Positions 1 to 64,000 of a stretch of DNA of 64,000 nucleotides are shown one piece after another. How positions within the stretch are numbered: position 1 is the first letter of the stretch; each line of letters opens with the position of its first letter. The stretch covers positions 28,615 through 92,614 of the forward strand of contig CACCVU010000001.1 of assembly GCA_902549495.1 (NCBI GenBank). The letters are read 5' to 3'. Made by a program: the position numbers and the translations under genes. The notes below the pieces were generated by a model. That model worked only from the letters and a program-made list of their open reading frames with translations, had not been told where the DNA came from and ran no database searches. The stretch comes from an uncultured Pelagibacteraceae bacterium. Its GTDB lineage: Bacteria > Pseudomonadota > Alphaproteobacteria > Pelagibacterales > Pelagibacteraceae.

Positions 1-43
1 TGATTTGATTATACTTTAAAGATATAGACTAAAGAAATATTTT

Positions 44-1051
44 TTAGCGGTTTGATACCGCACTATTTAAAAAGATTTTTGCGCAATTTTCCCAGGTATA
101 TTTTTTTGCATGCTCAATGCAAGCGCTTCTATCTGACTTAAGAGCTTCAAGTGCTGCTTTTTTAAGATCGTTGTTTAACGAGCCAATGTTTGTTCCGTTA
201 AAAATATCTTTTGGTCCTGCTACTGGGTAAGCAGCTACTGGCAATCCACATTTTAAAGCTTCTATAATTACAATTCCAAAAGTATCTGTTTTGCTCGGGA
301 AAACAAAAACATCAGAAGAAGCAAAGTAACTTGCAAGCTCACCATTTGTTCTCTCTCCTTTAAATATCGCTTCAGGGTATTCTTTTTTAAGTTTATCTAA
401 ATCAGGTCCTTTACCAACAACTAGTTTCGTGCCTTCTAACTCTAAATCCAGAAATGCTCTTATATTCTTCTCAATAGATACCCTTCCCACATAAAGATAA
501 ATTGGTCTTTTATACTCTAAATTAATCTTTTTAGGCTTTTGAAATGCCCCGTGGTTTGCCCCTCTAGTCCAAACAACCATCTTATCCTTATCAAAACCAA
601 TATCTTGAAGTTCATCTTTCATTGACTGAGTTGTTACTAAAATTTTTTCAGCCTTTGAGTGAAATCCTTTAAGGAACTTTTGAGCAAGCTTAATTGGCAA
701 ATAAGGATAGTATAGCTTCAAATATTTATCAAATTGAGTATGGTAAGACGTAGTAAACTTAAGCTTATTTTTTACACAATATCTTTTTGCAAATATTCCT
801 ATCGGGCCTTCTGTAGCTATGTGAATTATATCAGCATCGGCTTTAGAAATTAATCTACCTACTCTAGGCCAAACATTAAGAGAAAGTTTTATTTCATTAT
901 ATTTTGGCATTGGCACAGTAAAAAATTGATTAGGTTCAATATATTCAACCTGATGTCCAATTTTTTTTAATTCATCGCCAAGATTTTTTAAAGTTCTACA
1001 AACACCGTTCACTTGCGGATACCAGGCATCAGTAACGATTAAAATTTTCAT
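44..1051 (-). CDS. GT4-family glycosyltransferase (Agt-like glycolipid synthase)
   Basis: N-term ILIVTDAWYPQVNGV, HIATEGPIG, YVGRVSIEKNI, FPSKTDTFGIVIIEA; directly downstream of plcP-like gene. Confidence 0.9.
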   Translation of the reverse strand: MKILIVTDAWYPQVNGVCRTLKNLGDELKKIGHQVEYIEPNQFFTVPMPKYNEIKLSLNVWPRVGRLISKADADIIHIATEGPIGIFAKRYCVKNKLKFTTSYHTQFDKYLKLYYPYLPIKLAQKFLKGFHSKAEKILVTTQSMKDELQDIGFDKDKMVVWTRGANHGAFQKPKKINLEYKRPIYLYVGRVSIEKNIRAFLDLELEGTKLVVGKGPDLDKLKKEYPEAIFKGERTNGELASYFASSDVFVFPSKTDTFGIVIIEALKCGLPVAAYPVAGPKDIFNGTNIGSLNNDLKKAALEALKSDRSACIEHAKKYTWENCAKIFLNSAVSNR

Positions 1052-1867
1052 TTATTTATTTACTACTTTTAAATACGGCTCGTAATCAACAACGTCACCT
1101 CTGATTTTATCCCAGTCAATAACTTCCATGCGACCATCAAAATGTTCTACCAAGAAAGTTGCACCTTCTACCCAATCACCACAATTTAAATATCTCACAC
1201 CATCTAAGACTTGATCGGCAGAATGATGAATATGGCCGCAAATTATGCCATCAACATTTTTTCTTTTAGCATAAATTGCTAAAGTTTTTTCATAATCGCC
1301 TATATATTTTACAGCGTTCTTTACTTTGTGTTTTAAATATTTTGCTAAAGACCAATTACCCTTTTTAAATAATCTTCTAAAAAAATTGATAACAACATTA
1401 AACTCAAGTAAAAAACTATAAGCGATAGCTCCTACTTTTGATAACCATGGAGCATATTTCATCACTCCATCCCAAGCATCACCATGAACAACAATATACT
1501 TTTTATTATCTGAACTTACATGTATGGCTCTATTTACCACTTCAATATCGCCAAAATGTAATGGTAAAAATTTTCTGAAGACATCATCATGATTTCCCAC
1601 AATATATTTTACTTTTGTTCCATGTCTTGCTTTTCTTAATGTTTTTTGAATCACATCATTATGTTCTTGAGGCCAGTAAAATTTTGTTTTTAAAGCCCAA
1701 ACATCAATGATATCACCAACAAGATATAAATTCTCTGACCTTGAATGTTTGTAAAATTCTAATAATTTGTTTGCTGCACTTTTTCTATGCCCAAGGTGCA
1801 AGTCAGAAATAAAGATGCTTTTGTAATTTAAAATCTTTCCTTTAGATTTAGTTTGAATTGTTTCCAT
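1052..1867 (-). CDS. plcP: PlcP-type metallophosphoesterase/phospholipase C (UDP-2,3-diacylglucosamine hydrolase family)
   Basis: FISDLHLG, LVGDIID, GNHD, HGD, CGHIH, NCGDWVE motifs; GT4 and DAG kinase neighbours; start placed at ATG 1867. Confidence 0.85.
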   Translation of the reverse strand: METIQTKSKGKILNYKSIFISDLHLGHRKSAANKLLEFYKHSRSENLYLVGDIIDVWALKTKFYWPQEHNDVIQKTLRKARHGTKVKYIVGNHDDVFRKFLPLHFGDIEVVNRAIHVSSDNKKYIVVHGDAWDGVMKYAPWLSKVGAIAYSFLLEFNVVINFFRRLFKKGNWSLAKYLKHKVKNAVKYIGDYEKTLAIYAKRKNVDGIICGHIHHSADQVLDGVRYLNCGDWVEGATFLVEHFDGRMEVIDWDKIRGDVVDYEPYLKVVNK

Positions 1868-1899
1868 ATTTTTTATAAAACGAATCTCTAGTATAAGTA

Positions 1900-1930
1900 G
1901 AATCATAAATATGTTACAGAATTGTTAAAA
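1900..1930. promoter_or_regulatory. Putative Pho box (PhoB site) in the divergent plcP/dagK promoter
   Basis: 11-bp periodic heptamers: minus strand TTTTAAC-aatt-CTGTAAC; plus strand ATGTTAC-agaa-TTGTTAA. Confidence 0.55.
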
Positions 1931-1931
1931 T

Positions 1932-2828
1932 ATGGATAAAAAATTGAATTTTGCCGTTATATTTAATGCTAATGCAGCAGGTGGTAGAAAACTTAAATTA
2001 ATTAATAAGGTTATTTATCTTTTAGAAAAAAATCACCTTGTAGATCTTTTTAAAACCGAAAGCGAAGATCATGCAAGAAAAGTTTTTAAAGAATTATCTA
2101 ATAAAAAATTTGATCGGTTAGTATTTGCTGGCGGTGACGGGAGCGTATGTTTTGGTATTAATGAAATGTTTAAAAGTGATAATCTAAAAGACAAATTAGT
2201 AGGTTACATACCTGCTGGCACTGCAAATATTTTACAAATAGAAACTCAAATTAAGAAAAAGGCGGAGGAGATTTACAACGTCCTCGTATCAGATAATCAT
2301 AAGAAAATTTCATTAGCAAAAATAAATGATAAGTACTTTTTCTTGATGGCTGGTGTAGGTTTTGACTCTCGAATTGTTGAGTCCATAAATATTAATATTA
2401 AAAAGTATCTTGGAAAAGTAATTTTCGCTTTAAAAGGTTTTCAGCATTTTTTATTTTTAAAAAATAATAAAATGGAGGTTGAGGTAGATAATGAAAAAAT
2501 TATGGCTGATTGGATTTTATGTACTAATTCAAAATACTATGCTGGTCCCCATTCTATAACAAATGATACCAATATATTTGAAAAGAGGATAGTGGCTTAC
2601 ATATTTAAAGACCTGACTAGAATAAAATTACTTTATTATGTTTGGTTGATTTTAACCAAAGGTGACTTAACTCCTGCAAAAAGTGTAATTAAAAAAGAAT
2701 TGAACAGATTAAAAATAAATGGTGTAAACAATAAAGTTCTATCACAGGTTGATGGTGAAAATTGTGGTTACGTAAACAGTCTTGAAATCCAAAAAACAGA
2801 CAGATTTATAAATTTATTAGTTCCGTAG
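1932..2828 (+). CDS. Diacylglycerol kinase family lipid kinase (YegS/DagK-like)
   Basis: IFNANAAGG, AGGDGS, IPAGTAN, MAGVGFDS, QVDGE motifs. Confidence 0.9.
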   Translation: MDKKLNFAVIFNANAAGGRKLKLINKVIYLLEKNHLVDLFKTESEDHARKVFKELSNKKFDRLVFAGGDGSVCFGINEMFKSDNLKDKLVGYIPAGTANILQIETQIKKKAEEIYNVLVSDNHKKISLAKINDKYFFLMAGVGFDSRIVESININIKKYLGKVIFALKGFQHFLFLKNNKMEVEVDNEKIMADWILCTNSKYYAGPHSITNDTNIFEKRIVAYIFKDLTRIKLLYYVWLILTKGDLTPAKSVIKKELNRLKINGVNNKVLSQVDGENCGYVNSLEIQKTDRFINLLVP

Positions 2829-2930
2829 GATTTTCTAAATTTTTTCAACTTTTAGTTTAAAAGATTTTTCTTAATTTAATTTGAAAAATTTTTTAGATTG
2901 TTTTAGATTTTTCTTTTTTGGAGGAACAAT

Positions 2931-3128
2931 ATGAAAAAAAAGTTAAAAAAAAACGAAAAGAAAAAGAAAAAAATACTAAAATCAATCGATAAGCTTAAAA
3001 ATAAGATAAGCACTAAACAAAAAAAACTATCAAAGATTGATCTAAAGATAGCTAGTATCGAGAAAAAAATCGCTGAAAAAAGAGCTAACAAAAATAAAGA
3101 ACCTATCACAGCATCTTTAAATAATTAG
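2931..3128 (+). CDS. Small lysine-rich coiled-coil hypothetical protein
   Basis: 65-aa ORF with strong SD (GGAGG) upstream and a hairpin downstream. Confidence 0.65.
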   Translation: MKKKLKKNEKKKKKILKSIDKLKNKISTKQKKLSKIDLKIASIEKKIAEKRANKNKEPITASLNN

Positions 3129-3147
3129 TTTATAAAGAAATTAAATG

Positions 3148-3171
3148 CCCCTGATTTAAAAATATCAGGGG
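3148..3171. terminator. Hairpin terminator between convergent genes
   Basis: CCCCTGAT-ttaaaaat-ATCAGGGG. Confidence 0.8.
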
Positions 3172-3172
3172 T

Positions 3173-3517
3173 TTACTTTAATTTACCAAAAAGGTTTAAA
3201 AGTATTACTCCTGAAACAATTAAAATTAATCCAACATTAGCATAAAGATCAGGAGTTTGATTATATTTAAATATACCAAATAATGTAACTGCTGTTATCG
3301 TTAATGCTCCATAAGATGCATATGCAGTTGACACAGGAATAATGCTCATCGCTTTAGACAAACAAAAAATGCAAATGATAATACTTAAAATACAAAAAAT
3401 TGTTGGGCCGAGTTTTGTAAAACTTTGGGTAGTTTTCAAAAAACTGTTAGATGCTATACCGGTAATAATAGCTAAAAATAAATAAATATATCCTGAAAAT
3501 AAACTAAGACTTTTCAT
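3173..3517 (-). CDS. SMR/DMT family small multidrug transporter
   Basis: Four hydrophobic helices, LKTTQSFT, IPVSTAYA, GLILIVSGVILL; the usual TM1 Glu is not evident. Confidence 0.8.
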   Translation of the reverse strand: MKSLSLFSGYIYLFLAIITGIASNSFLKTTQSFTKLGPTIFCILSIIICIFCLSKAMSIIPVSTAYASYGALTITAVTLFGIFKYNQTPDLYANVGLILIVSGVILLNLFGKLK

Positions 3518-4463
3518 TATACTTTCCCAAACTAAATTGACCTCGATCACGAAAACGGACTAGCCATTTGACCATTGCTTTTTCTACATCTGCAGGCTCA
3601 ATGTCTAGATCCTTAAGTGTTAAGTGATTATTTGATACAATATTATCTTGTTCTGAGAGTATCTCACATTGATCTCTTGTAAGAATAGGAGGAAAAGGTA
3701 ACAAATCAGTTATGGCACTTTGAATTTTTGCAAGAGGCATAGGCATCTGAATAATTAATCTTTTTTTTCCAATAGCTTGCATAATAGACTCTATCATTTC
3801 TTTAAAAGTTAAAATTTTAGGTCCTCCTATCTCATAAATTTTGCCAAAATTATCTTTCAATTCAATTGCTTTCATTATTGCTTTAACAACATCAGCTACT
3901 AATATTGGCTGAAATTTGTAACGAAGATTTGGTATAGGGATTACAGGAAAAAAACTAAGTCGTGCAAAAAGGTTGCTGAAGTTTGAAGAATGACTCTCAA
4001 CAACAGAGGGTCTAAGTATAACAGAATTTTTAAAATTATTTAATACATTTATCTCCCCTTGAAATTTTGATCTTTGATATAACGAGCGACTTTCTTTAGA
4101 TGCGCCTATGGCCGAAACTTGAATCAGCTTTTCAACATTTGACCTTGCACAAATTTTTGCAATCGCCTCAGGAAGCTTTGCATGTAGTTTATAAAATTTT
4201 TGTTTTCTTGTTTCATAAAGAATGCCAACAAGATTAATTACAACATCAGAATTTTTAATTGCATTTTCAACTTCACTTAAATTTTCAGTATTCCATTCTA
4301 ATAATTCAATAGCTCCAGGTGTGGCTTGCGTCTTCAAATGTCCATTTTGGAAAGCTGACCTTGTTACACAAATAACTCTATAGTTTTTTTTGATAAGAGG
4401 CCCGATTAAATTTGATCCGATTTGACCAGACCCACCAAACAAGGTGACAATTTTATTTTTCAT
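3504..4463 (-). CDS. Complex I NDUFA9-like NAD-dependent epimerase/dehydratase
   Basis: LFGGSGQIG Rossmann motif, VINLVGILYE, FQPILVADV, YEIGGP. Confidence 0.85.
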   Translation of the reverse strand: MKNKIVTLFGGSGQIGSNLIGPLIKKNYRVICVTRSAFQNGHLKTQATPGAIELLEWNTENLSEVENAIKNSDVVINLVGILYETRKQKFYKLHAKLPEAIAKICARSNVEKLIQVSAIGASKESRSLYQRSKFQGEINVLNNFKNSVILRPSVVESHSSNFSNLFARLSFFPVIPIPNLRYKFQPILVADVVKAIMKAIELKDNFGKIYEIGGPKILTFKEMIESIMQAIGKKRLIIQMPMPLAKIQSAITDLLPFPPILTRDQCEILSEQDNIVSNNHLTLKDLDIEPADVEKAMVKWLVRFRDRGQFSLGKYNEKS

Positions 4464-4482
4464 GATATTAATTAAGAATTAT

Positions 4483-5106
4483 ATGAAAATTCATAAAATA
4501 CAAGGCGACTTAACTACAGAAATAACATCCAAAATTAAAGATTACTGCAGTATTGATTGTGAGATGCAGGGCTTAAAACCTGACAGAGATAAATTATCGA
4601 TTGTGTCTTTAACTGCTGACGAAGAAAACGTTTATATTATTCAACCTAATAAAGATTATAAAGCTCCTAATTTAGTTTCAATTTTAGAAAATGAAAAAAT
4701 TTTAAAAATTTTTCACTTTGCAAGAATGGACGTTCATTTTTTAGATGTATATTTAAAAACAAACGTTAAAAATTATTACTGCACTAAGCTAATGTCTCGA
4801 CTTGCTAGAACGTGGACACAAAACCATGGCCTTAAAGACCTCACTTCGGAGATTTGTAAAGTCAAATTGGATAAAAAATATGGTAGTTCGACGGATTGGT
4901 CCAAAGGATTGGAGTCAATTTCAGATAACGAACTTAATTATGCCGCAAAAGATTGCTTTTATCTTAAAAAAATTAAAGACTCTTTAGAAAAAATTTTGAA
5001 AAGAGAAAACAGGTTTGATTTATTCGTAAGTACCATGAATGGTTTAGAAAGTAGAATTAAATTAGATAAGGCAGGGTTTAAAGATCCAGATATTTTTGAA
5101 CATTAA
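4483..5106 (+). CDS. rnd: Ribonuclease D-like 3'-5' exonuclease
   Basis: SIDCE, KIFHFARMD, CTKLMSRLART, YAAKD (DEDDy); upstream of kdsD as in other alphaproteobacteria. Confidence 0.85.
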   Translation: MKIHKIQGDLTTEITSKIKDYCSIDCEMQGLKPDRDKLSIVSLTADEENVYIIQPNKDYKAPNLVSILENEKILKIFHFARMDVHFLDVYLKTNVKNYYCTKLMSRLARTWTQNHGLKDLTSEICKVKLDKKYGSSTDWSKGLESISDNELNYAAKDCFYLKKIKDSLEKILKRENRFDLFVSTMNGLESRIKLDKAGFKDPDIFEH

Positions 5107-6080
5107 TGAGAAAAAATAATTATATTGCACTTGCAAAAAAGGCTTCGAGTATTCAAATAAATGAATTAAAAAAAATAAAAAAAGTTTTCAACCATTCCTT
5201 TGTAAAAGCAGTTGACCTTATCTTAAATTGTAAAGGAAAAATCATATTTGCAGGCGTTGGAAAATCAGGTTTAATCGCTAAAAAAATTTCAGCAACTTTT
5301 TCCAGTGTCGGAATACCAAGCTTTTTTTGTGACCCTGCTCAAGCACTACACGGAGATATGGGCCAAATAGAAAAAAAAGATGTTCTAATTATTTTTTCAT
5401 ATTCTGGAAATACTTCCGAACTTAACAATATGTTAAAGTACGCAAATAGATATAGGATTAAAGTGATCGGTGTTGCCTCTAAAACAGATAGCATTCTGTT
5501 AAAAGCAAGTGATATAAAATTAGTTCTCCCAAAAGTGAGAGAGTCAGATGTCACTGGTATGGTGCCAACTTCAAGCACAACAATAACATTACTTTTGGGT
5601 GATTGTTTAGCTACAACAGTAATGCATCAAAAAAAATTTTCTAAAGAAAGATTTAAAATTTTTCATCCTGGAGGGAATATTGGAAACTCTTTGCTGCTAG
5701 CAAAAGATATAATGATTGGTGGTAATAAAATGCCAGTAATTAGTTATAAAAAAAGTTTTAAAGAAGCTCTTAAAATTATGAATAAAAAAAAACTTGGTAT
5801 AGTTGTAATTCTTAAAAATAGATTTATTAAAGGTCTTGTGACTGACGGAGATTTAAGAAGAGAACTGAAGAATTTTTCCAATAGAAAAAATCTTAACGAT
5901 TTTATGACTAAGAATCCATTAGTAGTAAACGAGAATATGCCCGCTTCAAAGGCATTAGCAATAATGAATGAAAAAAAAATAACAAGTTTGTTAATTGTTT
6001 CTGATAAAGATTATAAAAAGGGCAACAAAGTTTTAAAAGGAATTATTCACATTCATTTTCTTTTACAAAAGGGTATCTGA
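5106..6080 (+). CDS. kdsD: Arabinose-5-phosphate isomerase (KpsF/GutQ, SIS+CBS)
   Basis: GVGKSG, HGDMG, SYSGNT, PTSST, FHPGG, TDGDLRR. Confidence 0.95.
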   Translation: MRKNNYIALAKKASSIQINELKKIKKVFNHSFVKAVDLILNCKGKIIFAGVGKSGLIAKKISATFSSVGIPSFFCDPAQALHGDMGQIEKKDVLIIFSYSGNTSELNNMLKYANRYRIKVIGVASKTDSILLKASDIKLVLPKVRESDVTGMVPTSSTTITLLLGDCLATTVMHQKKFSKERFKIFHPGGNIGNSLLLAKDIMIGGNKMPVISYKKSFKEALKIMNKKKLGIVVILKNRFIKGLVTDGDLRRELKNFSNRKNLNDFMTKNPLVVNENMPASKALAIMNEKKITSLLIVSDKDYKKGNKVLKGIIHIHFLLQKGI

Positions 6081-6682
6081 TGATTGAAAGAAAGAAAAAA
6101 ATAAAAATTATCCAAATAACTTTATTATTTGTGGGTATGTTGATCATTTTTTTTACTTATATAAAAAAAGAAAATATATCAGAAGACAAAATCATAACCT
6201 CAGAAGCTCAAAAAAAAATAAAGCGACAAATGGAAAATCAGTCTGAACAAGATATTTTTTACAATATTGAATATTCAGGATTAGATTTAGCTGGGAATAG
6301 ATATATTCTAAAGGCAAGCGAAGCAACAACAGATAAGACTAATCAAGATATTGTTAATATGAAATCTACGACAGCAATATTTTATTTTAAAGATGGAACA
6401 GTTTTAAATGTTTCATCTGAGAATGGAGTTTATAACAACAAGTCACTCGATATGCTTTTCTCTGGAAAAGTAAGAGCTTCCTACATTGAAAGTAAACTAT
6501 TTGCAGATAAAGCAGAGTATTCAAATTCAGAGGGTTTTTTAACTATTACAAAAAATGTAATTATAGAGGACTCTAGAGGAACAATGATTGCAGATGAACT
6601 TTTATTTGATATTAAAAAGCAAACACTTAAAATAGCAGCTTTTAAAGATAAGAAAATTAATGCTAATATAAAATTAAAATGA
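6080..6682 (+). CDS. lptC: LPS export periplasmic protein LptC
   Basis: N-terminal TM anchor plus beta-rich domain (YSGLDLAGNRY), between kdsD and lptB. Confidence 0.75.
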   Translation: MIERKKKIKIIQITLLFVGMLIIFFTYIKKENISEDKIITSEAQKKIKRQMENQSEQDIFYNIEYSGLDLAGNRYILKASEATTDKTNQDIVNMKSTTAIFYFKDGTVLNVSSENGVYNNKSLDMLFSGKVRASYIESKLFADKAEYSNSEGFLTITKNVIIEDSRGTMIADELLFDIKKQTLKIAAFKDKKINANIKLK

Positions 6683-7440
6683 AAAAAGGTTTTAGAATTT
6701 TAAAATTTAAGAAATCTTCTCCAATTTTAGAAATTAAAAATTTATCAAAAAGTTTTGATGGTCGGCCTATACTTAAAAAGCTCTCTCTAAAAGTTTATCC
6801 AGGTGAGATCGTAGGTTTGCTTGGTCCTAATGGAGCTGGTAAGAGTACACTATTTAATATTGCTATAGGTGCAGAAGATGCAGATAGCGGTGAAGTTTTT
6901 GTAAACGGAAAAAATATTACTCAAATTCCAATTCATTTAAGAGCTAAACTAGGCTTAGGTTACATGCCCCAACTTAGATCACTTTTTGATGATCTCAGTG
7001 TTTTTAATAATCTGATGGGGCTGATTCAATTATTTGAAAAGAATAATAGAAAAGCTAAAGAAAAATGTGAGTTGCTCCTAGAACAATTTAACCTAACTCA
7101 TCTACGTTCAATAACAGCAGGAAATGTCAGCGGAGGTGAAGCTAAGAGAATTTCTCTTGCTAGAATTATGATTAATAATCCAAAAATTGTTTTATTAGAT
7201 GAATCATTTTCTCATATAGATCCAATTCATGTGCAAGAAATGCAAAAATATATAATGAAAATTCAATCGCAAGGTGTTGCATGTATCTTAAGCGAACATG
7301 GCCTAGAAAATTTATTTAAAATTACTGATCGTAACTATTTGATTAACGATGGTCATATAGTAGCCGAAGGCACTAAACAAGAGTTACTTAAAAATTCTGA
7401 AGCAGTAAAAAGTTATTTTGGATTGGATTTTTCCAAGTAA
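6679..7440 (+). CDS. lptB: LPS export ABC ATPase LptB (divergent)
   Basis: GLLGPNGAGKST Walker A, VSGGE signature, LLDE Walker B, YFG C-terminus; synteny. Confidence 0.85.
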   Translation: MKKGFRILKFKKSSPILEIKNLSKSFDGRPILKKLSLKVYPGEIVGLLGPNGAGKSTLFNIAIGAEDADSGEVFVNGKNITQIPIHLRAKLGLGYMPQLRSLFDDLSVFNNLMGLIQLFEKNNRKAKEKCELLLEQFNLTHLRSITAGNVSGGEAKRISLARIMINNPKIVLLDESFSHIDPIHVQEMQKYIMKIQSQGVACILSEHGLENLFKITDRNYLINDGHIVAEGTKQELLKNSEAVKSYFGLDFSK

Positions 7441-7442
7441 AA

Positions 7443-8792
7443 ATGTCTCATAAAAGTTTTTCTATTAAAATAAAAAATAGAATTAAACCATATAATAAAG
7501 CAATTGAAGTTGACTCAGACAAGTCTTTGTCAATCAGGTCTTTTTTAATTGGCTCAATTTGCGAAAATATTTCAACAGTGACAAATATATTAGAATCTGA
7601 GGATGTTAAAAGTACTATAGAGGCATGTAAAAAACTTGGAGTAAAAATTTTAAAATTGGGTCCAGGTTCGTATAAAATTCATGGTAAAGGTCTTGGGTCT
7701 CTATTCGCAAAAAAAAATACAATCATAAACTGTTTCAATTCGGGAACCTGTGCACGTTTGCTTTTAGGAATTTTATCAACAACCCCAAATATAGAAATTA
7801 AAATTACTGGTGATAGCTCTTTAAAAAAGCGGAGTATGAAAAAATTAGTTCAACTGTTATCAAAGTTTGGAGCAACTTTTCTTCCAAAAAATAAATTTAA
7901 TTTTCCTCTCAAAATAATTTCAACAGATATGCCTATAGGTATTAATTATTTTGCAGGGGTAAGTGCCCAACTTAAGTCTGCAGTTATACTTGCTGGACTT
8001 AATAGTTATGGAAATACAAAAATTATTGAGAGCATTAAATCACGTGATCATACCGAAAATTTGTTAAAAAAAAATACAGCAGCAATTAAAATAAAGTATG
8101 GTAAGAAAAAAATAATAGAAGTTTATGGAAAAAAAAGTCTTAAACAAATCGGATTAAATGTTTCTGGCGACCCTTCTAGTGCAGCTTTTTTTACTGCATT
8201 AACTTTACTTAATAAAAACTCATTTATTAAGATAAAAAATGTAGGTTTAAACCCTACAAGAACAGGTTTTTATAAATTGCTTAAAATACACAAAGCAAAG
8301 ATTAAATTTTCGAATGTTAAAAAGGATAACAATGAACTTAGAGGAGATATATTGGTAAAGAGTTGCAAGCTAAGGCCTATAACTTCGCCAGGTTACTTTT
8401 ATGCTAGTACAGCTGATGAATATCCAATACTTTTTGTATTAGCAGGACTTACTAAAGGTGTATCTGTGTTCAAAAACTTAGAAGATCTTTTTAACAAGGA
8501 ATCAAATCGCGTAAAGGAAATGCAAAAAGTTCTTAAGCAGGTTGGTATTAAAACTATCTCAACTAAGACTGAGTTGAAAATTTATGGTAAAGGAATGATA
8601 GACGCCAGTAACAAAACAATTACTATACAAAAAGGTATCCACGATCACAGAATTCATATGGCAAGTTTTGTCCTAGCATTATTAACTGGCTCAACAACTA
8701 GATTAAAAGGCTTTGAAACAGTTTTCACATCTAGTCCGTCATTTTTAAAAATAATGAGACAATTAGGAGCAAAATTTGAAATTAAAAAATAA
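7443..8792 (+). CDS. aroA: 3-phosphoshikimate 1-carboxyvinyltransferase
   Basis: DKSLSIR, NSGT, SAQLKSA, SRDHTE, GDPSSAAF, KESNR, DHRI. Confidence 0.95.
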   Translation: MSHKSFSIKIKNRIKPYNKAIEVDSDKSLSIRSFLIGSICENISTVTNILESEDVKSTIEACKKLGVKILKLGPGSYKIHGKGLGSLFAKKNTIINCFNSGTCARLLLGILSTTPNIEIKITGDSSLKKRSMKKLVQLLSKFGATFLPKNKFNFPLKIISTDMPIGINYFAGVSAQLKSAVILAGLNSYGNTKIIESIKSRDHTENLLKKNTAAIKIKYGKKKIIEVYGKKSLKQIGLNVSGDPSSAAFFTALTLLNKNSFIKIKNVGLNPTRTGFYKLLKIHKAKIKFSNVKKDNNELRGDILVKSCKLRPITSPGYFYASTADEYPILFVLAGLTKGVSVFKNLEDLFNKESNRVKEMQKVLKQVGIKTISTKTELKIYGKGMIDASNKTITIQKGIHDHRIHMASFVLALLTGSTTRLKGFETVFTSSPSFLKIMRQLGAKFEIKK

Positions 8793-9420
8793 AAATTTAA
8801 AAATCACTTGTGACGGTGGTGCTGCAACAGGGAAAACAACTGGCGCAAAAATGATAGCTAAAAAATATGGTCTTAATTTTTTATCGAGCGGATTACTTTA
8901 TAGATATTCTAGTTATTTAATTTTAAAATATAAACCAAAAAACTTGACTTCTTTTCTGAGAAAAAAATTTAAAAGACTTGATTATCAAAAATTAAAAAAA
9001 ATTAATTTACATACTCCTAAAATATCATCTCACAGTGCAGAAATAGCAAAAAAATTGAGTGTGAGAAAAATTCTTAAAAGGTATCAATTAATGTTTATTA
9101 AAAAAAATTTAGGTTGTGTATTAGAGGGCCGTGATGCGAGTACAAAAATTTGTCCAGAATCTGATGTAAAATTTTTCTTCGAGTGTAATTTAGACACAGC
9201 TGCCAGAAGAAGATATAAAGAGCTAAAAAAAAGAGGAGTTAAAATTAATTTTAAAAGCGTGAAAAAGGCTTTAAAATTGAGGAATATTTCAGATAAAAAA
9301 AGGAAATATAGCCCTTTAAAAAAACATAAAAATGCAGTAATTGTGGACACGAAAAAGTTGAATAAACAAGCTATGTTAAAAAAAATGATTAAACATGTGG
9401 AAAGAGTTTTAAATAATTAA
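8776..9420 (+). CDS. cmk: Cytidylate kinase
   Basis: DGGAATGKTT P-loop, SSGLLYR, VLEGRD, ARRRYKE; between aroA and rpsA. Confidence 0.9.
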   Translation: MKLKNKNLKITCDGGAATGKTTGAKMIAKKYGLNFLSSGLLYRYSSYLILKYKPKNLTSFLRKKFKRLDYQKLKKINLHTPKISSHSAEIAKKLSVRKILKRYQLMFIKKNLGCVLEGRDASTKICPESDVKFFFECNLDTAARRRYKELKKRGVKINFKSVKKALKLRNISDKKRKYSPLKKHKNAVIVDTKKLNKQAMLKKMIKHVERVLNN

Positions 9421-9421
9421 T

Positions 9422-11152
9422 ATGTCATCTGAGCAGACATTAATTGATAAAAATCCAGCACAAAAAGAGTTCTCAAAACTCTTAGAAGACGATTTCAAAG
9501 ATAGAAAGCTAGTCGAAAATAGAATTGTAAAAGCTAAGGTAATAGAAATATTAAAAGGTTATGTAATCGTGGATGCCCGAGGTAAATCAGAGGCAATGAT
9601 TCCTCGATCAGAATTCAAAGAAGAAGAAATCGCTAAACTTAAAGTAGGATCATCAATTAATTGTTTTGTTGAGAGAATAGAAAGTATGAAAACTGGTGAA
9701 ATAGTTTTAAGTTATGAAAAAGCTAAGTCCTTAGCTGCATGGGAAAAATGTATCACTGCACACGAGAATAAAGAAGAATTAACTGGAGTAGTGACCAATA
9801 AAATTAAGGGAGGGTATGTCTGCAAACTTTTTTCTGGAGCTATCTCAGCATTTTTACCTACTAGCCAGCTAGACCGAGTTCCCATAAAAGGTTCTGCTGT
9901 AGACCGTTTAATGAACACTCCAATAAAGGTAATGATTGTTAGGATTGATAGAGCTAGAGGAAACTTGGCCGTGAGTCGTAGGGAAGTATTATCTAAAAAA
10001 GTAAATGCGGAGACAGCTGAAGCCTTGAAAGAAATTAAGGAAAATGACATTGTAACTTCGACGGTCCACAATATTAACGATTGGGCTGTTTTCACCACTT
10101 ATAAAAATATACAAATGATGTGTCATGTTTCGGATTTGAGTTTTTCTCGTGTCAAAAAACCATCAGACTTAGTTTCTATAGGTGACAAATTAAAAGTTCG
10201 TATCATCAAGATAGATAAAACTACAAACAAAGTATCGTGTTCGGTCAAAGCTCTCAATGAGGATCCGTATTTAAATATTGAAAAACGCTATAAGGTTGGC
10301 GAGATTTACGAAGGAACAGTGTCATCCATAAAAACTTACGGTGCCTTTGTGCAGATTGAGTCTGGAATAGAAGCCCTATGTCATTCTTCGGAGATTTCAC
10401 ACCTAAATAGGAATATAAATCCTAGTAAAGTATTTTCAGTTTCAGAAAAAATTAAGTTTAAAATTTTAAGCATTGATAAGGAAAATAGACGTCTGTCGAT
10501 CTCGCATAAAGCGTGTTTTACCAATCCATGGGATAAAATACAAGATCAACTCGGAGAAAAGGTAAAAGTTAAAGTGAATAACGTAACTGACAAAGCCGTC
10601 TTTGCGGAGATAGAAGACTCTGGTCTGAATTGCATGATGCACTACAAAGAAATCGATTGGCTCGAGAATATAGATAGTCTTAAAAAATTTAAAAAAGGAA
10701 TGACTTTGACTGTAAAAATCATTGAAGTAAAAGATGAACGTATAAGAATTAGTTTGCGAGCTTGTGAAAAAGATCCATTAGACTGGTTTAAGGATAATAA
10801 GAAAAAGGTAGGTTCAGTAATATCTACAAAGGTAGTTGAAGTTTTAAAATCTGGAGTCAAAGTAGCTGTAGACCCTGAAAAAAAAGTAATTGTTATGATT
10901 AAAAAGAATCAATTAGCTATTGAACTTGCTGATTGTCGCCCAGAAATATACAGTGTGGGTAATACTATGGCAGATGCGCTCATTGAGGAATTAGATTACG
11001 AGAAACGTAGAGTAGTGTTAAGTCCTAAAGCAGCCCAAAAAAAAGAGCAAGACTCGCTAATCAAAAAGTTTGGAGAAGGTGCCGCAAAATCAGGGGCCAC
11101 GTTGAAGTCAATATTCGATCGAGCTTTGGGTAATAAAGAGAAAAAAAAATAA
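9422..11152 (+). CDS. rpsA: 30S ribosomal protein S1
   Basis: Six S1 repeats, AFLPTSQLD, VSRR, YGAFV, SGATLKSIF tail. Confidence 0.95.
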   Translation: MSSEQTLIDKNPAQKEFSKLLEDDFKDRKLVENRIVKAKVIEILKGYVIVDARGKSEAMIPRSEFKEEEIAKLKVGSSINCFVERIESMKTGEIVLSYEKAKSLAAWEKCITAHENKEELTGVVTNKIKGGYVCKLFSGAISAFLPTSQLDRVPIKGSAVDRLMNTPIKVMIVRIDRARGNLAVSRREVLSKKVNAETAEALKEIKENDIVTSTVHNINDWAVFTTYKNIQMMCHVSDLSFSRVKKPSDLVSIGDKLKVRIIKIDKTTNKVSCSVKALNEDPYLNIEKRYKVGEIYEGTVSSIKTYGAFVQIESGIEALCHSSEISHLNRNINPSKVFSVSEKIKFKILSIDKENRRLSISHKACFTNPWDKIQDQLGEKVKVKVNNVTDKAVFAEIEDSGLNCMMHYKEIDWLENIDSLKKFKKGMTLTVKIIEVKDERIRISLRACEKDPLDWFKDNKKKVGSVISTKVVEVLKSGVKVAVDPEKKVIVMIKKNQLAIELADCRPEIYSVGNTMADALIEELDYEKRRVVLSPKAAQKKEQDSLIKKFGEGAAKSGATLKSIFDRALGNKEKKK

Positions 11153-11437
11153 TTGTCGAGAAAAAAGATTATTAAAGAATTAAAAATAAAAAATCCAGCA
11201 CTGACAATATTAGAAATTGAAAACATACTAGATATTTTTACAGAAAGCATAGTCAATGCATTGAAGGACGGCCAAGCAATTCACCTAAGGCGCCTAGGTC
11301 GAATTTATCTAAAAAAACTTAAAGCTAATGCAAACCTAAGAAATCCAAGAACTAATAAATTAATCTACCGTCCAGAACGAATTAAGATTAGATTTAGAGC
11401 ATCAAAAGAATTAAATAAAAAGATAAATGAAAATTAA
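11153..11437 (+). CDS. ihfB: Integration host factor beta/HU-family DNA-binding protein
   Basis: RNPRT arm and FRASKEL; follows rpsA; TTG start. Confidence 0.8.
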   Translation: MSRKKIIKELKIKNPALTILEIENILDIFTESIVNALKDGQAIHLRRLGRIYLKKLKANANLRNPRTNKLIYRPERIKIRFRASKELNKKINEN

Positions 11438-12104
11438 AAAAAAAAAGGTATTTATTGCTTGCGATACGACCGATCCAAACAAAATAAATCAAATAATCAA
11501 AAAAACTCAAAATTCAAAAATAAATTTTGGATATAAATTTGGGTTACAGTTTTTAAACTCTAAAAATGGCAGAAAATTTGTTTCAAACCTAAAGAATAAA
11601 ATTACTTTTGGAGACTATAAATTAGCAGATATTCCTAATACCTGTGTATCAGCTGTAAAAGCTGTTCGAGATTTAAAATTAAATTATATTACAATTCATA
11701 TAAGTTCAGGCTTGAAAGCGCTTAAGGCCGTGAAAAGAGTTTCAGGTAAAACAAAATTAGTTGGTGTTACGATACTTACTTCGCTTGATAATAAATCTTT
11801 AAAAGAAATTGGATTTGATAAAAATTTAAAGAAATTAGTGCAACATCAGGCTAGGTTGGCAACTAAAGCAAAATTAGATGCAATTGTATGTAGTCCCCAT
11901 GAAATTAAGATTGTTAGAAGAGTGTTTAAAAAAGAAATAATTACTCCAGGCATTAGATTATTAGGAGACAGTAAAGGTGATCAAAAAAGAGTGATGTCAC
12001 CCAAACAAGCTTTTCATAATGGGGCAACGGCCTTAGTAATGGGTAGAAGTCTGACAGATAATATTGAAAAGAATATTAAAAAACTTATCAAAGATTTAAA
12101 TTAA
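11427..12104 (+). CDS. pyrF: Orotidine-5'-phosphate decarboxylase
   Basis: DYKLADIPNT, GVTILTS, TPGIR, DQKR, VMGRS. Confidence 0.95.
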   Translation: MKIKKKKVFIACDTTDPNKINQIIKKTQNSKINFGYKFGLQFLNSKNGRKFVSNLKNKITFGDYKLADIPNTCVSAVKAVRDLKLNYITIHISSGLKALKAVKRVSGKTKLVGVTILTSLDNKSLKEIGFDKNLKKLVQHQARLATKAKLDAIVCSPHEIKIVRRVFKKEIITPGIRLLGDSKGDQKRVMSPKQAFHNGATALVMGRSLTDNIEKNIKKLIKDLN

Positions 12105-12105
12105 T

Positions 12106-12726
12106 ATGAGAATAAAAATTTGTGGCTTACACCCGGTCAGAGATGTACAGCTATGTCTCGACCTTGGAACAGATTTCTTAGGATTTATATTTTATGAAAA
12201 ATCTCCACGAAACCTAAACTTAGAAGATGTCCAAAAATTAAAGAAATACAATAAACAAAATTCTTTTTTTACAGCTGTAACTGTGGATCCAACTGATGAA
12301 TTTATCAAAAATACAGTTATTGGCAATTTCGATTATATACAACTTCATGGTTCAGAGAAGCCCGGAAGAGTAAAAGAAATCGCATCTATGGGATTAAAAG
12401 TAATAAAAGCTATTAAGGTAAAAGATGAATTGGATATAGACAATTATAAAAGTTATAATACTGCAGAAATAATTTTATTTGATACTCCTGGAATGGAAAA
12501 ATCTTTTGAGTTTCCAAAAAGTTTAATCTCAAAACTTCCTAAAGGGAATAGATTCGCATTAGCTGGCTCGATCAGTGAAAATAACGTTGAAAATCTTGTA
12601 AAATTAGGGGTTAACTTTTTTGATTTATCGTCTAGTTTAGAAACTAAATTAGGACATAAAGATCATTTAAAAATTCAAAATTTTATGAAAAAAATTAACT
12701 CAATAAATGAAAATTCCTCCATTTAA
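12106..12726 (+). CDS. trpF: Phosphoribosylanthranilate isomerase
   Basis: IKICG, GFIFYEKSPR, IQLHGSE; precedes trpB. Confidence 0.9.
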   Translation: MRIKICGLHPVRDVQLCLDLGTDFLGFIFYEKSPRNLNLEDVQKLKKYNKQNSFFTAVTVDPTDEFIKNTVIGNFDYIQLHGSEKPGRVKEIASMGLKVIKAIKVKDELDIDNYKSYNTAEIILFDTPGMEKSFEFPKSLISKLPKGNRFALAGSISENNVENLVKLGVNFFDLSSSLETKLGHKDHLKIQNFMKKINSINENSSI

Positions 12727-13951
12727 AGAAATAAATCCGCCTACAAAAGATGGTTTTTGGATTAATAAAAAAACTAAAGAGCGGTTTGGTGGTCAGTATA
12801 TCTCTCCTTTGCTTGTTCCAAATCTAAAAAGAGTAGAGAAAGGTTTTTTTAAGGCCATTAAAGATAAAAAGTTTATGACAGAGCTCAACGAGGAGTTGCT
12901 CTCTTTTATTGGTGTTAATACGCCTGTTCATTTTAGCCCAGAACTTACTAAATTAGCTGGAGGTGAAAAGAAAATTGGCAAAATTTATCTTAAAAGAACA
13001 GACTTACATACAAATCATAGTCACAAACCTGTATCTGCCTATTCTTCTTGTAAGCTAGCAAAGTATTTAGGCTTCAAAAAAATTTTAACAGAAACTGGTG
13101 CCTTCCAAAATGGTCGTGCCGTTGCCTCTGCTTGTGCTGCTTTAGGACTGGATTTAGATATATACGTTGGTGCAAAAGATGCAAAAAAATTGGCAATTAA
13201 TAAAGATATATCTGCCCTTCATGGTGCAAATATAATTGAGGTACATGACTCCACAAAATCTTTATTACCAGCTATGGCCGCGGCTCTTCGTGCTTTCCAA
13301 AGTGAACCTGACTCGATGTATGTAGTTGGCTCGGTCGCAGGTCCGATGCCGTACCCATTGCTCGTAAGAACATTCGCTAGTGTCATTGGCAGAATTACTA
13401 AAAAACAATTTAAAGATTTAGTTGGTAAAGATCCATCAACTATATTTTGCGTCTGCGGCGGCGGATCTAATATGCTTTCAATTCAATACCCCTATCTTAG
13501 AACCAAAAATACAAAATTATATGCAGTAGAGTCTGCTGGTAAGGGTTTAAAAACTGGAAAACACGGAGCTACTATTGGTGGCGGTGGAAAAATGGGAATT
13601 TTACTTGGCATGCAATCTAAAGTTTTGTTAGCTGGAGAGAATATTGCTGAAAGCTTCACTGAAGCTTCGGGCTTAGATTTTTCATCTATAGGGCCAGAAG
13701 TAGCATATCTCCAGTCGATAGGAAGGATAAAATTTTTGACTGCTACGGATTTAGAAGCAAAAAAAACCTTTATGATGATGGCTCGTAAAGTTGGTTTAAT
13801 TTGTGCTATCGAGGCTTGTTATGTGATTCATGCTGCAATCAAAGAAATTAGAAAAATAGGAAAGCCTAAACAAAATCATTTAATTCACTTATGTGGCGCT
13901 GGAGAACCAAATGTTGCACAAATGATGGAACATATGAAAAAAAATAAATGA
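12707..13951 (+). CDS. trpB: Tryptophan synthase beta chain (highly divergent)
   Basis: FGGQY, HSHK (PLP Lys), ETGA, GSVAGPMPYP, GGGSN, GLDF..IGPE; trpF-trpB-trpA order. Confidence 0.92.
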   Translation: MKIPPFKEINPPTKDGFWINKKTKERFGGQYISPLLVPNLKRVEKGFFKAIKDKKFMTELNEELLSFIGVNTPVHFSPELTKLAGGEKKIGKIYLKRTDLHTNHSHKPVSAYSSCKLAKYLGFKKILTETGAFQNGRAVASACAALGLDLDIYVGAKDAKKLAINKDISALHGANIIEVHDSTKSLLPAMAAALRAFQSEPDSMYVVGSVAGPMPYPLLVRTFASVIGRITKKQFKDLVGKDPSTIFCVCGGGSNMLSIQYPYLRTKNTKLYAVESAGKGLKTGKHGATIGGGGKMGILLGMQSKVLLAGENIAESFTEASGLDFSSIGPEVAYLQSIGRIKFLTATDLEAKKTFMMMARKVGLICAIEACYVIHAAIKEIRKIGKPKQNHLIHLCGAGEPNVAQMMEHMKKNK

Positions 13952-14772
13952 GTAAACTTAATATTCTTTTTAAAGAAGCCAAAAAAAATAAAAAAAAAAT
14001 ATTTATTGGATTTGTAACAAGCGGTGATCCCAATTACAAATCATCCAAAGAAATTATGAAAGAAATGACAAAATCTTGTCAGATTATTGAAGCAGGGCAA
14101 AGTTTTTCCACTAGCACAAGTGACTCGCCAATTATTATGGAGGCAAATGATCGGGCTATAAATTCTGGTATGAATATGAAAAAAACTTTTAAACTCATAA
14201 AAGAAGTGAAAAGAGAAACCAAGACAAATACTTGTTTTGTCATAATGACATATTTAAATCCGGTAAAGATCTTTGGATTAAAAAAATTTGTTAATCAATG
14301 TAATTTTGTGGGTATCGATGGTGTTATAATAGTAGATAGCAATCTAAACTCGCCAGAGGAAAAGATTTTAATAAATGGTCTCTCAAAAAATAAAATTGGT
14401 TACGTTAAAATCATTAGCCCTACAAACGACGATGAGTTTATTAAGCAAAGTATAAAAAATTGCCATGACTCTTGGTTGTATATTACTTCTTATTATGGAC
14501 TAACCGGCTCTAAAAACGTAAATATAAATAATGTTAAAGCAATGATAAAAAGAGTTAGAAAATATTCTAAAGATATACCTGTGGCAGTTGGATTTGGCGT
14601 AAAAACGCCATCTCAAGTAAAGCAAGTCTCTAAATATGCTGACGGGGTAATTTGTGGCTCAACTATAGTGAATAAAGTGGCACAGGGCCATAAAAAAAGG
14701 TTAAAAGGTAAAAAATTAGCCACATTTGTCTCATCTTATGTTAAGAAACTATCAAAGGGAATCAGGAAATGA
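13948..14772 (+). CDS. trpA: Tryptophan synthase alpha chain (divergent)
   Basis: SGDP, IIE..(E49) and SDSPII (D60), MTYLNP, GLTG, VGFGV, ADGVICGS. Confidence 0.92.
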   Translation: MSKLNILFKEAKKNKKKIFIGFVTSGDPNYKSSKEIMKEMTKSCQIIEAGQSFSTSTSDSPIIMEANDRAINSGMNMKKTFKLIKEVKRETKTNTCFVIMTYLNPVKIFGLKKFVNQCNFVGIDGVIIVDSNLNSPEEKILINGLSKNKIGYVKIISPTNDDEFIKQSIKNCHDSWLYITSYYGLTGSKNVNINNVKAMIKRVRKYSKDIPVAVGFGVKTPSQVKQVSKYADGVICGSTIVNKVAQGHKKRLKGKKLATFVSSYVKKLSKGIRK

Positions 14773-15734
14773 ACTGGATCTTAAACTTTAAAACTAAATT
14801 TGTAGAAAAAGTAAAACAAACCTTTAAGCGAGATAGGCCTTCAAAGGTAGACCAAGCGAATAGCGCTTGGATTAATTGCCCTGGTTGCAACCAAATGCAA
14901 TTAAGAGAGGACCTGAAAAAGAATTTTAATGTTTGTAAATGTCAATATCATTTTGATTTAGATCCAAAAATTAGATTTGATAAACTTATTTTTGATAATG
15001 GTTACGAGTTAATTCCTTGTCCTAAATATGCAGACCCCGATCCAATAAATTTTGTTATTAATGGTAAAAAGGCTATTGATAAATACAAAAATTATCAAGA
15101 AAAAACTGGGCAAGAAAGTGCAATATTAATTGCAGCGGGTAAAATGAATGGCCTAAATGTTGTTTGTGCAGGGTATAACTTTGCTTTCGGTGCCAGTGCG
15201 ATATCGTTACGTGAGTCGGAACACTTACTTGCTGCTATGCAGTACGCACTAGATAACAAAGTAGACTGTTTTATAAGTTTTTATTGTAGTGGGGGGATGG
15301 ATGTTAAGGGGAACCTTTTTTCTTTAACCAAAGGAATGTCGGCTATAATTTTAGCAATGAATGAATTAAAAAGAAAAAATATTTTAACTGTTGGCGTGCT
15401 ATCTTCGAAAACAACTGGAGGTTTGTTTGTTGACACTTTTGCTAACGATACTCTTTGGTCAGAATGTAAGAGCTCAAACAACTTATTATTTTCAGGAAAA
15501 AGAGTTTCTGCGGGTGTCAGATCATCTGATAAAGAGGAAATGCCAGAAGACTATGGAGAAGGAGCCGCACTAACTCGAAATGGAATGAGCGACGGCTATT
15601 TTGAAAATAGATTAGAAATCAAAGATAAGTTATCTACTTTAATAAGAGTGCTTCTTAAAAAACCAGAAAAAGAGGCAAAAGCTGAGTCAACATCAAATGT
15701 CAAAGTTGATATACCAGCAATTAGCGCGTCATAA
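14769..15734 (+). CDS. accD: Acetyl-CoA carboxylase carboxyltransferase beta subunit (highly divergent)
   Basis: MNW start, W..CPGC..CKC zinc finger, DPINF, SGG, TTGG; trpA-accD-folC synteny. Confidence 0.88.
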   Translation: MNWILNFKTKFVEKVKQTFKRDRPSKVDQANSAWINCPGCNQMQLREDLKKNFNVCKCQYHFDLDPKIRFDKLIFDNGYELIPCPKYADPDPINFVINGKKAIDKYKNYQEKTGQESAILIAAGKMNGLNVVCAGYNFAFGASAISLRESEHLLAAMQYALDNKVDCFISFYCSGGMDVKGNLFSLTKGMSAIILAMNELKRKNILTVGVLSSKTTGGLFVDTFANDTLWSECKSSNNLLFSGKRVSAGVRSSDKEEMPEDYGEGAALTRNGMSDGYFENRLEIKDKLSTLIRVLLKKPEKEAKAESTSNVKVDIPAISAS

Positions 15735-16950
15735 ATTATTTAACAAATCTGTTAAGTTTGGTCTTACAAGAATTAAACTTGCTCTCAATTTATTAGGAAA
15801 TCCAGAAAGAAAACTTAAAAACGTCATTAGCGTACTTGGAGAGTCAGGAAAATTCACTACGTTATGGTCATTAAAAAATTTCATAGAAGCGAACAATCAA
15901 ACTGTATCAACTTATACTTCGCCGTCAATTTTTGATATTCGAGATAGATACTATATGGGAAAAGGATATTTATCTTATAAAGAAATTAAAGAGACTATTA
16001 AAAAAATTGAAAAGTTAAAAATTCCCTTAACTGTGTATGAAGTTCTTACTTTAGTTTATGTAATAAATGCCTCCAAACTAAATGTAGATTATTTTATTAT
16101 AGAGACAGGAGCGCTGTGGAAAAATGATTGTTCGAATATATTTTTTTTCCCGCTCGCTCAAGTTGTTACAAATATAAATCTTCAACACAAGATATTTCTT
16201 AAAAAGAAAACTCTTGATGAAATAATAAAAGAAGATACAGGGTATTTATCCAGCTTTAGTAACATATATATAGCAAAACAAACTCCATATGTATTAAAGA
16301 AGGCTAAACTTTATTTGAAAAAAAATAAAAGTATAATCCATTATCCAAGTTCTTGGAGATTAATAAAAAAAAATAATCTTTATTTTTACCAAGATAAGTC
16401 AACAAAAATTAAGCTTAATGCTAAAAATGTACATAGCGAAGGCATGTTTAGCAATATTGCTCATGCTATCAAAATAGCTTTAGATTTAAATATCAGCAAA
16501 AAAGTTATAGAAAAAACTATTCCCAATCTAGCTTTTCCAGGAAGATACGATTATTTAAAAAAAGGTAAAATAAAAAAAATGTTACATAAAAATGAAATGA
16601 TAATGATAGATGGTGCTCATGCACCAGCAGACTCGTTGAATTTGTATAAATATCTTAAAACAATAAGATTACCCGTATATGGTGTTTGGGCTATGTCCAA
16701 AAATAAAGAGCCAGATGAATTCATTAAAAACTTGAAAGGTATTTTTAAAAAGATAGTTACCATTCCTATAAAAGACGAAGATTCCGTTTCTGCCAAAAAA
16801 CTCAACAAAATAGCCAATAATAATAAAATTAAGTCTGAAGCAGCAAAAGATTTTAAAGATGCATTAAAAAAAATCAGTAGTAATGAAAAAAAACTTATCT
16901 GCTGCTTCGGTAGCCTATATTCCGTTTCAAATATATTAAATCAAAACTAA
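15697..16950 (+). CDS. folC: Dihydrofolate/folylpolyglutamate synthase (highly divergent)
   Basis: GLTRIK..LGNPE, YTSP, FPGR, IDGAH, GSLY; synteny. Confidence 0.88.
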   Translation: MSKLIYQQLARHKLFNKSVKFGLTRIKLALNLLGNPERKLKNVISVLGESGKFTTLWSLKNFIEANNQTVSTYTSPSIFDIRDRYYMGKGYLSYKEIKETIKKIEKLKIPLTVYEVLTLVYVINASKLNVDYFIIETGALWKNDCSNIFFFPLAQVVTNINLQHKIFLKKKTLDEIIKEDTGYLSSFSNIYIAKQTPYVLKKAKLYLKKNKSIIHYPSSWRLIKKNNLYFYQDKSTKIKLNAKNVHSEGMFSNIAHAIKIALDLNISKKVIEKTIPNLAFPGRYDYLKKGKIKKMLHKNEMIMIDGAHAPADSLNLYKYLKTIRLPVYGVWAMSKNKEPDEFIKNLKGIFKKIVTIPIKDEDSVSAKKLNKIANNNKIKSEAAKDFKDALKKISSNEKKLICCFGSLYSVSNILNQN

Positions 16951-17267
16951 ACGTTTGCTTTTATCCAAGCTGTAACTGTTTCGTAATCCAAGGCTCCAAC
17001 TTTTTGGGAAACTACCTTCCGATTTTTTATTATGAACATTTGAGGGATGGATCTGATTCCAAATTCGGTCGCAGTCTCCACACCATCCTTATCAATTTCC
17101 ATAGAAACAAAATTTACATCAGGAAACGACTCCGATGCTTTTAAAACCACAGGGGTGAGTTGATGACATGGCCCGCAAAAATCTGCTTGAAATTTTATTA
17201 CTGTTGTTTTCGGGTTATCTAAAACTTCTTTTTTATAAGTTTCGTCTGTAACTTTTTTTATCGGCAT
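16947..17267 (-). CDS. trxA: Thioredoxin
   Basis: FCGPC active site, GIRSIP cis-Pro loop, VGAL. Confidence 0.92.
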   Translation of the reverse strand: MPIKKVTDETYKKEVLDNPKTTVIKFQADFCGPCHQLTPVVLKASESFPDVNFVSMEIDKDGVETATEFGIRSIPQMFIIKNRKVVSQKVGALDYETVTAWIKANV

Positions 17268-17311
17268 AAGGAAAATTATAAATATTAATGATAAAAGTCA
17301 ATTTTTTAAAA

Positions 17312-17512
17312 TTAATTATATATTGCAATCTGTTTATAACATTGAGGTTTTGTCCTGCTCCGGCCCACTTCAATTCTCTGGCCGGTATCTTTGACGCAAT
17401 AGATATAATAATAAAATTCGTTGTTTTCGTAGTCTCTTACTTCTTCAATTCGAATTTCTGTAATTGAGTTTTCTAATTCTTTATTATTATGTAGCTTAAT
17501 GATATTTGTCAT
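17312..17512 (-). CDS. Small hypothetical protein
   Basis: 66-aa ORF overlapping the upstream ORF in the same operon-like run. Confidence 0.6.
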   Translation of the reverse strand: MTNIIKLHNNKELENSITEIRIEEVRDYENNEFYYYIYCVKDTGQRIEVGRSRTKPQCYKQIAIYN

Positions 17513-17903
17513 TAGTATCTTTTTTATGATTGCCGTTATGAAGATGCTTATTACTTTTAACTAATAATGGTGTCACCTCATCCATTAATTCTGAATATTC
17601 TTGTTTTAATCTATTTAACCTTTCTTTCTTATCTTCCGCATCAATATATTTTTTCATTATTTCAACATCCACTACAGCTCTTTCGTAATCACGCCTATCT
17701 TTTAAGTAATAAAGATAGTTTAAAATATTTGTAGGTAAGTTTATGATCCAAAGCATTAAAGTTGTTAAGGGTAATCTAAATAGTAATTTATACTCTGTTT
17801 GTTTATAAAGTTCTTTGTAAGTAAAATAATCTTCCATTTGCCTCATATATTTAATTCTACCTTTAATACTCTTTTTAAAATGATAATAAATTCTTGTTTT
17901 CAT
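17496..17903 (-). CDS. Hypothetical protein with central hydrophobic segment and C-terminal coiled coil
   Basis: ORF; ATG 17903 lies just after the exonuclease I stop. Confidence 0.65.
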   Translation of the reverse strand: MKTRIYYHFKKSIKGRIKYMRQMEDYFTYKELYKQTEYKLLFRLPLTTLMLWIINLPTNILNYLYYLKDRRDYERAVVDVEIMKKYIDAEDKKERLNRLKQEYSELMDEVTPLLVKSNKHLHNGNHKKDTNDKYH

Positions 17904-17907
17904 ATTT

Positions 17908-19347
17908 TTAAATATATTTCTCGTAGCTTGATTGCATATTAAAAAGATACTTATCAAGTTTAATTAGTTTTTTCATTTTTTCATTATCTTCATCATTTTC
18001 AGCTTGTAGTTTTAAAGTATCGAGTCTTGCAAACTGCGCTGGTATATTTGTAAATACTGAGTCGTCTCCATCATTATTTAAAATAAAACTAGCTATTCTT
18101 TTTTTTATTCTTGTATAATCTCGTTTACTTAATATCTTAATAAAATCTTCTTCGGTATGTTCCTCATAAATAACCATTTCGGCTAAAGTCTTTATTTCGT
18201 CTCTTTTAAATTTATTAAATATCTTTTTCTTTTCATCATTTGTTTCCGCCAGATTAAATGCATCCATTAATTTTCTCTCTTCAATAGATGGGTTGAGTTT
18301 ATAAATCATTTGCTCAGGCTCTAATTTTCGCTGATCATTTTCCATTTTTTCATCTAGTCTCTCTTGTTGAATTTTCTTAATTTTATTTAATATTTCCTCT
18401 CTATTTTGACTTATAACTTTTTGTCTTCTCTCTAACTCTTTCATGCCTAAATTTTTATAAACATCATCATTAAGCGCATATTTCTTATCCATTAAAAGAG
18501 GGGATCGATTTGCTTTTTGTGTTCTGCACCACTTAGGAGAAGCATCCAGTTCTTTTTTAAATGCATCAGTGTCATTTAAAACACTCAGAATTTCTTCTGG
18601 CGATTTACGAAGATCATACGTCAAGTACCACGAAGGGTAGATCCCTTCTCCAAGTAACGTTCCCGCATATATCTTTGCAACCCTCCATGCTTCCATCCAA
18701 CAAAATATTGGCGTCGATAGAAGTTTTGGAAGTACGTCAGATTTTCTTCTTAAAGCTAGGGACGCCTTAAAAACTTCAGGAGCTTTTTTAGCTAACAACT
18801 CTCCTAACTTCATAGTACTTACAGTATCTCCATAACTAGTATGAGCTACAGTTTTTATATTATTCACTCTACAAACCGACTCGAGTTTATATATGGGTAA
18901 ATTTTTATCGTTTAGTTCAAAAGAGATAGAATTAGGTGCAAAAAGATTTACTGATCTCACGACAGGTAATAAATCAAACGAGTCGGAATTAGTCAGATAA
19001 GGCCAACGTAAATTCACAAATAAACTATGATTTAGTAAGACTGTATCGTAGTTATGATTATTAAATCCAACAAATATAGCTCCCATTTTTTTCCACTTAG
19101 TAAATTTCTCTTCTAATTTTTTTAACATCACGCCGTAAGTATCTTCTTTCATTAGATCATCTATATCTAATCCATTTACAAGCATCGCATCAACCTCAAG
19201 CGGTCTACTTTTTCGTGGCCTAGAAAGTAGTGTAAACTGGTCTAATATTTCAAACTTATCTGTCGTCAGCACTCCCGAAATACTCAGTACGCTCGCCTTG
19301 GTACATGCGCCGCTGTCACTTTCTATATCAAACCAACAAAAATACAT
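17908..19347 (-). CDS. sbcB: Exodeoxyribonuclease I-like DEDDh 3'-5' exonuclease (divergent)
   Basis: FDIES (Exo I), GFNNHNYD (Exo II), YKLE, AHTSYGD (Exo III), YDL motif; 479 aa. Confidence 0.8.
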   Translation of the reverse strand: MYFCWFDIESDSGACTKASVLSISGVLTTDKFEILDQFTLLSRPRKSRPLEVDAMLVNGLDIDDLMKEDTYGVMLKKLEEKFTKWKKMGAIFVGFNNHNYDTVLLNHSLFVNLRWPYLTNSDSFDLLPVVRSVNLFAPNSISFELNDKNLPIYKLESVCRVNNIKTVAHTSYGDTVSTMKLGELLAKKAPEVFKASLALRRKSDVLPKLLSTPIFCWMEAWRVAKIYAGTLLGEGIYPSWYLTYDLRKSPEEILSVLNDTDAFKKELDASPKWCRTQKANRSPLLMDKKYALNDDVYKNLGMKELERRQKVISQNREEILNKIKKIQQERLDEKMENDQRKLEPEQMIYKLNPSIEERKLMDAFNLAETNDEKKKIFNKFKRDEIKTLAEMVIYEEHTEEDFIKILSKRDYTRIKKRIASFILNNDGDDSVFTNIPAQFARLDTLKLQAENDEDNEKMKKLIKLDKYLFNMQSSYEKYI

Positions 19348-19354
19348 TTTTATT

Positions 19355-20716
19355 TTATGCTCTTTTCTTTTTTAAAATATTGTTTTTATTATCATCTTCA
19401 AATAATCCATCCGGAAGAATTTTTCTTATTGAAGGATGATTGTTAATGTTTTTCATATAAGTTGTTCTTCGATACTTATTAACTAAAGCATCTATCTCGA
19501 ATAATTTTAAATCTTTTTTGTTTAATATTTGATTTATATAATCTATTTCTTCATCATTAGTATTTTGATTTCTTCTTAAAAACTCTGGTATTTCAAAATC
19601 TACTTCTTGATTTGAGGTATTGTTAAATAAATTTGATAATTCTTTTGGTGCTGTGAAACCTGATTTCCATATCACTTTTCCAAGAACTCTAGGATTTCCA
19701 TCATTGTCGAACGCAGGGAAGGTTTGTCTAGAATATTCTTTGTTATCAGGTAATGAAATTATTTGAAACGTGTCTTTAAATTCAGAAAATTGCAGCCTCC
19801 TGACACATAATCCTTTCATCTCATTTACTAAAAATAAACCACTTTCAAATTCCTTATTGTTTTTTAAATCTTCTCTATTATTTAAAGTTACTCTTTCAAT
19901 TAAACAATCATCTCCTAATGAAATTGTAGGATGCATATAATCGTCATTTGCTTTAAAAAAGAACAAATTGGAAAAATTTTTAATTTTGGATTTTTTTCTA
20001 ATTGCACTTTTTTTTATTAAAAAACCACTTTCTTGGTCATTTATAAAATTGATTTTTTTATACTCTGAAGGTGAAAAAAAATTAGGTAAAAATATTTTTC
20101 TAAGACTTTCACAAATTACATAAAAATTTTTAATAGCATTTATTTCAATTTCAAAATTTTTAAGTTCTTTTAATTTTTTTTCTCCCAGTTCGTCTTTATC
20201 ATTTTTAGTTAAATTTTCTATACAATCAAAACCTCTTAAAGATAAAATATAATTTTCATATTTTTCCGACTCTACTATTGAAATATATTTGTTTATTATA
20301 ACTGATTCATCTTGATCAAAAATGTCATTCTTATTTATTGTTACATTATCCCCTTCTCCAATTTTTATTCCCCTGTTTAAACTCGAGATTGATAATATAT
20401 GGTGTTCTAAAGCAGGGATCAGGAGTTTCTCAATTACACCTCCATGTTCGAGTATCAAATTATAAAATAAGTCAAACCTACTTAAGTTTTCCTTGGGTTT
20501 ATGTTTTTTAGCTAAAGCGCGATAAATACTTAAAAGAAAAAAATAAGAGAAGCTTCTCGGAAATATTTTTTTATCATATCGATAAATATATCCAACTAGC
20601 GAATTTCTATGATGGCTTAAAGTTAAAGAACACTGTTGTTGTGATAAGTCTGCAAACTTTAATAAATTAGTTAAAAGTAGCTTATTGATAGCCAGCAATG
20701 TATTTTTAGAATCCAT
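19355..20716 (-). CDS. HTH-like + inactive S24 (LexA/CI-type) domain protein with FtsZ-tail-like peptide
   Basis: N-term LKFADLSQQQCSLTLSHHRNSLVGYI (XRE-like); DDYMHPTISLGD, LCVRRLQ, DNKEY, VLGKVIW (S24 pattern); DFEIPEFLRRNQN. Confidence 0.7.
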   Translation of the reverse strand: MDSKNTLLAINKLLLTNLLKFADLSQQQCSLTLSHHRNSLVGYIYRYDKKIFPRSFSYFFLLSIYRALAKKHKPKENLSRFDLFYNLILEHGGVIEKLLIPALEHHILSISSLNRGIKIGEGDNVTINKNDIFDQDESVIINKYISIVESEKYENYILSLRGFDCIENLTKNDKDELGEKKLKELKNFEIEINAIKNFYVICESLRKIFLPNFFSPSEYKKINFINDQESGFLIKKSAIRKKSKIKNFSNLFFFKANDDYMHPTISLGDDCLIERVTLNNREDLKNNKEFESGLFLVNEMKGLCVRRLQFSEFKDTFQIISLPDNKEYSRQTFPAFDNDGNPRVLGKVIWKSGFTAPKELSNLFNNTSNQEVDFEIPEFLRRNQNTNDEEIDYINQILNKKDLKLFEIDALVNKYRRTTYMKNINNHPSIRKILPDGLFEDDNKNNILKKKRA

Positions 20717-20769
20717 GCTCTTTATATATACTTATTTTATGCAGAAAAAAAGAAAAAAAAGTGTAAATT

Positions 20770-20786
20770 TACTGTTGACAACAGTA
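20770..20786. promoter_or_regulatory. Perfect palindromic operator-like site containing TTGACA
   Basis: TACTGTTG-A-CAACAGTA in the divergent intergenic region. Confidence 0.65.
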
Positions 20787-20809
20787 TTTATATATGATTT
20801 GCTGCTTTT

Positions 20810-20889
20810 ATGAGTAAAAATAAGACAAATATTAGGATGTCCTTTCCTTTCTACCTTTCTGATCCTTTTACTTGTCTTTTTTTACTCAT
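20810..20889 (+). ncRNA. Candidate structured RNA: long hairpin with CU-rich loop
   Basis: ATGAGTAAAAATAAGACAAATATTAGGAT pairs imperfectly with ATCCTTTTACTTGTCTTTTTTTACTCAT; loop GTCCTTTCCTTTCTACCTTTCTG. Confidence 0.55.
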
Positions 20890-20909
20890 TAACAAAAAAG
20901 GAGAAAAAA

Positions 20910-21293
20910 ATGCCTAAAGTGAGAAAAAATAAGTCTAAAGATAACGTTGTACCCTTTAATAAACCTAAGGTTGATAAAGTAGCCGAGGAAAAACGTGAGT
21001 TAAGACAAAGTGAACAAGATAGACTAAATGCTGTGATAAAAGAAAAATGCAGTGAAATTTTAGAAATAATTGATTTAAGCCAAATAGAAAAACAATGGGG
21101 CTTATATGCATTTTTATTTCATTGTAAACAAATAGCTGCATTTGATCTACACCCTTCAGAGTATGTTCGTATTAATGATGCAACAAACAAAGAGATCATT
21201 AAAAACCAAAGAGAATATTTAGAAGAATCATTCCCTGAGTTTGTAAGAGACGAATCAAATACTGAAGAAAATACAAAAAAGGTATTACATTAA
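20910..21293 (+). CDS. Hypothetical protein
   Basis: 127-aa ORF with AAGGAG SD; stop overlaps the rmuC start. Confidence 0.75.
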   Translation: MPKVRKNKSKDNVVPFNKPKVDKVAEEKRELRQSEQDRLNAVIKEKCSEILEIIDLSQIEKQWGLYAFLFHCKQIAAFDLHPSEYVRINDATNKEIIKNQREYLEESFPEFVRDESNTEENTKKVLH

Positions 21294-22477
21294 TGTTAGA
21301 ACCAATATTATATATATTCGTAGGGTTTGCATTAGCTTCTGTTGTTTGGTTTTTTTATTTTAAAAACAAAAACTCAAACTTAATTGATAGATCTGTTGTC
21401 GAAGAAAAAGAAAATTATATTAAAGACGCAGATCTATTAAACAAAGAATTAGAAGGCAAACTTTTAACAGTGCAAAAAGAAGTTGAATTAATAAATAAAG
21501 CAAAAGAAGAAGTAGGTAAAACTCTCGCTTTAGAAAGAGCAAATGCAAAAGAACAATTAAAAACAATTAATAATGTCGAGAAGTGGAGAGTAAATTCTGA
21601 AAAAGATTTAAAAAAATATGACGAATATGTCAAAGATACACTAAATTTTGTAGATAAATTAACAGGTGATGTTAAATACCAAGGGGATATAGGAGAGAAA
21701 CTATTATGTAAACTCTTGGAAATTCATGGCCTTCAAATTAATACGGATTTTATTGTACAAGAAGGGAATCAAGTTTACCAAGAAGTAAATGATGAAATTT
21801 TGCAAAGAGTTAGACCGGATGTAATTTTGAATCTTTCAAAAAACGAGCATGTGGTGGTTGACAGTAAAGTTTCACTTGTCGACTGGAAAAACTTTGCAAA
21901 TGAGAAGAATGATGAAAAAATTAGAAAAACTCACCTGAAAAAACACGTAAGTGCTATAGATAAACATATAACAACTTTATCTGGAAGAAATTACAATAAG
22001 CTACTCAACAAAAATGTTTTTCCGAGCGTGATATTATTTATACCTTTTGTGCCAGCATATCTGGCTGCAATAGAAGCTGATAATGAATTAATGGACCGAG
22101 CATATAAGAAAAATGTTATCTTGGCTTGTCCGGGGTCTTTGTTGCCAGTAATTAAAATTATTGAGACAATAAAAAGCAAAGATAAACAAATGGAAAATAT
22201 TAAAGATATTTCCAGTAATGCAACTTATTTGTATAATAAATTTGTTTTTCTAAAAAAAAATCTTAAATTAGCAATTAAGTCCTTCAGAGACCACTCTATT
22301 AATCTACAAAAAGTTATAGATACTGGTTGGGGAAATAAATCTTCTTTAGAAAAATCTTTTGAAAAATTTAAGAAGAAACACGGCTTGAACGAATCCAAAG
22401 AGATGCCCACAAGTACCTTAGAGGAAAATCAAATTAGCGATTTAGATGATCCTGAAGAAAAAACATCTGTAAATTAA
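21293..22477 (+). CDS. rmuC: DNA recombination protein RmuC family
   Basis: N-terminal TM, coiled coil, QGDIGE, RPDVILNL, VVDSKVSL (PD-(D/E)xK). Confidence 0.88.
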   Translation: MLEPILYIFVGFALASVVWFFYFKNKNSNLIDRSVVEEKENYIKDADLLNKELEGKLLTVQKEVELINKAKEEVGKTLALERANAKEQLKTINNVEKWRVNSEKDLKKYDEYVKDTLNFVDKLTGDVKYQGDIGEKLLCKLLEIHGLQINTDFIVQEGNQVYQEVNDEILQRVRPDVILNLSKNEHVVVDSKVSLVDWKNFANEKNDEKIRKTHLKKHVSAIDKHITTLSGRNYNKLLNKNVFPSVILFIPFVPAYLAAIEADNELMDRAYKKNVILACPGSLLPVIKIIETIKSKDKQMENIKDISSNATYLYNKFVFLKKNLKLAIKSFRDHSINLQKVIDTGWGNKSSLEKSFEKFKKKHGLNESKEMPTSTLEENQISDLDDPEEKTSVN

Positions 22478-22478
22478 T

Positions 22479-22682
22479 ATGAAAAAACACTTAGAGTATA
22501 CTGATGCAAAATCTAATAAGTTCTGGGAGATAGAGCTTAAAGATAAATCGATAAATATTTGCTATGGCAGAATTGGTATTGAAAATCCTGCTAAACAAAA
22601 CAAATCTTTTCCATCTGCAGATTTAGCTAAGAAGTATTACGAAAAAAAATTAAGAGAAAAGATTAATAAGGGTTATAAATAA
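22479..22682 (+). CDS. Stand-alone WGR domain protein
   Basis: SNKFWEI, YGRIG, EKINKGY. Confidence 0.85.
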   Translation: MKKHLEYTDAKSNKFWEIELKDKSINICYGRIGIENPAKQNKSFPSADLAKKYYEKKLREKINKGYK

Positions 22683-22683
22683 A

Positions 22684-23634
22684 TTAAAGGTACTCTATAA
22701 TTTTTTGCGCTGGAATCGTTTTTTTAATCCAAGCTAAAGGGATATTCCTTTTTTTTAATGCAGAAAAATAAGATCCACAAAAAATAGCTCTGCTGCAGTT
22801 ACATCCTCCAGCTTTAATTGTCTTAATGATTGCAGACTCATAATTGCTTGAAGTAATTATGCAATGAATTGAACTCTTGAAGTTCGAATTATCTGAGCAT
22901 GCCTTCCCCAACATTCTTGTAACGTAAGTATGATTTTGATTTTTAAGTTTTAATACCTTCTTAATGTCTGTGATTACATCTTTAAAATATCTATTTTTAA
23001 TATTTAATTTAATAAATTTTTGAATAGGATTTTTCTCCCCTTTGCTAGCTAAATCTATAATCTTTAATCTGGCCAATCCATAAACTTCGTTTTTATGAGA
23101 ATTTGCGCAAGTTCTAATAACTTTTTTAATTTCTCTATCTTCTTTGCTTACTAAAAAATAATACGGTAATGCCGCATTAAATCCATCTGTTTCTTGAACT
23201 TTTGTACCTCCTGTGATCCTTTTTTTTTCTTTAATATTCCGAATGGTCTCAAGCGTGTTTTGGTGCAACCAATTGCCCAGTAACGGACGCTTCCATTTAA
23301 TCTTTTTATATTTTTTTCTCTCTTTTAAATTTTTCCAGTAATTAGAACCAGGACCAAAATGCTGAACTATGTTTTTTTTAAAATTTGGAAGTATGTCTGA
23401 TTTCTTTTTAGAAGTTATTATTGTTTGAAACATAACTAATCCCATGTCTGCGTAGCCTGATGTTAAACCCGTCTCTAAAGCATAAAAAGGAGATTTGTTT
23501 TCTTTTAGAAAAGCAATTTCTTTTTTCCCTTTAATATATCTTTTAAGTTTGTTAGGATCATAAACCCAATGAAGAGGGCGGGCTGCTGCGTCTGCTACAA
23601 CAGCTCCTAGGAAAATATTTAAGTCTTGAAACAT
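22684..23634 (-). CDS. ADP-ribosylglycohydrolase family protein
   Basis: LGAVVADAAARPLHWVY, ETDG, AGGCNCSRA. Confidence 0.8.
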   Translation of the reverse strand: MFQDLNIFLGAVVADAAARPLHWVYDPNKLKRYIKGKKEIAFLKENKSPFYALETGLTSGYADMGLVMFQTIITSKKKSDILPNFKKNIVQHFGPGSNYWKNLKERKKYKKIKWKRPLLGNWLHQNTLETIRNIKEKKRITGGTKVQETDGFNAALPYYFLVSKEDREIKKVIRTCANSHKNEVYGLARLKIIDLASKGEKNPIQKFIKLNIKNRYFKDVITDIKKVLKLKNQNHTYVTRMLGKACSDNSNFKSSIHCIITSSNYESAIIKTIKAGGCNCSRAIFCGSYFSALKKRNIPLAWIKKTIPAQKIIEYL

Positions 23635-24725
23635 TAATTAACTCTTTTTAATGCTAGGCTACCACAAGATGCATTGATGTCTCTACCTTTTGATTTTCTG
23701 AATAAAGCCAAGAAACCATTATCTTGAATAATTTTAGAAAAAATATCGATATTTTCTTGAGTGGCGGGTTTGAAATCCCTATTGTCTAAAGGGTTGTACT
23801 CAATCAAATTCAATTTGCTTGGTACTTTTTTCATTAATGAAACCAACGCGTTAGCGTGCTCTTTAGTAATATTATTTTCTAACGCAACATATTCTATAAA
23901 TATTGGTAATTTTGTTATTTGATAATACTTTTTAAATTTAGGAATTAAATCATCTATTGAATAATTACCGTTAGGCATCATCTCTAACCTTTGTTTGTTT
24001 ATAGGATTATGTAAACTCCAAGCAAAATAAACATCAAGTTCCCTAGCCGCCCACTCTATAACACTTAAATCTTTTATCTTATTACCCAGACCTACGCTCG
24101 AGACAGTAATTCGAGTCCTACCATAATCTAGAGAGTCTTTGTGTTTTGCATTCTGAATATAAGTGCGAACATTTTCAGCGTTTAAAGCAAAATCTCCAGA
24201 CCCCATCAAAACTTGTGTCTTAACTAATTTATTACTTGTCTTCCAATCATTTAAATATTCTTTGCAAAGCATTATTTGAGACATAATCTCTGCAGCTGAT
24301 AAGTTTCTTACAATTTTTTTAGGTATTTGCGCCGTAGCACAGAATTGGCAGTTCAGGAAGCAACCAACACTTACTGAAAGACAAATTGTGTATTTAGATT
24401 TACTTTTGTCTGGAATTAAAACTGTTTCTGTCTGTCGTTTATCCTTTTTTAATTCTAATAAAAATTTAATTGTTCCATCGCTCTTTGATTTTTGAACTTC
24501 AATTATTTTTGCAGATTTTTCTAAGCTAATTAAATCTTTTATTTTTTCTCTTAATTCTAAACTAAAAGTTGTTAATTCATCGAAACTTTTGATGTTTTTT
24601 TTATAAATAGCATTGAACATTTGCTGAGATCTCATCTTAGCTTGTTTTTCAACAATGCCAACTTTGTCAATTAAAAATTCTTTTAACTGATCAAACGTAA
24701 GATCATAAATACTTTTTTTTTCCAT
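23634..24725 (-). CDS. rlmN: RlmN-family radical SAM RNA methyltransferase (divergent)
   Basis: DGTIKF, ETVLIP, TICLS, CFLNCQFC, RNLSAAEI, RITVSSVG, SLH, IEYV, ASCGSL. Confidence 0.88.
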   Translation of the reverse strand: MEKKSIYDLTFDQLKEFLIDKVGIVEKQAKMRSQQMFNAIYKKNIKSFDELTTFSLELREKIKDLISLEKSAKIIEVQKSKSDGTIKFLLELKKDKRQTETVLIPDKSKSKYTICLSVSVGCFLNCQFCATAQIPKKIVRNLSAAEIMSQIMLCKEYLNDWKTSNKLVKTQVLMGSGDFALNAENVRTYIQNAKHKDSLDYGRTRITVSSVGLGNKIKDLSVIEWAARELDVYFAWSLHNPINKQRLEMMPNGNYSIDDLIPKFKKYYQITKLPIFIEYVALENNITKEHANALVSLMKKVPSKLNLIEYNPLDNRDFKPATQENIDIFSKIIQDNGFLALFRKSKGRDINASCGSLALKRVN

Positions 24726-24744
24726 AAACTGATATTAATGACTT

Positions 24745-24768
24745 GGGCGAGCTTTTAAAAGCCCGCCC
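24745..24768 (-). terminator. GC-rich hairpin between small gene and rlmN
   Basis: Minus strand GGGCGGGCTTT-TA-AAAGCTCGCCC; no clear U-tract. Confidence 0.55.
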
Positions 24769-24777
24769 TATAGAAAT

Positions 24778-24972
24778 TTAGAGCTTTTTAGGCTCTGTTT
24801 TTTTGTGACCAAGAATTTTTCCTTGATTCGAACCTGAAGACAATTTTATCCCGAAAGTTCCGTTGTCTCCGGCTGCTACAGCCTTTTTTGCTTTAGATAA
24901 CTGTGAAGAAAGATTCTGCTCAAGTTTTTTATCTCGCAGATCTTTATACAGTTTGCTAAATCTGTCAATCAT
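24778..24972 (-). CDS. Small basic hypothetical protein
   Basis: 64 aa MIDRFSKLYKDLRDKK..., AAAGGAG SD 5 nt before ATG 24972. Confidence 0.75.
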   Translation of the reverse strand: MIDRFSKLYKDLRDKKLEQNLSSQLSKAKKAVAAGDNGTFGIKLSSGSNQGKILGHKKTEPKKL

Positions 24973-25090
24973 AGCAACTCCTTTTGTTTCTGCGATCTTT
25001 ATAATCCCTACAGGATCCAGCATGATCTATGCTGTACACTTTGCAAGATGAAAACATCATCTTATCCATGTGATATGGAATTACCTGAAA
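24973..25090 (-). ncRNA. Candidate structured 5' leader (four tandem hairpins)
   Basis: TCCAT/ATGGA, AAGATGA/TCATCTT, CAGCAT/ATGCTG, GATCCT/AGGGATT stems; TTGACA at 25119-25114 upstream. Confidence 0.5.
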
Positions 25091-25118
25091 CATTAATATA
25101 TGTATATATAAATTGTCA

Positions 25119-25280
25119 ATGGATAATAAGTTTATATTAGGTTTGTGTATCATAGGTTTTGGTCTCTTGTTATTGATGTCACCTGAGAAACATAGCTGGA
25201 TTTTCAGCGCTTTAGCGGTGGGGATAGGTTCAGGATTAATCCTTAAAAGAAGTGAAAAAAATGATAAAGACGATAAGTAA
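25119..25280 (+). CDS. Small two-TM membrane protein (not in ORF track)
   Basis: 53 aa MDNKFILGLCIIGFGLLLLMSPEKHSWIFSALAVGIGSGLILKRSEKNDKDDK; stop overlaps the next ATG. Confidence 0.7.
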   Translation: MDNKFILGLCIIGFGLLLLMSPEKHSWIFSALAVGIGSGLILKRSEKNDKDDK

Positions 25281-25864
25281 TGTCTAAAAAAGTTTTTATT
25301 GCATTTGCACATCCTAAATATAAATCTGGTGAAAGTTTCAACTCATGTGTTCGTGATGAATTTATTAAAAGTTCAAAAGAGCGTAACTTCGAAATAGATC
25401 TAATGAATATATACGAGGAAAAAACTATTAAGTTTTGGGACGGTAGTCCTCCTGACAATCAAATTTTAGACATTCAAAACAGAATGGAAAAAGCGGATAT
25501 AATTTTTCTTTTATCGCCCTGTCATAATTTTACAATGGTAGCAGCAATGGAAAATATGTTGAGTCACGTGATAAGCCCTCCATTTGCATTTAAATATAAG
25601 AAGATAATTGGAAACTGGGGCGCCCCTCAGCACGGAAAATTGAAAAATAAAAAAGTTGTAATTGGAATGACGTATGGATCTCCTTCCCCAATTATCACCT
25701 TTGCTGTGCATCAGATACCAAGAAGAATAAAAAAAATGGTTTTTAAACACCTTTGCGGTTGTGATGTTCAGTACCTCAGAATGTACGAAGTTCTGCCAAA
25801 TATGCCTCAAAAAGTTTTTGAAAAACACATGAAAAGTGTAAGAAAATTAGTGCGAAGTTTATAA
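25280..25864 (+). CDS. NAD(P)H-dependent oxidoreductase, flavodoxin-like fold
   Basis: IAFAHP...SFN, ADIIFLLSP, MTYGSP. Confidence 0.8.
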   Translation: MSKKVFIAFAHPKYKSGESFNSCVRDEFIKSSKERNFEIDLMNIYEEKTIKFWDGSPPDNQILDIQNRMEKADIIFLLSPCHNFTMVAAMENMLSHVISPPFAFKYKKIIGNWGAPQHGKLKNKKVVIGMTYGSPSPIITFAVHQIPRRIKKMVFKHLCGCDVQYLRMYEVLPNMPQKVFEKHMKSVRKLVRSL

Positions 25865-25901
25865 TAATTTAAAATTTTTTTAAAAAGTATATAAATAAAA
25901 T

Positions 25902-26357
25902 ATGGAAAAAATAAAAAATTGGTTCGTAAACGCTGCTTCAATAATGTTCGACGATTCAGGTTCCAATGATTTTAGAAATTTACCGAAGGTCGTGAGGCTA
26001 CAAATCCTTTGCGTCATGAGCTTTCTATGGAGCTTATTATTTTCACTTTACGTATTTAATGTTACCACTTTTGCCCTGGGTTTCGCCGGAGTATTTGTTG
26101 CTCATGTATTGCTAATAATTTTAACGTACTATACTTTTAAAGTTTTTCATAAAGCAAAAAAACGAGAACAAACAGGATTTGAAGAACAGAAAGAATTAAG
26201 CCCGCCAAAAATTTTTGCAGTAATTTTTATTATATTTTTTATGTTTATTTTTACAAAAGGTATAGATGTTATGACAAAGTCAAACTCGTACGAGGATCCT
26301 AGCTATACCGGGCCAGACACAAGCACACTGGACCGTATAAAAAGATTTGTGAAATAA
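25902..26357 (+). CDS. Hypothetical membrane protein
   Basis: Three hydrophobic helices. Confidence 0.75.
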   Translation: MEKIKNWFVNAASIMFDDSGSNDFRNLPKVVRLQILCVMSFLWSLLFSLYVFNVTTFALGFAGVFVAHVLLIILTYYTFKVFHKAKKREQTGFEEQKELSPPKIFAVIFIIFFMFIFTKGIDVMTKSNSYEDPSYTGPDTSTLDRIKRFVK

Positions 26358-26381
26358 TTTAATCTTTATTACAATTAATCA

Positions 26382-27221
26382 ATGAAATTATTGAGAGTAG
26401 GTGAACTAGGTAAAGAAAAAGTAGCTGCTTTAGACAAGAATAATGTAATCAGAGATTTGTCAAAACATATTGAAGATCTAACTCCTCAAAATTTTAATGA
26501 TACAACTTTAAGTAAACTAAAATCCATAGACCTTTCCAAAGAAAAAGAAGTTAACTCAACAATAAGAATTGGTTCGTTTATTAAAGATCCAAAAAATTAC
26601 TTTTGCGTTGGAAAAAATTTCAAACTGCACGCACAAGAAGTTGGGTCAAAGGCTCCAAAAAATCCTATGATTTTTTCAAAAGCTAATTGTATATCTGGAC
26701 CTAATGATGACATTATAATACCAAGGGATTCAAAAAAAGTTGACTGGGAGTGTGAAATTGGAGTTTGTTTAAAAAGTGAAGTTTATCAGATTACCCAGGA
26801 TGATAGTGAAAAATGTATTGGTGGATATTTTTTAGCTAACGACGTGAGTGCAAGAGATTTTCAATTAGAAAAGTCTGGTCAATATATTATAGGAAAATCC
26901 TCACCTTCTTTCGGACCAATCGGCCCATATTTAGTAACTCCAGACGAAATAAAAGATGTAAATAATTTAAAAATGAAAACAATAGTTAATGGAAAAATTA
27001 TGCAAAATGGTAACACCAAAGATATGATACATTCCATAAACTATGTAATTTCATATCTGAGTACTTTTATCAAATTACATAGCGGCGACCTAATAGTTTT
27101 CGGCACACCAAATGGGGTAGCAGCTGGCCAGACTAATCCTGTTTTTTTAAAAAATGGTGACACTATTGAACTTGAAATTGAGAGTCTAGGAAGGCAAACT
27201 CACAACGTAAGAGACCAATAA
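26382..27221 (+). CDS. Fumarylacetoacetate hydrolase family protein
   Basis: CVGKNF..H, DWECE, NDVSARDFQ, GKS, GPIGP, GTPNGV. Confidence 0.92.
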   Translation: MKLLRVGELGKEKVAALDKNNVIRDLSKHIEDLTPQNFNDTTLSKLKSIDLSKEKEVNSTIRIGSFIKDPKNYFCVGKNFKLHAQEVGSKAPKNPMIFSKANCISGPNDDIIIPRDSKKVDWECEIGVCLKSEVYQITQDDSEKCIGGYFLANDVSARDFQLEKSGQYIIGKSSPSFGPIGPYLVTPDEIKDVNNLKMKTIVNGKIMQNGNTKDMIHSINYVISYLSTFIKLHSGDLIVFGTPNGVAAGQTNPVFLKNGDTIELEIESLGRQTHNVRDQ

Positions 27222-27223
27222 TT

Positions 27224-27334
27224 ATGTCAAAAAGATTTTCAGGTGCTTGTAGAAAAGACAGAAGTTTCAAAAAGAAAGCTAAGTTATCTTTAAAAGAAAA
27301 AAGAAGACTTAAAAGAGAGAAAAGAAATAAATAA
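27224..27334 (+). CDS. Very small basic protein (not in ORF track)
   Basis: 36 aa MSKRFSGACRKDRSFKKKAKLSLKEKRRLKREKRNK fills the gap, 2 nt from both neighbours. Confidence 0.6.
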   Translation: MSKRFSGACRKDRSFKKKAKLSLKEKRRLKREKRNK

Positions 27335-27336
27335 TT

Positions 27337-27963
27337 ATGTGCGGAAGATATAGTGTTCAGAAAAAAACTTTGCTTGTAGCTAATGGTTTAGTTAAGAAGA
27401 ATATTAATGTTGATCTCGAGCAAGACAATTTTAATTGTGCTCCTGGAGGAAAATACCCGTGCATCAAATCTGCTACTAACGGAAAATATCTTGAAATGAC
27501 TATTTTTGGCTACCTTCCATCTTGGAGTAAGCCAGATTTTAGGCGATTACACAATGCTAGATTAGAGGGTATAGAGACCAAAGTAAGTTTTAAAAAACTT
27601 ATTGTAAATTCAAGAGCGGTAGTGCCTCTCTCTGGATTTATTGAGTGGTCTAAGGTGAACGAAAAGAAAGTTCCCTACTATTTTACCAGAGCAGACTCTG
27701 AAGATATCTTTTGCCCAGCTATTCATGATGCAGGACAATTCACAATTCTTACCAGAGATGCCACTCCTCAGAATGCTAAAATTCACCACAGACAGCCAGT
27801 AATAATCTCGAAATCTCAAATTAATAATTATTTTAATTTAAATAATAATGCAGTAGAATTTTTAAAAACTGTAAAACCACCTGAGCTAAAATACCATGAA
27901 ATTTCAACTAAAATTAATAATCCAAGTGCAAACGACGCAACATTAATTAACCCTATAAACTAA
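27337..27963 (+). CDS. SOS response-associated peptidase (SRAP/YedK, abasic-site protecting)
   Basis: MCGRY N-terminus, NARLE, FIEW, IHHRQP. Confidence 0.92.
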   Translation: MCGRYSVQKKTLLVANGLVKKNINVDLEQDNFNCAPGGKYPCIKSATNGKYLEMTIFGYLPSWSKPDFRRLHNARLEGIETKVSFKKLIVNSRAVVPLSGFIEWSKVNEKKVPYYFTRADSEDIFCPAIHDAGQFTILTRDATPQNAKIHHRQPVIISKSQINNYFNLNNNAVEFLKTVKPPELKYHEISTKINNPSANDATLINPIN

Positions 27964-28773
27964 ATGAATTTATCAATTACACCTGGAACAAATAATGTTG
28001 GAGCCTACATCAACAATGTTGATTTGACGAATCTGAATAATAATCAAGCTACTGAAATAAAAAAAACTTTAGATAAATTTGGCGTAATATTTATAAAAAA
28101 CCAAAATCTTGATCCAGAGTCTTACCAGAATTTTGCCAAGCAAATAGGTCAGCCCGTAATTTATCCAAGACTTAGAGGCTTAGATGAAAAGTTTCCCTAC
28201 ATTAATGTTATTGAGAGAAAACCTGATGATAAAAGCTTGAGCTTCGGTTCATCTTGGTTACACCAAGATACGAGCTACGTGCAAACTGATAGACCTCGTT
28301 GGACAGCATTAATGGGTATTGAAATTCCTCAAGGTCAAGGTAATACAATTTTTTCTTCTGGATTTAATGCATATGAAAAACTACCAAATGAAATTAAAGA
28401 AAAAATCAAAAGTGCTACAGGAATTTTTTCTTCCGCTGGTCCTATAGCAGTTACAAGATTAGAAAGGGAAAAAGAGATGGGTATTAAGTCGTCAAAGAGT
28501 ATGGAGGCTGAACATCCTATAGTGCAAACTGTCGATGGTAAAAAAACGTTATATGTTTCACCTGGACACCTGATAAAAATAAAAAATGTTAATGAAAATG
28601 AAGCAGAGTATTTAAAAGATTATTTAATCGAGCATGTAAATAAAAAAGAATTTATTTTTTCTTATGAGTGGGCGAAAAATGATATTTGCATCTGGGATAA
28701 TTTAAGCTGCTTACACATGGCCTCAGAAATTAAAAACTGTAGAAGAGTGATGCATAGAATTACAATTAAATAA
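27964..28773 (+). CDS. TauD/TfdA family Fe(II)/2-oxoglutarate dioxygenase
   Basis: HQD facial triad, EHPIV, WDNLSCLH, RVMHR. Confidence 0.9.
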   Translation: MNLSITPGTNNVGAYINNVDLTNLNNNQATEIKKTLDKFGVIFIKNQNLDPESYQNFAKQIGQPVIYPRLRGLDEKFPYINVIERKPDDKSLSFGSSWLHQDTSYVQTDRPRWTALMGIEIPQGQGNTIFSSGFNAYEKLPNEIKEKIKSATGIFSSAGPIAVTRLEREKEMGIKSSKSMEAEHPIVQTVDGKKTLYVSPGHLIKIKNVNENEAEYLKDYLIEHVNKKEFIFSYEWAKNDICIWDNLSCLHMASEIKNCRRVMHRITIK

Positions 28774-29817
28774 TTAATCTTTTAAAATTGTAATATGACC
28801 CATTTTTCTTCCCTCTCGAGGTTCTTTTTTTAAATAATCATAAAAAAATTCATTTTTTTTAAAAGTCTTTTTTCTGTAATCAAGAATTTCAGAACCTAAA
28901 ATATTATACATTTCCGCATTAGATATTTTTCCAATTGGTTTTGAACCTAGGTTACATACTGCTCTAACATGATTTTCAAATTGGGATATATTAAAAGCAT
29001 TGATGGATAAATGATTACTGTTGTGGATTCTTGGGGCGACCTCATTTACCAATAATTCATCATCTTCGGTTATAAAAAATTCTACTGTTAATACACCTAT
29101 ATAATTAAATTTTTCAGATATTTTTTTTGCATCAGATATAGCTTTTTCAAATATTTTATTACTTATATCTGCTGGTATTTTAGATTTGAATAAGATTTGA
29201 TTTCGATGCTCATTTTCTATTGGTTGGTAAAAAGATAATGTTCCATCCTTAAATCTTGTTATAACTACTGATATCTCTTTTTTTAAATTTACTTTTTTTT
29301 CTAAAATATAATCAGCCGTAAAACACCAGTCTTTTTTAACATCATCTAGAGAATTTAAAATGAACTGACCTTTTCCATCATAGCCTAGAGTATTAGATTT
29401 TAATATTCCAGGCAAAAGATTGTGATTTTTTTTTATATCTTCAGCAGTCTTTATATAAGCCCATTCAGTTGTTTTAATGCCTAAATCATTTACAAAAGTT
29501 TTTTCAAGTTTTCTATTTTGAGCAATTTTATTTATATTAGGGTTAGGTAGGACTGGTCTTTCTTTTTCAATTAATTTTAAAAACTCTACTGGAATATTTT
29601 CAAATTCATAAGTTACGATATCCGTATTCTCTATAAATTCTTTTATTTTTTCTTTATCATCATATTTGCCATAAATAAAATTATCACAAAAATTCTGTGC
29701 AGGTCCATCTTTATCATCAGTAAATACAGTAGTAGAGATTTTTAGTTTTTTTGCTGCCGTGCAAAGAAAACTACAAAGCTGTCCCGAACCAACGATTCCA
29801 AGTCTTTTATTTAACAT
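28774..29817 (-). CDS. purK: N5-carboxyaminoimidazole ribonucleotide synthase
   Basis: GSGQL, TYEFEN, GYDGKGQ, NEVAPRIHNS, SQFENHVRA, RKMGH. Confidence 0.95.
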   Translation of the reverse strand: MLNKRLGIVGSGQLCSFLCTAAKKLKISTTVFTDDKDGPAQNFCDNFIYGKYDDKEKIKEFIENTDIVTYEFENIPVEFLKLIEKERPVLPNPNINKIAQNRKLEKTFVNDLGIKTTEWAYIKTAEDIKKNHNLLPGILKSNTLGYDGKGQFILNSLDDVKKDWCFTADYILEKKVNLKKEISVVITRFKDGTLSFYQPIENEHRNQILFKSKIPADISNKIFEKAISDAKKISEKFNYIGVLTVEFFITEDDELLVNEVAPRIHNSNHLSINAFNISQFENHVRAVCNLGSKPIGKISNAEMYNILGSEILDYRKKTFKKNEFFYDYLKKEPREGRKMGHITILKD

Positions 29818-29820
29818 TAG

Positions 29821-30309
29821 TTATCTAGGTTTTTTTTTTACCGATTGAGTTTGTAAACGTCTCCACTTATTTAAGTTTGATTTAATTTTTTCATCGTAAT
29901 TCCCAATAATAGATGCAGCTAATAAACCGGCATTAAATCCTCCTTCGATGGCCAAACAACCAATTGGCACGCCCTTCGGCATCATGACCATTGAAAGTAA
30001 AGAGTCTAAACCTTTTAGTTTTTTGCTTTCAACTGGTACACCAAGTACTGGAAGTGTTGTTAACGATGAAACCATTCCAGCAAGATGAGCTGACATCCCA
30101 GCAAAAGCACAGATCACACCAAATCCTTTTTTTTCAGCTGACTCTGCAAATTCGAACATGCGTTTTGGAGTTCTGTGTGCACTTACAATTAAAACTTCAT
30201 GCTTAATTTTAAGTTTTTTTAAAATTTCTACACAAGGCTTAGCGTGTTTTAGATCGTTGTTACTACCTAGTATAATTGCTACTTTATTATTTAGTTTATT
30301 ACGCTTCAC
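29821..30309 (-). CDS. purE: N5-CAIR mutase
   Basis: SAHRTP, AHLAGM, PVLGVPV, GLDSLLS, MPKGVP; GTG start. Confidence 0.95.
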   Translation of the reverse strand: MKRNKLNNKVAIILGSNNDLKHAKPCVEILKKLKIKHEVLIVSAHRTPKRMFEFAESAEKKGFGVICAFAGMSAHLAGMVSSLTTLPVLGVPVESKKLKGLDSLLSMVMMPKGVPIGCLAIEGGFNAGLLAASIIGNYDEKIKSNLNKWRRLQTQSVKKKPR

Positions 30310-30385
30310 AGATTAATTTAACAATTATTATTATAAAAACAATGGCCTAATTAGATTAAGCCACTGATTTATTTAGGAGGAAAGA

Positions 30386-30508
30386 TTATGCTCGAACTCT
30401 AAAATTTAGAAATTTTGGACTATTTTGAAGTTCGAAGAGAGAGATTTTTTTAAATTTCTTGTTAATATTAGTTTTTAACTTGTTTTTTTTTAACTGTTTT
30501 ATTCTCAT
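30386..30508 (-). CDS. Small basic protein (not in ORF track)
   Basis: 40 aa MRIKQLKKNKLKTNINKKFKKISLFELQNSPKFLNFRVRA with AAAAGGA SD. Confidence 0.55.
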   Translation of the reverse strand: MRIKQLKKNKLKTNINKKFKKISLFELQNSPKFLNFRVRA

Positions 30509-30583
30509 AATTCCTTTTAGTTTATTTTTAACTCAATGAGTATTGCTGAATTTGCAAACTTGAGTTGAATATAGTTTATAACG

Positions 30584-30616
30584 AAAATTTAGGCAGATAT
30601 TAGGCGTTTCTTAGCC
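30584..30616 (-). promoter_or_regulatory. Triple 11-bp-period direct repeat, putative ChvI (OmpR-family) site
   Basis: Minus strand GGCTAA-n5-GCCTAA-n5-GCCTAA; same element upstream of chvI. Confidence 0.55.
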
Positions 30617-30620
30617 AAAT

Positions 30621-31013
30621 TTAAATTTTTGCAAAAAAATCTTTAGAAAGTTTTTTTATTGACCCACTTCGATCTACCACTGCTAGTTCCACTTCTGCAC
30701 TAACAAGAACCTCCCCACCTCTTTTAACCTCTTGAAGCAAGTTTAGTCTAACGTTGGTTTTTTTTAAAACAGCTGTTTCTACACTTAGATTATCTTCAAA
30801 AACTGCTGATTTTATATATTTAATGTTGCATTTCCTAACGACAAACATTATGTCGTGCTCGTTCATAAGTTGAGTTAAAGTAAGACCAAATTTTTCATGT
30901 ATTAGCTCCGTTCTAGCCCTCTCGATATACTGAAGATATCTAGAGTAAAATACTCGACCAAAGTCAACGTCTTCAACATAAACTTTCAATTTATAAATGT
31001 GGCTTTTAGACAT
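30621..31013 (-). CDS. ybgC: YbgC/4HBT family acyl-CoA thioesterase
   Basis: VYVEDVD, YLQYIERARTE, FVVRKCNIKY..SAVFED. Confidence 0.8.
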   Translation of the reverse strand: MSKSHIYKLKVYVEDVDFGRVFYSRYLQYIERARTELIHEKFGLTLTQLMNEHDIMFVVRKCNIKYIKSAVFEDNLSVETAVLKKTNVRLNLLQEVKRGGEVLVSAEVELAVVDRSGSIKKLSKDFFAKI

Positions 31014-31121
31014 AATTTCAATCATAAGGCTAAAGTTTATCTTATTCAATAAAGTTTCAATTTCTTTTTTTGGTCCAAATTATGCCAAGCAAAGCACAGA
31101 CTCTAACTTTAAATTTTAATC

Positions 31122-31325
31122 ATGAAAATATTATCTACTTTTATGTTGTTGCTTATGTTGACTAATTGTGCTGGAAGCAACATGGCCAAAGTAAAATTTG
31201 GCAAAAGATGTACAGCTGCCGATAAAAATGGTTTAAAAGAAAGCTCGTATGTTTGGGTCATTTCAAAAGAAGCACTTAAATCATTTGATAAGAGAATAAA
31301 TAAATCTAATTGTTCAGATATTTAA
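31122..31325 (+). CDS. Small lipoprotein
   Basis: Signal peptide with LTNC lipobox. Confidence 0.75.
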   Translation: MKILSTFMLLLMLTNCAGSNMAKVKFGKRCTAADKNGLKESSYVWVISKEALKSFDKRINKSNCSDI

Positions 31326-31353
31326 TTTCCTTTTAAATTTAATTGTCTGTGCT

Positions 31354-31381
31354 AATAAGGGGTATGCGAATACCCCTTATT
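31354..31381 (+). promoter_or_regulatory. Perfect 12-bp hairpin with GNRA loop covering SD and start codon
   Basis: AATAAGGGGTAT-GCGA-ATACCCCTTATT. Confidence 0.6.
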
Positions 31382-32431
31382 CTGTGTACATTATTTTCAT
31401 TTAGTATTAATTTAAATGCTATGGAAAAACCTTACCACCATGTTTATGAAAATGGAAAGTTCAAAGAATTTAGAAACCTTCCAGCCGATGTACCACAATG
31501 GGGGAAAAGAAAGTGGCCCTATTTTAAATGGACAAAATTAAAAAAAGAAATCGATACTTTTGTTCCTAATAAGTTTCTACTTTCAAAAGAAGAAATTTTA
31601 GAAAACATAAAAAAAATGGACAAAACACCATCAATTCAGTGGCTTGGTCACAACGGATGGTTATTTAGAAATCTAAAAGGAAAAAACGTTTTGTTTGATC
31701 CTGTTCTAGGAGACACTATCGGTCCTATGAGCATATTTGGAAGCAATCGTTTCACACCAATTCCATTACAAATAGATGAATTACCTAAAATAGATGTATT
31801 AATTATTTCCCATCATCATTATGACCATAGAGACTATTTCACTTTAAAAAATATTAAGAATAAAAAAGATATTGAGGTTTTTGCTCCATTAAGATCAAAA
31901 AGTTTTTATAAATCTTTAGGTTACAAAAAAATACATGAATTAGATTGGGATGAGTCTAAAACTATAGGTGATTTAAAGTTTACAGCTAAGACTTCTTATC
32001 ACTGGAGTAAAGTCGGTCTTACAGATAGAAACAAAACATTATGGTCTTCTTACCTTCTAGAATGGGATAATAATAAAGCTTGGCTTGGTGGAGACAGCGG
32101 TTATATCAAAAAAATATTTGATGAGGTTGGAAATAAAATAGGTGGCATCTCTTTTGCGATTCTCGGGATAGCTGCTTACGATTTTAAAAAATTAGGTTTT
32201 AATGAGACTTATATGCACACAACACCTAGTCAGGCATTAGAGATGGGAAAAAGTTTAAAGGCAAAAAAAGTAATAGGATCACATTTTTTAACTTTCGTTC
32301 TTTCTTTAGAAAAAGTTCTTGATCCACCAAAATTGTTAAAAGAAAACGCTGAAAAATATGGCTATAAAAAAGACGATGCAGTGATTTTTAAGATAGGAGA
32401 AGTAAAAAATCTTAAAGAATTAACTAACTAG
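31364..32431 (+). CDS. Secreted MBL-fold metallo-hydrolase (NAPE-PLD/RomA-like)
   Basis: Signal peptide, WLGH, FDPV, ISHHHYDH, HWS, TLWSS, GGDSGY, H..P. Confidence 0.85.
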   Translation: MRIPLILCTLFSFSINLNAMEKPYHHVYENGKFKEFRNLPADVPQWGKRKWPYFKWTKLKKEIDTFVPNKFLLSKEEILENIKKMDKTPSIQWLGHNGWLFRNLKGKNVLFDPVLGDTIGPMSIFGSNRFTPIPLQIDELPKIDVLIISHHHYDHRDYFTLKNIKNKKDIEVFAPLRSKSFYKSLGYKKIHELDWDESKTIGDLKFTAKTSYHWSKVGLTDRNKTLWSSYLLEWDNNKAWLGGDSGYIKKIFDEVGNKIGGISFAILGIAAYDFKKLGFNETYMHTTPSQALEMGKSLKAKKVIGSHFLTFVLSLEKVLDPPKLLKENAEKYGYKKDDAVIFKIGEVKNLKELTN

Positions 32432-33635
32432 CTTTTCTTTTATTTCTTTCTCTCTCAAGTAAAGCAGTAAGAGAGTCTACCATAAAATCACTGGCATCGA
32501 AGATCTGGTCTCTCTTAAATTCTTTTGAAATATTTTTTTCTGAATCAGTCTTGTCCTCAATGACTATCCCTTCAGTCGGAGAGTCATCTTTTAAATAAAT
32601 ACAAATGAGCCACTCTTCTTCAGGCGTATCATCCCATTTAATATATATAGCTGACTCCTCTATCCTTTTATCTATACACCTCATTATAGGAAGATGTTTA
32701 CTTAAATATCTTTTTGAAATCATAAAACAAAGTGAGTGGGAAGCCCTGTAGAAAGACTCAAGTGCATATTCTACCTTCTCTCGTTCCTCGTTATAAATTC
32801 TCTCCTTTTCTAATAATATTTCTTTAGTATCACTGTCTTTTACTTCAACACCAAATTGAGTTAGTCGTTCTCTAATTGCTTCCTCAACTTTTTGTTGTCT
32901 TAAAGCTTTATATTTCTCTTTAATTTTTTCTATTCGTAGTTTGACTTCTTCGTAAGACTCTCTTTGTTGATTTAAGACATATTTTGAGAGTGCTTGAACT
33001 TCCTTTTCTTCTCTACGGACAAAGCTTTCTATTTTCTTTTCAAGCTGTATTTGTTCTAAAAACTTCCTTTGTTTCTCTGCACGTTCCCGTCTGAGTTCAG
33101 CTTGATCCTCGCGCAAAAATCTTTTTAGATCGATTGATAATTTGCGACTTAGTTCTTTTTCCTCTTTAAGCTCAAGAGCTTTGGCTTTTAATGCTATTTC
33201 CTCTTGCTGCATGAAGCGTTTCTTTGCCTCTATTTTTTCTCTCTCCATTTCTTTTATTTTTTTCTGTTTCTGTTTAACTCTTTCTTCTTGAATAATTTTT
33301 TTAATATTTGAAACTCGGTTAGAAATACCTTGAAAAAAATTTTGAAGAGATTTATCTATATTTAAATTAAACCTTAGCATTGATTTAATTTTGTCACTTA
33401 AACTAAGAATTCCTGAAACTACTGCTCTTGTTTTTTGAGTTTTTTTTCGCCTCGTGCTGAAAGGAATAACTTTCTTTTTTCGAGCCTTAATTTTTTTTCT
33501 TCTTATTTTGACTTTTCTTTTTATTTTAGATTTTCTTTTCGAAACTTTTTTTCTTTTTTTAATAGGTTTTCCAAATTTAAGTCTTTTTGATTTAATTGAC
33601 TTATTTTTCTTAAGTTTCTTTTTCTTTCTTTTCAT
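32424..33635 (-). CDS. Hypothetical coiled-coil protein with Lys/Arg-rich N-terminus
   Basis: About 65-aa K/R tract, long E/K/R coiled coil, globular C-terminal domain. Confidence 0.75.
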   Translation of the reverse strand: MKRKKKKLKKNKSIKSKRLKFGKPIKKRKKVSKRKSKIKRKVKIRRKKIKARKKKVIPFSTRRKKTQKTRAVVSGILSLSDKIKSMLRFNLNIDKSLQNFFQGISNRVSNIKKIIQEERVKQKQKKIKEMEREKIEAKKRFMQQEEIALKAKALELKEEKELSRKLSIDLKRFLREDQAELRRERAEKQRKFLEQIQLEKKIESFVRREEKEVQALSKYVLNQQRESYEEVKLRIEKIKEKYKALRQQKVEEAIRERLTQFGVEVKDSDTKEILLEKERIYNEEREKVEYALESFYRASHSLCFMISKRYLSKHLPIMRCIDKRIEESAIYIKWDDTPEEEWLICIYLKDDSPTEGIVIEDKTDSEKNISKEFKRDQIFDASDFMVDSLTALLERERNKRKAS

Positions 33636-33661
33636 ACTGTTATCTTATTTAATAACAGTTT

Positions 33662-34864
33662 TTAGTTATAAATGTAATCTCGAGTTCTAGAAGCAGTTGA
33701 AAAGTTCTTAACAAGTTGGATTTGAAAAACAAGTAGATCTCGATATCTAAAAGCAGCACTTGTGGAACTTAAGTAAAACTCCCACATTTTACAGAACTTT
33801 TCATCAAATAAATCTTTCATTTCAGTCCTTTTAGCTAAGAATCTTTCTCTCCATGCTTCCAAAGTTAAATCGTAATGTTTGATTAAAGACTCACAATCAT
33901 TCACAATGAATCCTGATTTTTCAATTGGTTTGATGATTTGACTATAAGATGGACATCTTCCACCTGGAAAAATACGAGTACCTATCCAGCGAGATGGTGC
34001 TGAAGGCGGTCCAACGACACCAATTGTGTGAAGTAAAAAAGTTCCATTATCTTTTAGTAAGTCGTAAGTTTTTTTAAAGAAGGTATTATAGTACTTCAGA
34101 CTTGTGTGCTCGAACATGCCAATTGAGTAAAGTTTATCGAATTTACCACCCATATCTCTATAATCTTTAAGCTCAAAACTAATTTGATTATCTAAATTTA
34201 ATTCCTTTGCATTTTGCACGGCATAATCTAGTTGGTTTTTACTCAACGTTATACCGGTTACTTCACATCCAGTTTGTTTTGCTATATATGCGGCAGCAGT
34301 TCCAAAACCACAACCGATATCTAGAATTTTATCTCCTTTTTTAATTTTTAGTTTTTTTATAATATGATTGAGTTTATTTATTTGAGCGTCTTCTAATGTT
34401 TTTGTATCATCTTTCCAAATCGCACAAGAATATTGCATATTACTGCAAAGCATATTTGTGTACAGTTTTATTCCTTTCTTGCCCCCCAAATCATAATGGC
34501 TTGATATCTGCTGTTTTGATTTTGATTTTGTATTAAAATTTGAAATATATCTCCAAACACCAAACATTTTTTTTACCAAATCGCTATAGAAAGTAATTTC
34601 GCCTCGCCCAAGATTTTTTACAAAAGCCATCAAAAATTCATGCAATGTTGCATTTTCTATTATTATTTCCTCATTAATAAATCCTTCGGGAAAATAATAT
34701 TCCGGCTCTACTAATAGTAAATATTTTAGTTTTTTGTTTAATAGCTTAACTGTTACAGGTTTTTCAGAGTTTGGCTTACCAATAACGTACTTAACGTTTT
34801 TTTCATCTTGTAAAATTATACCGTCTTCTTTATAAATTTTCGATAAGACTCTTGCTAATAACAT
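33662..34864 (-). CDS. cfa: Cyclopropane-fatty-acyl-phospholipid synthase family methyltransferase
   Basis: HYDLG, QYSCA, LDIGCGFG, GITLS..Q, DYR, GMFEH, IFPGG, MWEFYL. Confidence 0.9.
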   Translation of the reverse strand: MLLARVLSKIYKEDGIILQDEKNVKYVIGKPNSEKPVTVKLLNKKLKYLLLVEPEYYFPEGFINEEIIIENATLHEFLMAFVKNLGRGEITFYSDLVKKMFGVWRYISNFNTKSKSKQQISSHYDLGGKKGIKLYTNMLCSNMQYSCAIWKDDTKTLEDAQINKLNHIIKKLKIKKGDKILDIGCGFGTAAAYIAKQTGCEVTGITLSKNQLDYAVQNAKELNLDNQISFELKDYRDMGGKFDKLYSIGMFEHTSLKYYNTFFKKTYDLLKDNGTFLLHTIGVVGPPSAPSRWIGTRIFPGGRCPSYSQIIKPIEKSGFIVNDCESLIKHYDLTLEAWRERFLAKRTEMKDLFDEKFCKMWEFYLSSTSAAFRYRDLLVFQIQLVKNFSTASRTRDYIYN

Positions 34865-34867
34865 AAT

Positions 34868-35755
34868 TTAAGCCGCTAAGTTTTTTTCGTTATTAAATTT
34901 AAGTTTATTTAATTTTTCAATAAGTTCTTTCAGTTTTTCCTCACTTAATAAAGTAAGTGGAGGTAATATATTCTTATAATTTTCGTCTTTAATCGAATGA
35001 TAACTATGCAAAGCTGATATCAAATTATATTGATCAAATGTTTCTCTTACAGCTATTAATTGGTCGTTTTTAGTCTGTGGGATTTTATTTTCGAAATCAT
35101 CAAACACTTTTCTTGCTAGAGAGTGGGTCACATTAGTTACAGCAGAAATACATCCTGCGCAGTCATGCTCTAAACCTTTTAAAAGTTTTGCTTCGCTTCC
35201 AGGAAAAACTAAAAAATCTTTGATTTTTAAATTTTCAAATAAATTATATGATGAGTCTTTTACTCCTACAATATTTTTTGGAAATGCATTCACTAAATTT
35301 GTGACAGCTTCAACTGAAAATTTATAATTAAATAATTTCTCAAAATTATAAATTACTACCTTCACTTTAGGACACTCAGCAATTATTCTTTGAAAAAAAT
35401 TAAAGACACCTTGGTCAGAATTATTCCTGTAATAAGCTGGAGCTCCGATCAATATCTCTTTATTAAGTTCATATTCATTTGCATATTTAATTAATGAAAT
35501 TGAGTCGGAAAGACTGTTTACACCAAGCCCAATAAAAAATTGTTTTCTTAGTTTATGAGATGCTATTTTAGATATAAGTTCTTTTTTAGACGGAGAGTCT
35601 AATAATTGTGCTTGGCCAGTAGATCCCATGAAGAAAACTCCTGTGCAACCATTTTTAATTAAATTTTCTCCGTGTGTAATGGTAGCCTCAACGTTCAACG
35701 TTAAGTCTTTATTTAAAACACTTAAACTAGCTGCGTATACTCCTCGCTTTAACAT
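34868..35755 (-). CDS. Dihydrodipicolinate synthase family aldolase
   Basis: GSTGQ, YNF, GVKDSS, GCISAVTN. Confidence 0.85.
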   Translation of the reverse strand: MLKRGVYAASLSVLNKDLTLNVEATITHGENLIKNGCTGVFFMGSTGQAQLLDSPSKKELISKIASHKLRKQFFIGLGVNSLSDSISLIKYANEYELNKEILIGAPAYYRNNSDQGVFNFFQRIIAECPKVKVVIYNFEKLFNYKFSVEAVTNLVNAFPKNIVGVKDSSYNLFENLKIKDFLVFPGSEAKLLKGLEHDCAGCISAVTNVTHSLARKVFDDFENKIPQTKNDQLIAVRETFDQYNLISALHSYHSIKDENYKNILPPLTLLSEEKLKELIEKLNKLKFNNEKNLAA

Positions 35756-35802
35756 CTTATTGTCCCAATTTATTGAAATAAAATATAATATAAATTTTAG
35801 AA

Positions 35803-36759
35803 ATGAAAGTTCTGATTCTCATAAATAAAGTAGGCCTTGGAGACTGTATAATTCACATTAATTACATACATGAAATCTCAAAAAAATACGAAAAACCAGT
35901 TTCAATACTAGCTAAAGAAAATACAAGAGCAAAAGATCTTTTTCTAGATGATCCGCATATTGATGAGGTGATTACATTGGATCGCTTAAATGATAATTCA
36001 GGTAGCCATGATGGTCTAAGTGGGTTTTTTAAATTAGCAAGAGACATAAAAGAGAAAAAATTTGATAAAGTATTCATCTTTAATAGTTCTCTAAGATATT
36101 TTTTAATTTGTAAATTTGCAGGTATAAAAAAAATAGCTCAATATCCTTTATTTAAAAAAAGAGGACAACATGTTGTCAACACTGCTAAAATCTTTACCGA
36201 GAATGAACTTAATAAAATAGTATCAACCCAACCAGAACTTTTAATCAGTGAAGACAAAATTTTAAAAGCTAGAAAAGATGTGTCTCAAAGTCACAAAAAC
36301 ATTGTGCTGGGTATTAGTGCATCAGGCCAGACAAAACGCTGGGGTATTAAAAATTTTATAAAATTAATTGAAAAAATAAATGAAAAGCATCCTTCTAAAT
36401 TTTATCTAGCTGCTGGAAAAAATGATCAACAATTGATAGATGAAATATTAAATTCAAATATAGGTTCTAATTGTATTTCTTTAAATAATTTAAAGATAAA
36501 TGAGATGCTTCCTATAATAGCAAATTGTAATTTGTATTGTGGAAATGATACCGGTTTTATGCATATTAGTGCTGCTCTTAATTTAAAAACTTTAGCTTTA
36601 TTTATGGATAGTCCAGTACTTGCTTATGGAAAATATTCAAAAAATATTAATGCAATAATTCCAGAGGGAGAAACTGAGGAAACAACAACTCATGACACCA
36701 AAGGTTCAATCTCTTTTGATAAAGTTTATAATAAATGTATTGAGCTTTTAACTAACTAA
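35803..36759 (+). CDS. Glycosyltransferase family 9 (heptosyltransferase-like)
   Basis: GLGD, KRWG, GNDTGFMHISAAL. Confidence 0.9.
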   Translation: MKVLILINKVGLGDCIIHINYIHEISKKYEKPVSILAKENTRAKDLFLDDPHIDEVITLDRLNDNSGSHDGLSGFFKLARDIKEKKFDKVFIFNSSLRYFLICKFAGIKKIAQYPLFKKRGQHVVNTAKIFTENELNKIVSTQPELLISEDKILKARKDVSQSHKNIVLGISASGQTKRWGIKNFIKLIEKINEKHPSKFYLAAGKNDQQLIDEILNSNIGSNCISLNNLKINEMLPIIANCNLYCGNDTGFMHISAALNLKTLALFMDSPVLAYGKYSKNINAIIPEGETEETTTHDTKGSISFDKVYNKCIELLTN

Positions 36760-37264
36760 AATCAGTTTTTATTATTTTCTCTTTAGCTTCATTTACTAAT
36801 TGACTCAATCTAGAGCTGTCTACATTACGGTTCATATCAGGATGAATTTTTTTTTGTAATTGATTAGCTGCTTTTAAAACTTCTTCTTTACTCGCACCCT
36901 TTTTTAGTCCTAGCAATTTATAAGCTTCTTCTGAAGTAAGACTTGATGACCCTGGAGTTTGGCCAAACTGACCTTGGGAAAATCTTCCTGCGTTATTTTT
37001 CATAAATTGGATCAATCTCCACAATTGATACATTTGCAAAGCAGTAAACCCTTTAATCTTAAGCCCAGAGAGCAAGATCAACCACATTGGAAGACTGAAG
37101 ATGAATTTACCTCCAATCGTAAATAGCACAGCTAAAATTAATGATATATAAATTGCAATTTTTTTTATAGTTGTAGCTATCTTTTTTGAACTAGCTCTGG
37201 CGAACCAATTTAGAAAAAGGTAGATTACGACGAAAATGATAATTCCCAACAAAAACAAATTCAT
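36752..37264 (-). CDS. Membrane-anchored DnaJ-domain protein
   Basis: N-terminal TMs; EAYKLLGL, HPD motif. Confidence 0.88.
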   Translation of the reverse strand: MNLFLLGIIIFVVIYLFLNWFARASSKKIATTIKKIAIYISLILAVLFTIGGKFIFSLPMWLILLSGLKIKGFTALQMYQLWRLIQFMKNNAGRFSQGQFGQTPGSSSLTSEEAYKLLGLKKGASKEEVLKAANQLQKKIHPDMNRNVDSSRLSQLVNEAKEKIIKTDFS

Positions 37265-37277
37265 ATAATTTCCTATT

Positions 37278-39362
37278 ATGAATATACCAAAACTTAAGAA
37301 AATAAAGACTACGAAAAATTATCACGGGATTCCACTAGAAGATAACTATTCGTGGGTGGACCAGTCAAATATACTTGAAGTTTTAAAGGACCCAAAAAAG
37401 TTAAATACTGAGGTCAAGGATTATATAGAGGCTAATAACAAAGTAACCGAAGACTACTTCACAGACGTTAAAGAATTACAGAAAAATTTATTTAACGAAA
37501 TCAAAGGAAAAATTAAATTAGATGATACTGGATTAAAATATAAAGATAAAAGATATTATTATTGGGCAAAAACAGAAGCCAAGGGTAATTACGGTAAGAG
37601 AATGAGACAGCTCATTGATGGTTCTAAACCTGAAGAGGTTTTTTTTGATGGAGATTTGGAGAAGAAGAAATCTGGTTCAGAATACTTTGGGGTTGGAACT
37701 GTTAGCACTTCTTACTGTGATAATTTTATTGCTTATTCTTTAGATTTAAAAGGATCAGAGTATTACACAATTTATTTGAGAGATCTTAGAACAGGAAAAA
37801 ATGAAAAAGATGTAATTGAAAATACAAGCGGAAGCGTCACATGGGCTTTAGATAATAAAAGCTTTTTTTACTCGAAATTAGATCAATATCATAGACCAAG
37901 ACAAATTTTCAAACATGTTCTTGGAACACCTAACGATCAAGATCAACTAATATTTGAGGAAAAAGACGAAACTTTTACTTGTGGTATTGGTATTACCTCT
38001 GATGAAAAATATTTCATTATTGGGACTTCTGATCACATAACAACTGAAGAATATTTTTTTTCTACAGATGCTAAAGAAATTAAACCCACTCTTTTTCAAA
38101 AGAGAAAAAATGATATTCGTTATTCAATAGACTCTTGGCAAGGTTATTTTTATGTTCACACTAATGAAGAAGCTAGGGACTATAAGGTGCTTAGATGTAA
38201 GACTAGTCAGATAGATAAATTAGAAGTTTTTATCCCAGCAAAAAAAGAGACTGTTATCGGTGGTTTTGAGTTTTTAGATGATTATATTATTAGATCAGAA
38301 AAGTCTGATGCTATACCAAAACTGTTTGTAAGAAATATTCAAACTAACAAAGAAGAGGAAATTAAAATTTCAGATGAACCAATAGGTGTACCTGGTGTTT
38401 CTTTAATGCAAAGAGATACAAATACTACATTGATAAGAGTTGGTTGGGAGAGTATGGCAACTCCAGGAAGAGTTTATGAGTATGATATCGTTACTAAAGA
38501 AAAAAAATTAGTTAAAGAAACAGAAATACCATCTGGTCATGATCCTAGCAAATATGTAGTAGAAAGAATTAAAGCTCGGTCACATGATGGTCGTATGGTT
38601 CCAATTAGTTTAATAAGATTAAAAGACTCAAAACAAGACGGAAAATCTAAAGTCTTACTCTATGCTTATGGTGCTTATAAACATAGCATCTCACCATCTT
38701 TTAGCGCCTCTAGATTTTGTTTGATCGACAGAGGTATTACTTTTGCAATAGCTCACATAAGGGGCGGCGGCGATTTGGGAGACATTTGGCATACGGAAGG
38801 TAAAAAGAAATTAAAGAAAAATACTTTTTTAGATTATATAGCATGTGCAAACCATCTAATTGAGCAAAGGTATACTTATAAAGGTGGAATCTGTTTTCTT
38901 GGCGGCAGCGCTGGAGGTTTAACTGGATCAGGAGTAGTCAATATGGCATCAGAATTATTTTTTTCTGTTTTGCTCTTAGTTCCATTTGTAGATGTAATGA
39001 CAACAATGTTAAATGAAAAATTACCTTTGACTCCAGGGGAATGGGAAATGTGGGGAAATCCAATTAAAAGCAAAGAGTATTTTGAGTATATTCTATCTTA
39101 CTCCCCTTATAATAATCTTGAGAAAAAAGATTATCCGCCGATGCTCATCACGACATCTTTATTTGATAATCGAGTTCTTTATTCTGAGCCTGTAAAGTAT
39201 ATTGCAAAATTAAGAGATTTAAAAACTGATAATAATAATCAATTACTGAAATGTAAGATGAAAGAAAGTGGTCATAGCGGCGCTAGTGGCCGGGATAACG
39301 CAATTAACGAGTTAGCAGAAGAATATTCTTTTATTTTAAAATCTGCAAAAATTTTAAAATAA
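37278..39362 (+). CDS. ptrB: Oligopeptidase B (S9A)
   Basis: EDNYSW, YAYGAY, HIRGGG, GGSAGG, DNRV, GH. Confidence 0.92.
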   Translation: MNIPKLKKIKTTKNYHGIPLEDNYSWVDQSNILEVLKDPKKLNTEVKDYIEANNKVTEDYFTDVKELQKNLFNEIKGKIKLDDTGLKYKDKRYYYWAKTEAKGNYGKRMRQLIDGSKPEEVFFDGDLEKKKSGSEYFGVGTVSTSYCDNFIAYSLDLKGSEYYTIYLRDLRTGKNEKDVIENTSGSVTWALDNKSFFYSKLDQYHRPRQIFKHVLGTPNDQDQLIFEEKDETFTCGIGITSDEKYFIIGTSDHITTEEYFFSTDAKEIKPTLFQKRKNDIRYSIDSWQGYFYVHTNEEARDYKVLRCKTSQIDKLEVFIPAKKETVIGGFEFLDDYIIRSEKSDAIPKLFVRNIQTNKEEEIKISDEPIGVPGVSLMQRDTNTTLIRVGWESMATPGRVYEYDIVTKEKKLVKETEIPSGHDPSKYVVERIKARSHDGRMVPISLIRLKDSKQDGKSKVLLYAYGAYKHSISPSFSASRFCLIDRGITFAIAHIRGGGDLGDIWHTEGKKKLKKNTFLDYIACANHLIEQRYTYKGGICFLGGSAGGLTGSGVVNMASELFFSVLLLVPFVDVMTTMLNEKLPLTPGEWEMWGNPIKSKEYFEYILSYSPYNNLEKKDYPPMLITTSLFDNRVLYSEPVKYIAKLRDLKTDNNNQLLKCKMKESGHSGASGRDNAINELAEEYSFILKSAKILK

Positions 39363-39366
39363 TAAT

Positions 39367-39394
39367 CTTGAAAAAATAAAAATAATTCCCATAT
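39367..39394 (+). promoter_or_regulatory. RpoH (sigma-32) promoter
   Basis: CTTGAA-N15-CCCATAT upstream of the sHSP gene. Confidence 0.8.
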
Positions 39395-39399
39395 AAATC

Positions 39400-39454
39400 T
39401 TGTCGGTTGCCAAATGGGACTGACATTAACCTTGCTAACAAAGGAGGACATATG
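39400..39454 (+). promoter_or_regulatory. ROSE-like RNA thermometer
   Basis: 5' hairpin TGTCGGTT/GACTGACA, then CTTGCT paired to AGGAGG SD. Confidence 0.65.
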
Positions 39455-39895
39455 ACAAGTAAGGATCTATCGATCTTTAATTCACTTAGACCTTTTAGCA
39501 TTGGATTCGATGACATGTTTGATCAATTCGAGTCTATGTTAGGGAATGGTAGTCTTGGTGTACAAACCAATTATCCACCATACAACATCCGAAAGGCAGG
39601 CAAAGATAAGTATGCTATTGAAGTAGCAGTTGCTGGCTTTAACAAAGATGATGTTGAAGTTGAATATGAAGATAATCTTTTAACTGTAAAAACAAAAGAC
39701 GTTAAAAGAACTGAAGAAAAAGAAGGAGATGAAGTTATTCATCGAGGAATATCACAAAGATCTTTTGCTAGATCATTTACAATTGCAGATGATGTAAAAG
39801 TGAATGGTGCTGAACTTAAAGATGGTTTACTGACTATTTCTTGTGAAAAAATTATCCCTGAAATTAAGAAAAAAAGACTTATTGAAATTAAATAA
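39452..39895 (+). CDS. ibpA: Small heat shock protein (Hsp20, IbpA-like)
   Basis: SIGFD, NYPPYNI, AVAGF, HRGISQRSF, LKDGLL; start at ATG 39452. Confidence 0.93.
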   Translation: MTSKDLSIFNSLRPFSIGFDDMFDQFESMLGNGSLGVQTNYPPYNIRKAGKDKYAIEVAVAGFNKDDVEVEYEDNLLTVKTKDVKRTEEKEGDEVIHRGISQRSFARSFTIADDVKVNGAELKDGLLTISCEKIIPEIKKKRLIEIK

Positions 39896-39902
39896 GTTTA
39901 CC

Positions 39903-39932
39903 TTACTTGCGGAGTATTTACTCCGCAGGTAA
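39903..39932. terminator. Hairpin terminator between convergent genes
   Basis: TTACTTGCGGAGTA-TT-TACTCCGCAGGTAA. Confidence 0.85.
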
Positions 39933-40238
39933 TTAAAAGCAATTTTTGCTACTAAAACCAACCACAATATTCCTTGGGTTTACCTCAAACTTACGCTCAC
40001 ACTTAATTTTATATTTTTCAGTTATATAGACGTAATTTCTATTTCTTGTTTTTAAAAATTCAACTTTATCAGGTTGGCCATAAAAACTTTTAAGATCTTC
40101 TTCAGGTTTATTTAACCATTTGCTTAATTCCTGCTCTTCTTTAGTTGTCGTATCTTCAATTTTCTTTGAGACAGTTTGGCAACCAATTAATGAAATTAAA
40201 AATAATGTGTATAAAATCGTAAAATAAAATCTTTTCAT
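39933..40238 (-). CDS. Lipoprotein, hypothetical
   Basis: MKRFYF...LIGC lipobox; YGQPD. Confidence 0.75.
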   Translation of the reverse strand: MKRFYFTILYTLFLISLIGCQTVSKKIEDTTTKEEQELSKWLNKPEEDLKSFYGQPDKVEFLKTRNRNYVYITEKYKIKCERKFEVNPRNIVVGFSSKNCF

Positions 40239-40372
40239 TCTTATCCTTATTTTATAACGAAAAGTTATAAACAGATACACTTACTCTTAGTTGAATCTTA
40301 TCAGATATGACAGATTTAGTTAAGATTTTAAGAAGTTAATAGAGTAAATAATTCTTAAAGGAGAATTATTTT

Positions 40373-41680
40373 ATGATGGAAAAATATTTTGAGTACAAAA
40401 AAAATAAAACTAATTTTAGGACAGAAGTAATAGCTGGAACCTCGACATTTATGACGATGTGTTACATATTATTTCTCCAGCCTTTCATCCTATCTGGAGA
40501 ATTCGCGGGTCCTGAAAAAGGTTTTTTTGATTTCGGCGCTGTATTTACTGCGACCGTAATTATTACTGCTGCAGCTTGCTTTTTGATGGGACTGTATGGC
40601 CGTACCTGGCCGATAGGGCTCTCTTGCGGCATGGGCATAAATGCCTTCATTGCATTCGGTGTAGTAGCTGGAATGGGTTATACTCCACAACAAGCACTTG
40701 GCGCTTGCTTAGCAGCGGGTATTTTATTTCTAATAATATCGTTAACACCTTTGAGAGCATGGTTAATCAACTCGATTCCAAAAAGTTTAAAGTTAGGTAT
40801 CGGCGGAGGGATTGGATTGTTCTTGGCGATTATAGGGTTGGAAATTATGGGTGTGGTTGCAGATCATCCTGTTACTTTAGTTACTCTAGGCGATTTAAAA
40901 AATCCTTTAACCTTGCTTGGTTGTTTAGCTTTTGTATCTATGATTATTTTAGAAAAATATAAAATTAAAGGTAATATTATTATTGGGATATTATTTTTCA
41001 GTATAATTGCTTGGGTTGCAGGATTAGCTAAATTTAATGGGGTAGTAAGTGCTCCACCACCTATGACATATCTTTTTGCATTTGATATGTCTGCAATTTT
41101 TACAGCTGGAATGATAACAATAGTGTTTACTTTACTTTTTATCGATTTCTTTGATACGGCTGGGACTTTAACTTCTGTAGCAAATGTTGCAGGAAAAGTT
41201 GGTAAAGATGGAAAGGTGAAAGATATTGATAAAGCAATGTTATCAGATAGTGCTTCAACAGTTGGTGGAGCACTTTTGGGAACCTCAACAGTAACTTCAT
41301 TCGTTGAAAGTGGAGCAGGTGTAAAAGCAGGTGGACGTACGGGAATGACATCAATAGTGATTGGTGTCTTATTTTTATCGTGCTTATTTTTTTCACCTTT
41401 AGCTACAAGCCTACCTAAAGAAATAGACGGTGCTGCTTTACTTTATGTATCAATTTTATTTGTTAGAAATATTGTTGATATAGAATGGAATGATATTGCG
41501 GAGTCCTCAAGTTCTGTAGTTGCTCTTGTAGCCATGCCGCTCACATACTCGATCAGTAACGGCATAGCCCTTGCATTTATTACTTACGCTTTGGTAAAGA
41601 TATTTACAGGGCAGTTTTCAAAAACTTCACCGGCTATTTGGGTGATAGCAATTTTAAGCTTCTTAAGCTTTATTGCTTAA
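40373..41680 (+). CDS. NCS2/AzgA-family purine permease
   Basis: TEVIAG, GMGINAF, GIGLFL, DFFDTAGT, FVESGAGV..GGRTG, PLTYSISNG. Confidence 0.92.
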   Translation: MMEKYFEYKKNKTNFRTEVIAGTSTFMTMCYILFLQPFILSGEFAGPEKGFFDFGAVFTATVIITAAACFLMGLYGRTWPIGLSCGMGINAFIAFGVVAGMGYTPQQALGACLAAGILFLIISLTPLRAWLINSIPKSLKLGIGGGIGLFLAIIGLEIMGVVADHPVTLVTLGDLKNPLTLLGCLAFVSMIILEKYKIKGNIIIGILFFSIIAWVAGLAKFNGVVSAPPPMTYLFAFDMSAIFTAGMITIVFTLLFIDFFDTAGTLTSVANVAGKVGKDGKVKDIDKAMLSDSASTVGGALLGTSTVTSFVESGAGVKAGGRTGMTSIVIGVLFLSCLFFSPLATSLPKEIDGAALLYVSILFVRNIVDIEWNDIAESSSSVVALVAMPLTYSISNGIALAFITYALVKIFTGQFSKTSPAIWVIAILSFLSFIA

Positions 41681-41687
41681 AAATTTT

Positions 41688-41709
41688 AGGGCCAGTTAAT
41701 TCTGGCCCT
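41688..41709. terminator. Hairpin terminator between convergent genes
   Basis: AGGGCCAG-ttaatt-CTGGCCCT. Confidence 0.8.
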
Positions 41710-42236
41710 TAATTCTTCTGATGTTTCTTAATTAAATCCTGAACTCTTATTTTTTCATAATGCTCGAATGGTTGAACAATCCACGGATTACTATCTAATC
41801 TCTGGGCGCAAAAATCAGGTTCAAAAGTTGAGTCTTTTTTCTTCCAAAGCACAGCGGTTTTAATTTCTTTTATATTGCCTTTGAGGGGTGGATATTTTTT
41901 TAACCAATCAATACTTTTATTTAGCGTTACCCCTGTATCAGATAAGTCATCACATAAAAGAATGTTGCCTTTCATGTCTTGAACAGTAGAGCTCATTTCT
42001 CTTGAGAAAACTAAATCCCCTTGTTGATCTTCTGTACCCTCTCCAGAGTATGATTCTACGGCAAGATAAGCGCATTTTAATTTAAAAACTCGGCTTAAGA
42101 CATCGGTAATTGGAAGGCCACCTCTTGCAATACCAATAAGTAAGTTAGGTTTGAAACCACTTTCATGAATTTGTATTGCTAATTTTTCAACAATTAGATT
42201 ATACTCTTTCCAATCAATGATAAGTTTATCTGCCAT
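41709..42236 (-). CDS. Purine phosphoribosyltransferase (Gpt-like)
   Basis: IARGGL, LCDDLSDTGVT, WIVQPFE. Confidence 0.88.
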   Translation of the reverse strand: MADKLIIDWKEYNLIVEKLAIQIHESGFKPNLLIGIARGGLPITDVLSRVFKLKCAYLAVESYSGEGTEDQQGDLVFSREMSSTVQDMKGNILLCDDLSDTGVTLNKSIDWLKKYPPLKGNIKEIKTAVLWKKKDSTFEPDFCAQRLDSNPWIVQPFEHYEKIRVQDLIKKHQKN

Positions 42237-42269
42237 GAAGAAAGCTAATTTATTTTTAAGGAGTTGTAA

Positions 42270-42557
42270 ATGAAAGGATACGTAGTTTGTGTTTATAAAA
42301 GTATAAGTAATGATGAAAAATTAAAAGAATACGCTGTCAAAGCTAAAGTAGCGGTTGAAAAATATAAGGGAAAATTTTTAATTAGAGGTGGAAGATCTAC
42401 ATCTAATGAGGGCGATAAATCTCCAAGAACAGTTGTAATTGAGTTTCCATCCTATGATGAAGCCAATAACTTTTACAATTCAAAAGAATATCAAGATGCA
42501 CATTCTATTCTTGAAGGCTACGCAGAACGTCAACATCAAACGATTGAGGGCGCTTAA
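42270..42557 (+). CDS. DUF1330 family protein
   Basis: GKFLIRGG, RTVVIEFPS, FYNSKEYQ. Confidence 0.88.
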   Translation: MKGYVVCVYKSISNDEKLKEYAVKAKVAVEKYKGKFLIRGGRSTSNEGDKSPRTVVIEFPSYDEANNFYNSKEYQDAHSILEGYAERQHQTIEGA

Positions 42558-43177
42558 TATTGAATTGGTTCATCGTCAATACTGCGCCAGAGATACCACG
42601 TAGCAACTGAACAATAAGGTGTAAATTTTTTATAAAGTTTGTCTAAAAAACTTTTTGGAGGAAAGTATTTTTTCTTATAATTATTTGATATTGCTCTTAA
42701 TAAGCCAATATCTTGTAAAGGCCAAATATTAGAACGATTGTAAGTGAATAGTAAAATCATTTCTGCACTCCATCTGCCTATTTGTCTTAAAGATGATAAG
42801 TATTGAATGGCTTCCTCGTCATTCATGTTTTTGATTAATTTTGGATCAAATTCTTTTCTTACCATTTTTATAGCAAGTTCTTTAATTCCTTTTGCTTTTT
42901 GTTTGGTCATGCCACAAGATTTTATCTGCGAAATTGATAATTTGGCAACTTGAGTTGGCTTAATTTTCCCAACTTTTTTTTGAAATCGATTAAATACTGC
43001 TGAAGCCGAAAAAGTTGATAATTGCTGGCCTATTACGCTCTTGCACAATGAATAAAAAATATCTTTTCTTGTTGTAAGGAATTTATCGTTATATTTTATA
43101 ATAAGTTTTTTTAGTACTTTATCTTTTTTAGATAAAATTTTTATTGCTTTTGGCCAGTAACTTGGATACTTGCTCAC
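42554..43177 (-). CDS. DNA-3-methyladenine glycosylase (AlkA/HhH-GPD)
   Basis: GQQLS, IGRWSAEM, WPLQDIG, ATWYLW. Confidence 0.9.
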   Translation of the reverse strand: MSKYPSYWPKAIKILSKKDKVLKKLIIKYNDKFLTTRKDIFYSLCKSVIGQQLSTFSASAVFNRFQKKVGKIKPTQVAKLSISQIKSCGMTKQKAKGIKELAIKMVRKEFDPKLIKNMNDEEAIQYLSSLRQIGRWSAEMILLFTYNRSNIWPLQDIGLLRAISNNYKKKYFPPKSFLDKLYKKFTPYCSVATWYLWRSIDDEPIQY

Positions 43178-44052
43178 GGCCTAGGACTTATAACTTGTTT
43201 TTTAAGTTGAGACTCTCTCATAAAAATAATTACAGAACTTGCAATAATTAAACCAGCGCCCAAAAGAGTTAGCACTTTTGGTATTTCGCCCCAAATGAAA
43301 TATCCTAATAAAATTGCAAATACTAAATTTAAATATTTTGTTGGTGTGACTAGTGATGCTTCTGCAATTCTTAGTGAAACGGTAAGTAAAATATTAGCAA
43401 CTGAGCCAATTATCCCAGTAAAAATTAGAAGAAATAGTTCAAATTTTGATGGCATGACCCAGCCAAAAGGAAGTGTTGCTAAACCAACTACCATACTCAG
43501 TAAAGAAAAGTATAAAGCAATTCTATAATTAGGCTCGGTAGAAGATAAGCTTCTTATGCTTAGAGCTACGCATGCAAAGAAAATACAAAAAATTATTGGA
43601 AATAAGTAATAAATATTTAATTCTTCATAAGCTGGTTTAACAATCATTAACATTCCAATAAACCCAATGAAAACAGCAGACCACCTTCTAATACCCACTT
43701 TTTCGGATAAAAAAAATATTGAACCTAAGGTGACGAAGATTGGTCCTCCAAAAGTCAAACTTACAACATCTGCTAAAGGTATCTCTCTTAGAGCAATAAA
43801 TAGAGCAACTATTGCTAACGTCCCAGTTACAGCTCTGAAAGCATGTAGTTTAGGTCTGGTAGTTTTATAAAAAGTTTTAAATTCATTCCTAGGTACAAGC
43901 AGTAATATGGGTATCAAACCAAAAAAAAATCTTGCAAATAACACTTCACCTACAGGAAACTGGTCTAACCATTTTACACAAGCATCCATCATGGCAAAAC
44001 ATGCCACAGATGCTACCCCGTACAATACGCCTAATTGATTTCGTGCTAACAA
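43174..44052 (-). CDS. DMT/EamA family transporter
   Basis: About 10 TMs, FLSEKVGIRRW, IWGEIP. Confidence 0.9.
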   Translation of the reverse strand: MLARNQLGVLYGVASVACFAMMDACVKWLDQFPVGEVLFARFFFGLIPILLLVPRNEFKTFYKTTRPKLHAFRAVTGTLAIVALFIALREIPLADVVSLTFGGPIFVTLGSIFFLSEKVGIRRWSAVFIGFIGMLMIVKPAYEELNIYYLFPIIFCIFFACVALSIRSLSSTEPNYRIALYFSLLSMVVGLATLPFGWVMPSKFELFLLIFTGIIGSVANILLTVSLRIAEASLVTPTKYLNLVFAILLGYFIWGEIPKVLTLLGAGLIIASSVIIFMRESQLKKQVISPRP

Positions 44053-44085
44053 TCTAATATCCTCACAACTCTATATAATTACTTT

Positions 44086-44532
44086 ATGAAGAAATGTACA
44101 CTTGCTCTTGGCTGTTTTTGGAAACCTGAGGAAAACTTCAAAAATAAGCTGGGTATAATTGAAACAGAAGTCGGCTATGCCGGTGGATTATCTGATAAAG
44201 TTACATATGAAGAAGTATGTAAAGGTGACACTGGTCATGCAGAAGTTGTAAGACTTACCTTTGATGAAAAATTAATTTCCTTTAAAAAAATTTTAGATTT
44301 ATTTTTCAAAATGCACGATCCTACTCAAAAAGATATGCAATATCCTGATGTGGGAACTCAATATAGAAGTGAAATATTTTATGAGGATGACATTCAAAAA
44401 GCTGAAGCTAAAGAAATTTTAGAAATTTTTAATAAGGAGTTTAATGGAAAAATTCAAACTAATATTTCTCGGCTCAAAAATTATTGTAAAGCAGAAGAAT
44501 ATCATCAAAAATACTTAGAAAAAAATAGATAA
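44086..44532 (+). CDS. msrA: Peptide-methionine (S)-S-oxide reductase
   Basis: GCFW, GYAGG, YEEVC, GHAE, HDPT, QYRS, AEEYHQKY. Confidence 0.95.
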   Translation: MKKCTLALGCFWKPEENFKNKLGIIETEVGYAGGLSDKVTYEEVCKGDTGHAEVVRLTFDEKLISFKKILDLFFKMHDPTQKDMQYPDVGTQYRSEIFYEDDIQKAEAKEILEIFNKEFNGKIQTNISRLKNYCKAEEYHQKYLEKNR

Positions 44533-45344
44533 TGAAACAGCTTGTTACTACAGAATGGCTAGAAAAAAATATCAATAAAGTGAAAATATTAGATGCTACC
44601 TGGTGTTTGCCTAACTCAGGTAGAAATGCCAAAGAGGAGTTTAAAGAAAATCATATTAAGAACTCAATCTTCTTTGATATTGATAAAAACTCAAAGCAAA
44701 ATTCTTCATTACCTCATATGCTTCCTTCAAATAAAGAGTGGGAAAGCATTGTTTCAAATTTAGGGATAAATACTTCTGACCATATAATTATTTATGATAA
44801 CTCAGATGTCTTCAGTTCATGTAGAGTTTGGTATACTTTTATTTACTTTGGACACAATTCTGATCTAGTTTCTGTTTTAGACGGAAATTTTACGAAATGG
44901 TTAAAGGAAAATAGAGGTGTTTCAAAAGAAGTTATAAAAATCTCAAAAACCAATTACGAAGCTAAGGAAAATTTATCTATGGTAATTGACAAGACTCAAG
45001 TTAAAAAAAACATATTAGATAAAAAATTTCAATTAATAGATGCTAGGAGCAAAGAAAGATTTTTGGGTTTGGTTCCTGAGCCTCGAAAAGGATTAAAAAG
45101 TGGTCACATAGAAGGGTCTAGAAATTTACCTTTTCAATTACTTTTAAATGAAGATCGAACCTTTAAAAAAAAAGAAGAATTAATAAAGATTTTTGATCAA
45201 AATAAAATAGATAAAGATAAAGATATTGCTTTTACATGTGGATCTGGAGTAACAGCATGTATTTTAGGACTAGCTAATTCTATCATAAGTGGTAAAAAAC
45301 CTACTATCTATGACGGCTCATGGTCAGAGTACGGATTAGAATAA
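44532..45344 (+). CDS. sseA: 3-mercaptopyruvate sulfurtransferase
   Basis: LPHMLP, DARS..RF, GHI, CGSGVTAC, YDGSWSE. Confidence 0.93.
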   Translation: MKQLVTTEWLEKNINKVKILDATWCLPNSGRNAKEEFKENHIKNSIFFDIDKNSKQNSSLPHMLPSNKEWESIVSNLGINTSDHIIIYDNSDVFSSCRVWYTFIYFGHNSDLVSVLDGNFTKWLKENRGVSKEVIKISKTNYEAKENLSMVIDKTQVKKNILDKKFQLIDARSKERFLGLVPEPRKGLKSGHIEGSRNLPFQLLLNEDRTFKKKEELIKIFDQNKIDKDKDIAFTCGSGVTACILGLANSIISGKKPTIYDGSWSEYGLE

Positions 45345-45347
45345 AAA

Positions 45348-46220
45348 ATGAAAGCATCATCCAAATTAAAAGTATTTTTAATTATTTTCTTTATTGCTAT
45401 TTTTGCAATTATTGCTGCAAGACATTTTATTGGTTTACACTTTAAAAAAAAATTTAGTGTAAGGCCTGCGCCAGGAGTAATTGTTGAAAAAGTTGAAAGA
45501 TCTCTATTTTACAAAAGTATAGAAACTTTTGGAACAGCATTAGCGCAAAATTCGAAAACTTATAGAATAAAAACTAATGAAGTTGCTGGAAAATTAAACA
45601 TTGATAATAGATTTGTAAAAAAAGGTGAAGTTATCCTTAGGCTTACAAGCGGAGAAGAGGTTATTGCAGATTTCGCGGGTAAATTAGGGAAAAGAGAAAT
45701 TGCCCAAGGAGTTTTGGGTTCAGAGAGTTTAATAGTAACCTTGGATGACTTAAAAAAAATAGTAATAGATATAAAAGTTCCAGAGAATTATGTAAGTATA
45801 CTTAAACCAGGATTAAAAGCAGAAATAACAAGTTCAGCATTCAAGAAAGCTTTTAAAGGAAAAATTCAAACAATTAGCTCAAGAATAGATCCTTCTACAA
45901 GATCAATTTTATCCAGAGTTTTAGTTGATAATTCTAATTTTGAAATCATTCCAGGACAACTAATGACGGTAAAAATTATCTACGACGAAATCAACCAAAT
46001 TGGCGTTCCTGAAAGTGCAGTAACGATACAAGGTAATACAGCTTTTGTTTACACTGTAAGTAACGAAACTGCTGAAAAAAAAAATATTGAAATTGGTAAA
46101 AGAAATTTTGGAAAAGTTTCTGTTGTATCAGGTATAAATGAAGGTGATCTTGTTATTACAGAGGGCGTCTCAAAAGTAAGAAATAATGCTAAAATCAAAA
46201 TTATAAATCCAAGAAATTAA
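45348..46220 (+). CDS. RND efflux periplasmic adaptor subunit
   Basis: N-terminal TM, SRIDPSTR, IIPGQL, VPESAV; precedes RND permease. Confidence 0.9.
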   Translation: MKASSKLKVFLIIFFIAIFAIIAARHFIGLHFKKKFSVRPAPGVIVEKVERSLFYKSIETFGTALAQNSKTYRIKTNEVAGKLNIDNRFVKKGEVILRLTSGEEVIADFAGKLGKREIAQGVLGSESLIVTLDDLKKIVIDIKVPENYVSILKPGLKAEITSSAFKKAFKGKIQTISSRIDPSTRSILSRVLVDNSNFEIIPGQLMTVKIIYDEINQIGVPESAVTIQGNTAFVYTVSNETAEKKNIEIGKRNFGKVSVVSGINEGDLVITEGVSKVRNNAKIKIINPRN

Positions 46221-49200
46221 ATGTTTTTAACAGACTTATCTATTAAAAGACCTGTCGTAGCTTCAGTAATGAGCTTAGTGTTAGTGATATTTGGTCTTGT
46301 AACTTTTCAAGAGATACCAACTGATGAACTGCCTGATGTTCAGCCTCCTGTCGTAACTATTCAAACTGAATATAGAGGTGCTTCAGCAGAAATAGTTGAT
46401 ACTCAAATAACTCAAAAAATTGAGGATTTTGTAGGAGGAACGCCCGGACTAGAAACGATAGACTCATTTAGTGAGGATGAAAGTTCGAGAATTACACTAA
46501 CATTTGAAACAAGTTTAGACTTAGATGACGTTGCTAACGATGTAAGAAGCTCTGTATCTAGAGTGCTAGACAATTTACCTGAAGGTGCGGAACAGCCTGA
46601 AATTTTCAAACAAAGTGCGGGTATGAGAACTACTATGTGGTTGTCTTTTAACTCTGAAACAATGACTGATTTAGAATTAACTGATTACGCAGATAGATAT
46701 TTGACTGATACTTTCTCTACTGTTGATGGCGTAGGCAGAGTACGCCTTGGTGGTCAAAGAGAACTCTCACTAAGAGTTTGGTTAGATCCAATAGCTTTGG
46801 CTGCAAGAGATCTTACTACTCAAGAGGTTGAGACAGTTCTCAGAAGAGAAAATACAGAGTTCCCGGCTGGACGAATTGAATCAAGGGATATCGATCTAAC
46901 TATAAAACTCGATAAAGCTTATAAAGAAGTAGAGAATTATAAAAATCTACCTTTAAAAAGAGCTAAGGACGGATCAATCATAACCCTGTCAGATGTGTCA
47001 AGAATTGAATTAGGAGCTGAGTCAACAAGAACTCTTTTTAAAGGTAATGGAAAGCAAGTTGTTGGTATAGGGATATATCAACAATCTGATGCAAACACCA
47101 TCGCTGTAGCTAACGGTATCAAAAAAAAGATAAAAGAATTAAAACCTAGCTTGCCGCCAGGTACTACCCTTGAAGTTTCATTTGATAGAAGTAATTATAT
47201 AAAATCTGCCATTAATGAAGTTTATAAAACGCTGATAATTGCATTAATATTGGTAACTATTATTATTTATCTTTTTCTAGGCAACCTGAGAGCTTTAGTT
47301 GTCCCTTTAATAGCTTTGCCTGTTTCATTAATCTCAACTTTTTTATCAATTTATATTTTCGATTTTTCAATTAATCTTTTTACTTTGATGGCCTTAGTGC
47401 TAGCTATAGGTATTGTGGTAGATGATGCCATTGTGATGCTTGAAAATATAGTGAGGAGAATAGAGTTAGGCGATACACCTTTAGTTGCAGCTTACAAAGG
47501 TGCTAAGCAGGTATCATTTGCAATAATAGCTACAACTGTTGTGTTAGTAGCAGTATTTGTTCCTCTTATTTTTATTAAAGGAATTACAGGGGTTCTTTTT
47601 ACTCAAACAGCAATTACTCTTGCATCGGCTGTGATTATTTCTAGCTTTGTTGCTTTATCATTAAGTCCAATGTTAGCTAGTAAATTTTTACAGAAAAATA
47701 TGCAAAAATCAAAGATTGTTTTAAAATTTGAGAAGTTTTTAAAAGATCTCACTTATCTTTACAAAGTTTCACTATTAAATTGGATAAAGAAAAGAAAAAC
47801 AATAACTATTTTTTTATTGGGTACTCTTGCATTAACAATATTTTTTTTTAATTTTGCTAAGAAAGAATTAATTGCTCCTGAAGATAGGGGTGCATTTTTT
47901 GTAATTGTAAAAGCTCCGCAAGGATCTGGTTTCAATTTTACCAAAGATAGAGCAGAAGAAATTGAGGAATTGTTGCTTCCAAGTGTAGGTAAAGGTGAAT
48001 ATAGAAAATTAATCATGAGAGTTCCAGGTTTTGGAAAATCGGCTAAACAAGTAAATAGTGGTTTTATAATTGTTCTTTTAGAGCCTTGGGCTAAAAGAGA
48101 TCGTCACGGAGTCGAAATAATGAGAGAGTCTTTTGGAAAAATTGCGAGAGTGCCGGGTGTTTTGGCTTTTCCAATAATGCCTCAGGGGATAAGGACTGGC
48201 GGAATAGAAAGTCCAGTACAATTTGTTGTTTTAGGTAATACATATGAACAATTGATCGAGTGGAAGGAGATAATTAAAAAAGAAGCAAGAAAAAATCCTG
48301 GTCTTACTTCTATTCAAGATGACTTTGATCTGAACAAACCTCAATTAAATGTAAAAATAGATCAAAAAAAAGCTGCTGATCTAGGGGTTTCTACAGAAGA
48401 TATAGGGAAAACTATAGAAACAATTTTTGGTTCAAAAAGGGTTACAAACTTTACAAGAGATGGAAAAGAATATTCTATAATTTTGCAAGGTGATATCAAA
48501 GATAGACAAGAGCCAGACAGTATAAGTAAAGTTTTTGTGAGATCTAAAAACAATGGAAAGCTTGTATCTGTGTCAAACTTAGTTGCATACGATGAAGAGG
48601 GACAATCTCCATTCTTAGCAAGATACAATAGGCAAAAAGCAGTTACTATCTCTGCAAGACTTGTGGGAGACTATTCGCTTGATGAGGCTCTAAAGTTTTT
48701 AGTGGGTGTTGTAGAACAAAATACGCCTCAAGCAAAAATTGCTTATAAAGGTGAAAGTGAGGAGTATAAAAAAACTAACACTGAACTTTATGTAATATTT
48801 GCTTTAGCATTAATTACTGCATACCTAGCCATGAGTGCTCAATTTGAAAGCTGGAGGCATCCACTGACAATTATGTTAACTGTGCCTATGGCTATTCTTG
48901 GGGGATTAATTGGTTTACTAGTAGTGGGGTCGTCATTAAATGTTTACAGTCAAATAGCATTAATCATTCTAATCGGTCTCTCAGCTAAAAACGGTATCCT
49001 AATTGTAGAATTTGCAAATCAGTTAAGGAAGGAAGGAAAAAATTTAGAAATTGCTGTATTTGAGGCTGCCGCTATTAGGCTAAGACCTATTCTCATGACA
49101 AGTATCTCAACTATTATTGGAGTCTTACCACTTATTCTTGGAACTGGACCAGGTGCTGCAAGTCGATTAACTGTTGGTATAACAATATTTGGTGGAATGT

Positions 49201-49316
49201 TATTCTCTACTTTTTTTACTCTTTACGTAATTCCTACTGTTTACACAATTGTTGGAAAGGGAACTAAGAGGATAGATGCTGTTGAGCTTGAGTTACAAAA
49301 GCAGCTTAAAAGATAA
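46221..49316 (+). CDS. RND efflux permease (AcrB/MdtC family)
   Basis: IKRPV, GIVVDDAIVMLEN, KNGILIVEFAN, RLRPILMT. Confidence 0.95.
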   Translation: MFLTDLSIKRPVVASVMSLVLVIFGLVTFQEIPTDELPDVQPPVVTIQTEYRGASAEIVDTQITQKIEDFVGGTPGLETIDSFSEDESSRITLTFETSLDLDDVANDVRSSVSRVLDNLPEGAEQPEIFKQSAGMRTTMWLSFNSETMTDLELTDYADRYLTDTFSTVDGVGRVRLGGQRELSLRVWLDPIALAARDLTTQEVETVLRRENTEFPAGRIESRDIDLTIKLDKAYKEVENYKNLPLKRAKDGSIITLSDVSRIELGAESTRTLFKGNGKQVVGIGIYQQSDANTIAVANGIKKKIKELKPSLPPGTTLEVSFDRSNYIKSAINEVYKTLIIALILVTIIIYLFLGNLRALVVPLIALPVSLISTFLSIYIFDFSINLFTLMALVLAIGIVVDDAIVMLENIVRRIELGDTPLVAAYKGAKQVSFAIIATTVVLVAVFVPLIFIKGITGVLFTQTAITLASAVIISSFVALSLSPMLASKFLQKNMQKSKIVLKFEKFLKDLTYLYKVSLLNWIKKRKTITIFLLGTLALTIFFFNFAKKELIAPEDRGAFFVIVKAPQGSGFNFTKDRAEEIEELLLPSVGKGEYRKLIMRVPGFGKSAKQVNSGFIIVLLEPWAKRDRHGVEIMRESFGKIARVPGVLAFPIMPQGIRTGGIESPVQFVVLGNTYEQLIEWKEIIKKEARKNPGLTSIQDDFDLNKPQLNVKIDQKKAADLGVSTEDIGKTIETIFGSKRVTNFTRDGKEYSIILQGDIKDRQEPDSISKVFVRSKNNGKLVSVSNLVAYDEEGQSPFLARYNRQKAVTISARLVGDYSLDEALKFLVGVVEQNTPQAKIAYKGESEEYKKTNTELYVIFALALITAYLAMSAQFESWRHPLTIMLTVPMAILGGLIGLLVVGSSLNVYSQIALIILIGLSAKNGILIVEFANQLRKEGKNLEIAVFEAAAIRLRPILMTSISTIIGVLPLILGTGPGAASRLTVGITIFGGMLFSTFFTLYVIPTVYTIVGKGTKRIDAVELELQKQLKR

Positions 49317-49905
49317 TATATTTATTTTTATCTAGATTTTTTTTACAGAGCGTTAATTGCTTTCTATATTTTTTTGCCAGGTCCTTAACAGATTTTGCGT
49401 ATATAATAGCTTTTTTATCTTTTGAATAATTTTTATAATCTGCCCAACCTTTGTAATAAGCTAAATATTGTCGATAAGGATCTTTTTTGGAAATTTTCAA
49501 TATCTTATTTGTTTTATGGATGTACCATCCTATAAAATCTACTGAGTCTTTAAATCTTGCTCTCGTAGCTAATGGATTATTTGTTTCTCTTTTATATTGT
49601 TCCCAAGTACCCTTAACTGCTTGAGAGTATCCAAATGAGGAAGAAGGTCTTTTAAAAGGTATTACTTTAAATAATTTGGTTCTTGGAGGTTTTGCAAGCC
49701 AATTGAAGTCACTTTCTTTTTTAACAAAAGCTAGCTGCAGATGAATAGGTGCCCCCCATTTTTCATAAGAAGCCTTCGAATGTTTGTACCATAAATATCT
49801 CTCTTCAAAGATAGCGCAACTATTCTGCGTATTTTTTGGTATTGAAGAACAGGCACTTAAAATTAAAAAAATTAAAATAATTATTACTTTTTTAAAAGGA
49901 ATCAC
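49306..49905 (-). CDS. Transglycosylase SLT-like lipoprotein
   Basis: LSAC lipobox, KESDF, SSSFGYSQA, TWEQY, YLAY. Confidence 0.8.
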   Translation of the reverse strand: MIPFKKVIIILIFLILSACSSIPKNTQNSCAIFEERYLWYKHSKASYEKWGAPIHLQLAFVKKESDFNWLAKPPRTKLFKVIPFKRPSSSFGYSQAVKGTWEQYKRETNNPLATRARFKDSVDFIGWYIHKTNKILKISKKDPYRQYLAYYKGWADYKNYSKDKKAIIYAKSVKDLAKKYRKQLTLCKKNLDKNKYIIF

Positions 49906-49925
49906 TAAGTAATTTATACTAAAAA

Positions 49926-50423
49926 TTAATTAAGCTTTCTCCATTTTTCTGGCTCCATAAACTTCCCTTGCCATAGTCCTAATTTATTTTCTTTTGCGAA
50001 TAATTCATCTGGTACATATTTTTTAGAATATCTTCTATATGCTATTGCAAAACCGTTTCTTACCATCCACTGATTTAAGTTGGTTTTTCCTTTAAAGCAG
50101 GTAGCAATATATCTTTTGTATCGATCTTTAGATGAAGAAATACATTTTATTTCAGAAGTTTTAATTTTAGTTATTAATTTTTCTTTTGAAACTCTTCCAC
50201 AGCTATAATCTTTATAAAATGTAAAGCCAATCAAAAATGAAATTTTAAAGGACTCTTTTTTACATCTTTGTCTCATTTCTGGGGCATCTATTCCTTCTAA
50301 TCTAAATTTATAATTGTTTATATAAATTGTATCTCCATCAACAACCTTTGGGATGCCAGATATTTCCTCTGATATAGAATTAGATAGCATAACCAAAAAT
50401 ATTATAATTATACGAATAAACAT
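49926..50423 (-). CDS. Thermonuclease (SNase) family protein
   Basis: VDGDT, RLEGIDAPE, DRYKR, MVRNGFA, GLWQG. Confidence 0.9.
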   Translation of the reverse strand: MFIRIIIIFLVMLSNSISEEISGIPKVVDGDTIYINNYKFRLEGIDAPEMRQRCKKESFKISFLIGFTFYKDYSCGRVSKEKLITKIKTSEIKCISSSKDRYKRYIATCFKGKTNLNQWMVRNGFAIAYRRYSKKYVPDELFAKENKLGLWQGKFMEPEKWRKLN

Positions 50424-50816
50424 TTAATTTTGAAGTTTTTTAAAAAATTTAAATATTAAAAAAGCCAACACCACCCCCAAGCTATTCGCATACAAATCGT
50501 TAAGTTCAAATGCTCGATTGGGAATAAAATGATGTAGTAATTCTAAAATTACTGAAATTAAAAATAAAAAAGAAAAACTATTTATAAATTTTTTTTGATT
50601 ACTCCGAAATATAAAACCTAAAATGCTTAAATAGCAAAAAAATATTAAATGATTAATAGAAGTTCCTATTGGATTTGAAATAAAATCGGGTTGTTTTCCC
50701 AAATTTCCGTATAAAAAATAACCAATTAAACTTCCTGGGAACAAATAAAGAATTAGTAGAATTATAAATGAGAAATAGAATAAATATTTTAAAGCAAATA
50801 AGATAGTGTTTTTCAT
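50424..50816 (-). CDS. VanZ-like membrane protein
   Basis: ELLHHFIPNRAFELNDLYAN. Confidence 0.8.
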   Translation of the reverse strand: MKNTILFALKYLFYFSFIILLILYLFPGSLIGYFLYGNLGKQPDFISNPIGTSINHLIFFCYLSILGFIFRSNQKKFINSFSFLFLISVILELLHHFIPNRAFELNDLYANSLGVVLAFLIFKFFKKLQN

Positions 50817-50856
50817 TTAGATTTTTATATAGTACATAATAACTTAATTAACTTAT

Positions 50857-51576
50857 ATGAGTAAACTAATCTTAACAAGACATGGTCAGAGTATCTGGAA
50901 TGCTGAAAATAGATTTACGGGCTGGGTAGATGTTGACCTTTCAGAGAAAGGTAAAGAGGAAGCTAAAAAGTCAGGAGAGTTAATTAGTGAATTGAATATT
51001 AAAGTAGATATTAGTTATACCTCTTATCTTAAAAGAGCAATTGAAACGCTTACAATTATCTTAAAAAAATTAAATTTATCCATGAAGTTTAATACTGCTT
51101 GGGAATTAAATGAAAGACATTACGGGTCATTAACGGGTTTAAACAAGGAAGAAACAAAAAAGAAAATTGGTGAAGAACAATTTAAAAAATATAGAAGATC
51201 ATGGGACGTCGCACCACCTCTCATGGCTAAAGATAGTAATTACCTTGAAAACTTTAGCCCTTTAAATGATGGAATTCCCAAAAATAAAATTCCTTTTACC
51301 GAATCTCTAAAGCATACTTATGAACGAGTAGTTCCTTTTTATAATTTTGAAATAAAAAAAAATTTAGAAAATGGAAAAAATATTTTGATATCGGCTCATG
51401 GAAATTCATTAAGAGCATTGTGTAAATCTCTATTTAAGATTTCAGATATTAAAATTAATGAGCTTGAAATTCCAACAGGGAACCCTTTAATAATTGATTT
51501 CGATAATCAATTAAAAATTCAAAAATATTATTATTTAGATAAATCAAGATCTAAAGAAATAATTTTTAATCAATAG
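50857..51576 (+). CDS. gpmA: 2,3-bisphosphoglycerate-dependent phosphoglycerate mutase
   Basis: RHGQS, FTGWVD, LNERHYG, AHGNSLR, EIPTG. Confidence 0.95.
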   Translation: MSKLILTRHGQSIWNAENRFTGWVDVDLSEKGKEEAKKSGELISELNIKVDISYTSYLKRAIETLTIILKKLNLSMKFNTAWELNERHYGSLTGLNKEETKKKIGEEQFKKYRRSWDVAPPLMAKDSNYLENFSPLNDGIPKNKIPFTESLKHTYERVVPFYNFEIKKNLENGKNILISAHGNSLRALCKSLFKISDIKINELEIPTGNPLIIDFDNQLKIQKYYYLDKSRSKEIIFNQ

Positions 51577-52264
51577 AACTTAAAGAAGATATTTTTTCAA
51601 ACATTTCAAAGGTGTTTAAATGATAAAACTTTTGATTACTTTCCAATCCACCAAGATTTTTTTCGCTTATCAATTTTGCCCAAACTTCATTCATTGAAAA
51701 AATATCTTTATTAAAAGAGAGTAAATGATCATTTTTTATTATTTGTAGGCCAGTAAAAATAAATTGGTTATGTTCATCTTTAGAAATTAAATTATTGTTT
51801 AGATTAAAGTCACCCTTGAATGAGTTATCTAAAGATAATTTTTTTTTCACCAGTAATAAACACGGTCTTTTATTTGTGAAATACTCCTTTTCTAAAGATT
51901 GAATTTCTTTAGAATATTTATTACTCCAGAGTGTATCTGGGTTTATTACAAAAAAAGGGTTTTCCTTGAAATCTTTTGTCCCTTTTTTTACTCCACCTCC
52001 GGTATCTAGTAATGTGTCTTTTTCATTTGATATTTTGATTTTAACTTCTGATTTTAAATCTGAGACATATTTTTCAATTTGATCGCCAAGGTGATGAATA
52101 TTTACGCTAATTTCTTTTACGCCATGATTGATTAGAAGATTAATAGCTCTTTCAAGAAGGGTAATACCACCTATTTCTAATAATGGTTTTGGTTTTTTAC
52201 TAGTTAGAGGTTGCATTCTTTTTCCCAAGCCTGCAGCCAATATCATTCCATGCCTAATTTTCAT
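51566..52264 (-). CDS. murU: MurU-like nucleotidyltransferase
   Basis: MILAAGLGKRMQPLT..PKPL, LLDTGGG; adjacent to amgK. Confidence 0.8.
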   Translation of the reverse strand: MKIRHGMILAAGLGKRMQPLTSKKPKPLLEIGGITLLERAINLLINHGVKEISVNIHHLGDQIEKYVSDLKSEVKIKISNEKDTLLDTGGGVKKGTKDFKENPFFVINPDTLWSNKYSKEIQSLEKEYFTNKRPCLLLVKKKLSLDNSFKGDFNLNNNLISKDEHNQFIFTGLQIIKNDHLLSFNKDIFSMNEVWAKLISEKNLGGLESNQKFYHLNTFEMFEKISSLSSID

Positions 52265-53223
52265 AAATTATTTATTTTTTTTAACTCTTCTATTTTTAAA
52301 TATTTTTTTAACATTAAATTAAAATTTTCGAAGACAGGATTTTTAAGACGTCTCTGGATTAAACGCCAAGTGTAAGGCAAATATTTTAGATAATTGGGTT
52401 TACCGTCTCTTTTGTAAAGTCTTACAAATATACCTAAAATTTTTAGATTTCTTTGTACAGATAATATTTCAAAATCATTTTTTAAATTTTTGTATTGCTC
52501 CTTTTTAAATTTAGATTTGGAATAATAAAAATTAAATAATCTTTCTTGTAAATTTAAAGGAAGTTTAATCCTTGCATCATCTATTAACGAAGCTAAATCG
52601 TAAAGTGGATTTCCAATTATTGCATCCTGACTATCTATTAAACCAAGTTTATTTTTATTTACCATTATGTTCGATGCATGAAAATCTCTGTGAACAAAAA
52701 CTGTATTTTTAAAATAAAGTTTTTTATAAACTTTAGTTAATTCTTTTTTTAAAATATTTTTAATTTTTTTTTGTTTTGAACTTTTAAGACAGTGCTGCAA
52801 ATACCAATCAAAAAATAAATCAGACTCTTTATGAAGATTTTTAATCGAATAATTCTGAAAATTAATTTTGTATTTTCCAAATTGATAAGTTCGTTTTGGT
52901 CTAATATTTTGTAATTTGATAATAATCCTAATCAAATTTTTATAGCTGTTAAATTTACTTTTCTTTTTGATGATAAATTTATAAAACGATTTATCTCCTA
53001 AATCTGAAATCTCAATAATGTTGTTGTCGTAGTGATTAGTAATTAACTTTGGTGTATAAATCTTATTTTTTTTTAAAATATTATTAACTACAATGTAAGT
53101 GATTAAATTTTTGAATTTTTCTTTTTTTGCTTGAACTATAATTGATGTATGTCGTCCTTTTTGTAATCTATAAAATTCTCTGAATGATGCATCGCCTGAA
53201 ATTTTTTTAAGTTTATAATTCAT
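52261..53223 (-). CDS. amgK: AmgK-like anomeric sugar kinase (APH family)
   Basis: GDASFR, HRDFHASN, IDSQDA, YDLASL, QRNLKILGIF. Confidence 0.85.
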   Translation of the reverse strand: MNYKLKKISGDASFREFYRLQKGRHTSIIVQAKKEKFKNLITYIVVNNILKKNKIYTPKLITNHYDNNIIEISDLGDKSFYKFIIKKKSKFNSYKNLIRIIIKLQNIRPKRTYQFGKYKINFQNYSIKNLHKESDLFFDWYLQHCLKSSKQKKIKNILKKELTKVYKKLYFKNTVFVHRDFHASNIMVNKNKLGLIDSQDAIIGNPLYDLASLIDDARIKLPLNLQERLFNFYYSKSKFKKEQYKNLKNDFEILSVQRNLKILGIFVRLYKRDGKPNYLKYLPYTWRLIQRRLKNPVFENFNLMLKKYLKIEELKKINNL

Positions 53224-53662
53224 TTAAAATTTCCCACTTACCTGAACCTATAAATTTTATCTCTCTCTGATTTTCATTTATAGCGTAATCTAGATGTATT
53301 TCTAATTTATTAGATAACGGAATATCAATAAGTTGTGGCCACTCTATAATCTTAATTGTCTCTTGTTGATCTGAAAAAATGCCTAGATGTTTTAATTCGC
53401 TTTCATCTTTTATTCTATAAAGATCATAATGCATAATTTTAATATTTTTTAGATTATACTCATAAAGTAGATTAAAAGTAGGACTTAGTACTTCTGTAAT
53501 CTTTTCTCTATTTTTTTCTTGTAAGTAATTTATCAAGTATCTTGAAAAAGTAGTTTTTCCTACACCAATATCACCGATTAAAAATATACAATCATTTTTA
53601 GTTAGTTGGTCTGCAACTTTTTTTGATAAAGAATTTAAATGTTCTAAGGATTTAACAATCAT
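53213..53662 (-). CDS. tsaE: t6A biosynthesis ATPase TsaE
   Basis: GDIGVGKTT, SPTF, HYDLYR, IEWP. Confidence 0.95.
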   Translation of the reverse strand: MIVKSLEHLNSLSKKVADQLTKNDCIFLIGDIGVGKTTFSRYLINYLQEKNREKITEVLSPTFNLLYEYNLKNIKIMHYDLYRIKDESELKHLGIFSDQQETIKIIEWPQLIDIPLSNKLEIHLDYAINENQREIKFIGSGKWEILNEL

Positions 53663-53672
53663 TTGCTACTGT

Positions 53673-54962
53673 TTAGTAGCGGTAAGTATCTGGTTTAAAT
53701 GGTCCTGATGGTTTAACGCTAATATAATCTGCTTGATCTTTAGACATTTTAGTTAATTTTGCACCAACTTTTTCTAAATGCAACATTGCAACTTTTTCAT
53801 CTAAGTGTTTTGGTAATACATAAACTTTATTTTCATATTTATCTGAATTATTCCAGAGTTCTATTTGTGCTATAACTTGATTTGTAAATGATGCGCTCAT
53901 GACAAAACTTGGGTGACCTGTTGCGCATCCAAGATTTACAAGTCTTCCCTCCGCTAATAAAATAATTCTTTTTTTACTTGGTAGCTCTATTTCATGGACC
54001 TGAGGTTTTATTTCATCCCATTTGTAGTTTTTCAGAGCTTCAACCTGAATTTCGTTATCAAAATGTCCGATGTTACATAAGATAGCTCTATCTTTCATAT
54101 TTCTCATATGATCTGCAGTTACTATATCTTTGTTTCCGGTAGCAGTTACAACAATATCGGCATCTTTAATTGCATCTTCCATTAAAACTACTTCGTAGCC
54201 TTCCATCGCTGCTTGTAGTGCACAAATTGGATCTGTCTCTGTTACCATTACTCTTGCGCCTGCTTGACGCAAAGAAGCTGCGCTGCCTTTGCCAACGTCT
54301 CCGAAACCTGCAACAACCGCAACTTTTCCAGACATCATAACGTCTGTGGCTCTTTTGATACCATCAACTAAACTTTCTCTACATCCATATAAATTATCAA
54401 ATTTTGATTTCGTCACTGAGTCGTTTACATTGAATGCAGGAACCATTAATTGTTTATTTGTTTCCATTTTTTTTAGTGCTAACACTCCAGTAGTTGTTTC
54501 TTCTGAAATTCCTTTAACACCCTTTAAAAGATCTTTGTAATCTTTATGCATTAAACCTGTTAAATCTCCTCCATCATCCAAAATCATGTTTGGTTTCCAA
54601 TCTTTTTTTCCCTCTATTGTTTGCTTTACACACCACCAGTACTCCTCTTCAGTTTCACCTTTCCAAGCAAAAACTGGTATGCCTGCTTTAGCTATTGCTG
54701 CCGCTGCGTGATCTTGAGTGGAAAAAATGTTACATGAAGACCATCTCACTTCTGCGCCTAGATCAACTAGGGTCTCAATAAGAACTGCAGTTTGAATTGT
54801 CATATGCAAGCACCCTAAAATTTTTGCGCCTTTGAGAGGCTTTTTTCCTTTATACTCTTTTCTAAGTGCCATTAATCCGGGCATTTCAGACTCGGCTATA
54901 GAAATTTCTTTCCTACCAAAATCAGCTAAACTTATATCTTTTACTTTATAATCTTGTCCCAT
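53673..54962 (-). CDS. ahcY: Adenosylhomocysteinase
   Basis: [40 protein letters not shown]. Confidence 0.98.
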
Positions 54963-55010
54963 TTTGAATTTGTTAATATCAACATAAATCTATCTTATCA
55001 AGAAAGAACA

Positions 55011-56531
55011 CTAAGAAAATTTAGGTAGTAATACTTCAACTTGCGCACCTTTAGTATTCAGTCTATTTGACGCCGCTATAGTGCCTTTATGTAGCTCAAC
55101 AATATTTTTAACAATATTGAGACCTAAGCCAGAATGTTTTCCAAAGCTTTTTGGCCTATTGCTATAGAAACGTTTGAAGATTTTTTGAGGAGAGGTTTCA
55201 GAAAAACCCGGGCCTTCATCCTTGATTTTCATTACAAGATTTTTTGTTGTTTCCTCGATACTTATTTCAATTTTTTGATTATCCTGACTGAAAGATATAG
55301 AATTGTCTAATAAGTTTGCTATTACCTGTTCTAATCTATTTTCAATTCCTAATATATATTTCCCATTTTTTGAACTTATTTTATCTTTTATCTTAATTTG
55401 AATATTCTTATTTTGGTTTTTCAGATCTTGTTTAAAATCTTCTGCTACATTATTGATAATTTCAATTAAATTTATTTTACTCATTTTCTCTCTAGATAAA
55501 GAAGCTTCATCTTTGAGCATTTGTGAATAATCCGTAATTAATCTCTCTATTCTTTCAACGTCATGATTGATTATCTTTAAAAGTTTTTCACTTTCATCTT
55601 TACCAGTTGTTTTATCTAATAATTCTGAAGCACTCTTCAAAGAGGCTAGCGGGTTTCTGATTTCATGAGCTAAATCATTGGAAAATGTTTCTGCCCTATT
55701 GGTTCTATGTTGAAGTTCTTTTGTCATTTCATCAATTGACATAGTGAGTTTTCCAATTTCATCGTCTCTCACAAAAACTTTTTTTATATTAATGCTTTCT
55801 GAGGATTTCTTCTTAATCGAGTCACTATATTTAACTAATAAACCAATTGGCTTTAAAACATATTTATTTAGAAACATTGAAAAAATTAAAATTACAAGTG
55901 CTACTGCAAAAACAGTTCTAATAATAAAATCTTTTCTTTCTTTAACTGCGTTAATAATATCATTCGCTTGCTCAGAAACCAAAATATATCCAATGCTATC
56001 ATTTTGAAGTTTAACTTCGCTTAACGTCTTTACATAAAAATCATTTTTATTTATTTCAGATATTGTTAAAGGTTCGCCATCGTATTTCTCTAATATTATA
56101 TTTAAATTATTTTCAGTTTTTTTATTTGAAGTAGAGGAGGAAAACTCATTTGATGAATTTTTTCCATCAATTGCCTCTTCTATTACTACATCTGATCTTG
56201 AAAAAACATTTTGATCTAAATCTAAAATATTTGTATCACCTATTAATTCTCCATTGGAGTCATAGAACTGAACTCTATCTAAACTCTGGAATAAAAATCT
56301 TGTAGAAAGTAAAAAGGTTCTTATGCCATTAGAACTATAATCTACATTTAGCCTTTCAAGATGATCAACTGTGTTATTAATGATAATTTTATGATTTATT
56401 GCTCTCTTTTTTACAAGATTTGGTTGAATTGCTTTTAGGTAAAATATTGTAAATAATCCTAGTATAGAAAATGTTGTTAAATTAAATAATAAAAACTTTT
56501 TTAGTATAGAAGCTGTTTTTTTTGATTTCAT
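55011..56531 (-). CDS. chvG: Sensor histidine kinase ChvG
   Basis: Two TMs, HAMP (RDDEIG), HEIRNPL H-box, NLLDNS, DEGPG, RFYSNRP, SGLGL; next to chvI. Confidence 0.88.
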   Translation of the reverse strand: MKSKKTASILKKFLLFNLTTFSILGLFTIFYLKAIQPNLVKKRAINHKIIINNTVDHLERLNVDYSSNGIRTFLLSTRFLFQSLDRVQFYDSNGELIGDTNILDLDQNVFSRSDVVIEEAIDGKNSSNEFSSSTSNKKTENNLNIILEKYDGEPLTISEINKNDFYVKTLSEVKLQNDSIGYILVSEQANDIINAVKERKDFIIRTVFAVALVILIFSMFLNKYVLKPIGLLVKYSDSIKKKSSESINIKKVFVRDDEIGKLTMSIDEMTKELQHRTNRAETFSNDLAHEIRNPLASLKSASELLDKTTGKDESEKLLKIINHDVERIERLITDYSQMLKDEASLSREKMSKINLIEIINNVAEDFKQDLKNQNKNIQIKIKDKISSKNGKYILGIENRLEQVIANLLDNSISFSQDNQKIEISIEETTKNLVMKIKDEGPGFSETSPQKIFKRFYSNRPKSFGKHSGLGLNIVKNIVELHKGTIAASNRLNTKGAQVEVLLPKFS

Positions 56532-57229
56532 TAACTAACATTCCATCTATACCCGCTTCCATATCTAGTTTCAATTGCCGAAAATTTTTCGTCAACTTTT
56601 TTGAACTTTTTTCTTATTCTTTTAACGTGACTGTCTATAGTTCTGTCCTCGATTTCAGTATTTTCTTTATATGCAATATCCATTAAATGGGCTCTTTCTT
56701 TTATTACCCCTGGTCTTTTTGCTAATTCCTTAACAATTAGAAATTCTGTAGTGGTTAACTTATCTGGCAAGGGCTTGCCATTCCATTCACATTCTAACTG
56801 AGCTGGATCTAGCTTAAGCTTTCCATGGCTAATAATATTCTTTGTATCATCTGCAACATTGGATTTTTTTCTGAGTTGTACTCTAATTCTCTCGATGAGC
56901 ACCTTGGTAGAAAATCCTCCTGACTTTTTCACAAAATCATCTGCTCCAAGTTTTAATCCGAGTAATTCGTCTACTTCTTCATCTTTTGACGTTAAAAATA
57001 TTATTGGTATAGACATTTTCTTTTTTATTTTTTTTAAAAGTTCCTCTCCATCCATTCTTGGCATTTTGATATCTAAAATAGCTAAGTCTGGAGGGTTTCT
57101 TGTCAAACCGATTAACGCGGACTCTCCATCTATGTAAGTTTGCACTTTAAAGCCTTCTCGCTCAAGTGCCATACTTATTCCAGTTAGAATATTTCTATCG
57201 TCATCTACTAATGCAATTGTATGTGCCAT
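56531..57229 (-). CDS. chvI: OmpR-family response regulator ChvI
   Basis: IALVDDDRNILT, LDIKMPRMDG, DRTIDSHVKRIRKKF. Confidence 0.92.
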   Translation of the reverse strand: MAHTIALVDDDRNILTGISMALEREGFKVQTYIDGESALIGLTRNPPDLAILDIKMPRMDGEELLKKIKKKMSIPIIFLTSKDEEVDELLGLKLGADDFVKKSGGFSTKVLIERIRVQLRKKSNVADDTKNIISHGKLKLDPAQLECEWNGKPLPDKLTTTEFLIVKELAKRPGVIKERAHLMDIAYKENTEIEDRTIDSHVKRIRKKFKKVDEKFSAIETRYGSGYRWNVS

Positions 57230-57249
57230 AATTTTATATTCATAATCTT

Positions 57250-57269
57250 AATGTCAAAATTTAGGCGTT
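57250..57269 (-). promoter_or_regulatory. Putative ChvI autoregulatory site
   Basis: Minus strand AACGCCTAAATTTTGACATT; shares AAAATTTAGGC and TTAGGCGTT with 30584-30608. Confidence 0.45.
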
Positions 57270-60030
57270 AATGAGCCTCTCCCCAATTATTCCCTGAGTT
57301 TACTCCTACCTCTAATGGTATTGAGAATTTATGGTATTCAGAACTTGATACTGAAACCATAGCATTTTGAATTAATTTCTTAACATTATTTTCATCTTTT
57401 TTTAAACATTCAAATATTAACTCATCGTGTATTTGAAGTAACATTTTTGCTATTTTTTTTTCCTCTAAAATATTATCAATTTTAATCATTGCTAATCTAA
57501 TTATATCAGCGGCAGATCCTTGGATAGGAGCGTTAATTGCTGCTCTTTCTTGAAAACTTCGCACACTAAAGTTTTTATCATTTATGCCTCTCAAATGAAT
57601 TCTTCTTCCAAAAATATTTGATACGTAACCAAGTTTTCTACAGCTTTTAATTGTAGAGTTCATGTAATCCTTTATTTCAGGAAATTTTTTAAAATAAGAA
57701 TTAATAAATTCTTGAGCCTCTTCATTTGAAACTGATATTTGCTTAGCTAAACCATATTGAGTTATGCCGTATATGATACCAAAGTTTATTGCCTTTGCTT
57801 TCCTTCTTTGATCTTCAGAAATTTTATTAATTGGCACACCAAAAACTTGGCTAGCGGTAAGTTTGTGAATGTCCTGATTTTGTTTGAATGCTTTTTTTAG
57901 CTCTTTAACATCAGCCATATCAGCAAGTATCCTCATCTCTATTTGATTGTAATCAGCAGAAATTAGAACATTATTTTTTTCTGCTATAAAAGCTTTTCTA
58001 ATTTCTTTTCCGTCTGAAGTTTTAATTGGTATATTTTGTAAGTTTGGATCGCTTGAGGCTAATCTACCAGTGTTAGTCGCTGCTAAAAGAAATGATGTAT
58101 GAACTCTTTTGGTATCTTTATTAATATGATCTTGAAGCGCATCAGTATAGGTACTTTTAAGTTTAGATACTTGTCTCCACTCTAATATTAAATTAGGAAA
58201 TTTTTGACCAGTTAACGCGAGATCCTCTAATATTTTAGCGCTAGTGGCTAAACTACCTTTTTTAGTTTTTTTCAATTTTGCTATTTTTAATTCGTTGTAA
58301 ATAATTTCACCAAGTTGTTTGGGCGACCCAATATTAAATTCTTTTCCTGAAATTTTAAAAATTTCTTTTTCAATTTTTTCTAATCTTTTTTCAAATTTTT
58401 TTGATAGTTCTTTTAAGTAGTTATCATCTACTTTTATTCCATAAGTCTCTAGTTTTGATAATATCTTAATCATTGGTTTTTCAAAAGCTTCATAAATTTG
58501 ACTAAGCTTTTCGTCTGAAACTCTTTCTGACAAAATTTCATATAATCTTAAAGTCACATCAGCATCCTCTGCTGCATATTCTGTAGCTTTATCTATATCT
58601 ACTTCTGAAAATTTTAATTGTTTTTTTCCAGAACCAACCAGATCTTTGTAAGAAATTGTTTTATGGTTAAGATGTAGTTCTGACAAAGTATCCATATTGT
58701 GACGATTATTCCCTGCATCCAAAGTGTAAGAGAGTAACATTGTATCTTCGACAGGGTTTAATTCTACTCCATATTTTTTTAGTATAATGAAATCGTATTT
58801 AATATTTTGACCAACTTTTTTTATACTTGGATCTTCCAAAATTGGCTTGAGTTTTTTTACAACAAAATCTTTATTCAAACCTTTTATATTTTTGTGGCCA
58901 ACTGGAATGTAAAAAGAAATATTTTCAGCATAACTTAAAGAAATGCCAATTAACTCTGCCACCTGAGGATCTAGAGAAGAAGTTTCAGTATCAACTGAAA
59001 TAATGCTTTTTTTATTTAAATCAATTATTAATTTATTTAAGTCATTTTCTTTTATAATTTTTTGATATTGTTTTGTATTTATTTTTGACGGTTTTGATTT
59101 TTTGTCCTGATTAAATTTTTTTTCTACAGGTTCACCATAAAAACTAATAGCTTGACTTAGTAATCTATTAAATTCCATCTCTCTTAAAAAGTTATAAAGT
59201 TTATCTTTATTGATTTTTTTGATTAAAAAGTCGTTTGGTTTATTTTTGATTGGGACATCATCTTTTAGAGTTACTAGTTGTTTACTCAATAATGCTTTAT
59301 CTTTATTAGCAATAAGTGTTTCTCTTCTTTTATTTTGTTTAATTTCAGATGCTTTTTTAAGAAGAGTGTCTAAGTTTTTGTATTTATTGATTAGCTCTGC
59401 AGCAGTTTTGACCCCTATTCCAGGCACACCTGGAATATTGTCAGAAGAATCTCCAGCTAAAGATTGAACATCTATGACTTGATTAGGTTTAACCCCAAAT
59501 TTTTCAAAAACTTCTTTTTCTCCAATAACTTTACTTTTCATTGGATCGAATAATCTTAGCTTAGTAGAGACTAGTTGCATTAGGTCTTTATCAGATGAAA
59601 TTACTGTAACTTTCGCTCCAGATTCAATAATTTTTTTTGCGTAAGTAGCTATTAAATCATCTGCCTCGTAATTAAGAAGTTCTATAGATGGTAGATTAAA
59701 AGCTTCAACTGATTTTCTTATATATTCAAATTGAGGAGCTAAGTCATCTGGTGCCTCAGCACGATTTGCTTTATATTCAGTATAAATTTCATTTCTAAAA
59801 TTTTTTCTTGCAGAGTCAAAAATTACTGCAAAATGTGTTGGCTTATTTTTAGAGTCGTCTGATCTAGCCTCCTCTAATAATTTAAAAAGCATAGAACAGA
59901 AACCACTAACCGCTCCAGTTGGAAGACCATCACTTTTTCTTGAGAGAGGAGGAAGAGCATAATAAGCGCGAAAAATATATCCAGATCCATCTACCAAATA
60001 AAAATGATCTGTTTTTTTTATTGAACTCAT
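57268..60030 (-). CDS. polA: DNA polymerase I
   Basis: LVDGS..FRAYYA, EADD, DTET, GRLASSDPNLQNIP, DYNQIEMR, KAINFGIIYG, QIHDE. Confidence 0.98.
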   Translation of the reverse strand: MSSIKKTDHFYLVDGSGYIFRAYYALPPLSRKSDGLPTGAVSGFCSMLFKLLEEARSDDSKNKPTHFAVIFDSARKNFRNEIYTEYKANRAEAPDDLAPQFEYIRKSVEAFNLPSIELLNYEADDLIATYAKKIIESGAKVTVISSDKDLMQLVSTKLRLFDPMKSKVIGEKEVFEKFGVKPNQVIDVQSLAGDSSDNIPGVPGIGVKTAAELINKYKNLDTLLKKASEIKQNKRRETLIANKDKALLSKQLVTLKDDVPIKNKPNDFLIKKINKDKLYNFLREMEFNRLLSQAISFYGEPVEKKFNQDKKSKPSKINTKQYQKIIKENDLNKLIIDLNKKSIISVDTETSSLDPQVAELIGISLSYAENISFYIPVGHKNIKGLNKDFVVKKLKPILEDPSIKKVGQNIKYDFIILKKYGVELNPVEDTMLLSYTLDAGNNRHNMDTLSELHLNHKTISYKDLVGSGKKQLKFSEVDIDKATEYAAEDADVTLRLYEILSERVSDEKLSQIYEAFEKPMIKILSKLETYGIKVDDNYLKELSKKFEKRLEKIEKEIFKISGKEFNIGSPKQLGEIIYNELKIAKLKKTKKGSLATSAKILEDLALTGQKFPNLILEWRQVSKLKSTYTDALQDHINKDTKRVHTSFLLAATNTGRLASSDPNLQNIPIKTSDGKEIRKAFIAEKNNVLISADYNQIEMRILADMADVKELKKAFKQNQDIHKLTASQVFGVPINKISEDQRRKAKAINFGIIYGITQYGLAKQISVSNEEAQEFINSYFKKFPEIKDYMNSTIKSCRKLGYVSNIFGRRIHLRGINDKNFSVRSFQERAAINAPIQGSAADIIRLAMIKIDNILEEKKIAKMLLQIHDELIFECLKKDENNVKKLIQNAMVSVSSSEYHKFSIPLEVGVNSGNNWGEAH

Positions 60031-60072
60031 ATATACATATTACATTGAAATCTTGATGAATTATAAAAAAGT

Positions 60073-61002
60073 ATGAATAAATTTGCCCTAGCTGTTGAAA
60101 ATCTAACAAAGGTTTATTCTAGTCCCCAAACCAAAAAACATAATAAAGCTTTAAACGAATTAAGTTTTGAAGTCAGACAAGGTGAGGTATTTGGATTATT
60201 AGGACCGAATGGAGCGGGTAAGACAACATTTTTAAGTATTCTAGGAGGCACAGTTATTAAAACTAGTGGAAGAGTAAATGTATGGGGTTTTGATTTAGAT
60301 CAAAATCCTCGTCAAGTTAGAGCATCTGTGGGAATAGTCCCCCAGGAAGTAAACTTAGATGCTTTTTTTAGTCCAAAAAAACTTCTTGAACTTCAAGCCG
60401 GACTTTACGGTATTTCTAAAGAGAACCGCATAACTGATTTAATATTAAAGATGGTTTCTCTTCAAGATAAAGCTAATGCATACTCCAGAAGCTTATCGGG
60501 CGGCATGAAGAGAAGATTGCTTATTGCAAAGGCTATGGTTCATCAACCTCCAATTTTAATTTTAGATGAGCCTACAGCTGGTGTTGATGTAGAACTTAGA
60601 AATAATCTTTGGGAAAATGTAAAAGCTCTAAACAAAGAAGGTGTGACAATAATATTAACCACACACTATCTGATTGAAGCACAGGAAATGTGTGATCGAA
60701 TAGCTATAATCAATAAAGGAAATTTAGTTGCGTTAGATACTACCGAAAAGTTACTTGAGAGAATTAAAACTAAAAAAATAAATTTTAAAGTTAAAAATAT
60801 TGATTTAAATAAAAATTTAATGATGAAAGATATAAATTTTAAAATAAACTCTGAAAATTCAATATTAGTTACTTATGAAAAAAACTCTCACGATTTTGGA
60901 GAAATAATCAATTATTTAAACGAAAATAATATCAAAATTGAGGATATTTCAACAGAAGATGGTGATTTAGAAGATGTTTTTGTTCAATTAACAAAACACT
61001 AG
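60073..61002 (+). CDS. ABC transporter ATP-binding protein (YadG-like)
   Basis: GPNGAGKT, LSGGMKRR, LDEPTAGVD, TTHY. Confidence 0.92.
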   Translation: MNKFALAVENLTKVYSSPQTKKHNKALNELSFEVRQGEVFGLLGPNGAGKTTFLSILGGTVIKTSGRVNVWGFDLDQNPRQVRASVGIVPQEVNLDAFFSPKKLLELQAGLYGISKENRITDLILKMVSLQDKANAYSRSLSGGMKRRLLIAKAMVHQPPILILDEPTAGVDVELRNNLWENVKALNKEGVTIILTTHYLIEAQEMCDRIAIINKGNLVALDTTEKLLERIKTKKINFKVKNIDLNKNLMMKDINFKINSENSILVTYEKNSHDFGEIINYLNENNIKIEDISTEDGDLEDVFVQLTKH

Positions 61003-61033
61003 ATTTTAATAAAAAAAAAGTTAAATTAATTAA

Positions 61034-61585
61034 ATGGAATTTGTAAAAAGTTTAAACCAATCAAAAATAATTAAATATATATTTGTTGCCTTATTGGGCT
61101 CCATTCTTTTAGCCATATCGTCAAAAGTTAAAATACCATTTTACCCGGTCCCTATGACAATGCAAACTTTAGTAGTCTTGTTAATAGGAATATGTTTTGG
61201 ATGGAAACTTGGTGTGGCAACTATTTCTTTATATTTATTCGAAGGTATAATTGGTTTGCCAGTGTTTTCAGGAACTCCAGAAAAAGGTGTGGGAATAGTA
61301 TACTTCACAGGGCCAACAATGGGTTATTTGATAGGTTTTATGGTCACTGGATTTTTAGCAGGAAAATTTAATTACGATAATAATTATTTTAAAAATTTTT
61401 TTAAATTAGTTGTTGCTACTAGCTTTATTTATGTATTGGGGATGTTATGGCTAGGTACTTTAATAGGTTGGGATAAACCAATATTCAAATTGGGAGCACA
61501 ACCTTTCCTGTTAGCAGAGTTATTTAAAATTCTCATTGCAACACTTGCAATAAATCAAATCAGAAAATTTAAAAAATTTATTTAA
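61034..61585 (+). CDS. bioY: Biotin transporter BioY
   Basis: PVPMTMQT, GLPVFSG, GPTMGYLIGF, PFL. Confidence 0.92.
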   Translation: MEFVKSLNQSKIIKYIFVALLGSILLAISSKVKIPFYPVPMTMQTLVVLLIGICFGWKLGVATISLYLFEGIIGLPVFSGTPEKGVGIVYFTGPTMGYLIGFMVTGFLAGKFNYDNNYFKNFFKLVVATSFIYVLGMLWLGTLIGWDKPIFKLGAQPFLLAELFKILIATLAINQIRKFKKFI

Positions 61586-61586
61586 A

Positions 61587-62159
61587 TTATCTTGGGGATC
61601 TTTTAGAAAGAATTCTTTGTAATGTTCTTCTATGCATTTTAAGTCTTCGAGCTGTTTCGGAAACATTTCTATTACATAACTCAAATACTCGATGGATATG
61701 TTCCCATTTCACTCTATCTGCAGACATTGGATTTTCAGGTGGTTTTGCCTTTGATTCTGGAGAAGCCAATAAAGCCGACTCAACATCGTCCGCATCTACT
61801 GGTTTAGAAATGTAATCGATTGCTCCTACTTTAACAGCCTCTACAGCTGTAGGTAGATTCCCGTAACCCGTTAGCATAACAATCCTGCAATCTTTTTTGT
61901 TTCCTGAAAGCTCTTTAACAACATCCAATCCATTGCCATCTTCAAGCCTGAGATCAACTACAGCAAAGGCTGTAGGAGCTGTCTTGGCAATTTTAAGACC
62001 TTCGGCCACTGATTTAGCCTCTTTTACTTGAAATCCTTTCTTCTCCATTGCTCTAGCAAGCCTGCCCCTTAACGGATCGTCATCATCAAGGATTAATAGC
62101 GATTTATCAGTAAAGTCTGCTAATTTTAGCTGCTCTGGAACGTTTTTTTGTGACCTCAT
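61587..62159 (-). CDS. regA: RegA/PrrA/ActR redox response regulator
   Basis: MSADRVKWEHIHRVFELCNRNVSETARRLKMHRRTLQRIL. Confidence 0.95.
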   Translation of the reverse strand: MRSQKNVPEQLKLADFTDKSLLILDDDDPLRGRLARAMEKKGFQVKEAKSVAEGLKIAKTAPTAFAVVDLRLEDGNGLDVVKELSGNKKDCRIVMLTGYGNLPTAVEAVKVGAIDYISKPVDADDVESALLASPESKAKPPENPMSADRVKWEHIHRVFELCNRNVSETARRLKMHRRTLQRILSKRSPR

Positions 62160-62320
62160 AACTTGTCATATAGGTATTCTTGACAAAATTTCAACACGAC
62201 AAAAATGTCCGTTTTTTCTTTACATAAAGTAAAAAAAACATTAAATGCGAAATAAGTAAGGTTTTTTTTGTTAAATTTTTTAAAAAATCTTTGTCTAATT
62301 TAACGTGAGGGACACATGAA

Positions 62321-63502
62321 ATGGGAAAATTTAAAACAGTTAACGAGCTAGTTAACTCATTACAACCAGATTACCCCGTATATTGTTTACGGCTTAACGA
62401 GATTAAAAAATCCGTAAAATTTTTTAAAGAAAATTTTCCTGGAAAAATTCTTTATGCTGTAAAAACAAATCCAAACGAAAAAATTATTAAACAGATTATT
62501 GCTAGTGGTATCAATGAATTTGATGTTGCTTCTCTAAATGAGATCAAACTTCTTAAAAAGATTAAGTCAGATGCAAAGTTACATTTTATGCATACTATCA
62601 AAAGTAAAGAGAGTATATCGTCGGCTTACTTTAATTACGGAGTAAAAAGTTTCTCTCTTGATAGTAAGGATGAGTTGAGGAAAATTCTAGAGGCTACTAA
62701 TCAAGCAAAAGATTTAGAATTATTTGTAAGAATTGCGATTTCGAATGAGCATGCAGAAATAGATCTTTCAAGAAAATTTGGTGCGCTTCCCTCAGAAGCT
62801 TTAGGATTGGTAAGATTATGTAAGGAGCATTCAAAAAAACTTGGAATAAGTTTTCATGTTGGTTCTCAATGTATGCATAAAATTTCTTACTCAAAAGGAA
62901 TTCGTGAAATTGGAAATATAATTAAAAAAACAAAAATATTACCAAATACAATTAATGTTGGTGGAGGTTTTCCATCTATATATCCAGATCTTAATCCTGA
63001 ACCATTAATAAATTATATGGAAGAAATTAAAAAAGAACTAAATAACTTAAAGTTAAATAAATTACCAGAAATCATATGTGAGCCAGGAAGAGCTCTTGTA
63101 GCAGAAAGTGGATCTACAGTTGTAAAAGTTATTTTAAGAAAAAAAAATAGCTTGTACATCAATGACGGAACATATGGATCTTTATTTGACGCTGGGGCAC
63201 CAAACTTTGTTTTACCATCAAAGATGATTACAAGCGGAAGAATTCAGTCTAAAAAGCTAACTGCTTTTAGTTTTTTTGGACCAACTTGTGATGGATTAGA
63301 TTACATGAAAGGACCTTTTTTGTTACCAAATAATATTAAAGAAGGTGACTATATAGAGTTAGGTCAGTTAGGAGCTTACAGTCTAACTTTCAGAACAAAC
63401 TTCAACGGTTTTTACTCAAATGATATTCACGAATTAAGTGACAAACCAATTATATCTATGTACGATAATGCAAATGATAAAGTTGGTTCTTTAGTAGCTT
63501 AA
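62321..63502 (+). CDS. Fold-type III PLP ornithine/lysine decarboxylase
   Basis: YAVKTN, FDVAS, KFGA, FHVGSQ, GGGFP, EPGR, GPTCD, GAY. Confidence 0.92.
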   Translation: MGKFKTVNELVNSLQPDYPVYCLRLNEIKKSVKFFKENFPGKILYAVKTNPNEKIIKQIIASGINEFDVASLNEIKLLKKIKSDAKLHFMHTIKSKESISSAYFNYGVKSFSLDSKDELRKILEATNQAKDLELFVRIAISNEHAEIDLSRKFGALPSEALGLVRLCKEHSKKLGISFHVGSQCMHKISYSKGIREIGNIIKKTKILPNTINVGGGFPSIYPDLNPEPLINYMEEIKKELNNLKLNKLPEIICEPGRALVAESGSTVVKVILRKKNSLYINDGTYGSLFDAGAPNFVLPSKMITSGRIQSKKLTAFSFFGPTCDGLDYMKGPFLLPNNIKEGDYIELGQLGAYSLTFRTNFNGFYSNDIHELSDKPIISMYDNANDKVGSLVA

Positions 63503-64000
63503 TGAATAAAAAAAATAGTCCGAATATCGGACACAATAAAAAATCTTTACTTAATTCCCCAGTTGAACACATCGATATCAAGTCTTTTGATGCTCGTAAG
63601 ATTATTGATGGTATGAGTAAGATGTCTTTCACCTCTAGAGATACAGCCAGAGCGGCAGCTATTTATAATGAAATGCTTGCAGATAAAGATTGTTCAATTT
63701 TTTTAACTTTAGCAGGCTCAACTTCAGCAGGTGGATGCATGGATTTATATACTGATTTAGTAAAACATAATATGGTTGATGCTATTGTGGCCACGGGGGC
63801 CTCGATTATAGATATGGATTTTTTTGAAGCTCTAGGTTTTAAGCATTATCAGGGATCCCAGTTTCAAGATGATACTGAACTAAGAAACAACTATATTGAC
63901 AGGATATATGACACTTATATCGATGAAGAGGAGCTTCAAGCCTGTGACAAAACTATATGTGATATTGCTAATTCTCTAAAACCTAAACCATACACCTCAA
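63502..64000 (+). CDS. Deoxyhypusine synthase-like protein, truncated by window end (not in ORF track)
   Basis: Manual translation MNKKNSP...MSFTSRD...LAGSTSAGG...VDAIVATGA...IDRIYDTYI; start overlaps the ODC stop. Confidence 0.88.
   Translation, partial: MNKKNSPNIGHNKKSLLNSPVEHIDIKSFDARKIIDGMSKMSFTSRDTARAAAIYNEMLADKDCSIFLTLAGSTSAGGCMDLYTDLVKHNMVDAIVATGASIIDMDFFEALGFKHYQGSQFQDDTELRNNYIDRIYDTYIDEEELQACDKTICDIANSLKPKPYTS

Follow-up and report, generated by a model that had tools for sequence, protein, structure and literature searches.

The window, a stretch of 64,000 nucleotides at positions 28615-92614 of contig C1, belongs to a Pelagibacterales assembly (G000) of 682 kb in 33 contigs that is 58% complete. 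Window positions 3.3-36.7 kb hold about 33 kb of contiguous intact core genes. The order in the left part is SMR, epimerase-like, 3'-5' exonuclease, KpsF, LptC, LptB, AroA, Cmk, RpsA, IHF-like and PyrF. The middle part comprises TrpF, TrpB, TrpA, AccD, FolC, Trx, the cassette, ARH, RlmN, flavodoxin-like, FAH and SRAP, and the right part TauD, PurK, PurE, YbgC, MBL-fold, ORF 32424, CMAS-like and DHDPS-like. Pfam matches in the left flank are a GT4 glycosyltransferase, a metallophosphoesterase, a DAG-kinase-like gene and the start of the SMR gene. The features are:

1-3310, no strand: left flank, tail of a ~16-kb stretch ~100% nucleotide-identical to G007 (nucleotide comparison)
3311-3400, no strand: left recombination breakpoint, within the SMR-family gene 3173-3550 (100-bp identity scan against G007)
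3311-35750, no strand: hyper-polymorphic core-gene block (protein comparisons and annotation)
9422-11152, plus strand: RpsA, rare allele (identity 94% with G444, no more than 62% with other matched species of the genus)
12707-14772, plus strand: TrpB and TrpA, D-type, dN/dS 0.04-0.10 against G470, G444 and G005
12707-19347, no strand: diversity maximum (TrpB, TrpA, AccD, FolC, Trx, SbcB), within-genus mean identity 42-53%
14769-15734, plus strand: AccD, D-type allele, sole copy, TIGR00515 score 118 bits
16947-17267, minus strand: thioredoxin with an FCGPC motif, at most 38% identity among the 13 genomes compared
17496-22477, no strand: type-1 variable cassette around the core sbcB/rmuC pair (annotation and genome comparison)
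17496-17957: type-1 cassette ORF, function unassigned
17908-19347: type-1 cassette SbcB, D-type, sole copy
19355-20716: type-1 cassette S24/CI-like protein
20910-21293: type-1 cassette ORF, function unassigned
21293-22477: type-1 cassette RmuC
24778-25312, minus strand: small hypothetical gene, broken into two reading frames; G007 has it as one 154-aa ORF
25902-28773, plus strand: segment near-identical to G444 (99-100% amino acid identity, pS 0.00-0.06)
30621-31049, minus strand: YbgC-like thioesterase, canonical allele, a patch inside the block, 94-97% identical to G007, G011 and G009
31343-32431, plus strand: MBL-fold hydrolase, at most 42% identical to all other alleles
35750-36750, no strand: right boundary against G007 (identity steps)

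The reciprocal-best-hit proteins of G000 and G007 have a median identity of 62% inside the block (n=32) and 93% outside it (n=229; Mann-Whitney p=4.7e-14). Identities below 60% are found for 15 of the 32 proteins inside and 14 of the 229 outside (Fisher p=1.9e-8). For G520, which is closest to G000 over the whole genome, the corresponding values are 69% and 95% (Mann-Whitney p=8e-10). The divergent block of intact core genes described in the original prediction is therefore real, and the effect is governed, as stated there, by position and not by gene function.

Within-genus diversity was expressed as mean pairwise protein identity in 13 genomes of the genus. It has its minimum of identity at TrpB-SbcB, with identity climbing both to the left and to the right. 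In TrpB, TrpA, AccD and Trx the diversity within the genus equals or exceeds the divergence to another genus, and the thioredoxin allele has no close relative in the 13 genomes compared. A gradient peaking at ~17-25 kb had been predicted; at the genus level a diversity peak does exist near that centre, at 12.7-19.3 kb beside the cassette, but the pairwise comparisons show a mosaic with sharp breakpoints rather than a smooth gradient. KpsF, inside the block, has 82% identity, and YbgC, listed earlier among the affected genes, is represented by a canonical allele.

Both edges of the block are abrupt. Per 100 bp the identity to G007 is 99-100% up to 3300, 76% at 3301-3400 and 45-77% beyond, with two mismatches over 2401-3310. 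The pS of the left flank is 0.00 against G007 and 0.08-0.13 against G520 and G470. At the right edge the identity to G007 rises in two steps, at ~35.75 kb (64% to 88%) and at ~36.75 kb (84% to 95%), in agreement with the predicted fading by ~37-45 kb; the genes past this boundary are 81-99% identical to G520 and G007. The metagenome k-mer depth is ~5-80 in the block and hundreds to ~1,500 on the shared left flank.

Each core gene of the block occurs in the genus as 2-10 discrete allele classes with 30-75% protein identity between classes. Which of five genomes has the allele nearest to that of G000 changes from one gene to the next, with identities of 91-100%: G520 is nearest for LptB (97%) and SbcB (96%), G444 for RpsA (94%), TrpB (95%) and the ORFs at 25280-27963 (98-100%), G470 for TrpB (96%), FolC (95%), RlmN (96%) and PurK (96%), and G514 for SRAP (97%). 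The RlmN of G520 and G444 is only 38% identical to that of G000. Neighbouring genes compared with G444 vary abruptly (TrpA 95%, AccD 60%, FolC 91%, Trx 30%, SbcB 94%). The segment at 25902-28773 marks a very recent exchange between species: over the 40-60 kb flank G444 and G000 have ~76% nucleotide identity, and five representative genes of the right flank have a pS of 0.58-0.73.

A Tara scaffold, assembled independently, has a G000-like AccD (91%) between a TrpBA 99% identical to the G520 type and a type-2 SbcB. Three classes of SbcB each join one g1 allele to a different g6 genome (UFBoot 93-100), and the TrpB found in G520 and G514 has 65% identity with its g10 counterpart. Within the order Pelagibacterales the TrpB/TrpA slot is filled by at least three tryptophan-synthase lineages, the D-type being one of them. 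Because synonymous sites are saturated between classes (pS 0.6-0.8), the divergence between them is long-standing. Between close alleles within a class the dN/dS is 0.04-0.2, the same as in the flanks. The block alleles are rare in metagenomes, with few clusters for the G000-type RpsA and the D-type AccD.

The variable cassette surrounds the sbcB/rmuC pair. Type 1 carries the S24-like protein and two ORFs of unassigned function, type 2 carries ARPP-1 and an MkoA-like SF1 helicase, with DndB in addition on the Tara scaffold, and type 3 consists of sbcB and rmuC alone. The D-type SbcB scores 97 bits against the SbcB model, type 2 217 bits and the canonical form 304 bits. The canonical and outgroup AccD score 294-325 bits with TIGR00515, with 311 bits for canonical alleles against 118 for the D-type, and the family-HMM scores form a graded series. 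As had been suggested, the other carriers of the locus at 19355-21293 (G520, G444, G005) show a divergent halo.

The block alleles are functional, have no second copy and evolve at present under ordinary purifying selection. Pseudogenisation, which had been argued against, is contradicted by the intact ORFs, by the divergent AccD and SbcB being sole copies and by the low dN/dS between close alleles; canonical second copies elsewhere were searched for and none was found. The stated absence of frameshifts and stops holds for the core ORFs but not for the hypothetical gene at 24778-25312, which in both G520 and G444 reads through in a single frame and had no match in a Pfam search.

The deviations from family consensus motifs on which the prediction was based are partly a property of the rare alleles. 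This is the case for LptB DESFSHID/LSEHG, Trx FCGPC, RlmN MGSGDF, PurK GSGQLCSF/HNSNH, PurE GSNND/FAGMSAHLAG and AccD SGGMDVKG. Cmk DGGAATGK, TrpF AGSIS/DLSSSLE and FolC GESGKFT are not local but typical of the genus, being common to relatives with canonical blocks. The common TrpB and TrpA of SAR11 are already non-canonical, so that the consensus used in the prediction was a poor yardstick.

Rates were compared in 16 block genes by Tajima counts of unique changes, using a far outgroup. The test was significant in five genes: RpsA (67:33, p<0.001), SbcB (88:52), ORF 4444 (33:15), AccD (46:29) and, weakly, TrpB. The other 11 had no rate excess. In aggregate the counts were 533:372 (1.43-fold), falling to 211:182 (p=0.14) when the five significant genes were left out. 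The MBL-fold hydrolase gave 180:9 with a near outgroup; between its canonical alleles and the g9 outgroup the identity is 83-85%. The RpsA allele sits within the genus on a ~5x longer branch, with UFBoot 100 for a clade with the canonical alleles that leaves out G017 and the genera g9 and g10. This minority of the rare alleles (the same five genes, TrpB again weakly) has undergone ~1.5-5x more amino acid change than the canonical alleles. Real rate acceleration thus exists, as predicted, but it is gene-specific and not block-wide.

The block is probably an extreme case of the divergent flanks already known from replacement genomic islands, its long-lived alleles being reshuffled by homologous recombination. 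The hyper-polymorphic core stretch at 3.3-36.7 kb encloses a replaceable accessory cassette at sbcB/rmuC, and alleles are swapped between species one or a few genes per event. Homologous recombination is taken as the mechanism because synteny is conserved and the breakpoints are sharp. G000 has a rare allele combination set in a genome otherwise 92-95% like its nearest relatives, and for this reason its block looks accelerated. Frequency-dependent selection on the variable cassette could maintain the polymorphism, with the flanks hitchhiking and with recombination between classes blocked by their high divergence. The cassette is a presumptive driver only, since diversity is highest to its left and not centred on it, and since polymorphism is found in genomes lacking cargo as well. 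Recombination alone is insufficient for the rate excess and the low HMM scores of some rare alleles, which is a point against this explanation; the extra protein change may come from a small effective population size or from re-adaptation after transfer. Further points against it are that no donor lineage was identified among the genomes compared and that none of the metagenome contigs listed bridges the G000 haplotype at 3311.

An unlikely alternative derives the divergent alleles from an unsequenced related lineage, generally fast-evolving, slightly GC-richer and with the same gene order, in which they would be the normal genes and from which pieces were imported repeatedly by homologous recombination. 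The long stems and low family-HMM scores of the D-type AccD and SbcB agree with such a source, as does the GC3, which is 0.231 for the block alleles of G000 and 0.202 for their orthologues in G007 (p=0.001), the flanks showing no shift. The D-type pyrF-trpA, AccD and SbcB cluster with alleles of three g6 genomes, and ORF 4444, FolC class d and the rare LptB class branch below the g1/g9/g10 split without rate excess. However, among the genomes compared none was found in which the D-type is part of an overall divergent genome. Three of 274 g6 species had the D-type TrpB, against none of the 35 g1 species in the sample drawn, and other genera had none; the G000-type RpsA was present in one of 177 genus members, with no other genus closer than g1. 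There are 3-10 allele classes per gene rather than two, and the rare RpsA alleles are nested in the genus crown (UFBoot 100). The D-type AccD forms only ~109 clusters among 5.8 billion proteins, with a continuous spread from 95% to 44% identity.

Mutagenesis that is associated with breaks or recombination would affect genes through their position, across tens of kb and whatever their function, and DNA breaks in E. coli are known to cause mutations far from the break. The original prediction favoured a persistent local mutagenic process. On such a reading, a process tied to the sbcB/S24-like/rmuC module, or frequent break and repair at a recombination hotspot, would raise the mutation rate over tens of kb while purifying selection keeps the genes working. 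The diversity peak does adjoin the DNA-processing genes SbcB, RmuC and SRAP, all four genomes with a type-1 cassette show divergent halos, and both the aggregate rate excess and the GC3 shift would fit. The process predicts graded divergence proportional to lineage, without shared alleles, but the alleles are discrete and bimodal, the junctions are sharp and identical alleles are common to distant genomes, and some classes are shared across genera. The abrupt changes between adjacent genes from TrpA to SbcB against G444, the slow divergence of close alleles with low dN/dS, the lack of excess in most genes and its disappearance without five of them also argue against it. Genomes without the insert are polymorphic in the block region too, and annotation of the module revealed no polymerase, reverse transcriptase or deaminase. 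With sharp boundaries, 91-100% identical alleles in otherwise distant genomes and three motifs independent of the locus, which largely correspond to what the original prediction named as refuting it, this explanation is very improbable. Least credible of all is a chimeric contig of co-occurring populations joined at conserved k-mers: the genome is fragmented and incomplete, the ~16 kb at ~100% to another species representative stops exactly at the block edge, metagenome unitigs stop near 3162-3269, none of those listed bridges 3311 and the G444 assembly is split into five contigs across the region, but the shared flank, mosaic block and cassette recur in independent long contigs (G520 285 kb, G005 161 kb, G470 76 kb, the Tara scaffold), k-mers of the block were detected in 20 runs belonging to 12 studies with every bin covered at >=95% identity, a 2.2-kb metagenome contig bridges Cmk-RpsA-IHF-PyrF, and chimerism could yield the combination in G000 but not the allele classes themselves.

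The reading as extreme island flanks can be compared with known systems. Milkman and colleagues, and Nelson & Selander, reportedly described 'bastions of polymorphism' around rfb/hsd in E. coli, with gnd hitchhiking with rfb. There, as proposed here, housekeeping genes are hyper-variable through linkage and co-transfer with a diversifying locus, with decay over distance. In E. coli the nucleotide differences of the flanks amount to a few percent, whereas the present block has saturated synonymous sites and protein differences of 40-70%.

In SAR11, syntenic core gene clusters with an AAI of ~69%, against 91.9% genome-wide, were found in one genomospecies and interpreted by the authors as variant alleles that recombination maintains (Molina-Pardines et al. 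2025, PMC11796062). The block likewise consists of syntenic SAR11 core genes far below the genome-wide identity. The published cases are eight small regions in clade Ia.3/VII with mostly O-chain, transporter and unannotated genes; the present one is a single large block of central metabolism and translation in a different genus, with ~1 Mb genomes and far lower identities.

Genes bordering replacement flexible genomic islands show mostly synonymous divergence peaks with low dN/dS, Pelagibacter included (Lopez-Perez, Martin-Cuadrado & Rodriguez-Valera 2014, PMC4033161). The present block far exceeds these flanks in magnitude and extent, which speaks against placing it with them: the affected flank is ~33 kb rather than one or a few genes, and essential genes (rpsA, accD, trpBA, sbcB, trx) are down to 28-60% protein identity. 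The cargo, also a point against, is DNA-processing or defence-like, unlike the surface-glycan type of classic replacement islands (O-chain or flagellar glycosylation). There are many classes per gene, some of them cross-genus, and the comparison is between species and genera instead of within species. The block and the replacement islands have in common alternative gene cassettes at one conserved locus, neighbouring core genes that are sharply more divergent at low dN/dS, near-identical segments in otherwise divergent genomes and an asymmetry around the island.

The block of hyper-polymorphic core genes (about 3.3-36.7 kb) lies in a window with a GC content of about 30% and densely packed genes. 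The source assembly, G000, comprises 682 kb in 33 contigs and is 58% complete with 0.08% contamination; genomes of its genus, g1, are about 1 Mb. The syntenic region was fetched from 12 other g1 genomes, two genomes of the sister genera g9 and g10 (outgroups), three of g6, a further genus of the order, and three of another family. The closest genome overall is G520, with 92-94% nucleotide identity to G000 in the right flank and on another contig. Common alleles, such as those of G007, are called canonical and the rare G000-like class is called D-type. Proteins inside and outside the block were compared as genome-wide reciprocal best hits.

Table. Identity of G000 to G007 and G520.
Nucleotides, G007, 1 to ~3,300: ~100%, the end of a ~16-kb stretch at ~100%
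Nucleotides, G007, 3.3-36 kb: ~65-75% or not alignable
Nucleotides, G007, beyond 36 kb: 76-95%
Proteins, G007, outside block: median 93% (n=229, 14 below 60%)
Proteins, G007, inside block: median 62% (n=32, 15 below 60%)
Proteins, G520: outside block median 95% (n=148), inside median 69% (n=37)

The contrast between inside and outside was found both with G007 (Fisher p=1.9e-8; Mann-Whitney p=4.7e-14) and with G520 (p=2.7e-5 and p=7.7e-10). Among the 13 g1 genomes the mean pairwise protein identity has its minimum, 42-53%, from TrpB to SbcB (12.7-19.3 kb) and is higher on both sides. Together, the minimum and the contrast show that the position-dependent divergent block is real, with its peak near the centre given in the original prediction. 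For TrpB, TrpA, AccD, thioredoxin (Trx) and ORF 31343 the diversity within the genus equals or exceeds the divergence to another genus. The gradient that had been described is replaced by a pairwise mosaic with sharp edges at both ends. Compared with G007, the left edge has 2 mismatches over 2401-3310 and then 76% identity in the following 100 bp, while at the right edge identity rises from 64% to 88% at 35.75 kb and reaches 95% at 36.75 kb. No tRNA that could mark an integration site was found in the window.

Single-linkage clustering at 75% identity gave 2-11 classes per block gene, and the nearest allele to each G000 gene is located in different genomes along the block.

Table. Nearest alleles to G000 genes, by genome.
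G520: LptB 97%, AroA 86%, SbcB 96%, TauD 99%
G444: RpsA 94%, TrpB and TrpA 95%, FolC 91%, ORFs 25280-27963 98-100%, PurE 98%
G470: ORF 3504 94%, TrpB 96%, FolC 95%, RlmN 96%, PurK 96%
G005: TrpB 93%
G514: SRAP 97%

Neighbouring genes in those genomes can be very distant. RlmN is 38% identical in G520 and G444, and AccD is 60% identical in G444, flanked there by TrpA (95%) and FolC (91%). The G000 alleles of Trx (<=38%), the MBL-fold gene 31343 (<=42%) and AccD (<=60%) have no close relative among the compared genomes. An independent Tara scaffold combines a G000-like AccD (91%) with TrpBA that is 99% identical to the G520 type and about 30% to that of G000, and with SbcB of type 2, so individual genes reassort without their neighbours. 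G000 has alleles in common with G520, G444, G470, G514, G005 and the Tara scaffold at 91-100% identity and in changing combinations, which contradicts the lineage-private alleles made in situ that localised hypermutation would leave. The apparent LptB of G444 (27-31%) was left out, as a contig gap had produced a false orthologue. The G444 assembly splits into five contigs (C6, C20, C13, C17 and C2; L069-L075) exactly over this region, which fits high population micro-diversity tangling the assembly graph.

Between 25.9 and 28.8 kb the proteins of G000 and G444 are 99-100% identical with pS 0.00-0.06; in the right flank pS is 0.58-0.73 for five representative genes, and nucleotide identity is 76% over 40-60 kb. 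The segment is a very recent exchange between these distant species. G007, which represents a different species, shares with G000 the ~16-kb stretch at ~16,000-31,900 of G000:C1, whose end is window positions 1-3310 and which stops precisely where the block begins. This stretch has a very high metagenome k-mer depth (hundreds to ~1,500) and appears to be another very recent exchange or a gene-specific sweep.

Deep alleles are also found outside the block. The gene at 60073-61002 (309 aa) has two unrelated-looking versions (28-30% identity) that alternate across the genus, one 67-71% identical to the g9 outgroup and the other 50-73% to g10. For 37278-39362 (694 aa) the alleles of G470 and G514 have 70% identity to genus g9 and only 51-52% to the G000 allele, which suggests exchange between genera beyond the main block. 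Deep allele classes are also found for genes 40373-41680, 42554-43177, 49926-50423 and 50424-50816. A second, smaller patch where core genes have low identity (51-65% to G007 and G520) is at G000:C10:24200-25483 and C19:2825-7572; in G007 coordinates it lies upstream of contig C1 by about 20 kb, and it coincides with G000 contig breaks. Comparable small patches are located at C9:14.3-17.2 kb and C2:65-70 kb.

In the flanks all members of the genus are equidistant from the g9 outgroup, e.g. PolA with 75% throughout. In five block genes the rare alleles differ greatly from the canonical ones in this respect.

Table. Identity to the outgroup.
AccD: canonical 63-74%, rare 30-35%
SbcB: canonical 62-64%, rare 27-28%
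ORF 4444: canonical 67-83%, rare 49-53%
ORF 31343: canonical 83-85%, rare 37%
RpsA: canonical 53-63%, rare 42-48%

Tajima tests used the distant family as outgroup and are valid for nested and deep alleles alike. They were significant in 5 of 16 genes. The excess of G000 over G007 was 67:33 for RpsA, 88:52 for SbcB, 33:15 for ORF 4444 and 46:29 for AccD (60:27 vs G016), and was weak for TrpB (88:61). No excess was found for ORF 3504, KpsF, LptB, AroA, Cmk, IHF, PyrF, TrpF, TrpA and FolC, nor for Trx vs G007. The aggregate was 533:372 (1.43-fold excess, p=9e-8) and the flanks were balanced (213:186, p=0.18). The zone-wide rate excess expected from localised hypermutation is thus absent, as the genes other than the significant five gave 211:182 (p=0.14). 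Scores against family HMMs agree with the Tajima results, and G000 has no score deficit vs G007 in LptB, Cmk and TrpF.

Table. Family-HMM scores (bits).
AccD (TIGR00515): canonical and outgroup genera 294-325; G512 276; G514 201; five D-type alleles 118-136
RpsA (TIGR00717): canonical and outgroups 439-523; G520 398; rare alleles 338-376
SbcB (PADLOC model): canonical 304; type 2 217; D-type 97

Thioredoxin has seven classes in the 13 genomes. The G007-type 'canonical' thioredoxin (L010:858-1175) is itself accelerated vs the G016 type (Tajima 29:8), with 50% identity to the g9 outgroup vs 86% for that of G016.

The IQ-TREE phylogenies placed the rare RpsA alleles within the genus (UFBoot 100) in a clade with canonical alleles that excludes G017, g9 and g10, on branches about 2.5 to 9 times longer. 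Each of three SbcB classes pairs a g1 allele with a different g6 genome (UFBoot 93-100), and D-type AccD has a stem of 1.0 substitutions per site beside the same g6 genomes. The rare ORF 4444, FolC and LptB classes branch below the g1/g9/g10 split in FastTree analyses, with normal root-to-tip lengths. The rate tests and trees together show that the block mixes old classes evolving at a normal rate and a few really accelerated ones.

Synonymous sites, with dN and dS estimated by Nei-Gojobori, are saturated between classes (pS 0.6-0.8); in the flanks pS between G000 and G520 is 0.1-0.4. Pairs of the same class with G000 are under constraint as strict as in the flanks, with dN/dS of 0.04-0.2 for close alleles.

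Table. Same-class pairs with G000.
TrpB vs G470: pN/pS 0.03/0.45, dN/dS 0.04
SbcB vs G520: pN/pS 0.03/0.34, dN/dS 0.06
FolC vs G470: pN/pS 0.02/0.23, dN/dS 0.09

Intact genes had been noted from the sequence, and the ORFs are indeed intact at orthologue length, with the exception of one small frameshifted hypothetical gene (24778-25312). G016 and G015 have the same split over two frames as G000; in G520 and G444 the gene keeps to one frame, and in G007 it is an uninterrupted ORF of 154 aa. No second, canonical copies of block genes were found in the 58% of the genome that G000 covers. Neither canonical AccD nor canonical SbcB was found in G444, G520, G470 and G005. The genomes searched are 58-81% complete, and the absence of such copies is therefore unproven.

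The motif variants are of two kinds. Those of Cmk (DGGAATGK), TrpF (AGSIS/DLSSSLE) and FolC (GESGKFT), proposed as local deviations, are unchanged in relatives with canonical blocks and are genus-typical. Those of LptB, Trx, RlmN, PurK, PurE and AccD are confined to rare alleles, in agreement with the proposal. G005 has different oddities (LptB DEIWSMVD, Trx WCSAC), limited to the genes within its own divergent block. TrpB/TrpA of most SAR11 are themselves non-canonical (VVSEANGGAHK / DTGAGYAG), which makes textbook motifs a poor gauge of acceleration; the canonical motif is found in a few genomes of the other family, and the G000 type is a third lineage. At least three lineages alternate across the order at this one position (12707-14772; L009, L017-L020, L049-L051, L061, L081): the canonical one (G021, G022), the common SAR11 one without the textbook HTGAHK/GAGQHG motifs (G007, G019) and the D-type (G000, G005, G444, G470 and three g6 genomes). 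TrpB/TrpA of G520 and G514 belong to a type that shares 65% identity with the one in genus g10.

The genes sbcB and rmuC are neighbouring core genes in every haplotype, and the cargo surrounding them differs (17496..22477). Three cassette types adjoin them in 13 genomes and the Tara scaffold, the alternation of cassettes that marks a replacement island.

Table. Cassette types at sbcB/rmuC.
Type 1 (G000, G520, G444, G005): S24/CI-like protein of 411-457 aa and two unknown ORFs; in G444 also a PIF1-like helicase
Type 2 (G470, G514, Tara scaffold): ARPP-1 domain protein, 527- and 73-aa ORFs and a 1120-aa MkoA-like SF1 helicase; in the Tara scaffold also DndB
Type 3 (G007, G016, G017): no cargo

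The 453-aa protein encoded by 19355-20716 has no Pfam hit; its residues 239-383 match the phage CI-like/S24 repressor families phrog_4 and phrog_6201, and it is 60-70% identical among its four carrier genomes. Type 2 cassettes, RmuC included, are located at L067:1932-5750 and L066:18333-20000 (G470) and at L100:7717-13738 (Tara scaffold). Their SF1 helicase resembles Mokosh MkoA, and the Tara scaffold has a DndB-family gene in addition. The type 2 cassette may be an undescribed defence or conflict system. The diversity peak adjoins the cassette and is not centred on it.

Metagenomic and protein searches show the G000 alleles to be rare. RpsA of the G000 type was found in one of 177 other genus members (G444, 94%). 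Among 5.8 billion proteins it is represented by just a few small clusters (89-96% identity), and intermediates have 73% and 65%. D-type TrpB was found in three of 274 g6 species; among 400 sampled members of the order it turned up in no further genus. D-type AccD forms about 109 clusters whose identities range without a break from 95% down to 44%. Among 401 genomes searched across the order, none pointed to a donor genus for RpsA closer than g1 itself, and no lineage with D-type TrpB or AccD as the norm was found. Of the 31-mers of 2301-12300, 35-74% are present in twenty runs belonging to 12 studies, and four runs cover all bins of 1501-21500 at >=95% identity. K-mer depth is hundreds to ~1,500 in the shared left flank and ~5-80 in the block, which makes the G000 block alleles minority variants. 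None of the listed metagenome contigs, which are short unitigs, crosses position 3311, and the exact combination of G000 is known from its own assembly; the same architecture is found on long contigs of G520, G005 and G470.

The G000 block alleles have a GC3 of 0.231 vs 0.202 for G007 orthologues (p=0.001), with 0.209 vs 0.210 in the flanks. The shift fits GC-biased gene conversion at a recombination hotspot and equally fits a slightly GC-richer origin. A gain of cysteine in the block was not significant (0.0133 vs 0.0124, p=0.41).

Discrete classes, sharp junctions, shared alleles, saturation and normal constraint are as predicted by recombination among long-lived allele pools. Such pools are probably reshuffled by recombination, and selection on the cassette may keep the polymorphism. 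The acceleration of a few rare alleles may stem from the small effective size that rare linked haplotypes have, from re-adaptation once they were transferred, or from some mutagenesis associated with recombination. A bolder reading, which we consider improbable, is that the locus is a long-lived multi-allelic supergene-like core zone, where essential genes (ribosomal protein S1, AccD, tryptophan synthase, thioredoxin and exonuclease I) have rare haplotypes that persist across genera under balancing selection and evolve several times faster than the common alleles, possibly with recombination-associated mutagenesis. The faster evolution would then arise because these haplotypes are rare and cassette-linked and are shielded from recombination by their own divergence, and the locus would be a natural place where core proteins both accelerate and diversify. 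The persistent in-situ mutagenic process of the original prediction is contradicted by the discrete classes, the sharp junctions and the alleles common to distant genomes, as well as by saturated synonymous sites between classes and the normal constraint today. As to a mutator enzyme, the five central ORFs match only SbcB-like, RmuC and S24/CI-like proteins in Pfam, PADLOC and PHROGs; no DGR, error-prone polymerase (Y-family, ImuB/DnaE2) or deaminase cassette is among these matches, and the cassette has neither a polymerase nor a reverse transcriptase, an integrase or a tRNA. Pseudogenisation or decay under relaxed constraint is rejected by intact ORFs of orthologue length, dN/dS of 0.04-0.31 and the lack of second copies found.

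At this locus, core genes of a single bacterial genus have diverged far with synteny and function retained; the essential genes rpsA, accD and trpBA have interchangeable versions only 30-60% identical. Exchange of such versions across species, and even across genera, means that marker-gene phylogenies, ANI/AAI species boundaries and metagenome binning can give locally misleading results. The locus is a concrete place to ask if balancing selection on a cassette can maintain ancient polymorphism in housekeeping genes over tens of kb, and it offers enzymology natural, highly divergent and presumably functional variants of AccD, TrpB/TrpA, PurE and thioredoxin.

Peaks of divergence with low dN/dS are described in genes bordering replacement flexible genomic islands, Pelagibacter included (PMC4033161), and low-AAI core regions within one SAR11 genomospecies (PMC11796062). 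The divergent border genes of replacement islands are the closest described phenomenon. Raised border divergence with low dN/dS is found here as well, and so are near-identical versions in otherwise divergent genomes (G000/G444; G000/G007 over ~16 kb). The original description also includes cargo for exposed surface structures or their glycosylation; the cargo here is instead the S24/CI-like protein, unknown ORFs, ARPP-1, the MkoA-like SF1 helicase, the PIF1 helicase and DndB. Compared with the described island flanks and low-AAI regions, the present locus spans ~33 kb, with 28-60% protein identity in essential genes, more classes, classes shared across genera and a defence-like or DNA-processing cargo, and it takes the concept of divergent island flanks to an extreme.

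What the first reader, a model, noticed from the sequence alone, without database searches (positions are those of the whole stretch)
17312..22682. Divergent two-operon module at the epicentre: [orf-orf-ExoI-HTH/S24] <- operator/hairpin -> [orf-RmuC-WGR]
Seen: left operon with gaps of a few nt or overlaps (S24 protein, exonuclease I, two orphans) and right operon with coupled genes (127-aa orphan, membrane-anchored RmuC nuclease-fold protein, WGR protein). The layout resembles a phage cI/cro switch, but there are no integrase, capsid, terminase or replicase genes. Its recognisable genes are all nucleic-acid end or ssDNA handling functions. Inference: a domesticated regulatory and DNA-processing system, and the best candidate cause or marker of the local hypermutation (e.g. 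a site of repeated breakage, resection and error-prone fill-in, or a replication terminus).
Basis: inference. Interest (0 to 1): 0.8.

Follow-up and report, generated by a model that had tools for sequence, protein, structure and literature searches.

The report
Regulated RmuC–exonuclease I locus variant
This SAR11 genome carries a rare, horizontally exchanged version of a nuclease locus found in all its relatives, here controlled by a LexA-like repressor that cannot cut itself and whose floppy tail copies the tail of the cell-division protein FtsZ; it marks, but does not cause, the strong local sequence divergence.

Summary
The described genes are real: tightly coupled regulator–ExoI–o153–o66 (minus strand) facing o127–RmuC–WGR (plus strand) across a 193-bp control region. 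The set recurs colinearly in 6 other same-genus SAR11 genomes, and with shuffled order in 8 of 212 genomes of a sister genus, always at the same chromosomal site. RmuC+ExoI(+thioredoxin) next to folC is a single-copy locus across the family (ExoI in 60 of 61 genomes). It exists in at least three deep haplotype classes, and the window has the rare regulator-bearing one. On trees, its ExoI and RmuC cluster across genera, away from same-genus alleles. The 453-aa protein is HTH + helical domain + LexA-fold domain (Z 12.6) with Ser→Tyr, Lys→Arg and no cleavage site. Its disordered tail repeats the host FtsZ C-terminal peptide (DFEIPEFLRR versus DFEIPAFLRR). The locus lies 50–82 kb from dnaA, so it is not the terminus. 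Flank divergence is a mosaic of discrete, shared allele classes, which indicates recombination and hitch-hiking rather than hypermutation. There are no phage genes, no reverse transcriptase and no known defence system. The biological role remains inferred. Other first-stage notes of this scan, on this same window, had already flagged the dead S24 domain, the FtsZ mimic, the palindrome and the hairpin.

The parts
17312..17512 (-). o66: 66-aa orphan, last gene of the left operon. It is highly conserved (75-94% identity) even between loci whose ExoI is under 40% identical.
   Evidence: no family hit; Atlas search uninformative
17496..17957 (-). o153: small protein with one hydrophobic segment (probably membrane-associated). 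An alternative ATG at 17903 would give 135 aa. Weakly conserved homologues occur in all MID and EXT loci.
   Evidence: only sub-threshold hits (SLATT_4 E 0.015)
17908..19347 (-). Exonuclease I (SbcB)-like DEDDh exonuclease of the divergent 'EXT' lineage. It is the only ExoI found in this 58%-complete assembly.
   Evidence: NCBIfam PRK11779 69 bits over residues 3-472 and PADLOC SbcB-like 97 bits. D-x-E, D and H-x4-D motifs read in the sequence. Single copy. EXT clade SH-aLRT 100.
19355..20716 (-). 453-aa repressor-like protein. Residues 4-100 form an XRE-type HTH, 100-215 a helical domain, 220-355 a LexA/cI S24 fold without the catalytic Ser/Lys, and 356-453 a disordered tail.
   Evidence: AF2 model; Foldseek and VIA matches to LexA, UmuD and lambda cI; alignment with this genome's own LexA and UmuD shows GDSM->DDYM and KR->RR
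19571..19600 (-). FtsZ C-terminal-peptide mimic DFEIPEFLRR (residues 373-382) inside the disordered tail. The tail also carries LF-acidic motifs and a C-terminal KKKRA.
   Evidence: FtsZ of the same genus ends ...LFDQD..EEDFEIPAFLR[RK]QKF. The motif is unique among 262,000 ORF residues of this genome. It recurs in relatives.
20768..20780 (.). Invariant box TTTACTGTTGACA (contains TTGACA): candidate operator and/or -35 element. In this genome it is extended to a 15-bp palindrome, 20771-20785.
   Evidence: Identical in all 7 genus-g1 loci, while the right half of the palindrome varies (ACAGTA / TGCAAA / ACTAGT)
20807..20892 (+). Long hairpin with a 23-nt CU-rich loop in the leader of o127-rmuC-wgr. 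It is flanked by sequence able to pair with the Shine-Dalgarno (GGAG at 20900-20903).
   Evidence: MFE -28.3 kcal/mol, z -4.9. It is conserved in 7 loci with one UA<->GC compensatory pair and G.U changes that fit the + strand. No Rfam family matches.
20910..21293 (+). o127: SAR11-only orphan with a disordered basic N-terminus (NVVPF motif) followed by a small helical bundle.
   Evidence: About 100 clusters, all marine and about 127 aa. AF2 pLDDT 71.8. No fold match above Z 4.3. Homologues occur in MID and EXT loci.
21293..22477 (+). RmuC family nuclease with an N-terminal hydrophobic anchor, a coiled coil and a PD-(D/E)xK core. It is the only RmuC found in this 58%-complete assembly.
   Evidence: Pfam RmuC 161 bits; single copy; clade with other EXT RmuC, support 97
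22479..22682 (+). Stand-alone 67-aa WGR domain protein, translationally coupled to rmuC.
   Evidence: Pfam WGR 55 bits. It is 89-95% identical in the six related loci. WGR was found only in regulator-bearing genomes among 5 tested.
16947..17267 (-). Thioredoxin: the conserved downstream neighbour of the RmuC/ExoI cluster across the family (flank, not module-specific).
   Evidence: Pfam 75 bits; synteny

Best explanation
The window holds the rare, regulator-bearing haplotype of a core DNA-processing locus of the Pelagibacteraceae. Every genome of the family encodes one membrane-anchored RmuC nuclease and one exonuclease I next to folC-trx, 50-82 kb from dnaA. Here these two nucleases belong to an old, separate allelic lineage that is exchanged between genera by homologous recombination at the conserved flanks. 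They have been split into two divergent operons together with four accessory proteins (o127, WGR, o153, o66).

Inferred mechanism. The 453-aa protein is a LexA/lambda-cI-type repressor. It binds the invariant TTTACTGTTGACA box and keeps o127-rmuC-wgr, and probably its own operon, off. A structured, SD-occluding leader adds translational control. Because the S24 domain lacks the Ser/Lys dyad and the cleavage site, induction cannot be RecA-stimulated self-cleavage. Instead, the disordered tail copies the host FtsZ tail (LF-acidic motif, DFEIPxFLRR, basic C-terminus ending in Ala). It is proposed to be the input, through binding to an FtsZ-tail partner (FtsA or a Clp-type protease), which would sequester or degrade the repressor. 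Once expressed, WGR would recognise nicks or ends, RmuC would cut, and ExoI would resect 3' single strands.

The surrounding divergence comes from co-transfer and hitch-hiking of flanking alleles with these haplotypes, not from local mutagenesis.

Shown: gene content, fold, loss of catalytic residues, motif identity, distribution, phylogeny and position. Inferred: operator binding, induction route, biochemical order and biological role.
For: Module conservation: it is colinear in 6 more genus-g1 genomes. The same gene set occurs in shuffled order in 8 of 212 genus-g6 genomes at the same site.

Core locus: ExoI is present in 60 of 61 family genomes. ExoI and RmuC are single copy and adjacent to trx/folC.

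Separate lineage: the ExoI EXT clade has SH-aLRT 100 on a stem of 0.92 and spans two genera. The RmuC EXT clade has support 97.

Regulator: fold shown. Ser->Tyr/Asn and Lys->Arg against this genome's own LexA and UmuD. A canonical LexA is present elsewhere in the genome.

FtsZ-tail copy. The same tail sits on the ExoI of the regulator-less locus in G024.

Control region: the intergenic region is more conserved than the genes beside it, and the box is invariant. The hairpin shows covariation.

Position: distance to dnaA.

Flanks: mosaic alleles.

Expression (weak): contigs from RNA libraries of three studies cover the leader, o127, rmuC, wgr and parts of the regulator and ExoI.
Against: No DNA binding, induction signal or nuclease activity is shown. 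The promoter scan is uninformative in this AT-rich DNA. The full palindrome is not conserved, so the operator may be something else. Some family members lack the EIPxFL motif (AG-911-E05, AG-349-F22, G116). Others lack most of the S24 barrel. The tail motifs may therefore be dispensable or serve several ends. The rarity (about 4%), the cross-genus transfer and the neighbours (restriction-modification system, PIF1, helicase-nucleases) fit a defence role at least as well as regulated repair. Most genomes compared are incomplete single-cell assemblies.
Confidence: 0.6

Rival explanations
1. The module is an anti-phage or anti-plasmid defence cassette. The repressor or its FtsZ-like tail would act as a sensor or decoy for an infection cue, and RmuC, ExoI and WGR would destroy invading or host DNA. 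Diversifying selection by phages would explain the deep haplotypes and the hitch-hiking divergence.
For: The distribution is sporadic: 8 of 212 genus-g6 genomes, and few in genus g1. The module is transferred across genera. Gene order and content vary strongly. Variable neighbours include a C5 methyltransferase with a putative endonuclease, a PIF1 helicase, a 530-aa GHKL-like protein and a TM0106 nuclease with a Mokosh-like helicase. TM-anchored RmuC proteins accompany some defence reverse transcriptases (PMC9226505). SAR11 defence systems are reported as sporadic and recombination-shared (PMC13712998).
Against: No PADLOC system is present. Only accessory-gene models match, and the genome has no reverse transcriptase. 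The module's ExoI and RmuC are the only copies in the genome and occupy the housekeeping locus, so losing the housekeeping function would be the price. No toxin-like effector was recognised.
Confidence: 0.25
2. The module is a division checkpoint. The regulator's FtsZ-tail mimic competes with FtsZ for FtsA or other tail partners. This would delay division while RmuC and ExoI process damaged or trapped DNA, or it would recruit the nucleases to the septum.
For: The tail matches the host FtsZ peptide at 9 of 10 positions and also shares the upstream LF-acidic motif. RmuC is predicted to be membrane-anchored. In G024 the same tail is attached directly to ExoI.
Against: The motif is missing in several family members. 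A repressor is normally present at low copy number, which suits titration of divisome proteins poorly. No localisation or binding data exist.
Confidence: 0.1
3. One reading: the module is a site of repeated breakage, resection and error-prone fill-in, or a replication terminus, and this generates local hypermutation.
For: The divergence trough is centred at or near the module. The genes handle DNA ends.
Against: Allele classes are discrete and shared between genomes and genera. Genomes that carry the module differ in which flank alleles they have. Genomes without the module (SIMPLE and MID loci) show the same deep polymorphism of ExoI and RmuC. The locus lies 50-82 kb from dnaA. No error-prone polymerase is encoded in the module.
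Confidence: 0.03
4. The module is a degraded prophage or other mobile-element remnant that retains a cI/cro-type immunity switch.
For: The arrangement is divergent, with a cI-like repressor that hits PHROG repressor families (phrog_4 E 4e-9).
Against: The module sits at a fixed chromosomal site with conserved core neighbours in two genera. No integrase, att-like repeats or phage genes were seen. The first gene of the opposite operon is not an HTH protein. No close relatives of the regulator or o127 were found in IMG/VR.
Confidence: 0.02

Closest known systems
LexA / phage lambda cI / 186 CI family of S24-fold repressors
   Same: It has an N-terminal HTH plus a C-terminal S24 beta-barrel, Z 12.6 to T. 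maritima LexA and 9.5-9.8 to lambda and 186 repressors. It sits divergently to the operon it presumably controls.
   Different: The Ser nucleophile is replaced by Tyr (Asn or Leu in relatives), the Lys by Arg, and there is no Ala-Gly cleavage loop. It has an extra 115-residue helical domain and a 100-residue disordered tail carrying FtsZ-like motifs. A canonical LexA exists separately in the genome.
Non-cleaving repressors relieved by a partner (SaPI Stl, ImmR/ImmA, DdrO/IrrE, CapH/CapP)
   Same: It has an XRE-type HTH whose release must depend on another protein. The structural matches are weak: Stl 7p4a Z 7.5 over residues 4-191, and CapH, DdrO and ImmR at Z 4.5-5.7.
   Different: No partner protease gene is adjacent. 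The proposed input is a mimic of the FtsZ tail, which is not described for these systems in the papers searched.
E. coli RmuC (YigN) and exonuclease I (SbcB)
   Same: They belong to the same families. Both act on DNA ends and recombination intermediates (established knowledge of these families).
   Different: In SAR11 the two are adjacent, syntenic and co-inherited as haplotypes. No paper describing this was found. This ExoI scores far below the equivalog cut-off (69 versus 260 bits).
Hitch-hiking of housekeeping genes beside polymorphic loci (E. coli gnd next to the O-antigen rfb cluster); low-identity core regions in SAR11 populations
   Same: A syntenic core region shows abnormally low identity that decays with distance from a polymorphic cassette. 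Low-AAI core regions maintained by recombination have been reported for a SAR11 genomospecies (PMC11796062).
   Different: Here the polymorphic cassette is a nuclease locus rather than a surface-polysaccharide locus. That paper does not name this locus. The gnd/rfb parallel is from my own knowledge.
FtsZ conserved C-terminal peptide and its partners (FtsA, ZipA, MinC, ZapD, SlmA, ClpX)
   Same: The sequence DFEIPEFLRR compares with the host FtsZ DFEIPAFLRR, and both have an upstream LF-acidic motif.
   Different: It sits in a transcription-factor-like protein (and once on ExoI), is internal rather than near the C-terminus, and no binding is shown.

Membership tests
Peptidase S24 / LexA-type self-cleaving repressor | S24 beta-barrel fold | tested here: met
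   VIA-align Z 12.6, rmsd 2.3 A over 112 residues to 3k2z; Foldseek probability 1.00 to LexA and UmuD
Peptidase S24 / LexA-type self-cleaving repressor | Ser nucleophile and Lys general base | tested here: not met
   Alignment with this genome's own LexA and UmuD gives GDSM->DDYM and KR->RR. Relatives have Asn or Leu at the Ser position.
Peptidase S24 / LexA-type self-cleaving repressor | Ala-Gly (or Cys-Gly) cleavage-site loop before the barrel | tested here: not met
   No counterpart of LexA's AAG segment appears in the alignment. The Pfam match in a relative starts at model position 29, after that region.
Peptidase S24 / LexA-type self-cleaving repressor | Curated family score | tested here: not met
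   No Pfam hit at E<0.01. Whole-genome scan gives 18 bits against a cut-off of 23.3. The relative in G161 reaches 34.5 bits.
Exodeoxyribonuclease I (SbcB) | Full-length match to the equivalog model above its cut-off | tested here: not met
   NF008746 scores 69 bits against a cut-off of 260, although the alignment covers residues 3-472 of 479. Same-genus SIMPLE alleles reach 178 bits.
Exodeoxyribonuclease I (SbcB) | DEDDh catalytic motifs | tested here: met
   FDIES, NNHNYD and H-TSYGD were read in the sequence; PADLOC DEDDh model E 2e-9
RmuC family (PF02646) | Pfam gathering score | tested here: met
   161.5 bits against a cut-off of 26
WGR domain (PF05406) | Pfam gathering score | tested here: met
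   55.1 bits against a cut-off of 22
Phage cI/cro immunity switch | Cro-like HTH as first gene of the opposite operon, repeated operators, and phage genes nearby | tested here: not met
   o127 is a helical protein with no HTH match. Only one invariant box is present. No phage genes occur in the locus or in 15 related loci.
Defence-associated reverse transcriptase systems (PADLOC RTasSbcB / RTasRmuC accessory models) | A reverse transcriptase gene | tested here: not met
   No RVT_1 match anywhere in the assembly, including the whole contig that holds the window. The assembly is 58% complete.
FtsZ C-terminal peptide (functional mimic) | Binding to an FtsZ-tail partner such as FtsA | not testable with these tools
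   Only the sequence identity to the host FtsZ tail is shown. Binding needs a bench assay.

The most novel reading that the evidence does not exclude
The FtsZ-tail copy on a catalytically dead LexA-like repressor (and, in one genome, on ExoI itself) is a working molecular mimic. It would tie expression or placement of a membrane-anchored nuclease system to the divisome or to FtsZ-directed proteolysis. Alternatively, it would serve as a decoy that detects phage factors attacking FtsZ. Either way, this would be a previously undescribed way of inducing a repressor-controlled nuclease system in the ocean's most abundant bacteria.
Probability: 0.2. Interest if true: 0.85.

Novelty: new variant of a known kind. 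Interest (0 to 1): 0.62.

Why it matters
SAR11 is the most abundant marine bacterial group. It is known for streamlined genomes, few regulators and very high recombination. This locus shows three things.

1. A family-wide, syntenic RmuC–exonuclease I pair. No paper describing it was found, and it gives a genetic handle on the poorly understood RmuC.

2. Ancient haplotypes of core DNA-processing genes that move between genera and drag neighbouring housekeeping genes (trpBA, accD, folC, rlmN) to about 30% identity. This is a clean case for studying how recombination and selection shape 'core' diversity.

3. A repressor family that has lost self-cleavage and instead carries short motifs copied from the host FtsZ tail. 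If functional, this links DNA processing to cell division or regulated proteolysis in a new way.

Tried and rejected
- Complex prediction with the same-genus FtsA (alignment of 27 sequences) and regulator tail residues 358-402 gave no verdict (score 0.05). It is not evidence either way.
- Rfam found no family for the hairpin or the intergenic region.
- The sigma-70 and terminator scan gave fewer hits than shuffled controls and is uninformative in 28% GC DNA.
- Pfam, NCBIfam, PHROGs and PADLOC gave nothing significant for o66, o153 and o127.
- The ESM Atlas feature search for o127 and o66 found only unnamed clusters. One weak (0.83) viral-labelled cluster was not confirmed.
- The fold search of o127 gave only generic long-helix matches, Z <= 4.3.
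- A profile search of PDB sequences with the regulator family found no hit.
Single-protein scans for the regulator and o127 found no relatives, but these detect close relatives only.
- Literature searches for RmuC+WGR and RmuC+ExoI operons found nothing relevant.
- RNA-library contigs left 16900-18531 (o66, o153) uncovered. This is not interpretable.
- The idea that the 453-aa protein is the SOS LexA of SAR11 was rejected, because a canonical LexA and a UmuD-like protein exist elsewhere in the genome.
- The idea that the perfect 15-17 bp palindrome is the operator was weakened, because only its left half is conserved.

Full report
**Observation.** The window is a 28-33% GC segment of a 0.68-Mb, 58%-complete single-cell-type assembly. 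It maps to contig C1:28615-92614. The related genome records found are titled 'uncultured Pelagibacteraceae bacterium'.

- Minus strand: a 453-aa protein (19355-20716), a 479-aa ExoI-like protein (17908-19347), o153 (17496-17957) and o66 (17312-17512). They are separated by 7 nt or overlap.
- Plus strand: o127 (20910-21293), RmuC (21293-22477) and WGR (22479-22682). They overlap or are separated by 1 nt.

RmuC and WGR pass Pfam thresholds. ExoI has no Pfam hit. It aligns end to end with the NCBIfam exodeoxyribonuclease I model at 69 bits (cut-off 260) and with a PADLOC SbcB-like model at 97 bits, and it keeps the DEDDh motifs. The flanks are thioredoxin (16947-17267) on one side, and an ADP-ribosylglycohydrolase and rlmN on the other.

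**The module is real and co-inherited.** The 453-aa protein was found in only one of 24 same-genus species representatives, G005. There, all seven genes are colinear. A scan of 185,579 species genomes found six loci, all SAR11 single-cell genomes, one of which is G005. Each locus has the complete module between folC/trx and ARH/rlmN.

A profile of the regulator family found it in 8 of 212 sampled genomes of a sister genus, g6. There the regulator is again followed by ExoI. It faces an operon containing o127-like, WGR and/or o153-like genes and RmuC, sometimes with a 530-aa GHKL-like protein and a 1119-1134-aa TM0106 RecB-like nuclease/SF1 helicase. The site next to trx/folC is the same. Metagenomic relatives at 30-38% identity show the same regulator-to-ExoI pairing and a divergent small gene.

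**It is a variant of a core locus.** ExoI is present in 60 of 61 family genomes. ExoI and RmuC are single copy in all five genomes tested, including two with the module. Across nine genera the order rpsA...trpB-trpA-accD-folC | trx-ExoI-RmuC is conserved. Three locus classes appear:
- SIMPLE: RmuC and ExoI only.
- MID: o127, RmuC, ExoI, o153 and o66 on one strand. Examples are G024, G128, G167, G234, G247 and G063.
- EXT: with the regulator. The window belongs to this class.

On maximum-likelihood trees the 12 EXT ExoI sequences form one clade (SH-aLRT 100, stem 0.92) spanning both genera, apart from same-genus SIMPLE alleles. RmuC shows EXT (97), MID (99) and SIMPLE (99) clades with very long stems. 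The classes are therefore old haplotypes that replace each other in situ and cross genus boundaries.

**The regulator.** AlphaFold2 on a 26-sequence alignment gave pLDDT 73.7. The domains are:
- Residues 4-100: an XRE-type HTH (Z 5-6.2 to C-proteins, ClgR and CapH; Stl Z 7.5).
- Residues 100-215: helical.
- Residues 220-355: the LexA/UmuD/lambda-cI fold (Z 12.6, rmsd 2.3 A over 112 residues).
- Residues 356-453: disordered.

Aligned with this genome's own LexA and UmuD, the nucleophile motif GDSM reads DDYM, the KR reads RR, and no cleavage loop is present. Relatives have Asn or Leu at the Ser position, and some have lost most of the barrel. A canonical LexA and a UmuD-like gene exist elsewhere in the genome. 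This protein is therefore an additional, non-self-cleaving repressor-like protein.

**The tail.** Residues 373-382 read DFEIPEFLRR. FtsZ of the same genus ends ...LFDQD..EEDFEIPAFLR[RK]QKF. In three related genomes the tail reads NLFDQDFEIPEFL..., so it copies both the upstream LF-acidic motif and the conserved C-terminal peptide. Sister-genus FtsZ ends ...PDLF...DDLEIPAFLRRQKN, and sister-genus regulators carry PNLFDEK..DFEIPLFI.

The strict motif occurs once in 262,000 residues of long ORFs in this assembly. FtsZ itself is not in this incomplete assembly. The family also shares an LFEIDxLVNKY motif and an invariant C-terminal Ala after basic residues (KKKRA, KKLA, KKIA). In G024, which has no regulator, ExoI carries a 50-residue extension with HEIPKFLRE and a KKDIA end. 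The tail therefore behaves as a portable element tied to this nuclease system. Its partner is unknown. FtsA exists in the genus, between ddl/ftsQ and lpxC, and evolves fast.

**Control region.** Among seven genus-g1 loci the 193-bp intergenic region is better conserved than the adjacent genes, and TTTACTGTTGACA is invariant.

The leader hairpin (20807-20892) folds at -28.3 kcal/mol (z -4.9). It has a CU-rich 23-nt loop and flanking sequence that can pair with the Shine-Dalgarno. It is kept in all seven loci, with one UA<->GC compensatory pair and G.U changes compatible with an RNA on the plus strand. G005 has a sequence-divergent but structurally similar hairpin, duplicated. No Rfam family matches.

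Short contigs from RNA libraries of three studies cover the leader, o127, rmuC and wgr, as well as parts of the regulator and ExoI. This is a weak hint of transcription.

**Orphans.** o127 belongs to about 100 marine clusters, all about 127 aa. It has a disordered basic N-terminus with an NVVPF motif and a small helical bundle, with no informative fold match. o66 is strongly conserved (75-94%) even where the neighbouring ExoI is under 40% identical. WGR was found only in regulator-bearing genomes among five tested.

**Divergence and position.** Against G007, protein identity is 99-100% at window 44-2828 and mostly 90-99% (one gene at 81%) at 36752-49316. It falls to 29-36% at trpB, trpA, accD, trx and ExoI, so the divergent zone is real and its minimum adjoins the module.

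The pattern, however, is a mosaic of discrete classes. folC is 69% identical to G007 but 31% to G005, and rlmN is 71% versus 38%. Among module-bearing genomes trpB is 95, 93, 62 or 32%. Even between genomes with 99% identical outer flanks, the regulator (70%), o127 (64%) and RmuC (75%) differ much more than ExoI (94%). The rare trpBA allele is partly linked to EXT loci in both genera.

This fits recombinational exchange of old haplotypes with hitch-hiking flanks. Low-identity core regions maintained by recombination have been described for SAR11 (PMC11796062). It does not fit in-situ hypermutation.

The locus is 73-82 kb from dnaA in five complete 1.2-1.4-Mb genomes and about 50 kb from it in this genome. 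It is therefore not a terminus.

**What it is not.** It contains no phage genes. No close relatives were found in IMG/VR. The assembly has no reverse transcriptase and no PADLOC system.

**Verdict.** It is wrong on cause (hypermutation) and on the terminus. The biological role is inferred and cannot be decided here between regulated recombination/repair control, defence, and division-coupled DNA processing.

Noticed in passing
window 12707-14772: trpB/trpA are a rare allele class. They are 27-31% identical to those of almost all other Pelagibacteraceae sampled, but 93-95% in two same-genus genomes and 57% in one sister-genus genome that also has an EXT locus. NCBIfam trpB scores 310 bits, below the 392 cut-off.
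   Followed up: partly
L013:6560-8059 (also L012, L017): A 499-aa PIF1-like helicase gene is inserted between the ADP-ribosylglycohydrolase and WGR genes in three related single-cell genomes. It is absent from the window.
   Followed up: partly
L009:11857-13529 (G024): A C5 cytosine methyltransferase with an adjacent 215-aa orphan (a possible restriction enzyme) lies between the nuclease locus and the ADP-ribosylglycohydrolase gene.
   Followed up: no
L009:8465-10048 (G024 ExoI): This ExoI has a C-terminal extension with HEIPKFLRE and a KKDIA end. These are the same tail motifs as the regulators, in a locus that has no regulator.
   Followed up: partly
L003:9186-9368 and L009:11105-11290: A 60-61-aa ORF with a ribbon-helix-helix-like N-terminus lies between o127 and rmuC in G005 and G024. 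It is missing from the window, where o127 abuts rmuC.
   Followed up: no
L038:12166-13758 and L038:15501-18905 (G116): Sister-genus EXT loci add two genes. One is a 530-aa protein with GHKL-ATPase-like N-terminal motifs and no family hit. The other is a 1134-aa TM0106 RecB-like nuclease fused to an SF1 helicase that resembles Mokosh MkoA.
   Followed up: partly
L044:1228-2427 and L092-L120: SAR11 FtsA is unusually divergent. It is below the TIGR01174 cut-off, only 38-51% identical within the genus, and about 22% identical between genera. The FtsZ C-terminal peptide, by contrast, is almost invariant.
   Followed up: no
window 22684-23634: An ADP-ribosylglycohydrolase gene lies tail to tail with the WGR gene. 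WGR is best known from poly(ADP-ribose) polymerases. However, the hydrolase is also present in genomes without WGR (G007) and absent next to WGR in G005, so the pairing looks incidental.
   Followed up: partly
window 3173-36759: The whole 33-kb stretch is 30-87% identical in protein to G007 apart from one gene at 95%, while both outer flanks are mostly 90-100% identical. Several secondary minima occur, for example at 24778-27963 and 31364-32431.
   Followed up: partly

Follow-up and report, generated by a model that had tools for sequence, protein, structure and literature searches.

Why would a protein built like a transcriptional repressor carry a look-alike of the C-terminal docking tail of the cell-division protein FtsZ? 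The question is raised by one gene in the window, the 64,000-nucleotide stretch of Pelagibacteraceae (SAR11) DNA that was analysed. No other bacteria in the sea are as numerous as SAR11, which have very few regulators and in which the coordination of DNA metabolism with division is poorly understood. The initial annotation had described an open reading frame at 19355-20716 on the minus strand as a helix-turn-helix (HTH) protein with a dead S24 domain and an FtsZ-like peptide. This 453-residue frame exists, and its product is called REG here. It belongs to a gene family that is rare but widely sampled in Pelagibacteraceae. The literature that we searched contained no work on this family, no FtsZ-tail mimic on a regulator and no protein of this architecture, in agreement with the initial annotation, which knew of none.

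Domain organization of REG

The gene and its parts are as follows.

19355-20716, minus strand: REG, whole gene (453 aa and stop), XRE-HTH/dead-S24 regulator-like protein with an FtsZ-like tail
20426-20707, minus strand: putative XRE-type helix-turn-helix domain, aa 4-97, from structure matches
20078-20419, minus strand: helical middle region, aa 100-213, without a recognised fold
19652-20062, minus strand: S24 (LexA/UmuD/CI-like) beta domain, aa 219-355, without the Ser/Lys dyad and the Ala-Gly site
19571-19600, minus strand: DFEIPEFLRR, aa 373-382, resembling the C-terminal peptide of FtsZ and lying within a disordered linker (aa 354-386)
19418-19555, minus strand: small helical module, aa 388-433, whose core (aa 397-416, nt 19469-19528) is FtsZ S8/H10-like
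19358-19417, minus strand: disordered end, aa 434-453, with GLFEDD and the C-terminus KKRA

The structure was predicted by AF2 with a 51-sequence alignment (pLDDT 82, pTM 0.71), which superseded an earlier model made with only 14 close homologues (pLDDT 46.6). Residues 4-97 matched about 30 XRE-family structures in VIA-align with Z of 4.6-7.4, a range in which helical matches can be generic; these included, at Z 5-7.4, Stl, C.EcoT38IS, C.BclI, C.AhdI, CapH-N, SinR, and the 434 repressor. No Pfam HTH match was obtained for REG. The overall architecture of the initial annotation was thus retained, with a clear S24 fold and an HTH assigned by structure without a Pfam match. The approximately 200 residues that had been left unexplained were partly accounted for: aa 4-97 are now XRE-HTH-like, and aa 100-213 are further helices for which no structure match was found. 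The latter region is nevertheless kept across the family, with PALEHH and NFY..CE.LRK blocks. A PDB sequence search with REG returned only chance matches to calmodulin and UNC5D, Pfam gave nothing significant and no FtsZ_C for ten distant family members, and tblastn detected no match to REG among 50,697 phage records.

The S24 domain lacks the catalytic dyad

The S24 domain scored below the gathering cut-off of Pfam PF00717 (E 0.013; 15.7 bits against 23.3), and a precomputed PF00717 match is present in the P0125 clade of the family. The fold matched LexA, UmuD, and CI both in VIA (Z 10-12.3, rmsd 2.5-3.8 over 98-117 residues) and in Foldseek (TM by target 0.56-0.68). The best curated profile match of REG was NCBIfam NF048000 (ECH_1013 family; E 2e-5), which covered the S24 part only; membership was rejected, since the score was 24.4 bits against a cut-off of 300.

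When REG was aligned with the LexA of its own genome, Tyr (in DDYM) occupied the position of the catalytic Ser and Arg (in VRRL) that of the catalytic Lys. With this LexA and the UmuD-like protein of the same genome as references, the dyad was absent from all nine family members aligned: the Ser position had Tyr, Asn, or Leu, and the Lys position had Arg, or Gly in one of the nine. The same alignment showed no Ala-Gly or Cys-Gly cleavage site at the aligned position upstream of the domain. Because the dyad is absent, self-cleavage is impossible, which bears out and strengthens the earlier statement that it was unlikely. Furthermore, REG is not the SOS repressor, since the genome has a canonical LexA at another location.

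An FtsZ-like peptide in the tail

The peptide EVDFEIPEFLRRNQN lies at aa 371-385 (nt 19562-19606), exactly where it had been noted. The genome of REG is 58% complete and its assembly lacks ftsZ and ftsA, so FtsZ and FtsA of congeners were used as stand-ins. The C-terminal end of FtsZ in the same genus is EEDFEIPAFLRKQKF, and DFEIPEFLRR of REG, compared with EDFEIPAFLRK of that FtsZ, follows the consensus [DE]-x-[DE]-I-P-x-F-L-[RK]. The resemblance can also be seen in a paired example from a single genome (G005), in which REG has QSLFDTNEDFMIPEFL and FtsZ has KLFDQD..EEDFEIPAFL.

Conservation of the peptide among homologues, which the initial annotation had proposed to check, was evident. In 14 homologues with 63-94% identity, D373, F374, I376, E378, F379, and L380 were invariant while the flanking linker varied, and the peptide recurred across the wider family. 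The motif [DEQNS][IVL]P.[FWLMY][LIF] occurred after residue 200 in 209 of 253 family proteins. Roughly 30 of the 51 non-redundant members had D-x-E-I-P-x-F-L, in many cases at the same distance from the C-terminus as in FtsZ, 8 residues. The other members without a clear copy (about 20 of 51) comprised most of those lacking S24 and several bearing it; the S24-less members mostly kept only the LF motif and the module described below. The 8-residue pattern occurred once in the 239,638 ORF residues of the own genome, in REG, and its back-translation occurred once per genome in four near-complete relatives, in ftsZ. Burial in the fold, which had been named as an observation against the idea, was not found; aa 354-386 had pLDDT under 50.

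The position of the peptide is not uniform. In REG of the window (P0001) it is internal, 73 residues from the end, whereas the FtsZ peptide is terminal; in the P0125 clade it is 7-10 residues from the end. The N/S/T-rich linker reported to precede it is present, and short, in the subgroup of REG, but does not hold elsewhere; other members have the peptide at 8 residues from the end. Between Pro and Phe, the REG family has Glu, Met, or Leu, and FtsZ a small residue (Ala/Ser/Thr). Motif position -2 did not vary in step with the host FtsZ; in genus g6, this position is F, I, or Y in the REG family and L in FtsZ.

Further FtsZ-like elements and the C-terminus

The likeness of the tail to FtsZ exceeds that described initially, in that two further FtsZ-like elements are present. 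The first is an LF motif, conserved in more than 90% of the family and represented in REG by NLF at aa 362-364, ahead of DFEIPEFLRR. Some family members carry TPDLFSE, which is identical to the linker motif of FtsZ (TP[DK]LFSE), and the end of REG (aa 434-453) contains a second LF-acidic motif, GLFEDD. The second element is the core of the small module, aa 397-416, which resembles strand S8/helix H10 of FtsZ (GKDLKLFEVDE.VNK) with 13 of 20 residues identical by BLAST. A profile of the module retrieved this 17-residue stretch of FtsZ at E 6e-6 to 2e-3, compared with 0.14 for the best background ORF. The S8/H10 stretch of FtsZ was also among the matches when whole genomes were searched with the REG tail alone. 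In members without an S24 domain, the FtsZ-like elements occur in the same order as in FtsZ. The sharing is confined to 17-20 residues, and no Tubulin (GTPase) or FtsZ_C domain was detected in REG at E up to 10.

It could be argued that the tail stems from a captured 3' fragment of ftsZ, or from chance and composition, that it no longer shares a partner with FtsZ, and that its conservation serves another contact. Each similarity is indeed short (8-20 residues), the whole-genome E-values of the tail were only 0.01-0.1 per segment, and the proteins are rich in K/N/E/I. However, three separate elements point to one and the same protein out of more than 1000, background ORFs of the same composition score far lower, and the flanks vary around key residues that are invariant. 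We consider a relic or coincidence to be highly improbable.

The family-wide C-terminus, [KE][KE]xA (KKRA in REG), has an invariant last Ala. This raises the idea that the FtsZ-like tail and the Ala form a borrowed degron, a signal for the AAA+ protease route of FtsZ (ClpXP or ClpAP), which would replace the lost self-cleavage in inactivating the repressor, perhaps timed by the cell cycle. S24-class repressors are normally inactivated by proteolysis, yet self-cleavage is impossible without the dyad. The invariant Ala is absent from FtsZ and typical of free-C-terminus signals, and ClpX is present in the genome. Moreover, E. coli FtsZ has dual ClpXP sites, one in the linker and one C-terminal, which the two separate FtsZ-like motifs of the tail recall. 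On the other hand, the ends KKRA, KETA, and KEIA are unlike the classical LAA type, turnover of FtsZ by Clp proteases is unstudied in SAR11, and the S8/H10-like module is left unexplained. We regard the degron as unlikely.

Gene cassette and candidate operator

The neighborhood of REG consists of two divergent operons.

20770-20786, no strand: perfect 17-bp palindrome TACTGTTGACAACAGTA between the divergent operons, candidate operator
17908-19347, minus strand: ExoI (SbcB)-like gene, 7 nt beyond the end of REG
16947-17957, minus strand: orf153, orf66, and thioredoxin, co-directional with ExoI and downstream of it
20910-22682, plus strand: divergent operon of orf127, RmuC, and a WGR mini-protein

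The palindrome occurs once in the 682-kb assembly and its core is invariant in four diverged loci; other clades have TTGTCA-TT-TGACAA at the same place. A promoter and terminator scan gave nothing above shuffled expectation. WGR and/or orf127 were found beside REG in every REG locus examined, and both in most. Of the species genomes searched, about 3% have this cassette instead of a plain sbcB-rmuC locus. The gene had been placed at the centre of a "divergence zone"; this did not hold as a replication landmark according to the GC skew of contig C1, and the locus is instead an accessory cassette in place of sbcB-rmuC.

The ExoI-like protein was identified by PDB ExoI (E 2e-9) and by the PADLOC SbcB model (2e-28). 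PADLOC defence models matched none of REG, orf127, WGR, and orf66, and gave one weak match for orf153, to an oligonucleotide-cyclase model (E 7e-4). Assignment of the cassette to a known anti-phage defence was rejected: ExoI and RmuC match only generic RT-associated SbcB and RmuC models, and the locus has no reverse transcriptase.

In every locus with a readable downstream gene, two distant homologues included, the ExoI-like gene directly follows REG at a spacing of 1-12 nt, and the REG-linked ExoI proteins form their own clade, apart from the stand-alone ExoI of the same genus. This constant pairing would suit a different reading of the peptide, in which E-I-P-x-F mimics the C-terminal tip of SSB and docks REG on the ExoI-like product of the next cistron. 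E. coli ExoI binds the SSB tip, PDB 3c94 was among the ExoI search matches, and the SSB tails of the genus end in DDEIPF (tip DLDDEIPF). The SSB tip, however, needs the free carboxylate of its last Phe directly after Pro, whereas the REG motif is internal or 7-10 residues before the end, with one extra residue between Pro and Phe; compared with the DDEIPF end of the genus, an identity as an SSB tip was rejected on these two points. In addition, F-L after the extra residue, the preceding LF motif, and the H10-like helix all indicate FtsZ, and the pairing with ExoI persists in members that lack the peptide. We regard a partner peptide for ExoI as quite unlikely.

Candidate readers of the tail and proposed role of REG

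Among the textbook readers of the FtsZ tail, FtsA alone was found; MinC, ZipA, ZapD, and SepF were not found in five genomes of 94-100% completeness. The genus has a divergent FtsA that carries a C-terminal amphipathic helix. A match to Pfam PF14450 (FtsA) in the own genome was discarded; it is MreB, beside likely mreC/mreD, which were named by position only. Complex prediction with a congener FtsA and the REG tail (aa 352-453) gave scores of 0.49, 0.00, and 0.14 against a mark of 0.32, which speak neither for binding nor against it. Binding of FtsA by the tail is a prediction that we infer from the sequence likeness to FtsZ.

Our preferred reading, which we hold tentatively, is that REG locally regulates an accessory Pelagibacteraceae cassette for DNA processing and that the tail of REG is read by the readers of the FtsZ tail. 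The XRE-type HTH, with the catalytically dead S24 as a dimerisation module, most likely binds the inter-operon palindrome, and the candidate operator would serve both target operons (REG-ExoI-like-orf153-orf66-trx and orf127-RmuC-WGR). In place of self-cleavage of the LexA/CI type, REG would use its disordered C-terminal region. The tail may be described as a compact copy of the FtsZ C-terminal region of the same lineage and has probably evolved from it, the presumed copied parts being the S8/H10-like helix, the linker motif TP[DK]LFSE, and the peptide D-F-E-I-P-x-F-L-R. Readers of the FtsZ tail, with FtsA as the candidate, would then also read the tail of REG. Where REG is located or how much of it is available, and hence how strongly the nuclease cassette is expressed, would be tied to the state in which the division machinery is. 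In this scheme, binding of the operator, binding of a partner, and the physiological outcome are all putative. The locus suggests that cell division and a cassette of DNA-repair genes are linked in a way not described before.

The same sequence evidence could be read in the opposite direction, with REG as a division brake: when abundant or released from DNA, it would occupy FtsA, its H10-like element might touch FtsZ, and cytokinesis would be delayed during ExoI/RmuC processing, a SulA-like function made from a piece of FtsZ. The cassette does consist of DNA-processing genes, and overproduced C-terminal fragments of FtsZ block division. An autoregulated repressor is expected, however, to be far below the copy number of FtsZ, there is no evidence of damage induction, and the canonical LexA is encoded elsewhere. 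Because a transcription factor at its typical copy number competes poorly with FtsZ, control of REG through a reader of the FtsZ tail is rated above a division inhibitor, and we consider the brake very unlikely.

In a further reading, REG would be a checkpoint protein made of a repressor fused to part of FtsZ, repressing ExoI-like/RmuC/WGR while bound at its single operator, and its tail would directly engage FtsA and perhaps the polymerisation face of FtsZ, so that division and DNA processing are reciprocally coupled; this we judge unlikely. As a speculative variant of the checkpoint, the tail could be a decoy that reports when the readers of the FtsZ tail are occupied, for example by a phage factor.

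Comparison with known systems

REG resembles LexA, lambda CI, and UmuD in having a putative N-terminal DNA-binding domain followed by an S24 domain of the same fold, and in that its gene precedes genes of DNA-repair type and has a palindrome next to it, within the promoter region. It differs from them in having neither the Ser/Lys dyad nor the Ala-Gly site, and in about 110 extra helical residues between HTH and S24 and a tail of about 100 residues after S24. If the preferred reading is true, REG is an S24 repressor without self-cleavage that has been re-wired to a different input. With NF048000, which comprises HTH + S24 proteins of Rickettsiales, the likeness is limited to the S24 part.

In the Pelagibacteraceae FtsZ tail, D-[FL]-E-I-P-x-F-L-[RK], TP[DK]LFSE, and S8/H10 all have counterparts in REG. 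Unlike FtsZ, REG has no tubulin/GTPase domain and its linker is about 10 times shorter; Glu, Met, or Leu follows Pro where FtsZ has Ala or Ser, and the end is KK-x-Ala rather than RRQKN or RKQKF. Judged by the literature searched, REG would be the first protein known to bind DNA and copy the FtsZ docking tail. If so, it would offer a direct handle on the readers of the SAR11 FtsZ tail, including those of the conserved TP[DK]LFSE linker motif; peptides, FtsA, and the 17-bp operator would allow a direct test of the claim.

SulA, SidA/DidA, YneA, and AciT share with REG a possible link to DNA-processing genes and division, but they are small dedicated inhibitors with a separate regulator, whereas REG itself carries the tail. 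Among SOS-type and SOS-independent inhibitors, none was described as an FtsZ-tail copy in the searched literature.

SlmA, Noc, MatP, and ZapT are site-specific DNA-binding proteins with a functional link to FtsZ or its partners, as proposed here for REG; SlmA contacts the FtsZ tail (PMC4117426). These proteins bind FtsZ or Zap proteins, whereas REG looks like the FtsZ tail and so should bind what FtsZ binds. They also have many sites, whereas for REG the 682 kb of assembly contain a single candidate site.

REG gene and domain architecture

REG (protein P0001) is encoded in an uncultured Pelagibacteraceae (SAR11) assembly of the single-cell type with a completeness of 58%, and its close relatives lie on contigs of uncultured Pelagibacteraceae bacterium isolates AG-.... 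The AlphaFold2 model, based on an alignment of 51 non-redundant family members, was confident (pLDDT 82, pTM 0.71) and divided the protein as follows.

19355-20716, minus strand: REG open reading frame, 453 residues
aa 1-213: helices
aa 219-351: beta domain
aa 354-386: disordered segment
aa 388-433: small helical module
aa 443-453: disordered end

The beta domain superposed with LexA, UmuD', lambda CI, and 186 CI (Foldseek TM by target, 0.56-0.68; VIA Z, 10-12.3), and sub-threshold matches were obtained to Pfam Peptidase_S24 (aa 246-349, E 0.013) and to an NCBIfam family of HTH+S24 regulators. Approximately 30 XRE-type HTH structures matched aa 4-97 with Z of 4.6-7.4 in VIA, which is consistent with, but not conclusive for, an XRE-type HTH in the model. 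Eighteen separate stretches of a 4736-aa metagenomic protein, P0142, also matched positions 22-50 of the family profile, corresponding to the HTH region.

The initial annotation had regarded the S24 domain as catalytically dead. Indeed, alignment with LexA and a UmuD-like protein of the same genome showed that in the REG family the catalytic Ser position is occupied by Tyr, Asn, or Leu and the catalytic Lys position by Arg, and that an Ala-Gly site is lacking. This genome encodes a normal LexA of 239 aa on a different contig; REG is thus an additional, non-cleavable protein of the repressor class.

Conservation of the FtsZ-tail-like peptide

The peptide EVDFEIPEFLRRNQN, which had been proposed as a mimic of the FtsZ C-terminus, was confirmed at nt 19562-19606 (aa 371-385). 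Its conservation among homologues was borne out: D373, F374, I376, E378, F379, and L380 were invariant in 14 homologues with 63-94% identity, and the surrounding linker differed in both sequence and length in the same proteins. An exhaustive profile search detected full-length relatives at about 25-32% identity, and a second search many more. The motif [DEQNS][IVL]P.[FWLMY][LIF] occurred beyond residue 200 in 209 of 253 family proteins, typically as EQDFEIPEFLS, EEDIEIPMFLN, DDYEIPSFLN, or EDDLEIPLFLN; in an abundant clade of 365-395 aa, it was located 7-10 residues from the C-terminus. That the FtsZ-like tail as a whole is a relic or arose by chance is very unlikely.

For comparison, FtsZ ends with EEDFEIPAFLRKQKF or ..RRQKF in the genus of the window (six genomes), with DDLEIPAFLRRQKN in the large sister genus, and with DLLEIPSFLRRQSK in the other family of the order. 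When 239,638 ORF residues of REG's own genome were scanned, the pattern [DE].[DE]IP.FL was observed only once, within REG. In four Pelagibacteraceae genomes (94-99% complete), back-translated D-x-E-I-P-x-F-L was found exactly once per genome, always at the end of ftsZ, and the reversed pattern used as a control gave zero matches. Because SSB ends with DDEIPF, it was also considered that REG might mimic the SSB tip and thereby dock onto the ExoI encoded with it; this is distinctly unlikely, as the geometry of the motif is closer to that of FtsZ.

Additional FtsZ-like elements in REG

TP[DK]LFS[ED] or a close variant was present in every SAR11 FtsZ linker examined, well upstream of the C-terminal peptide, and FtsZ of the window's genus additionally has ELFDQD just ahead of the peptide. 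To our knowledge, no partner has been assigned to TP[DK]LFS[ED]. An LF-acidic motif was found in more than 90% of REG-family members, several of which contain TPDLFSE to the letter; in genome G005, REG has QSLFDTNEDFMIPEFL versus KLFDQD..EEDFEIPAFL in FtsZ.

Furthermore, aa 397-416, which form the core of the helical module, were identical to the FtsZ stretch ITGGKDLKLFEVDEVVNKIR at 13 of 20 positions; in the globular domain of FtsZ, this stretch corresponds to strand S8 and helix H10. With a module profile built from 28 instances, E-values ranged from 6e-6 to 2e-3 across all Pelagibacteraceae FtsZ proteins, whereas none of about 1800 background ORFs with the same composition did better than 0.14. 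When the last 102 residues of REG were used as a whole-genome query, FtsZ was recovered in all four Pelagibacteraceae genomes searched (1-2 matches each) via the tail peptide, the H10 stretch, or both, and was the sole match in G022 and the top match in G005.

In family members without the S24 domain, the module is followed by the LF motif, a (degenerate) peptide, and a basic end, collinear with FtsZ. In REG itself, one LF and peptide unit precedes the module and an LF and degenerate unit follows it. The H10-like mini-module behaves like a mobile insertion, being located within the N-terminal region, within the S24 domain, or beyond in P0131, P0140, P0141, and P0135. Each similarity is short by itself; the weight of the case comes from the convergence of three of them on one protein. 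On this basis, the tail is read as either descended from, or persistently imitating, the C-terminal portion of FtsZ.

Possible readers of the tail

A search of five genomes with 94-100% completeness detected no MinC, ZipA, ZapD, or SepF. ClpX was present, and most genomes of the genus encode a divergent FtsA of about 398 aa that carries an amphipathic helix at its C-terminus; these findings make FtsA the prime candidate reader, with a protease as the second. The same-genus FtsA proteins (L073-L090) reached 76-138 bits, where the TIGR01174 cut-off is 176, shared only 17-19% identity with those of the sister family, and are encoded about 15 kb away from ftsZ rather than adjoining it.

REG may act as a local repressor of its cassette, the FtsZ-like tail of which would be bound by an FtsZ-tail reader, so that binding would couple the cassette to the division machinery; we give this proposal slightly less than an even chance. 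That the tail is a borrowed degron would fit the invariant terminal Ala and the loss of S24 self-cleavage, and is unlikely overall. That REG is a division brake acting through competition is very unlikely. Literature searches turned up DNA-bound proteins with affinity for the FtsZ tail (SlmA) and several division inhibitors induced by damage, but nothing on the REG family and no regulator bearing an FtsZ-tail copy, in agreement with the earlier statement that no protein of such architecture is known to have been described. We regard REG as a probable XRE/S24 repressor with a tail, read as FtsZ-derived, that has no precedent in the literature searched.

Genomic context and distribution of the cassette

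The ExoI-like gene (PDB ExoI match, E 2e-9) begins 7 nt past REG, and orf127, RmuC, and a 67-aa WGR protein are encoded on the opposite strand. This arrangement was kept in every longer contig or genome with a REG-family member, in two genera, and the ExoI-like gene was directly downstream even of homologues with 28-30% identity. In ordinary genomes of the order, this position is occupied by thioredoxin, ExoI, and RmuC, and REG, orf127, and WGR are lacking. ExoI-like and RmuC are core neighbours across the order, usually without a regulator.

The family profile detected REG in 12 of 401 genomes of the order (its own and 11 of 274 of one genus), and a single-protein query in 2 of 25 genomes of its own genus; despite this rarity, REG was common in marine metagenomes. 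In a maximum-likelihood tree, for which a long-branch caveat applies, REG-linked ExoI formed one clade (100/100) apart from the stand-alone ExoI of the same genus. The locus is therefore an accessory cassette standing in for the core one. Together with this separation, the identity of only about 30% between the ExoI-like (17908-19347) and RmuC (21293-22477) proteins of the window and their same-genus versions suggests replacement by recombination.

In PADLOC, 17908-19347 and 21293-22474 matched best to two models from reverse-transcriptase defence systems, 'RT-associated SbcB' and 'RT-associated RmuC'; the REG locus itself contains no reverse transcriptase. In the metagenomic locus L004 (2358-5732), the WGR gene is followed by a gene for a Upf1-like helicase (1124 aa, carrying an RNase_H_2-like domain) that the window lacks.

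Intergenic region

The following elements were found between the divergent operons.

20717-20735: conserved TATATATAAAG, immediately 5' of the REG start codon
20770-20786: perfect 17-bp palindrome
20817-20883: imperfect 22-nt inverted repeat, 82% complementary, with a 23-nt loop containing CCTTT repeats, a short way 5' of the ribosome-binding site of orf127

The palindrome was present as a single copy in the assembly, and its core did not vary among four loci that have otherwise diverged; in other clades, TTGTCA-TT-TGACAA takes its place. TATATATAAAG, conserved in all clades (including L099-L104), may be the -10 box of an mRNA with a very short leader or none, by analogy with lambda cI. The inverted repeat was identical in the closest locus and only partially conserved in G005 and L004.
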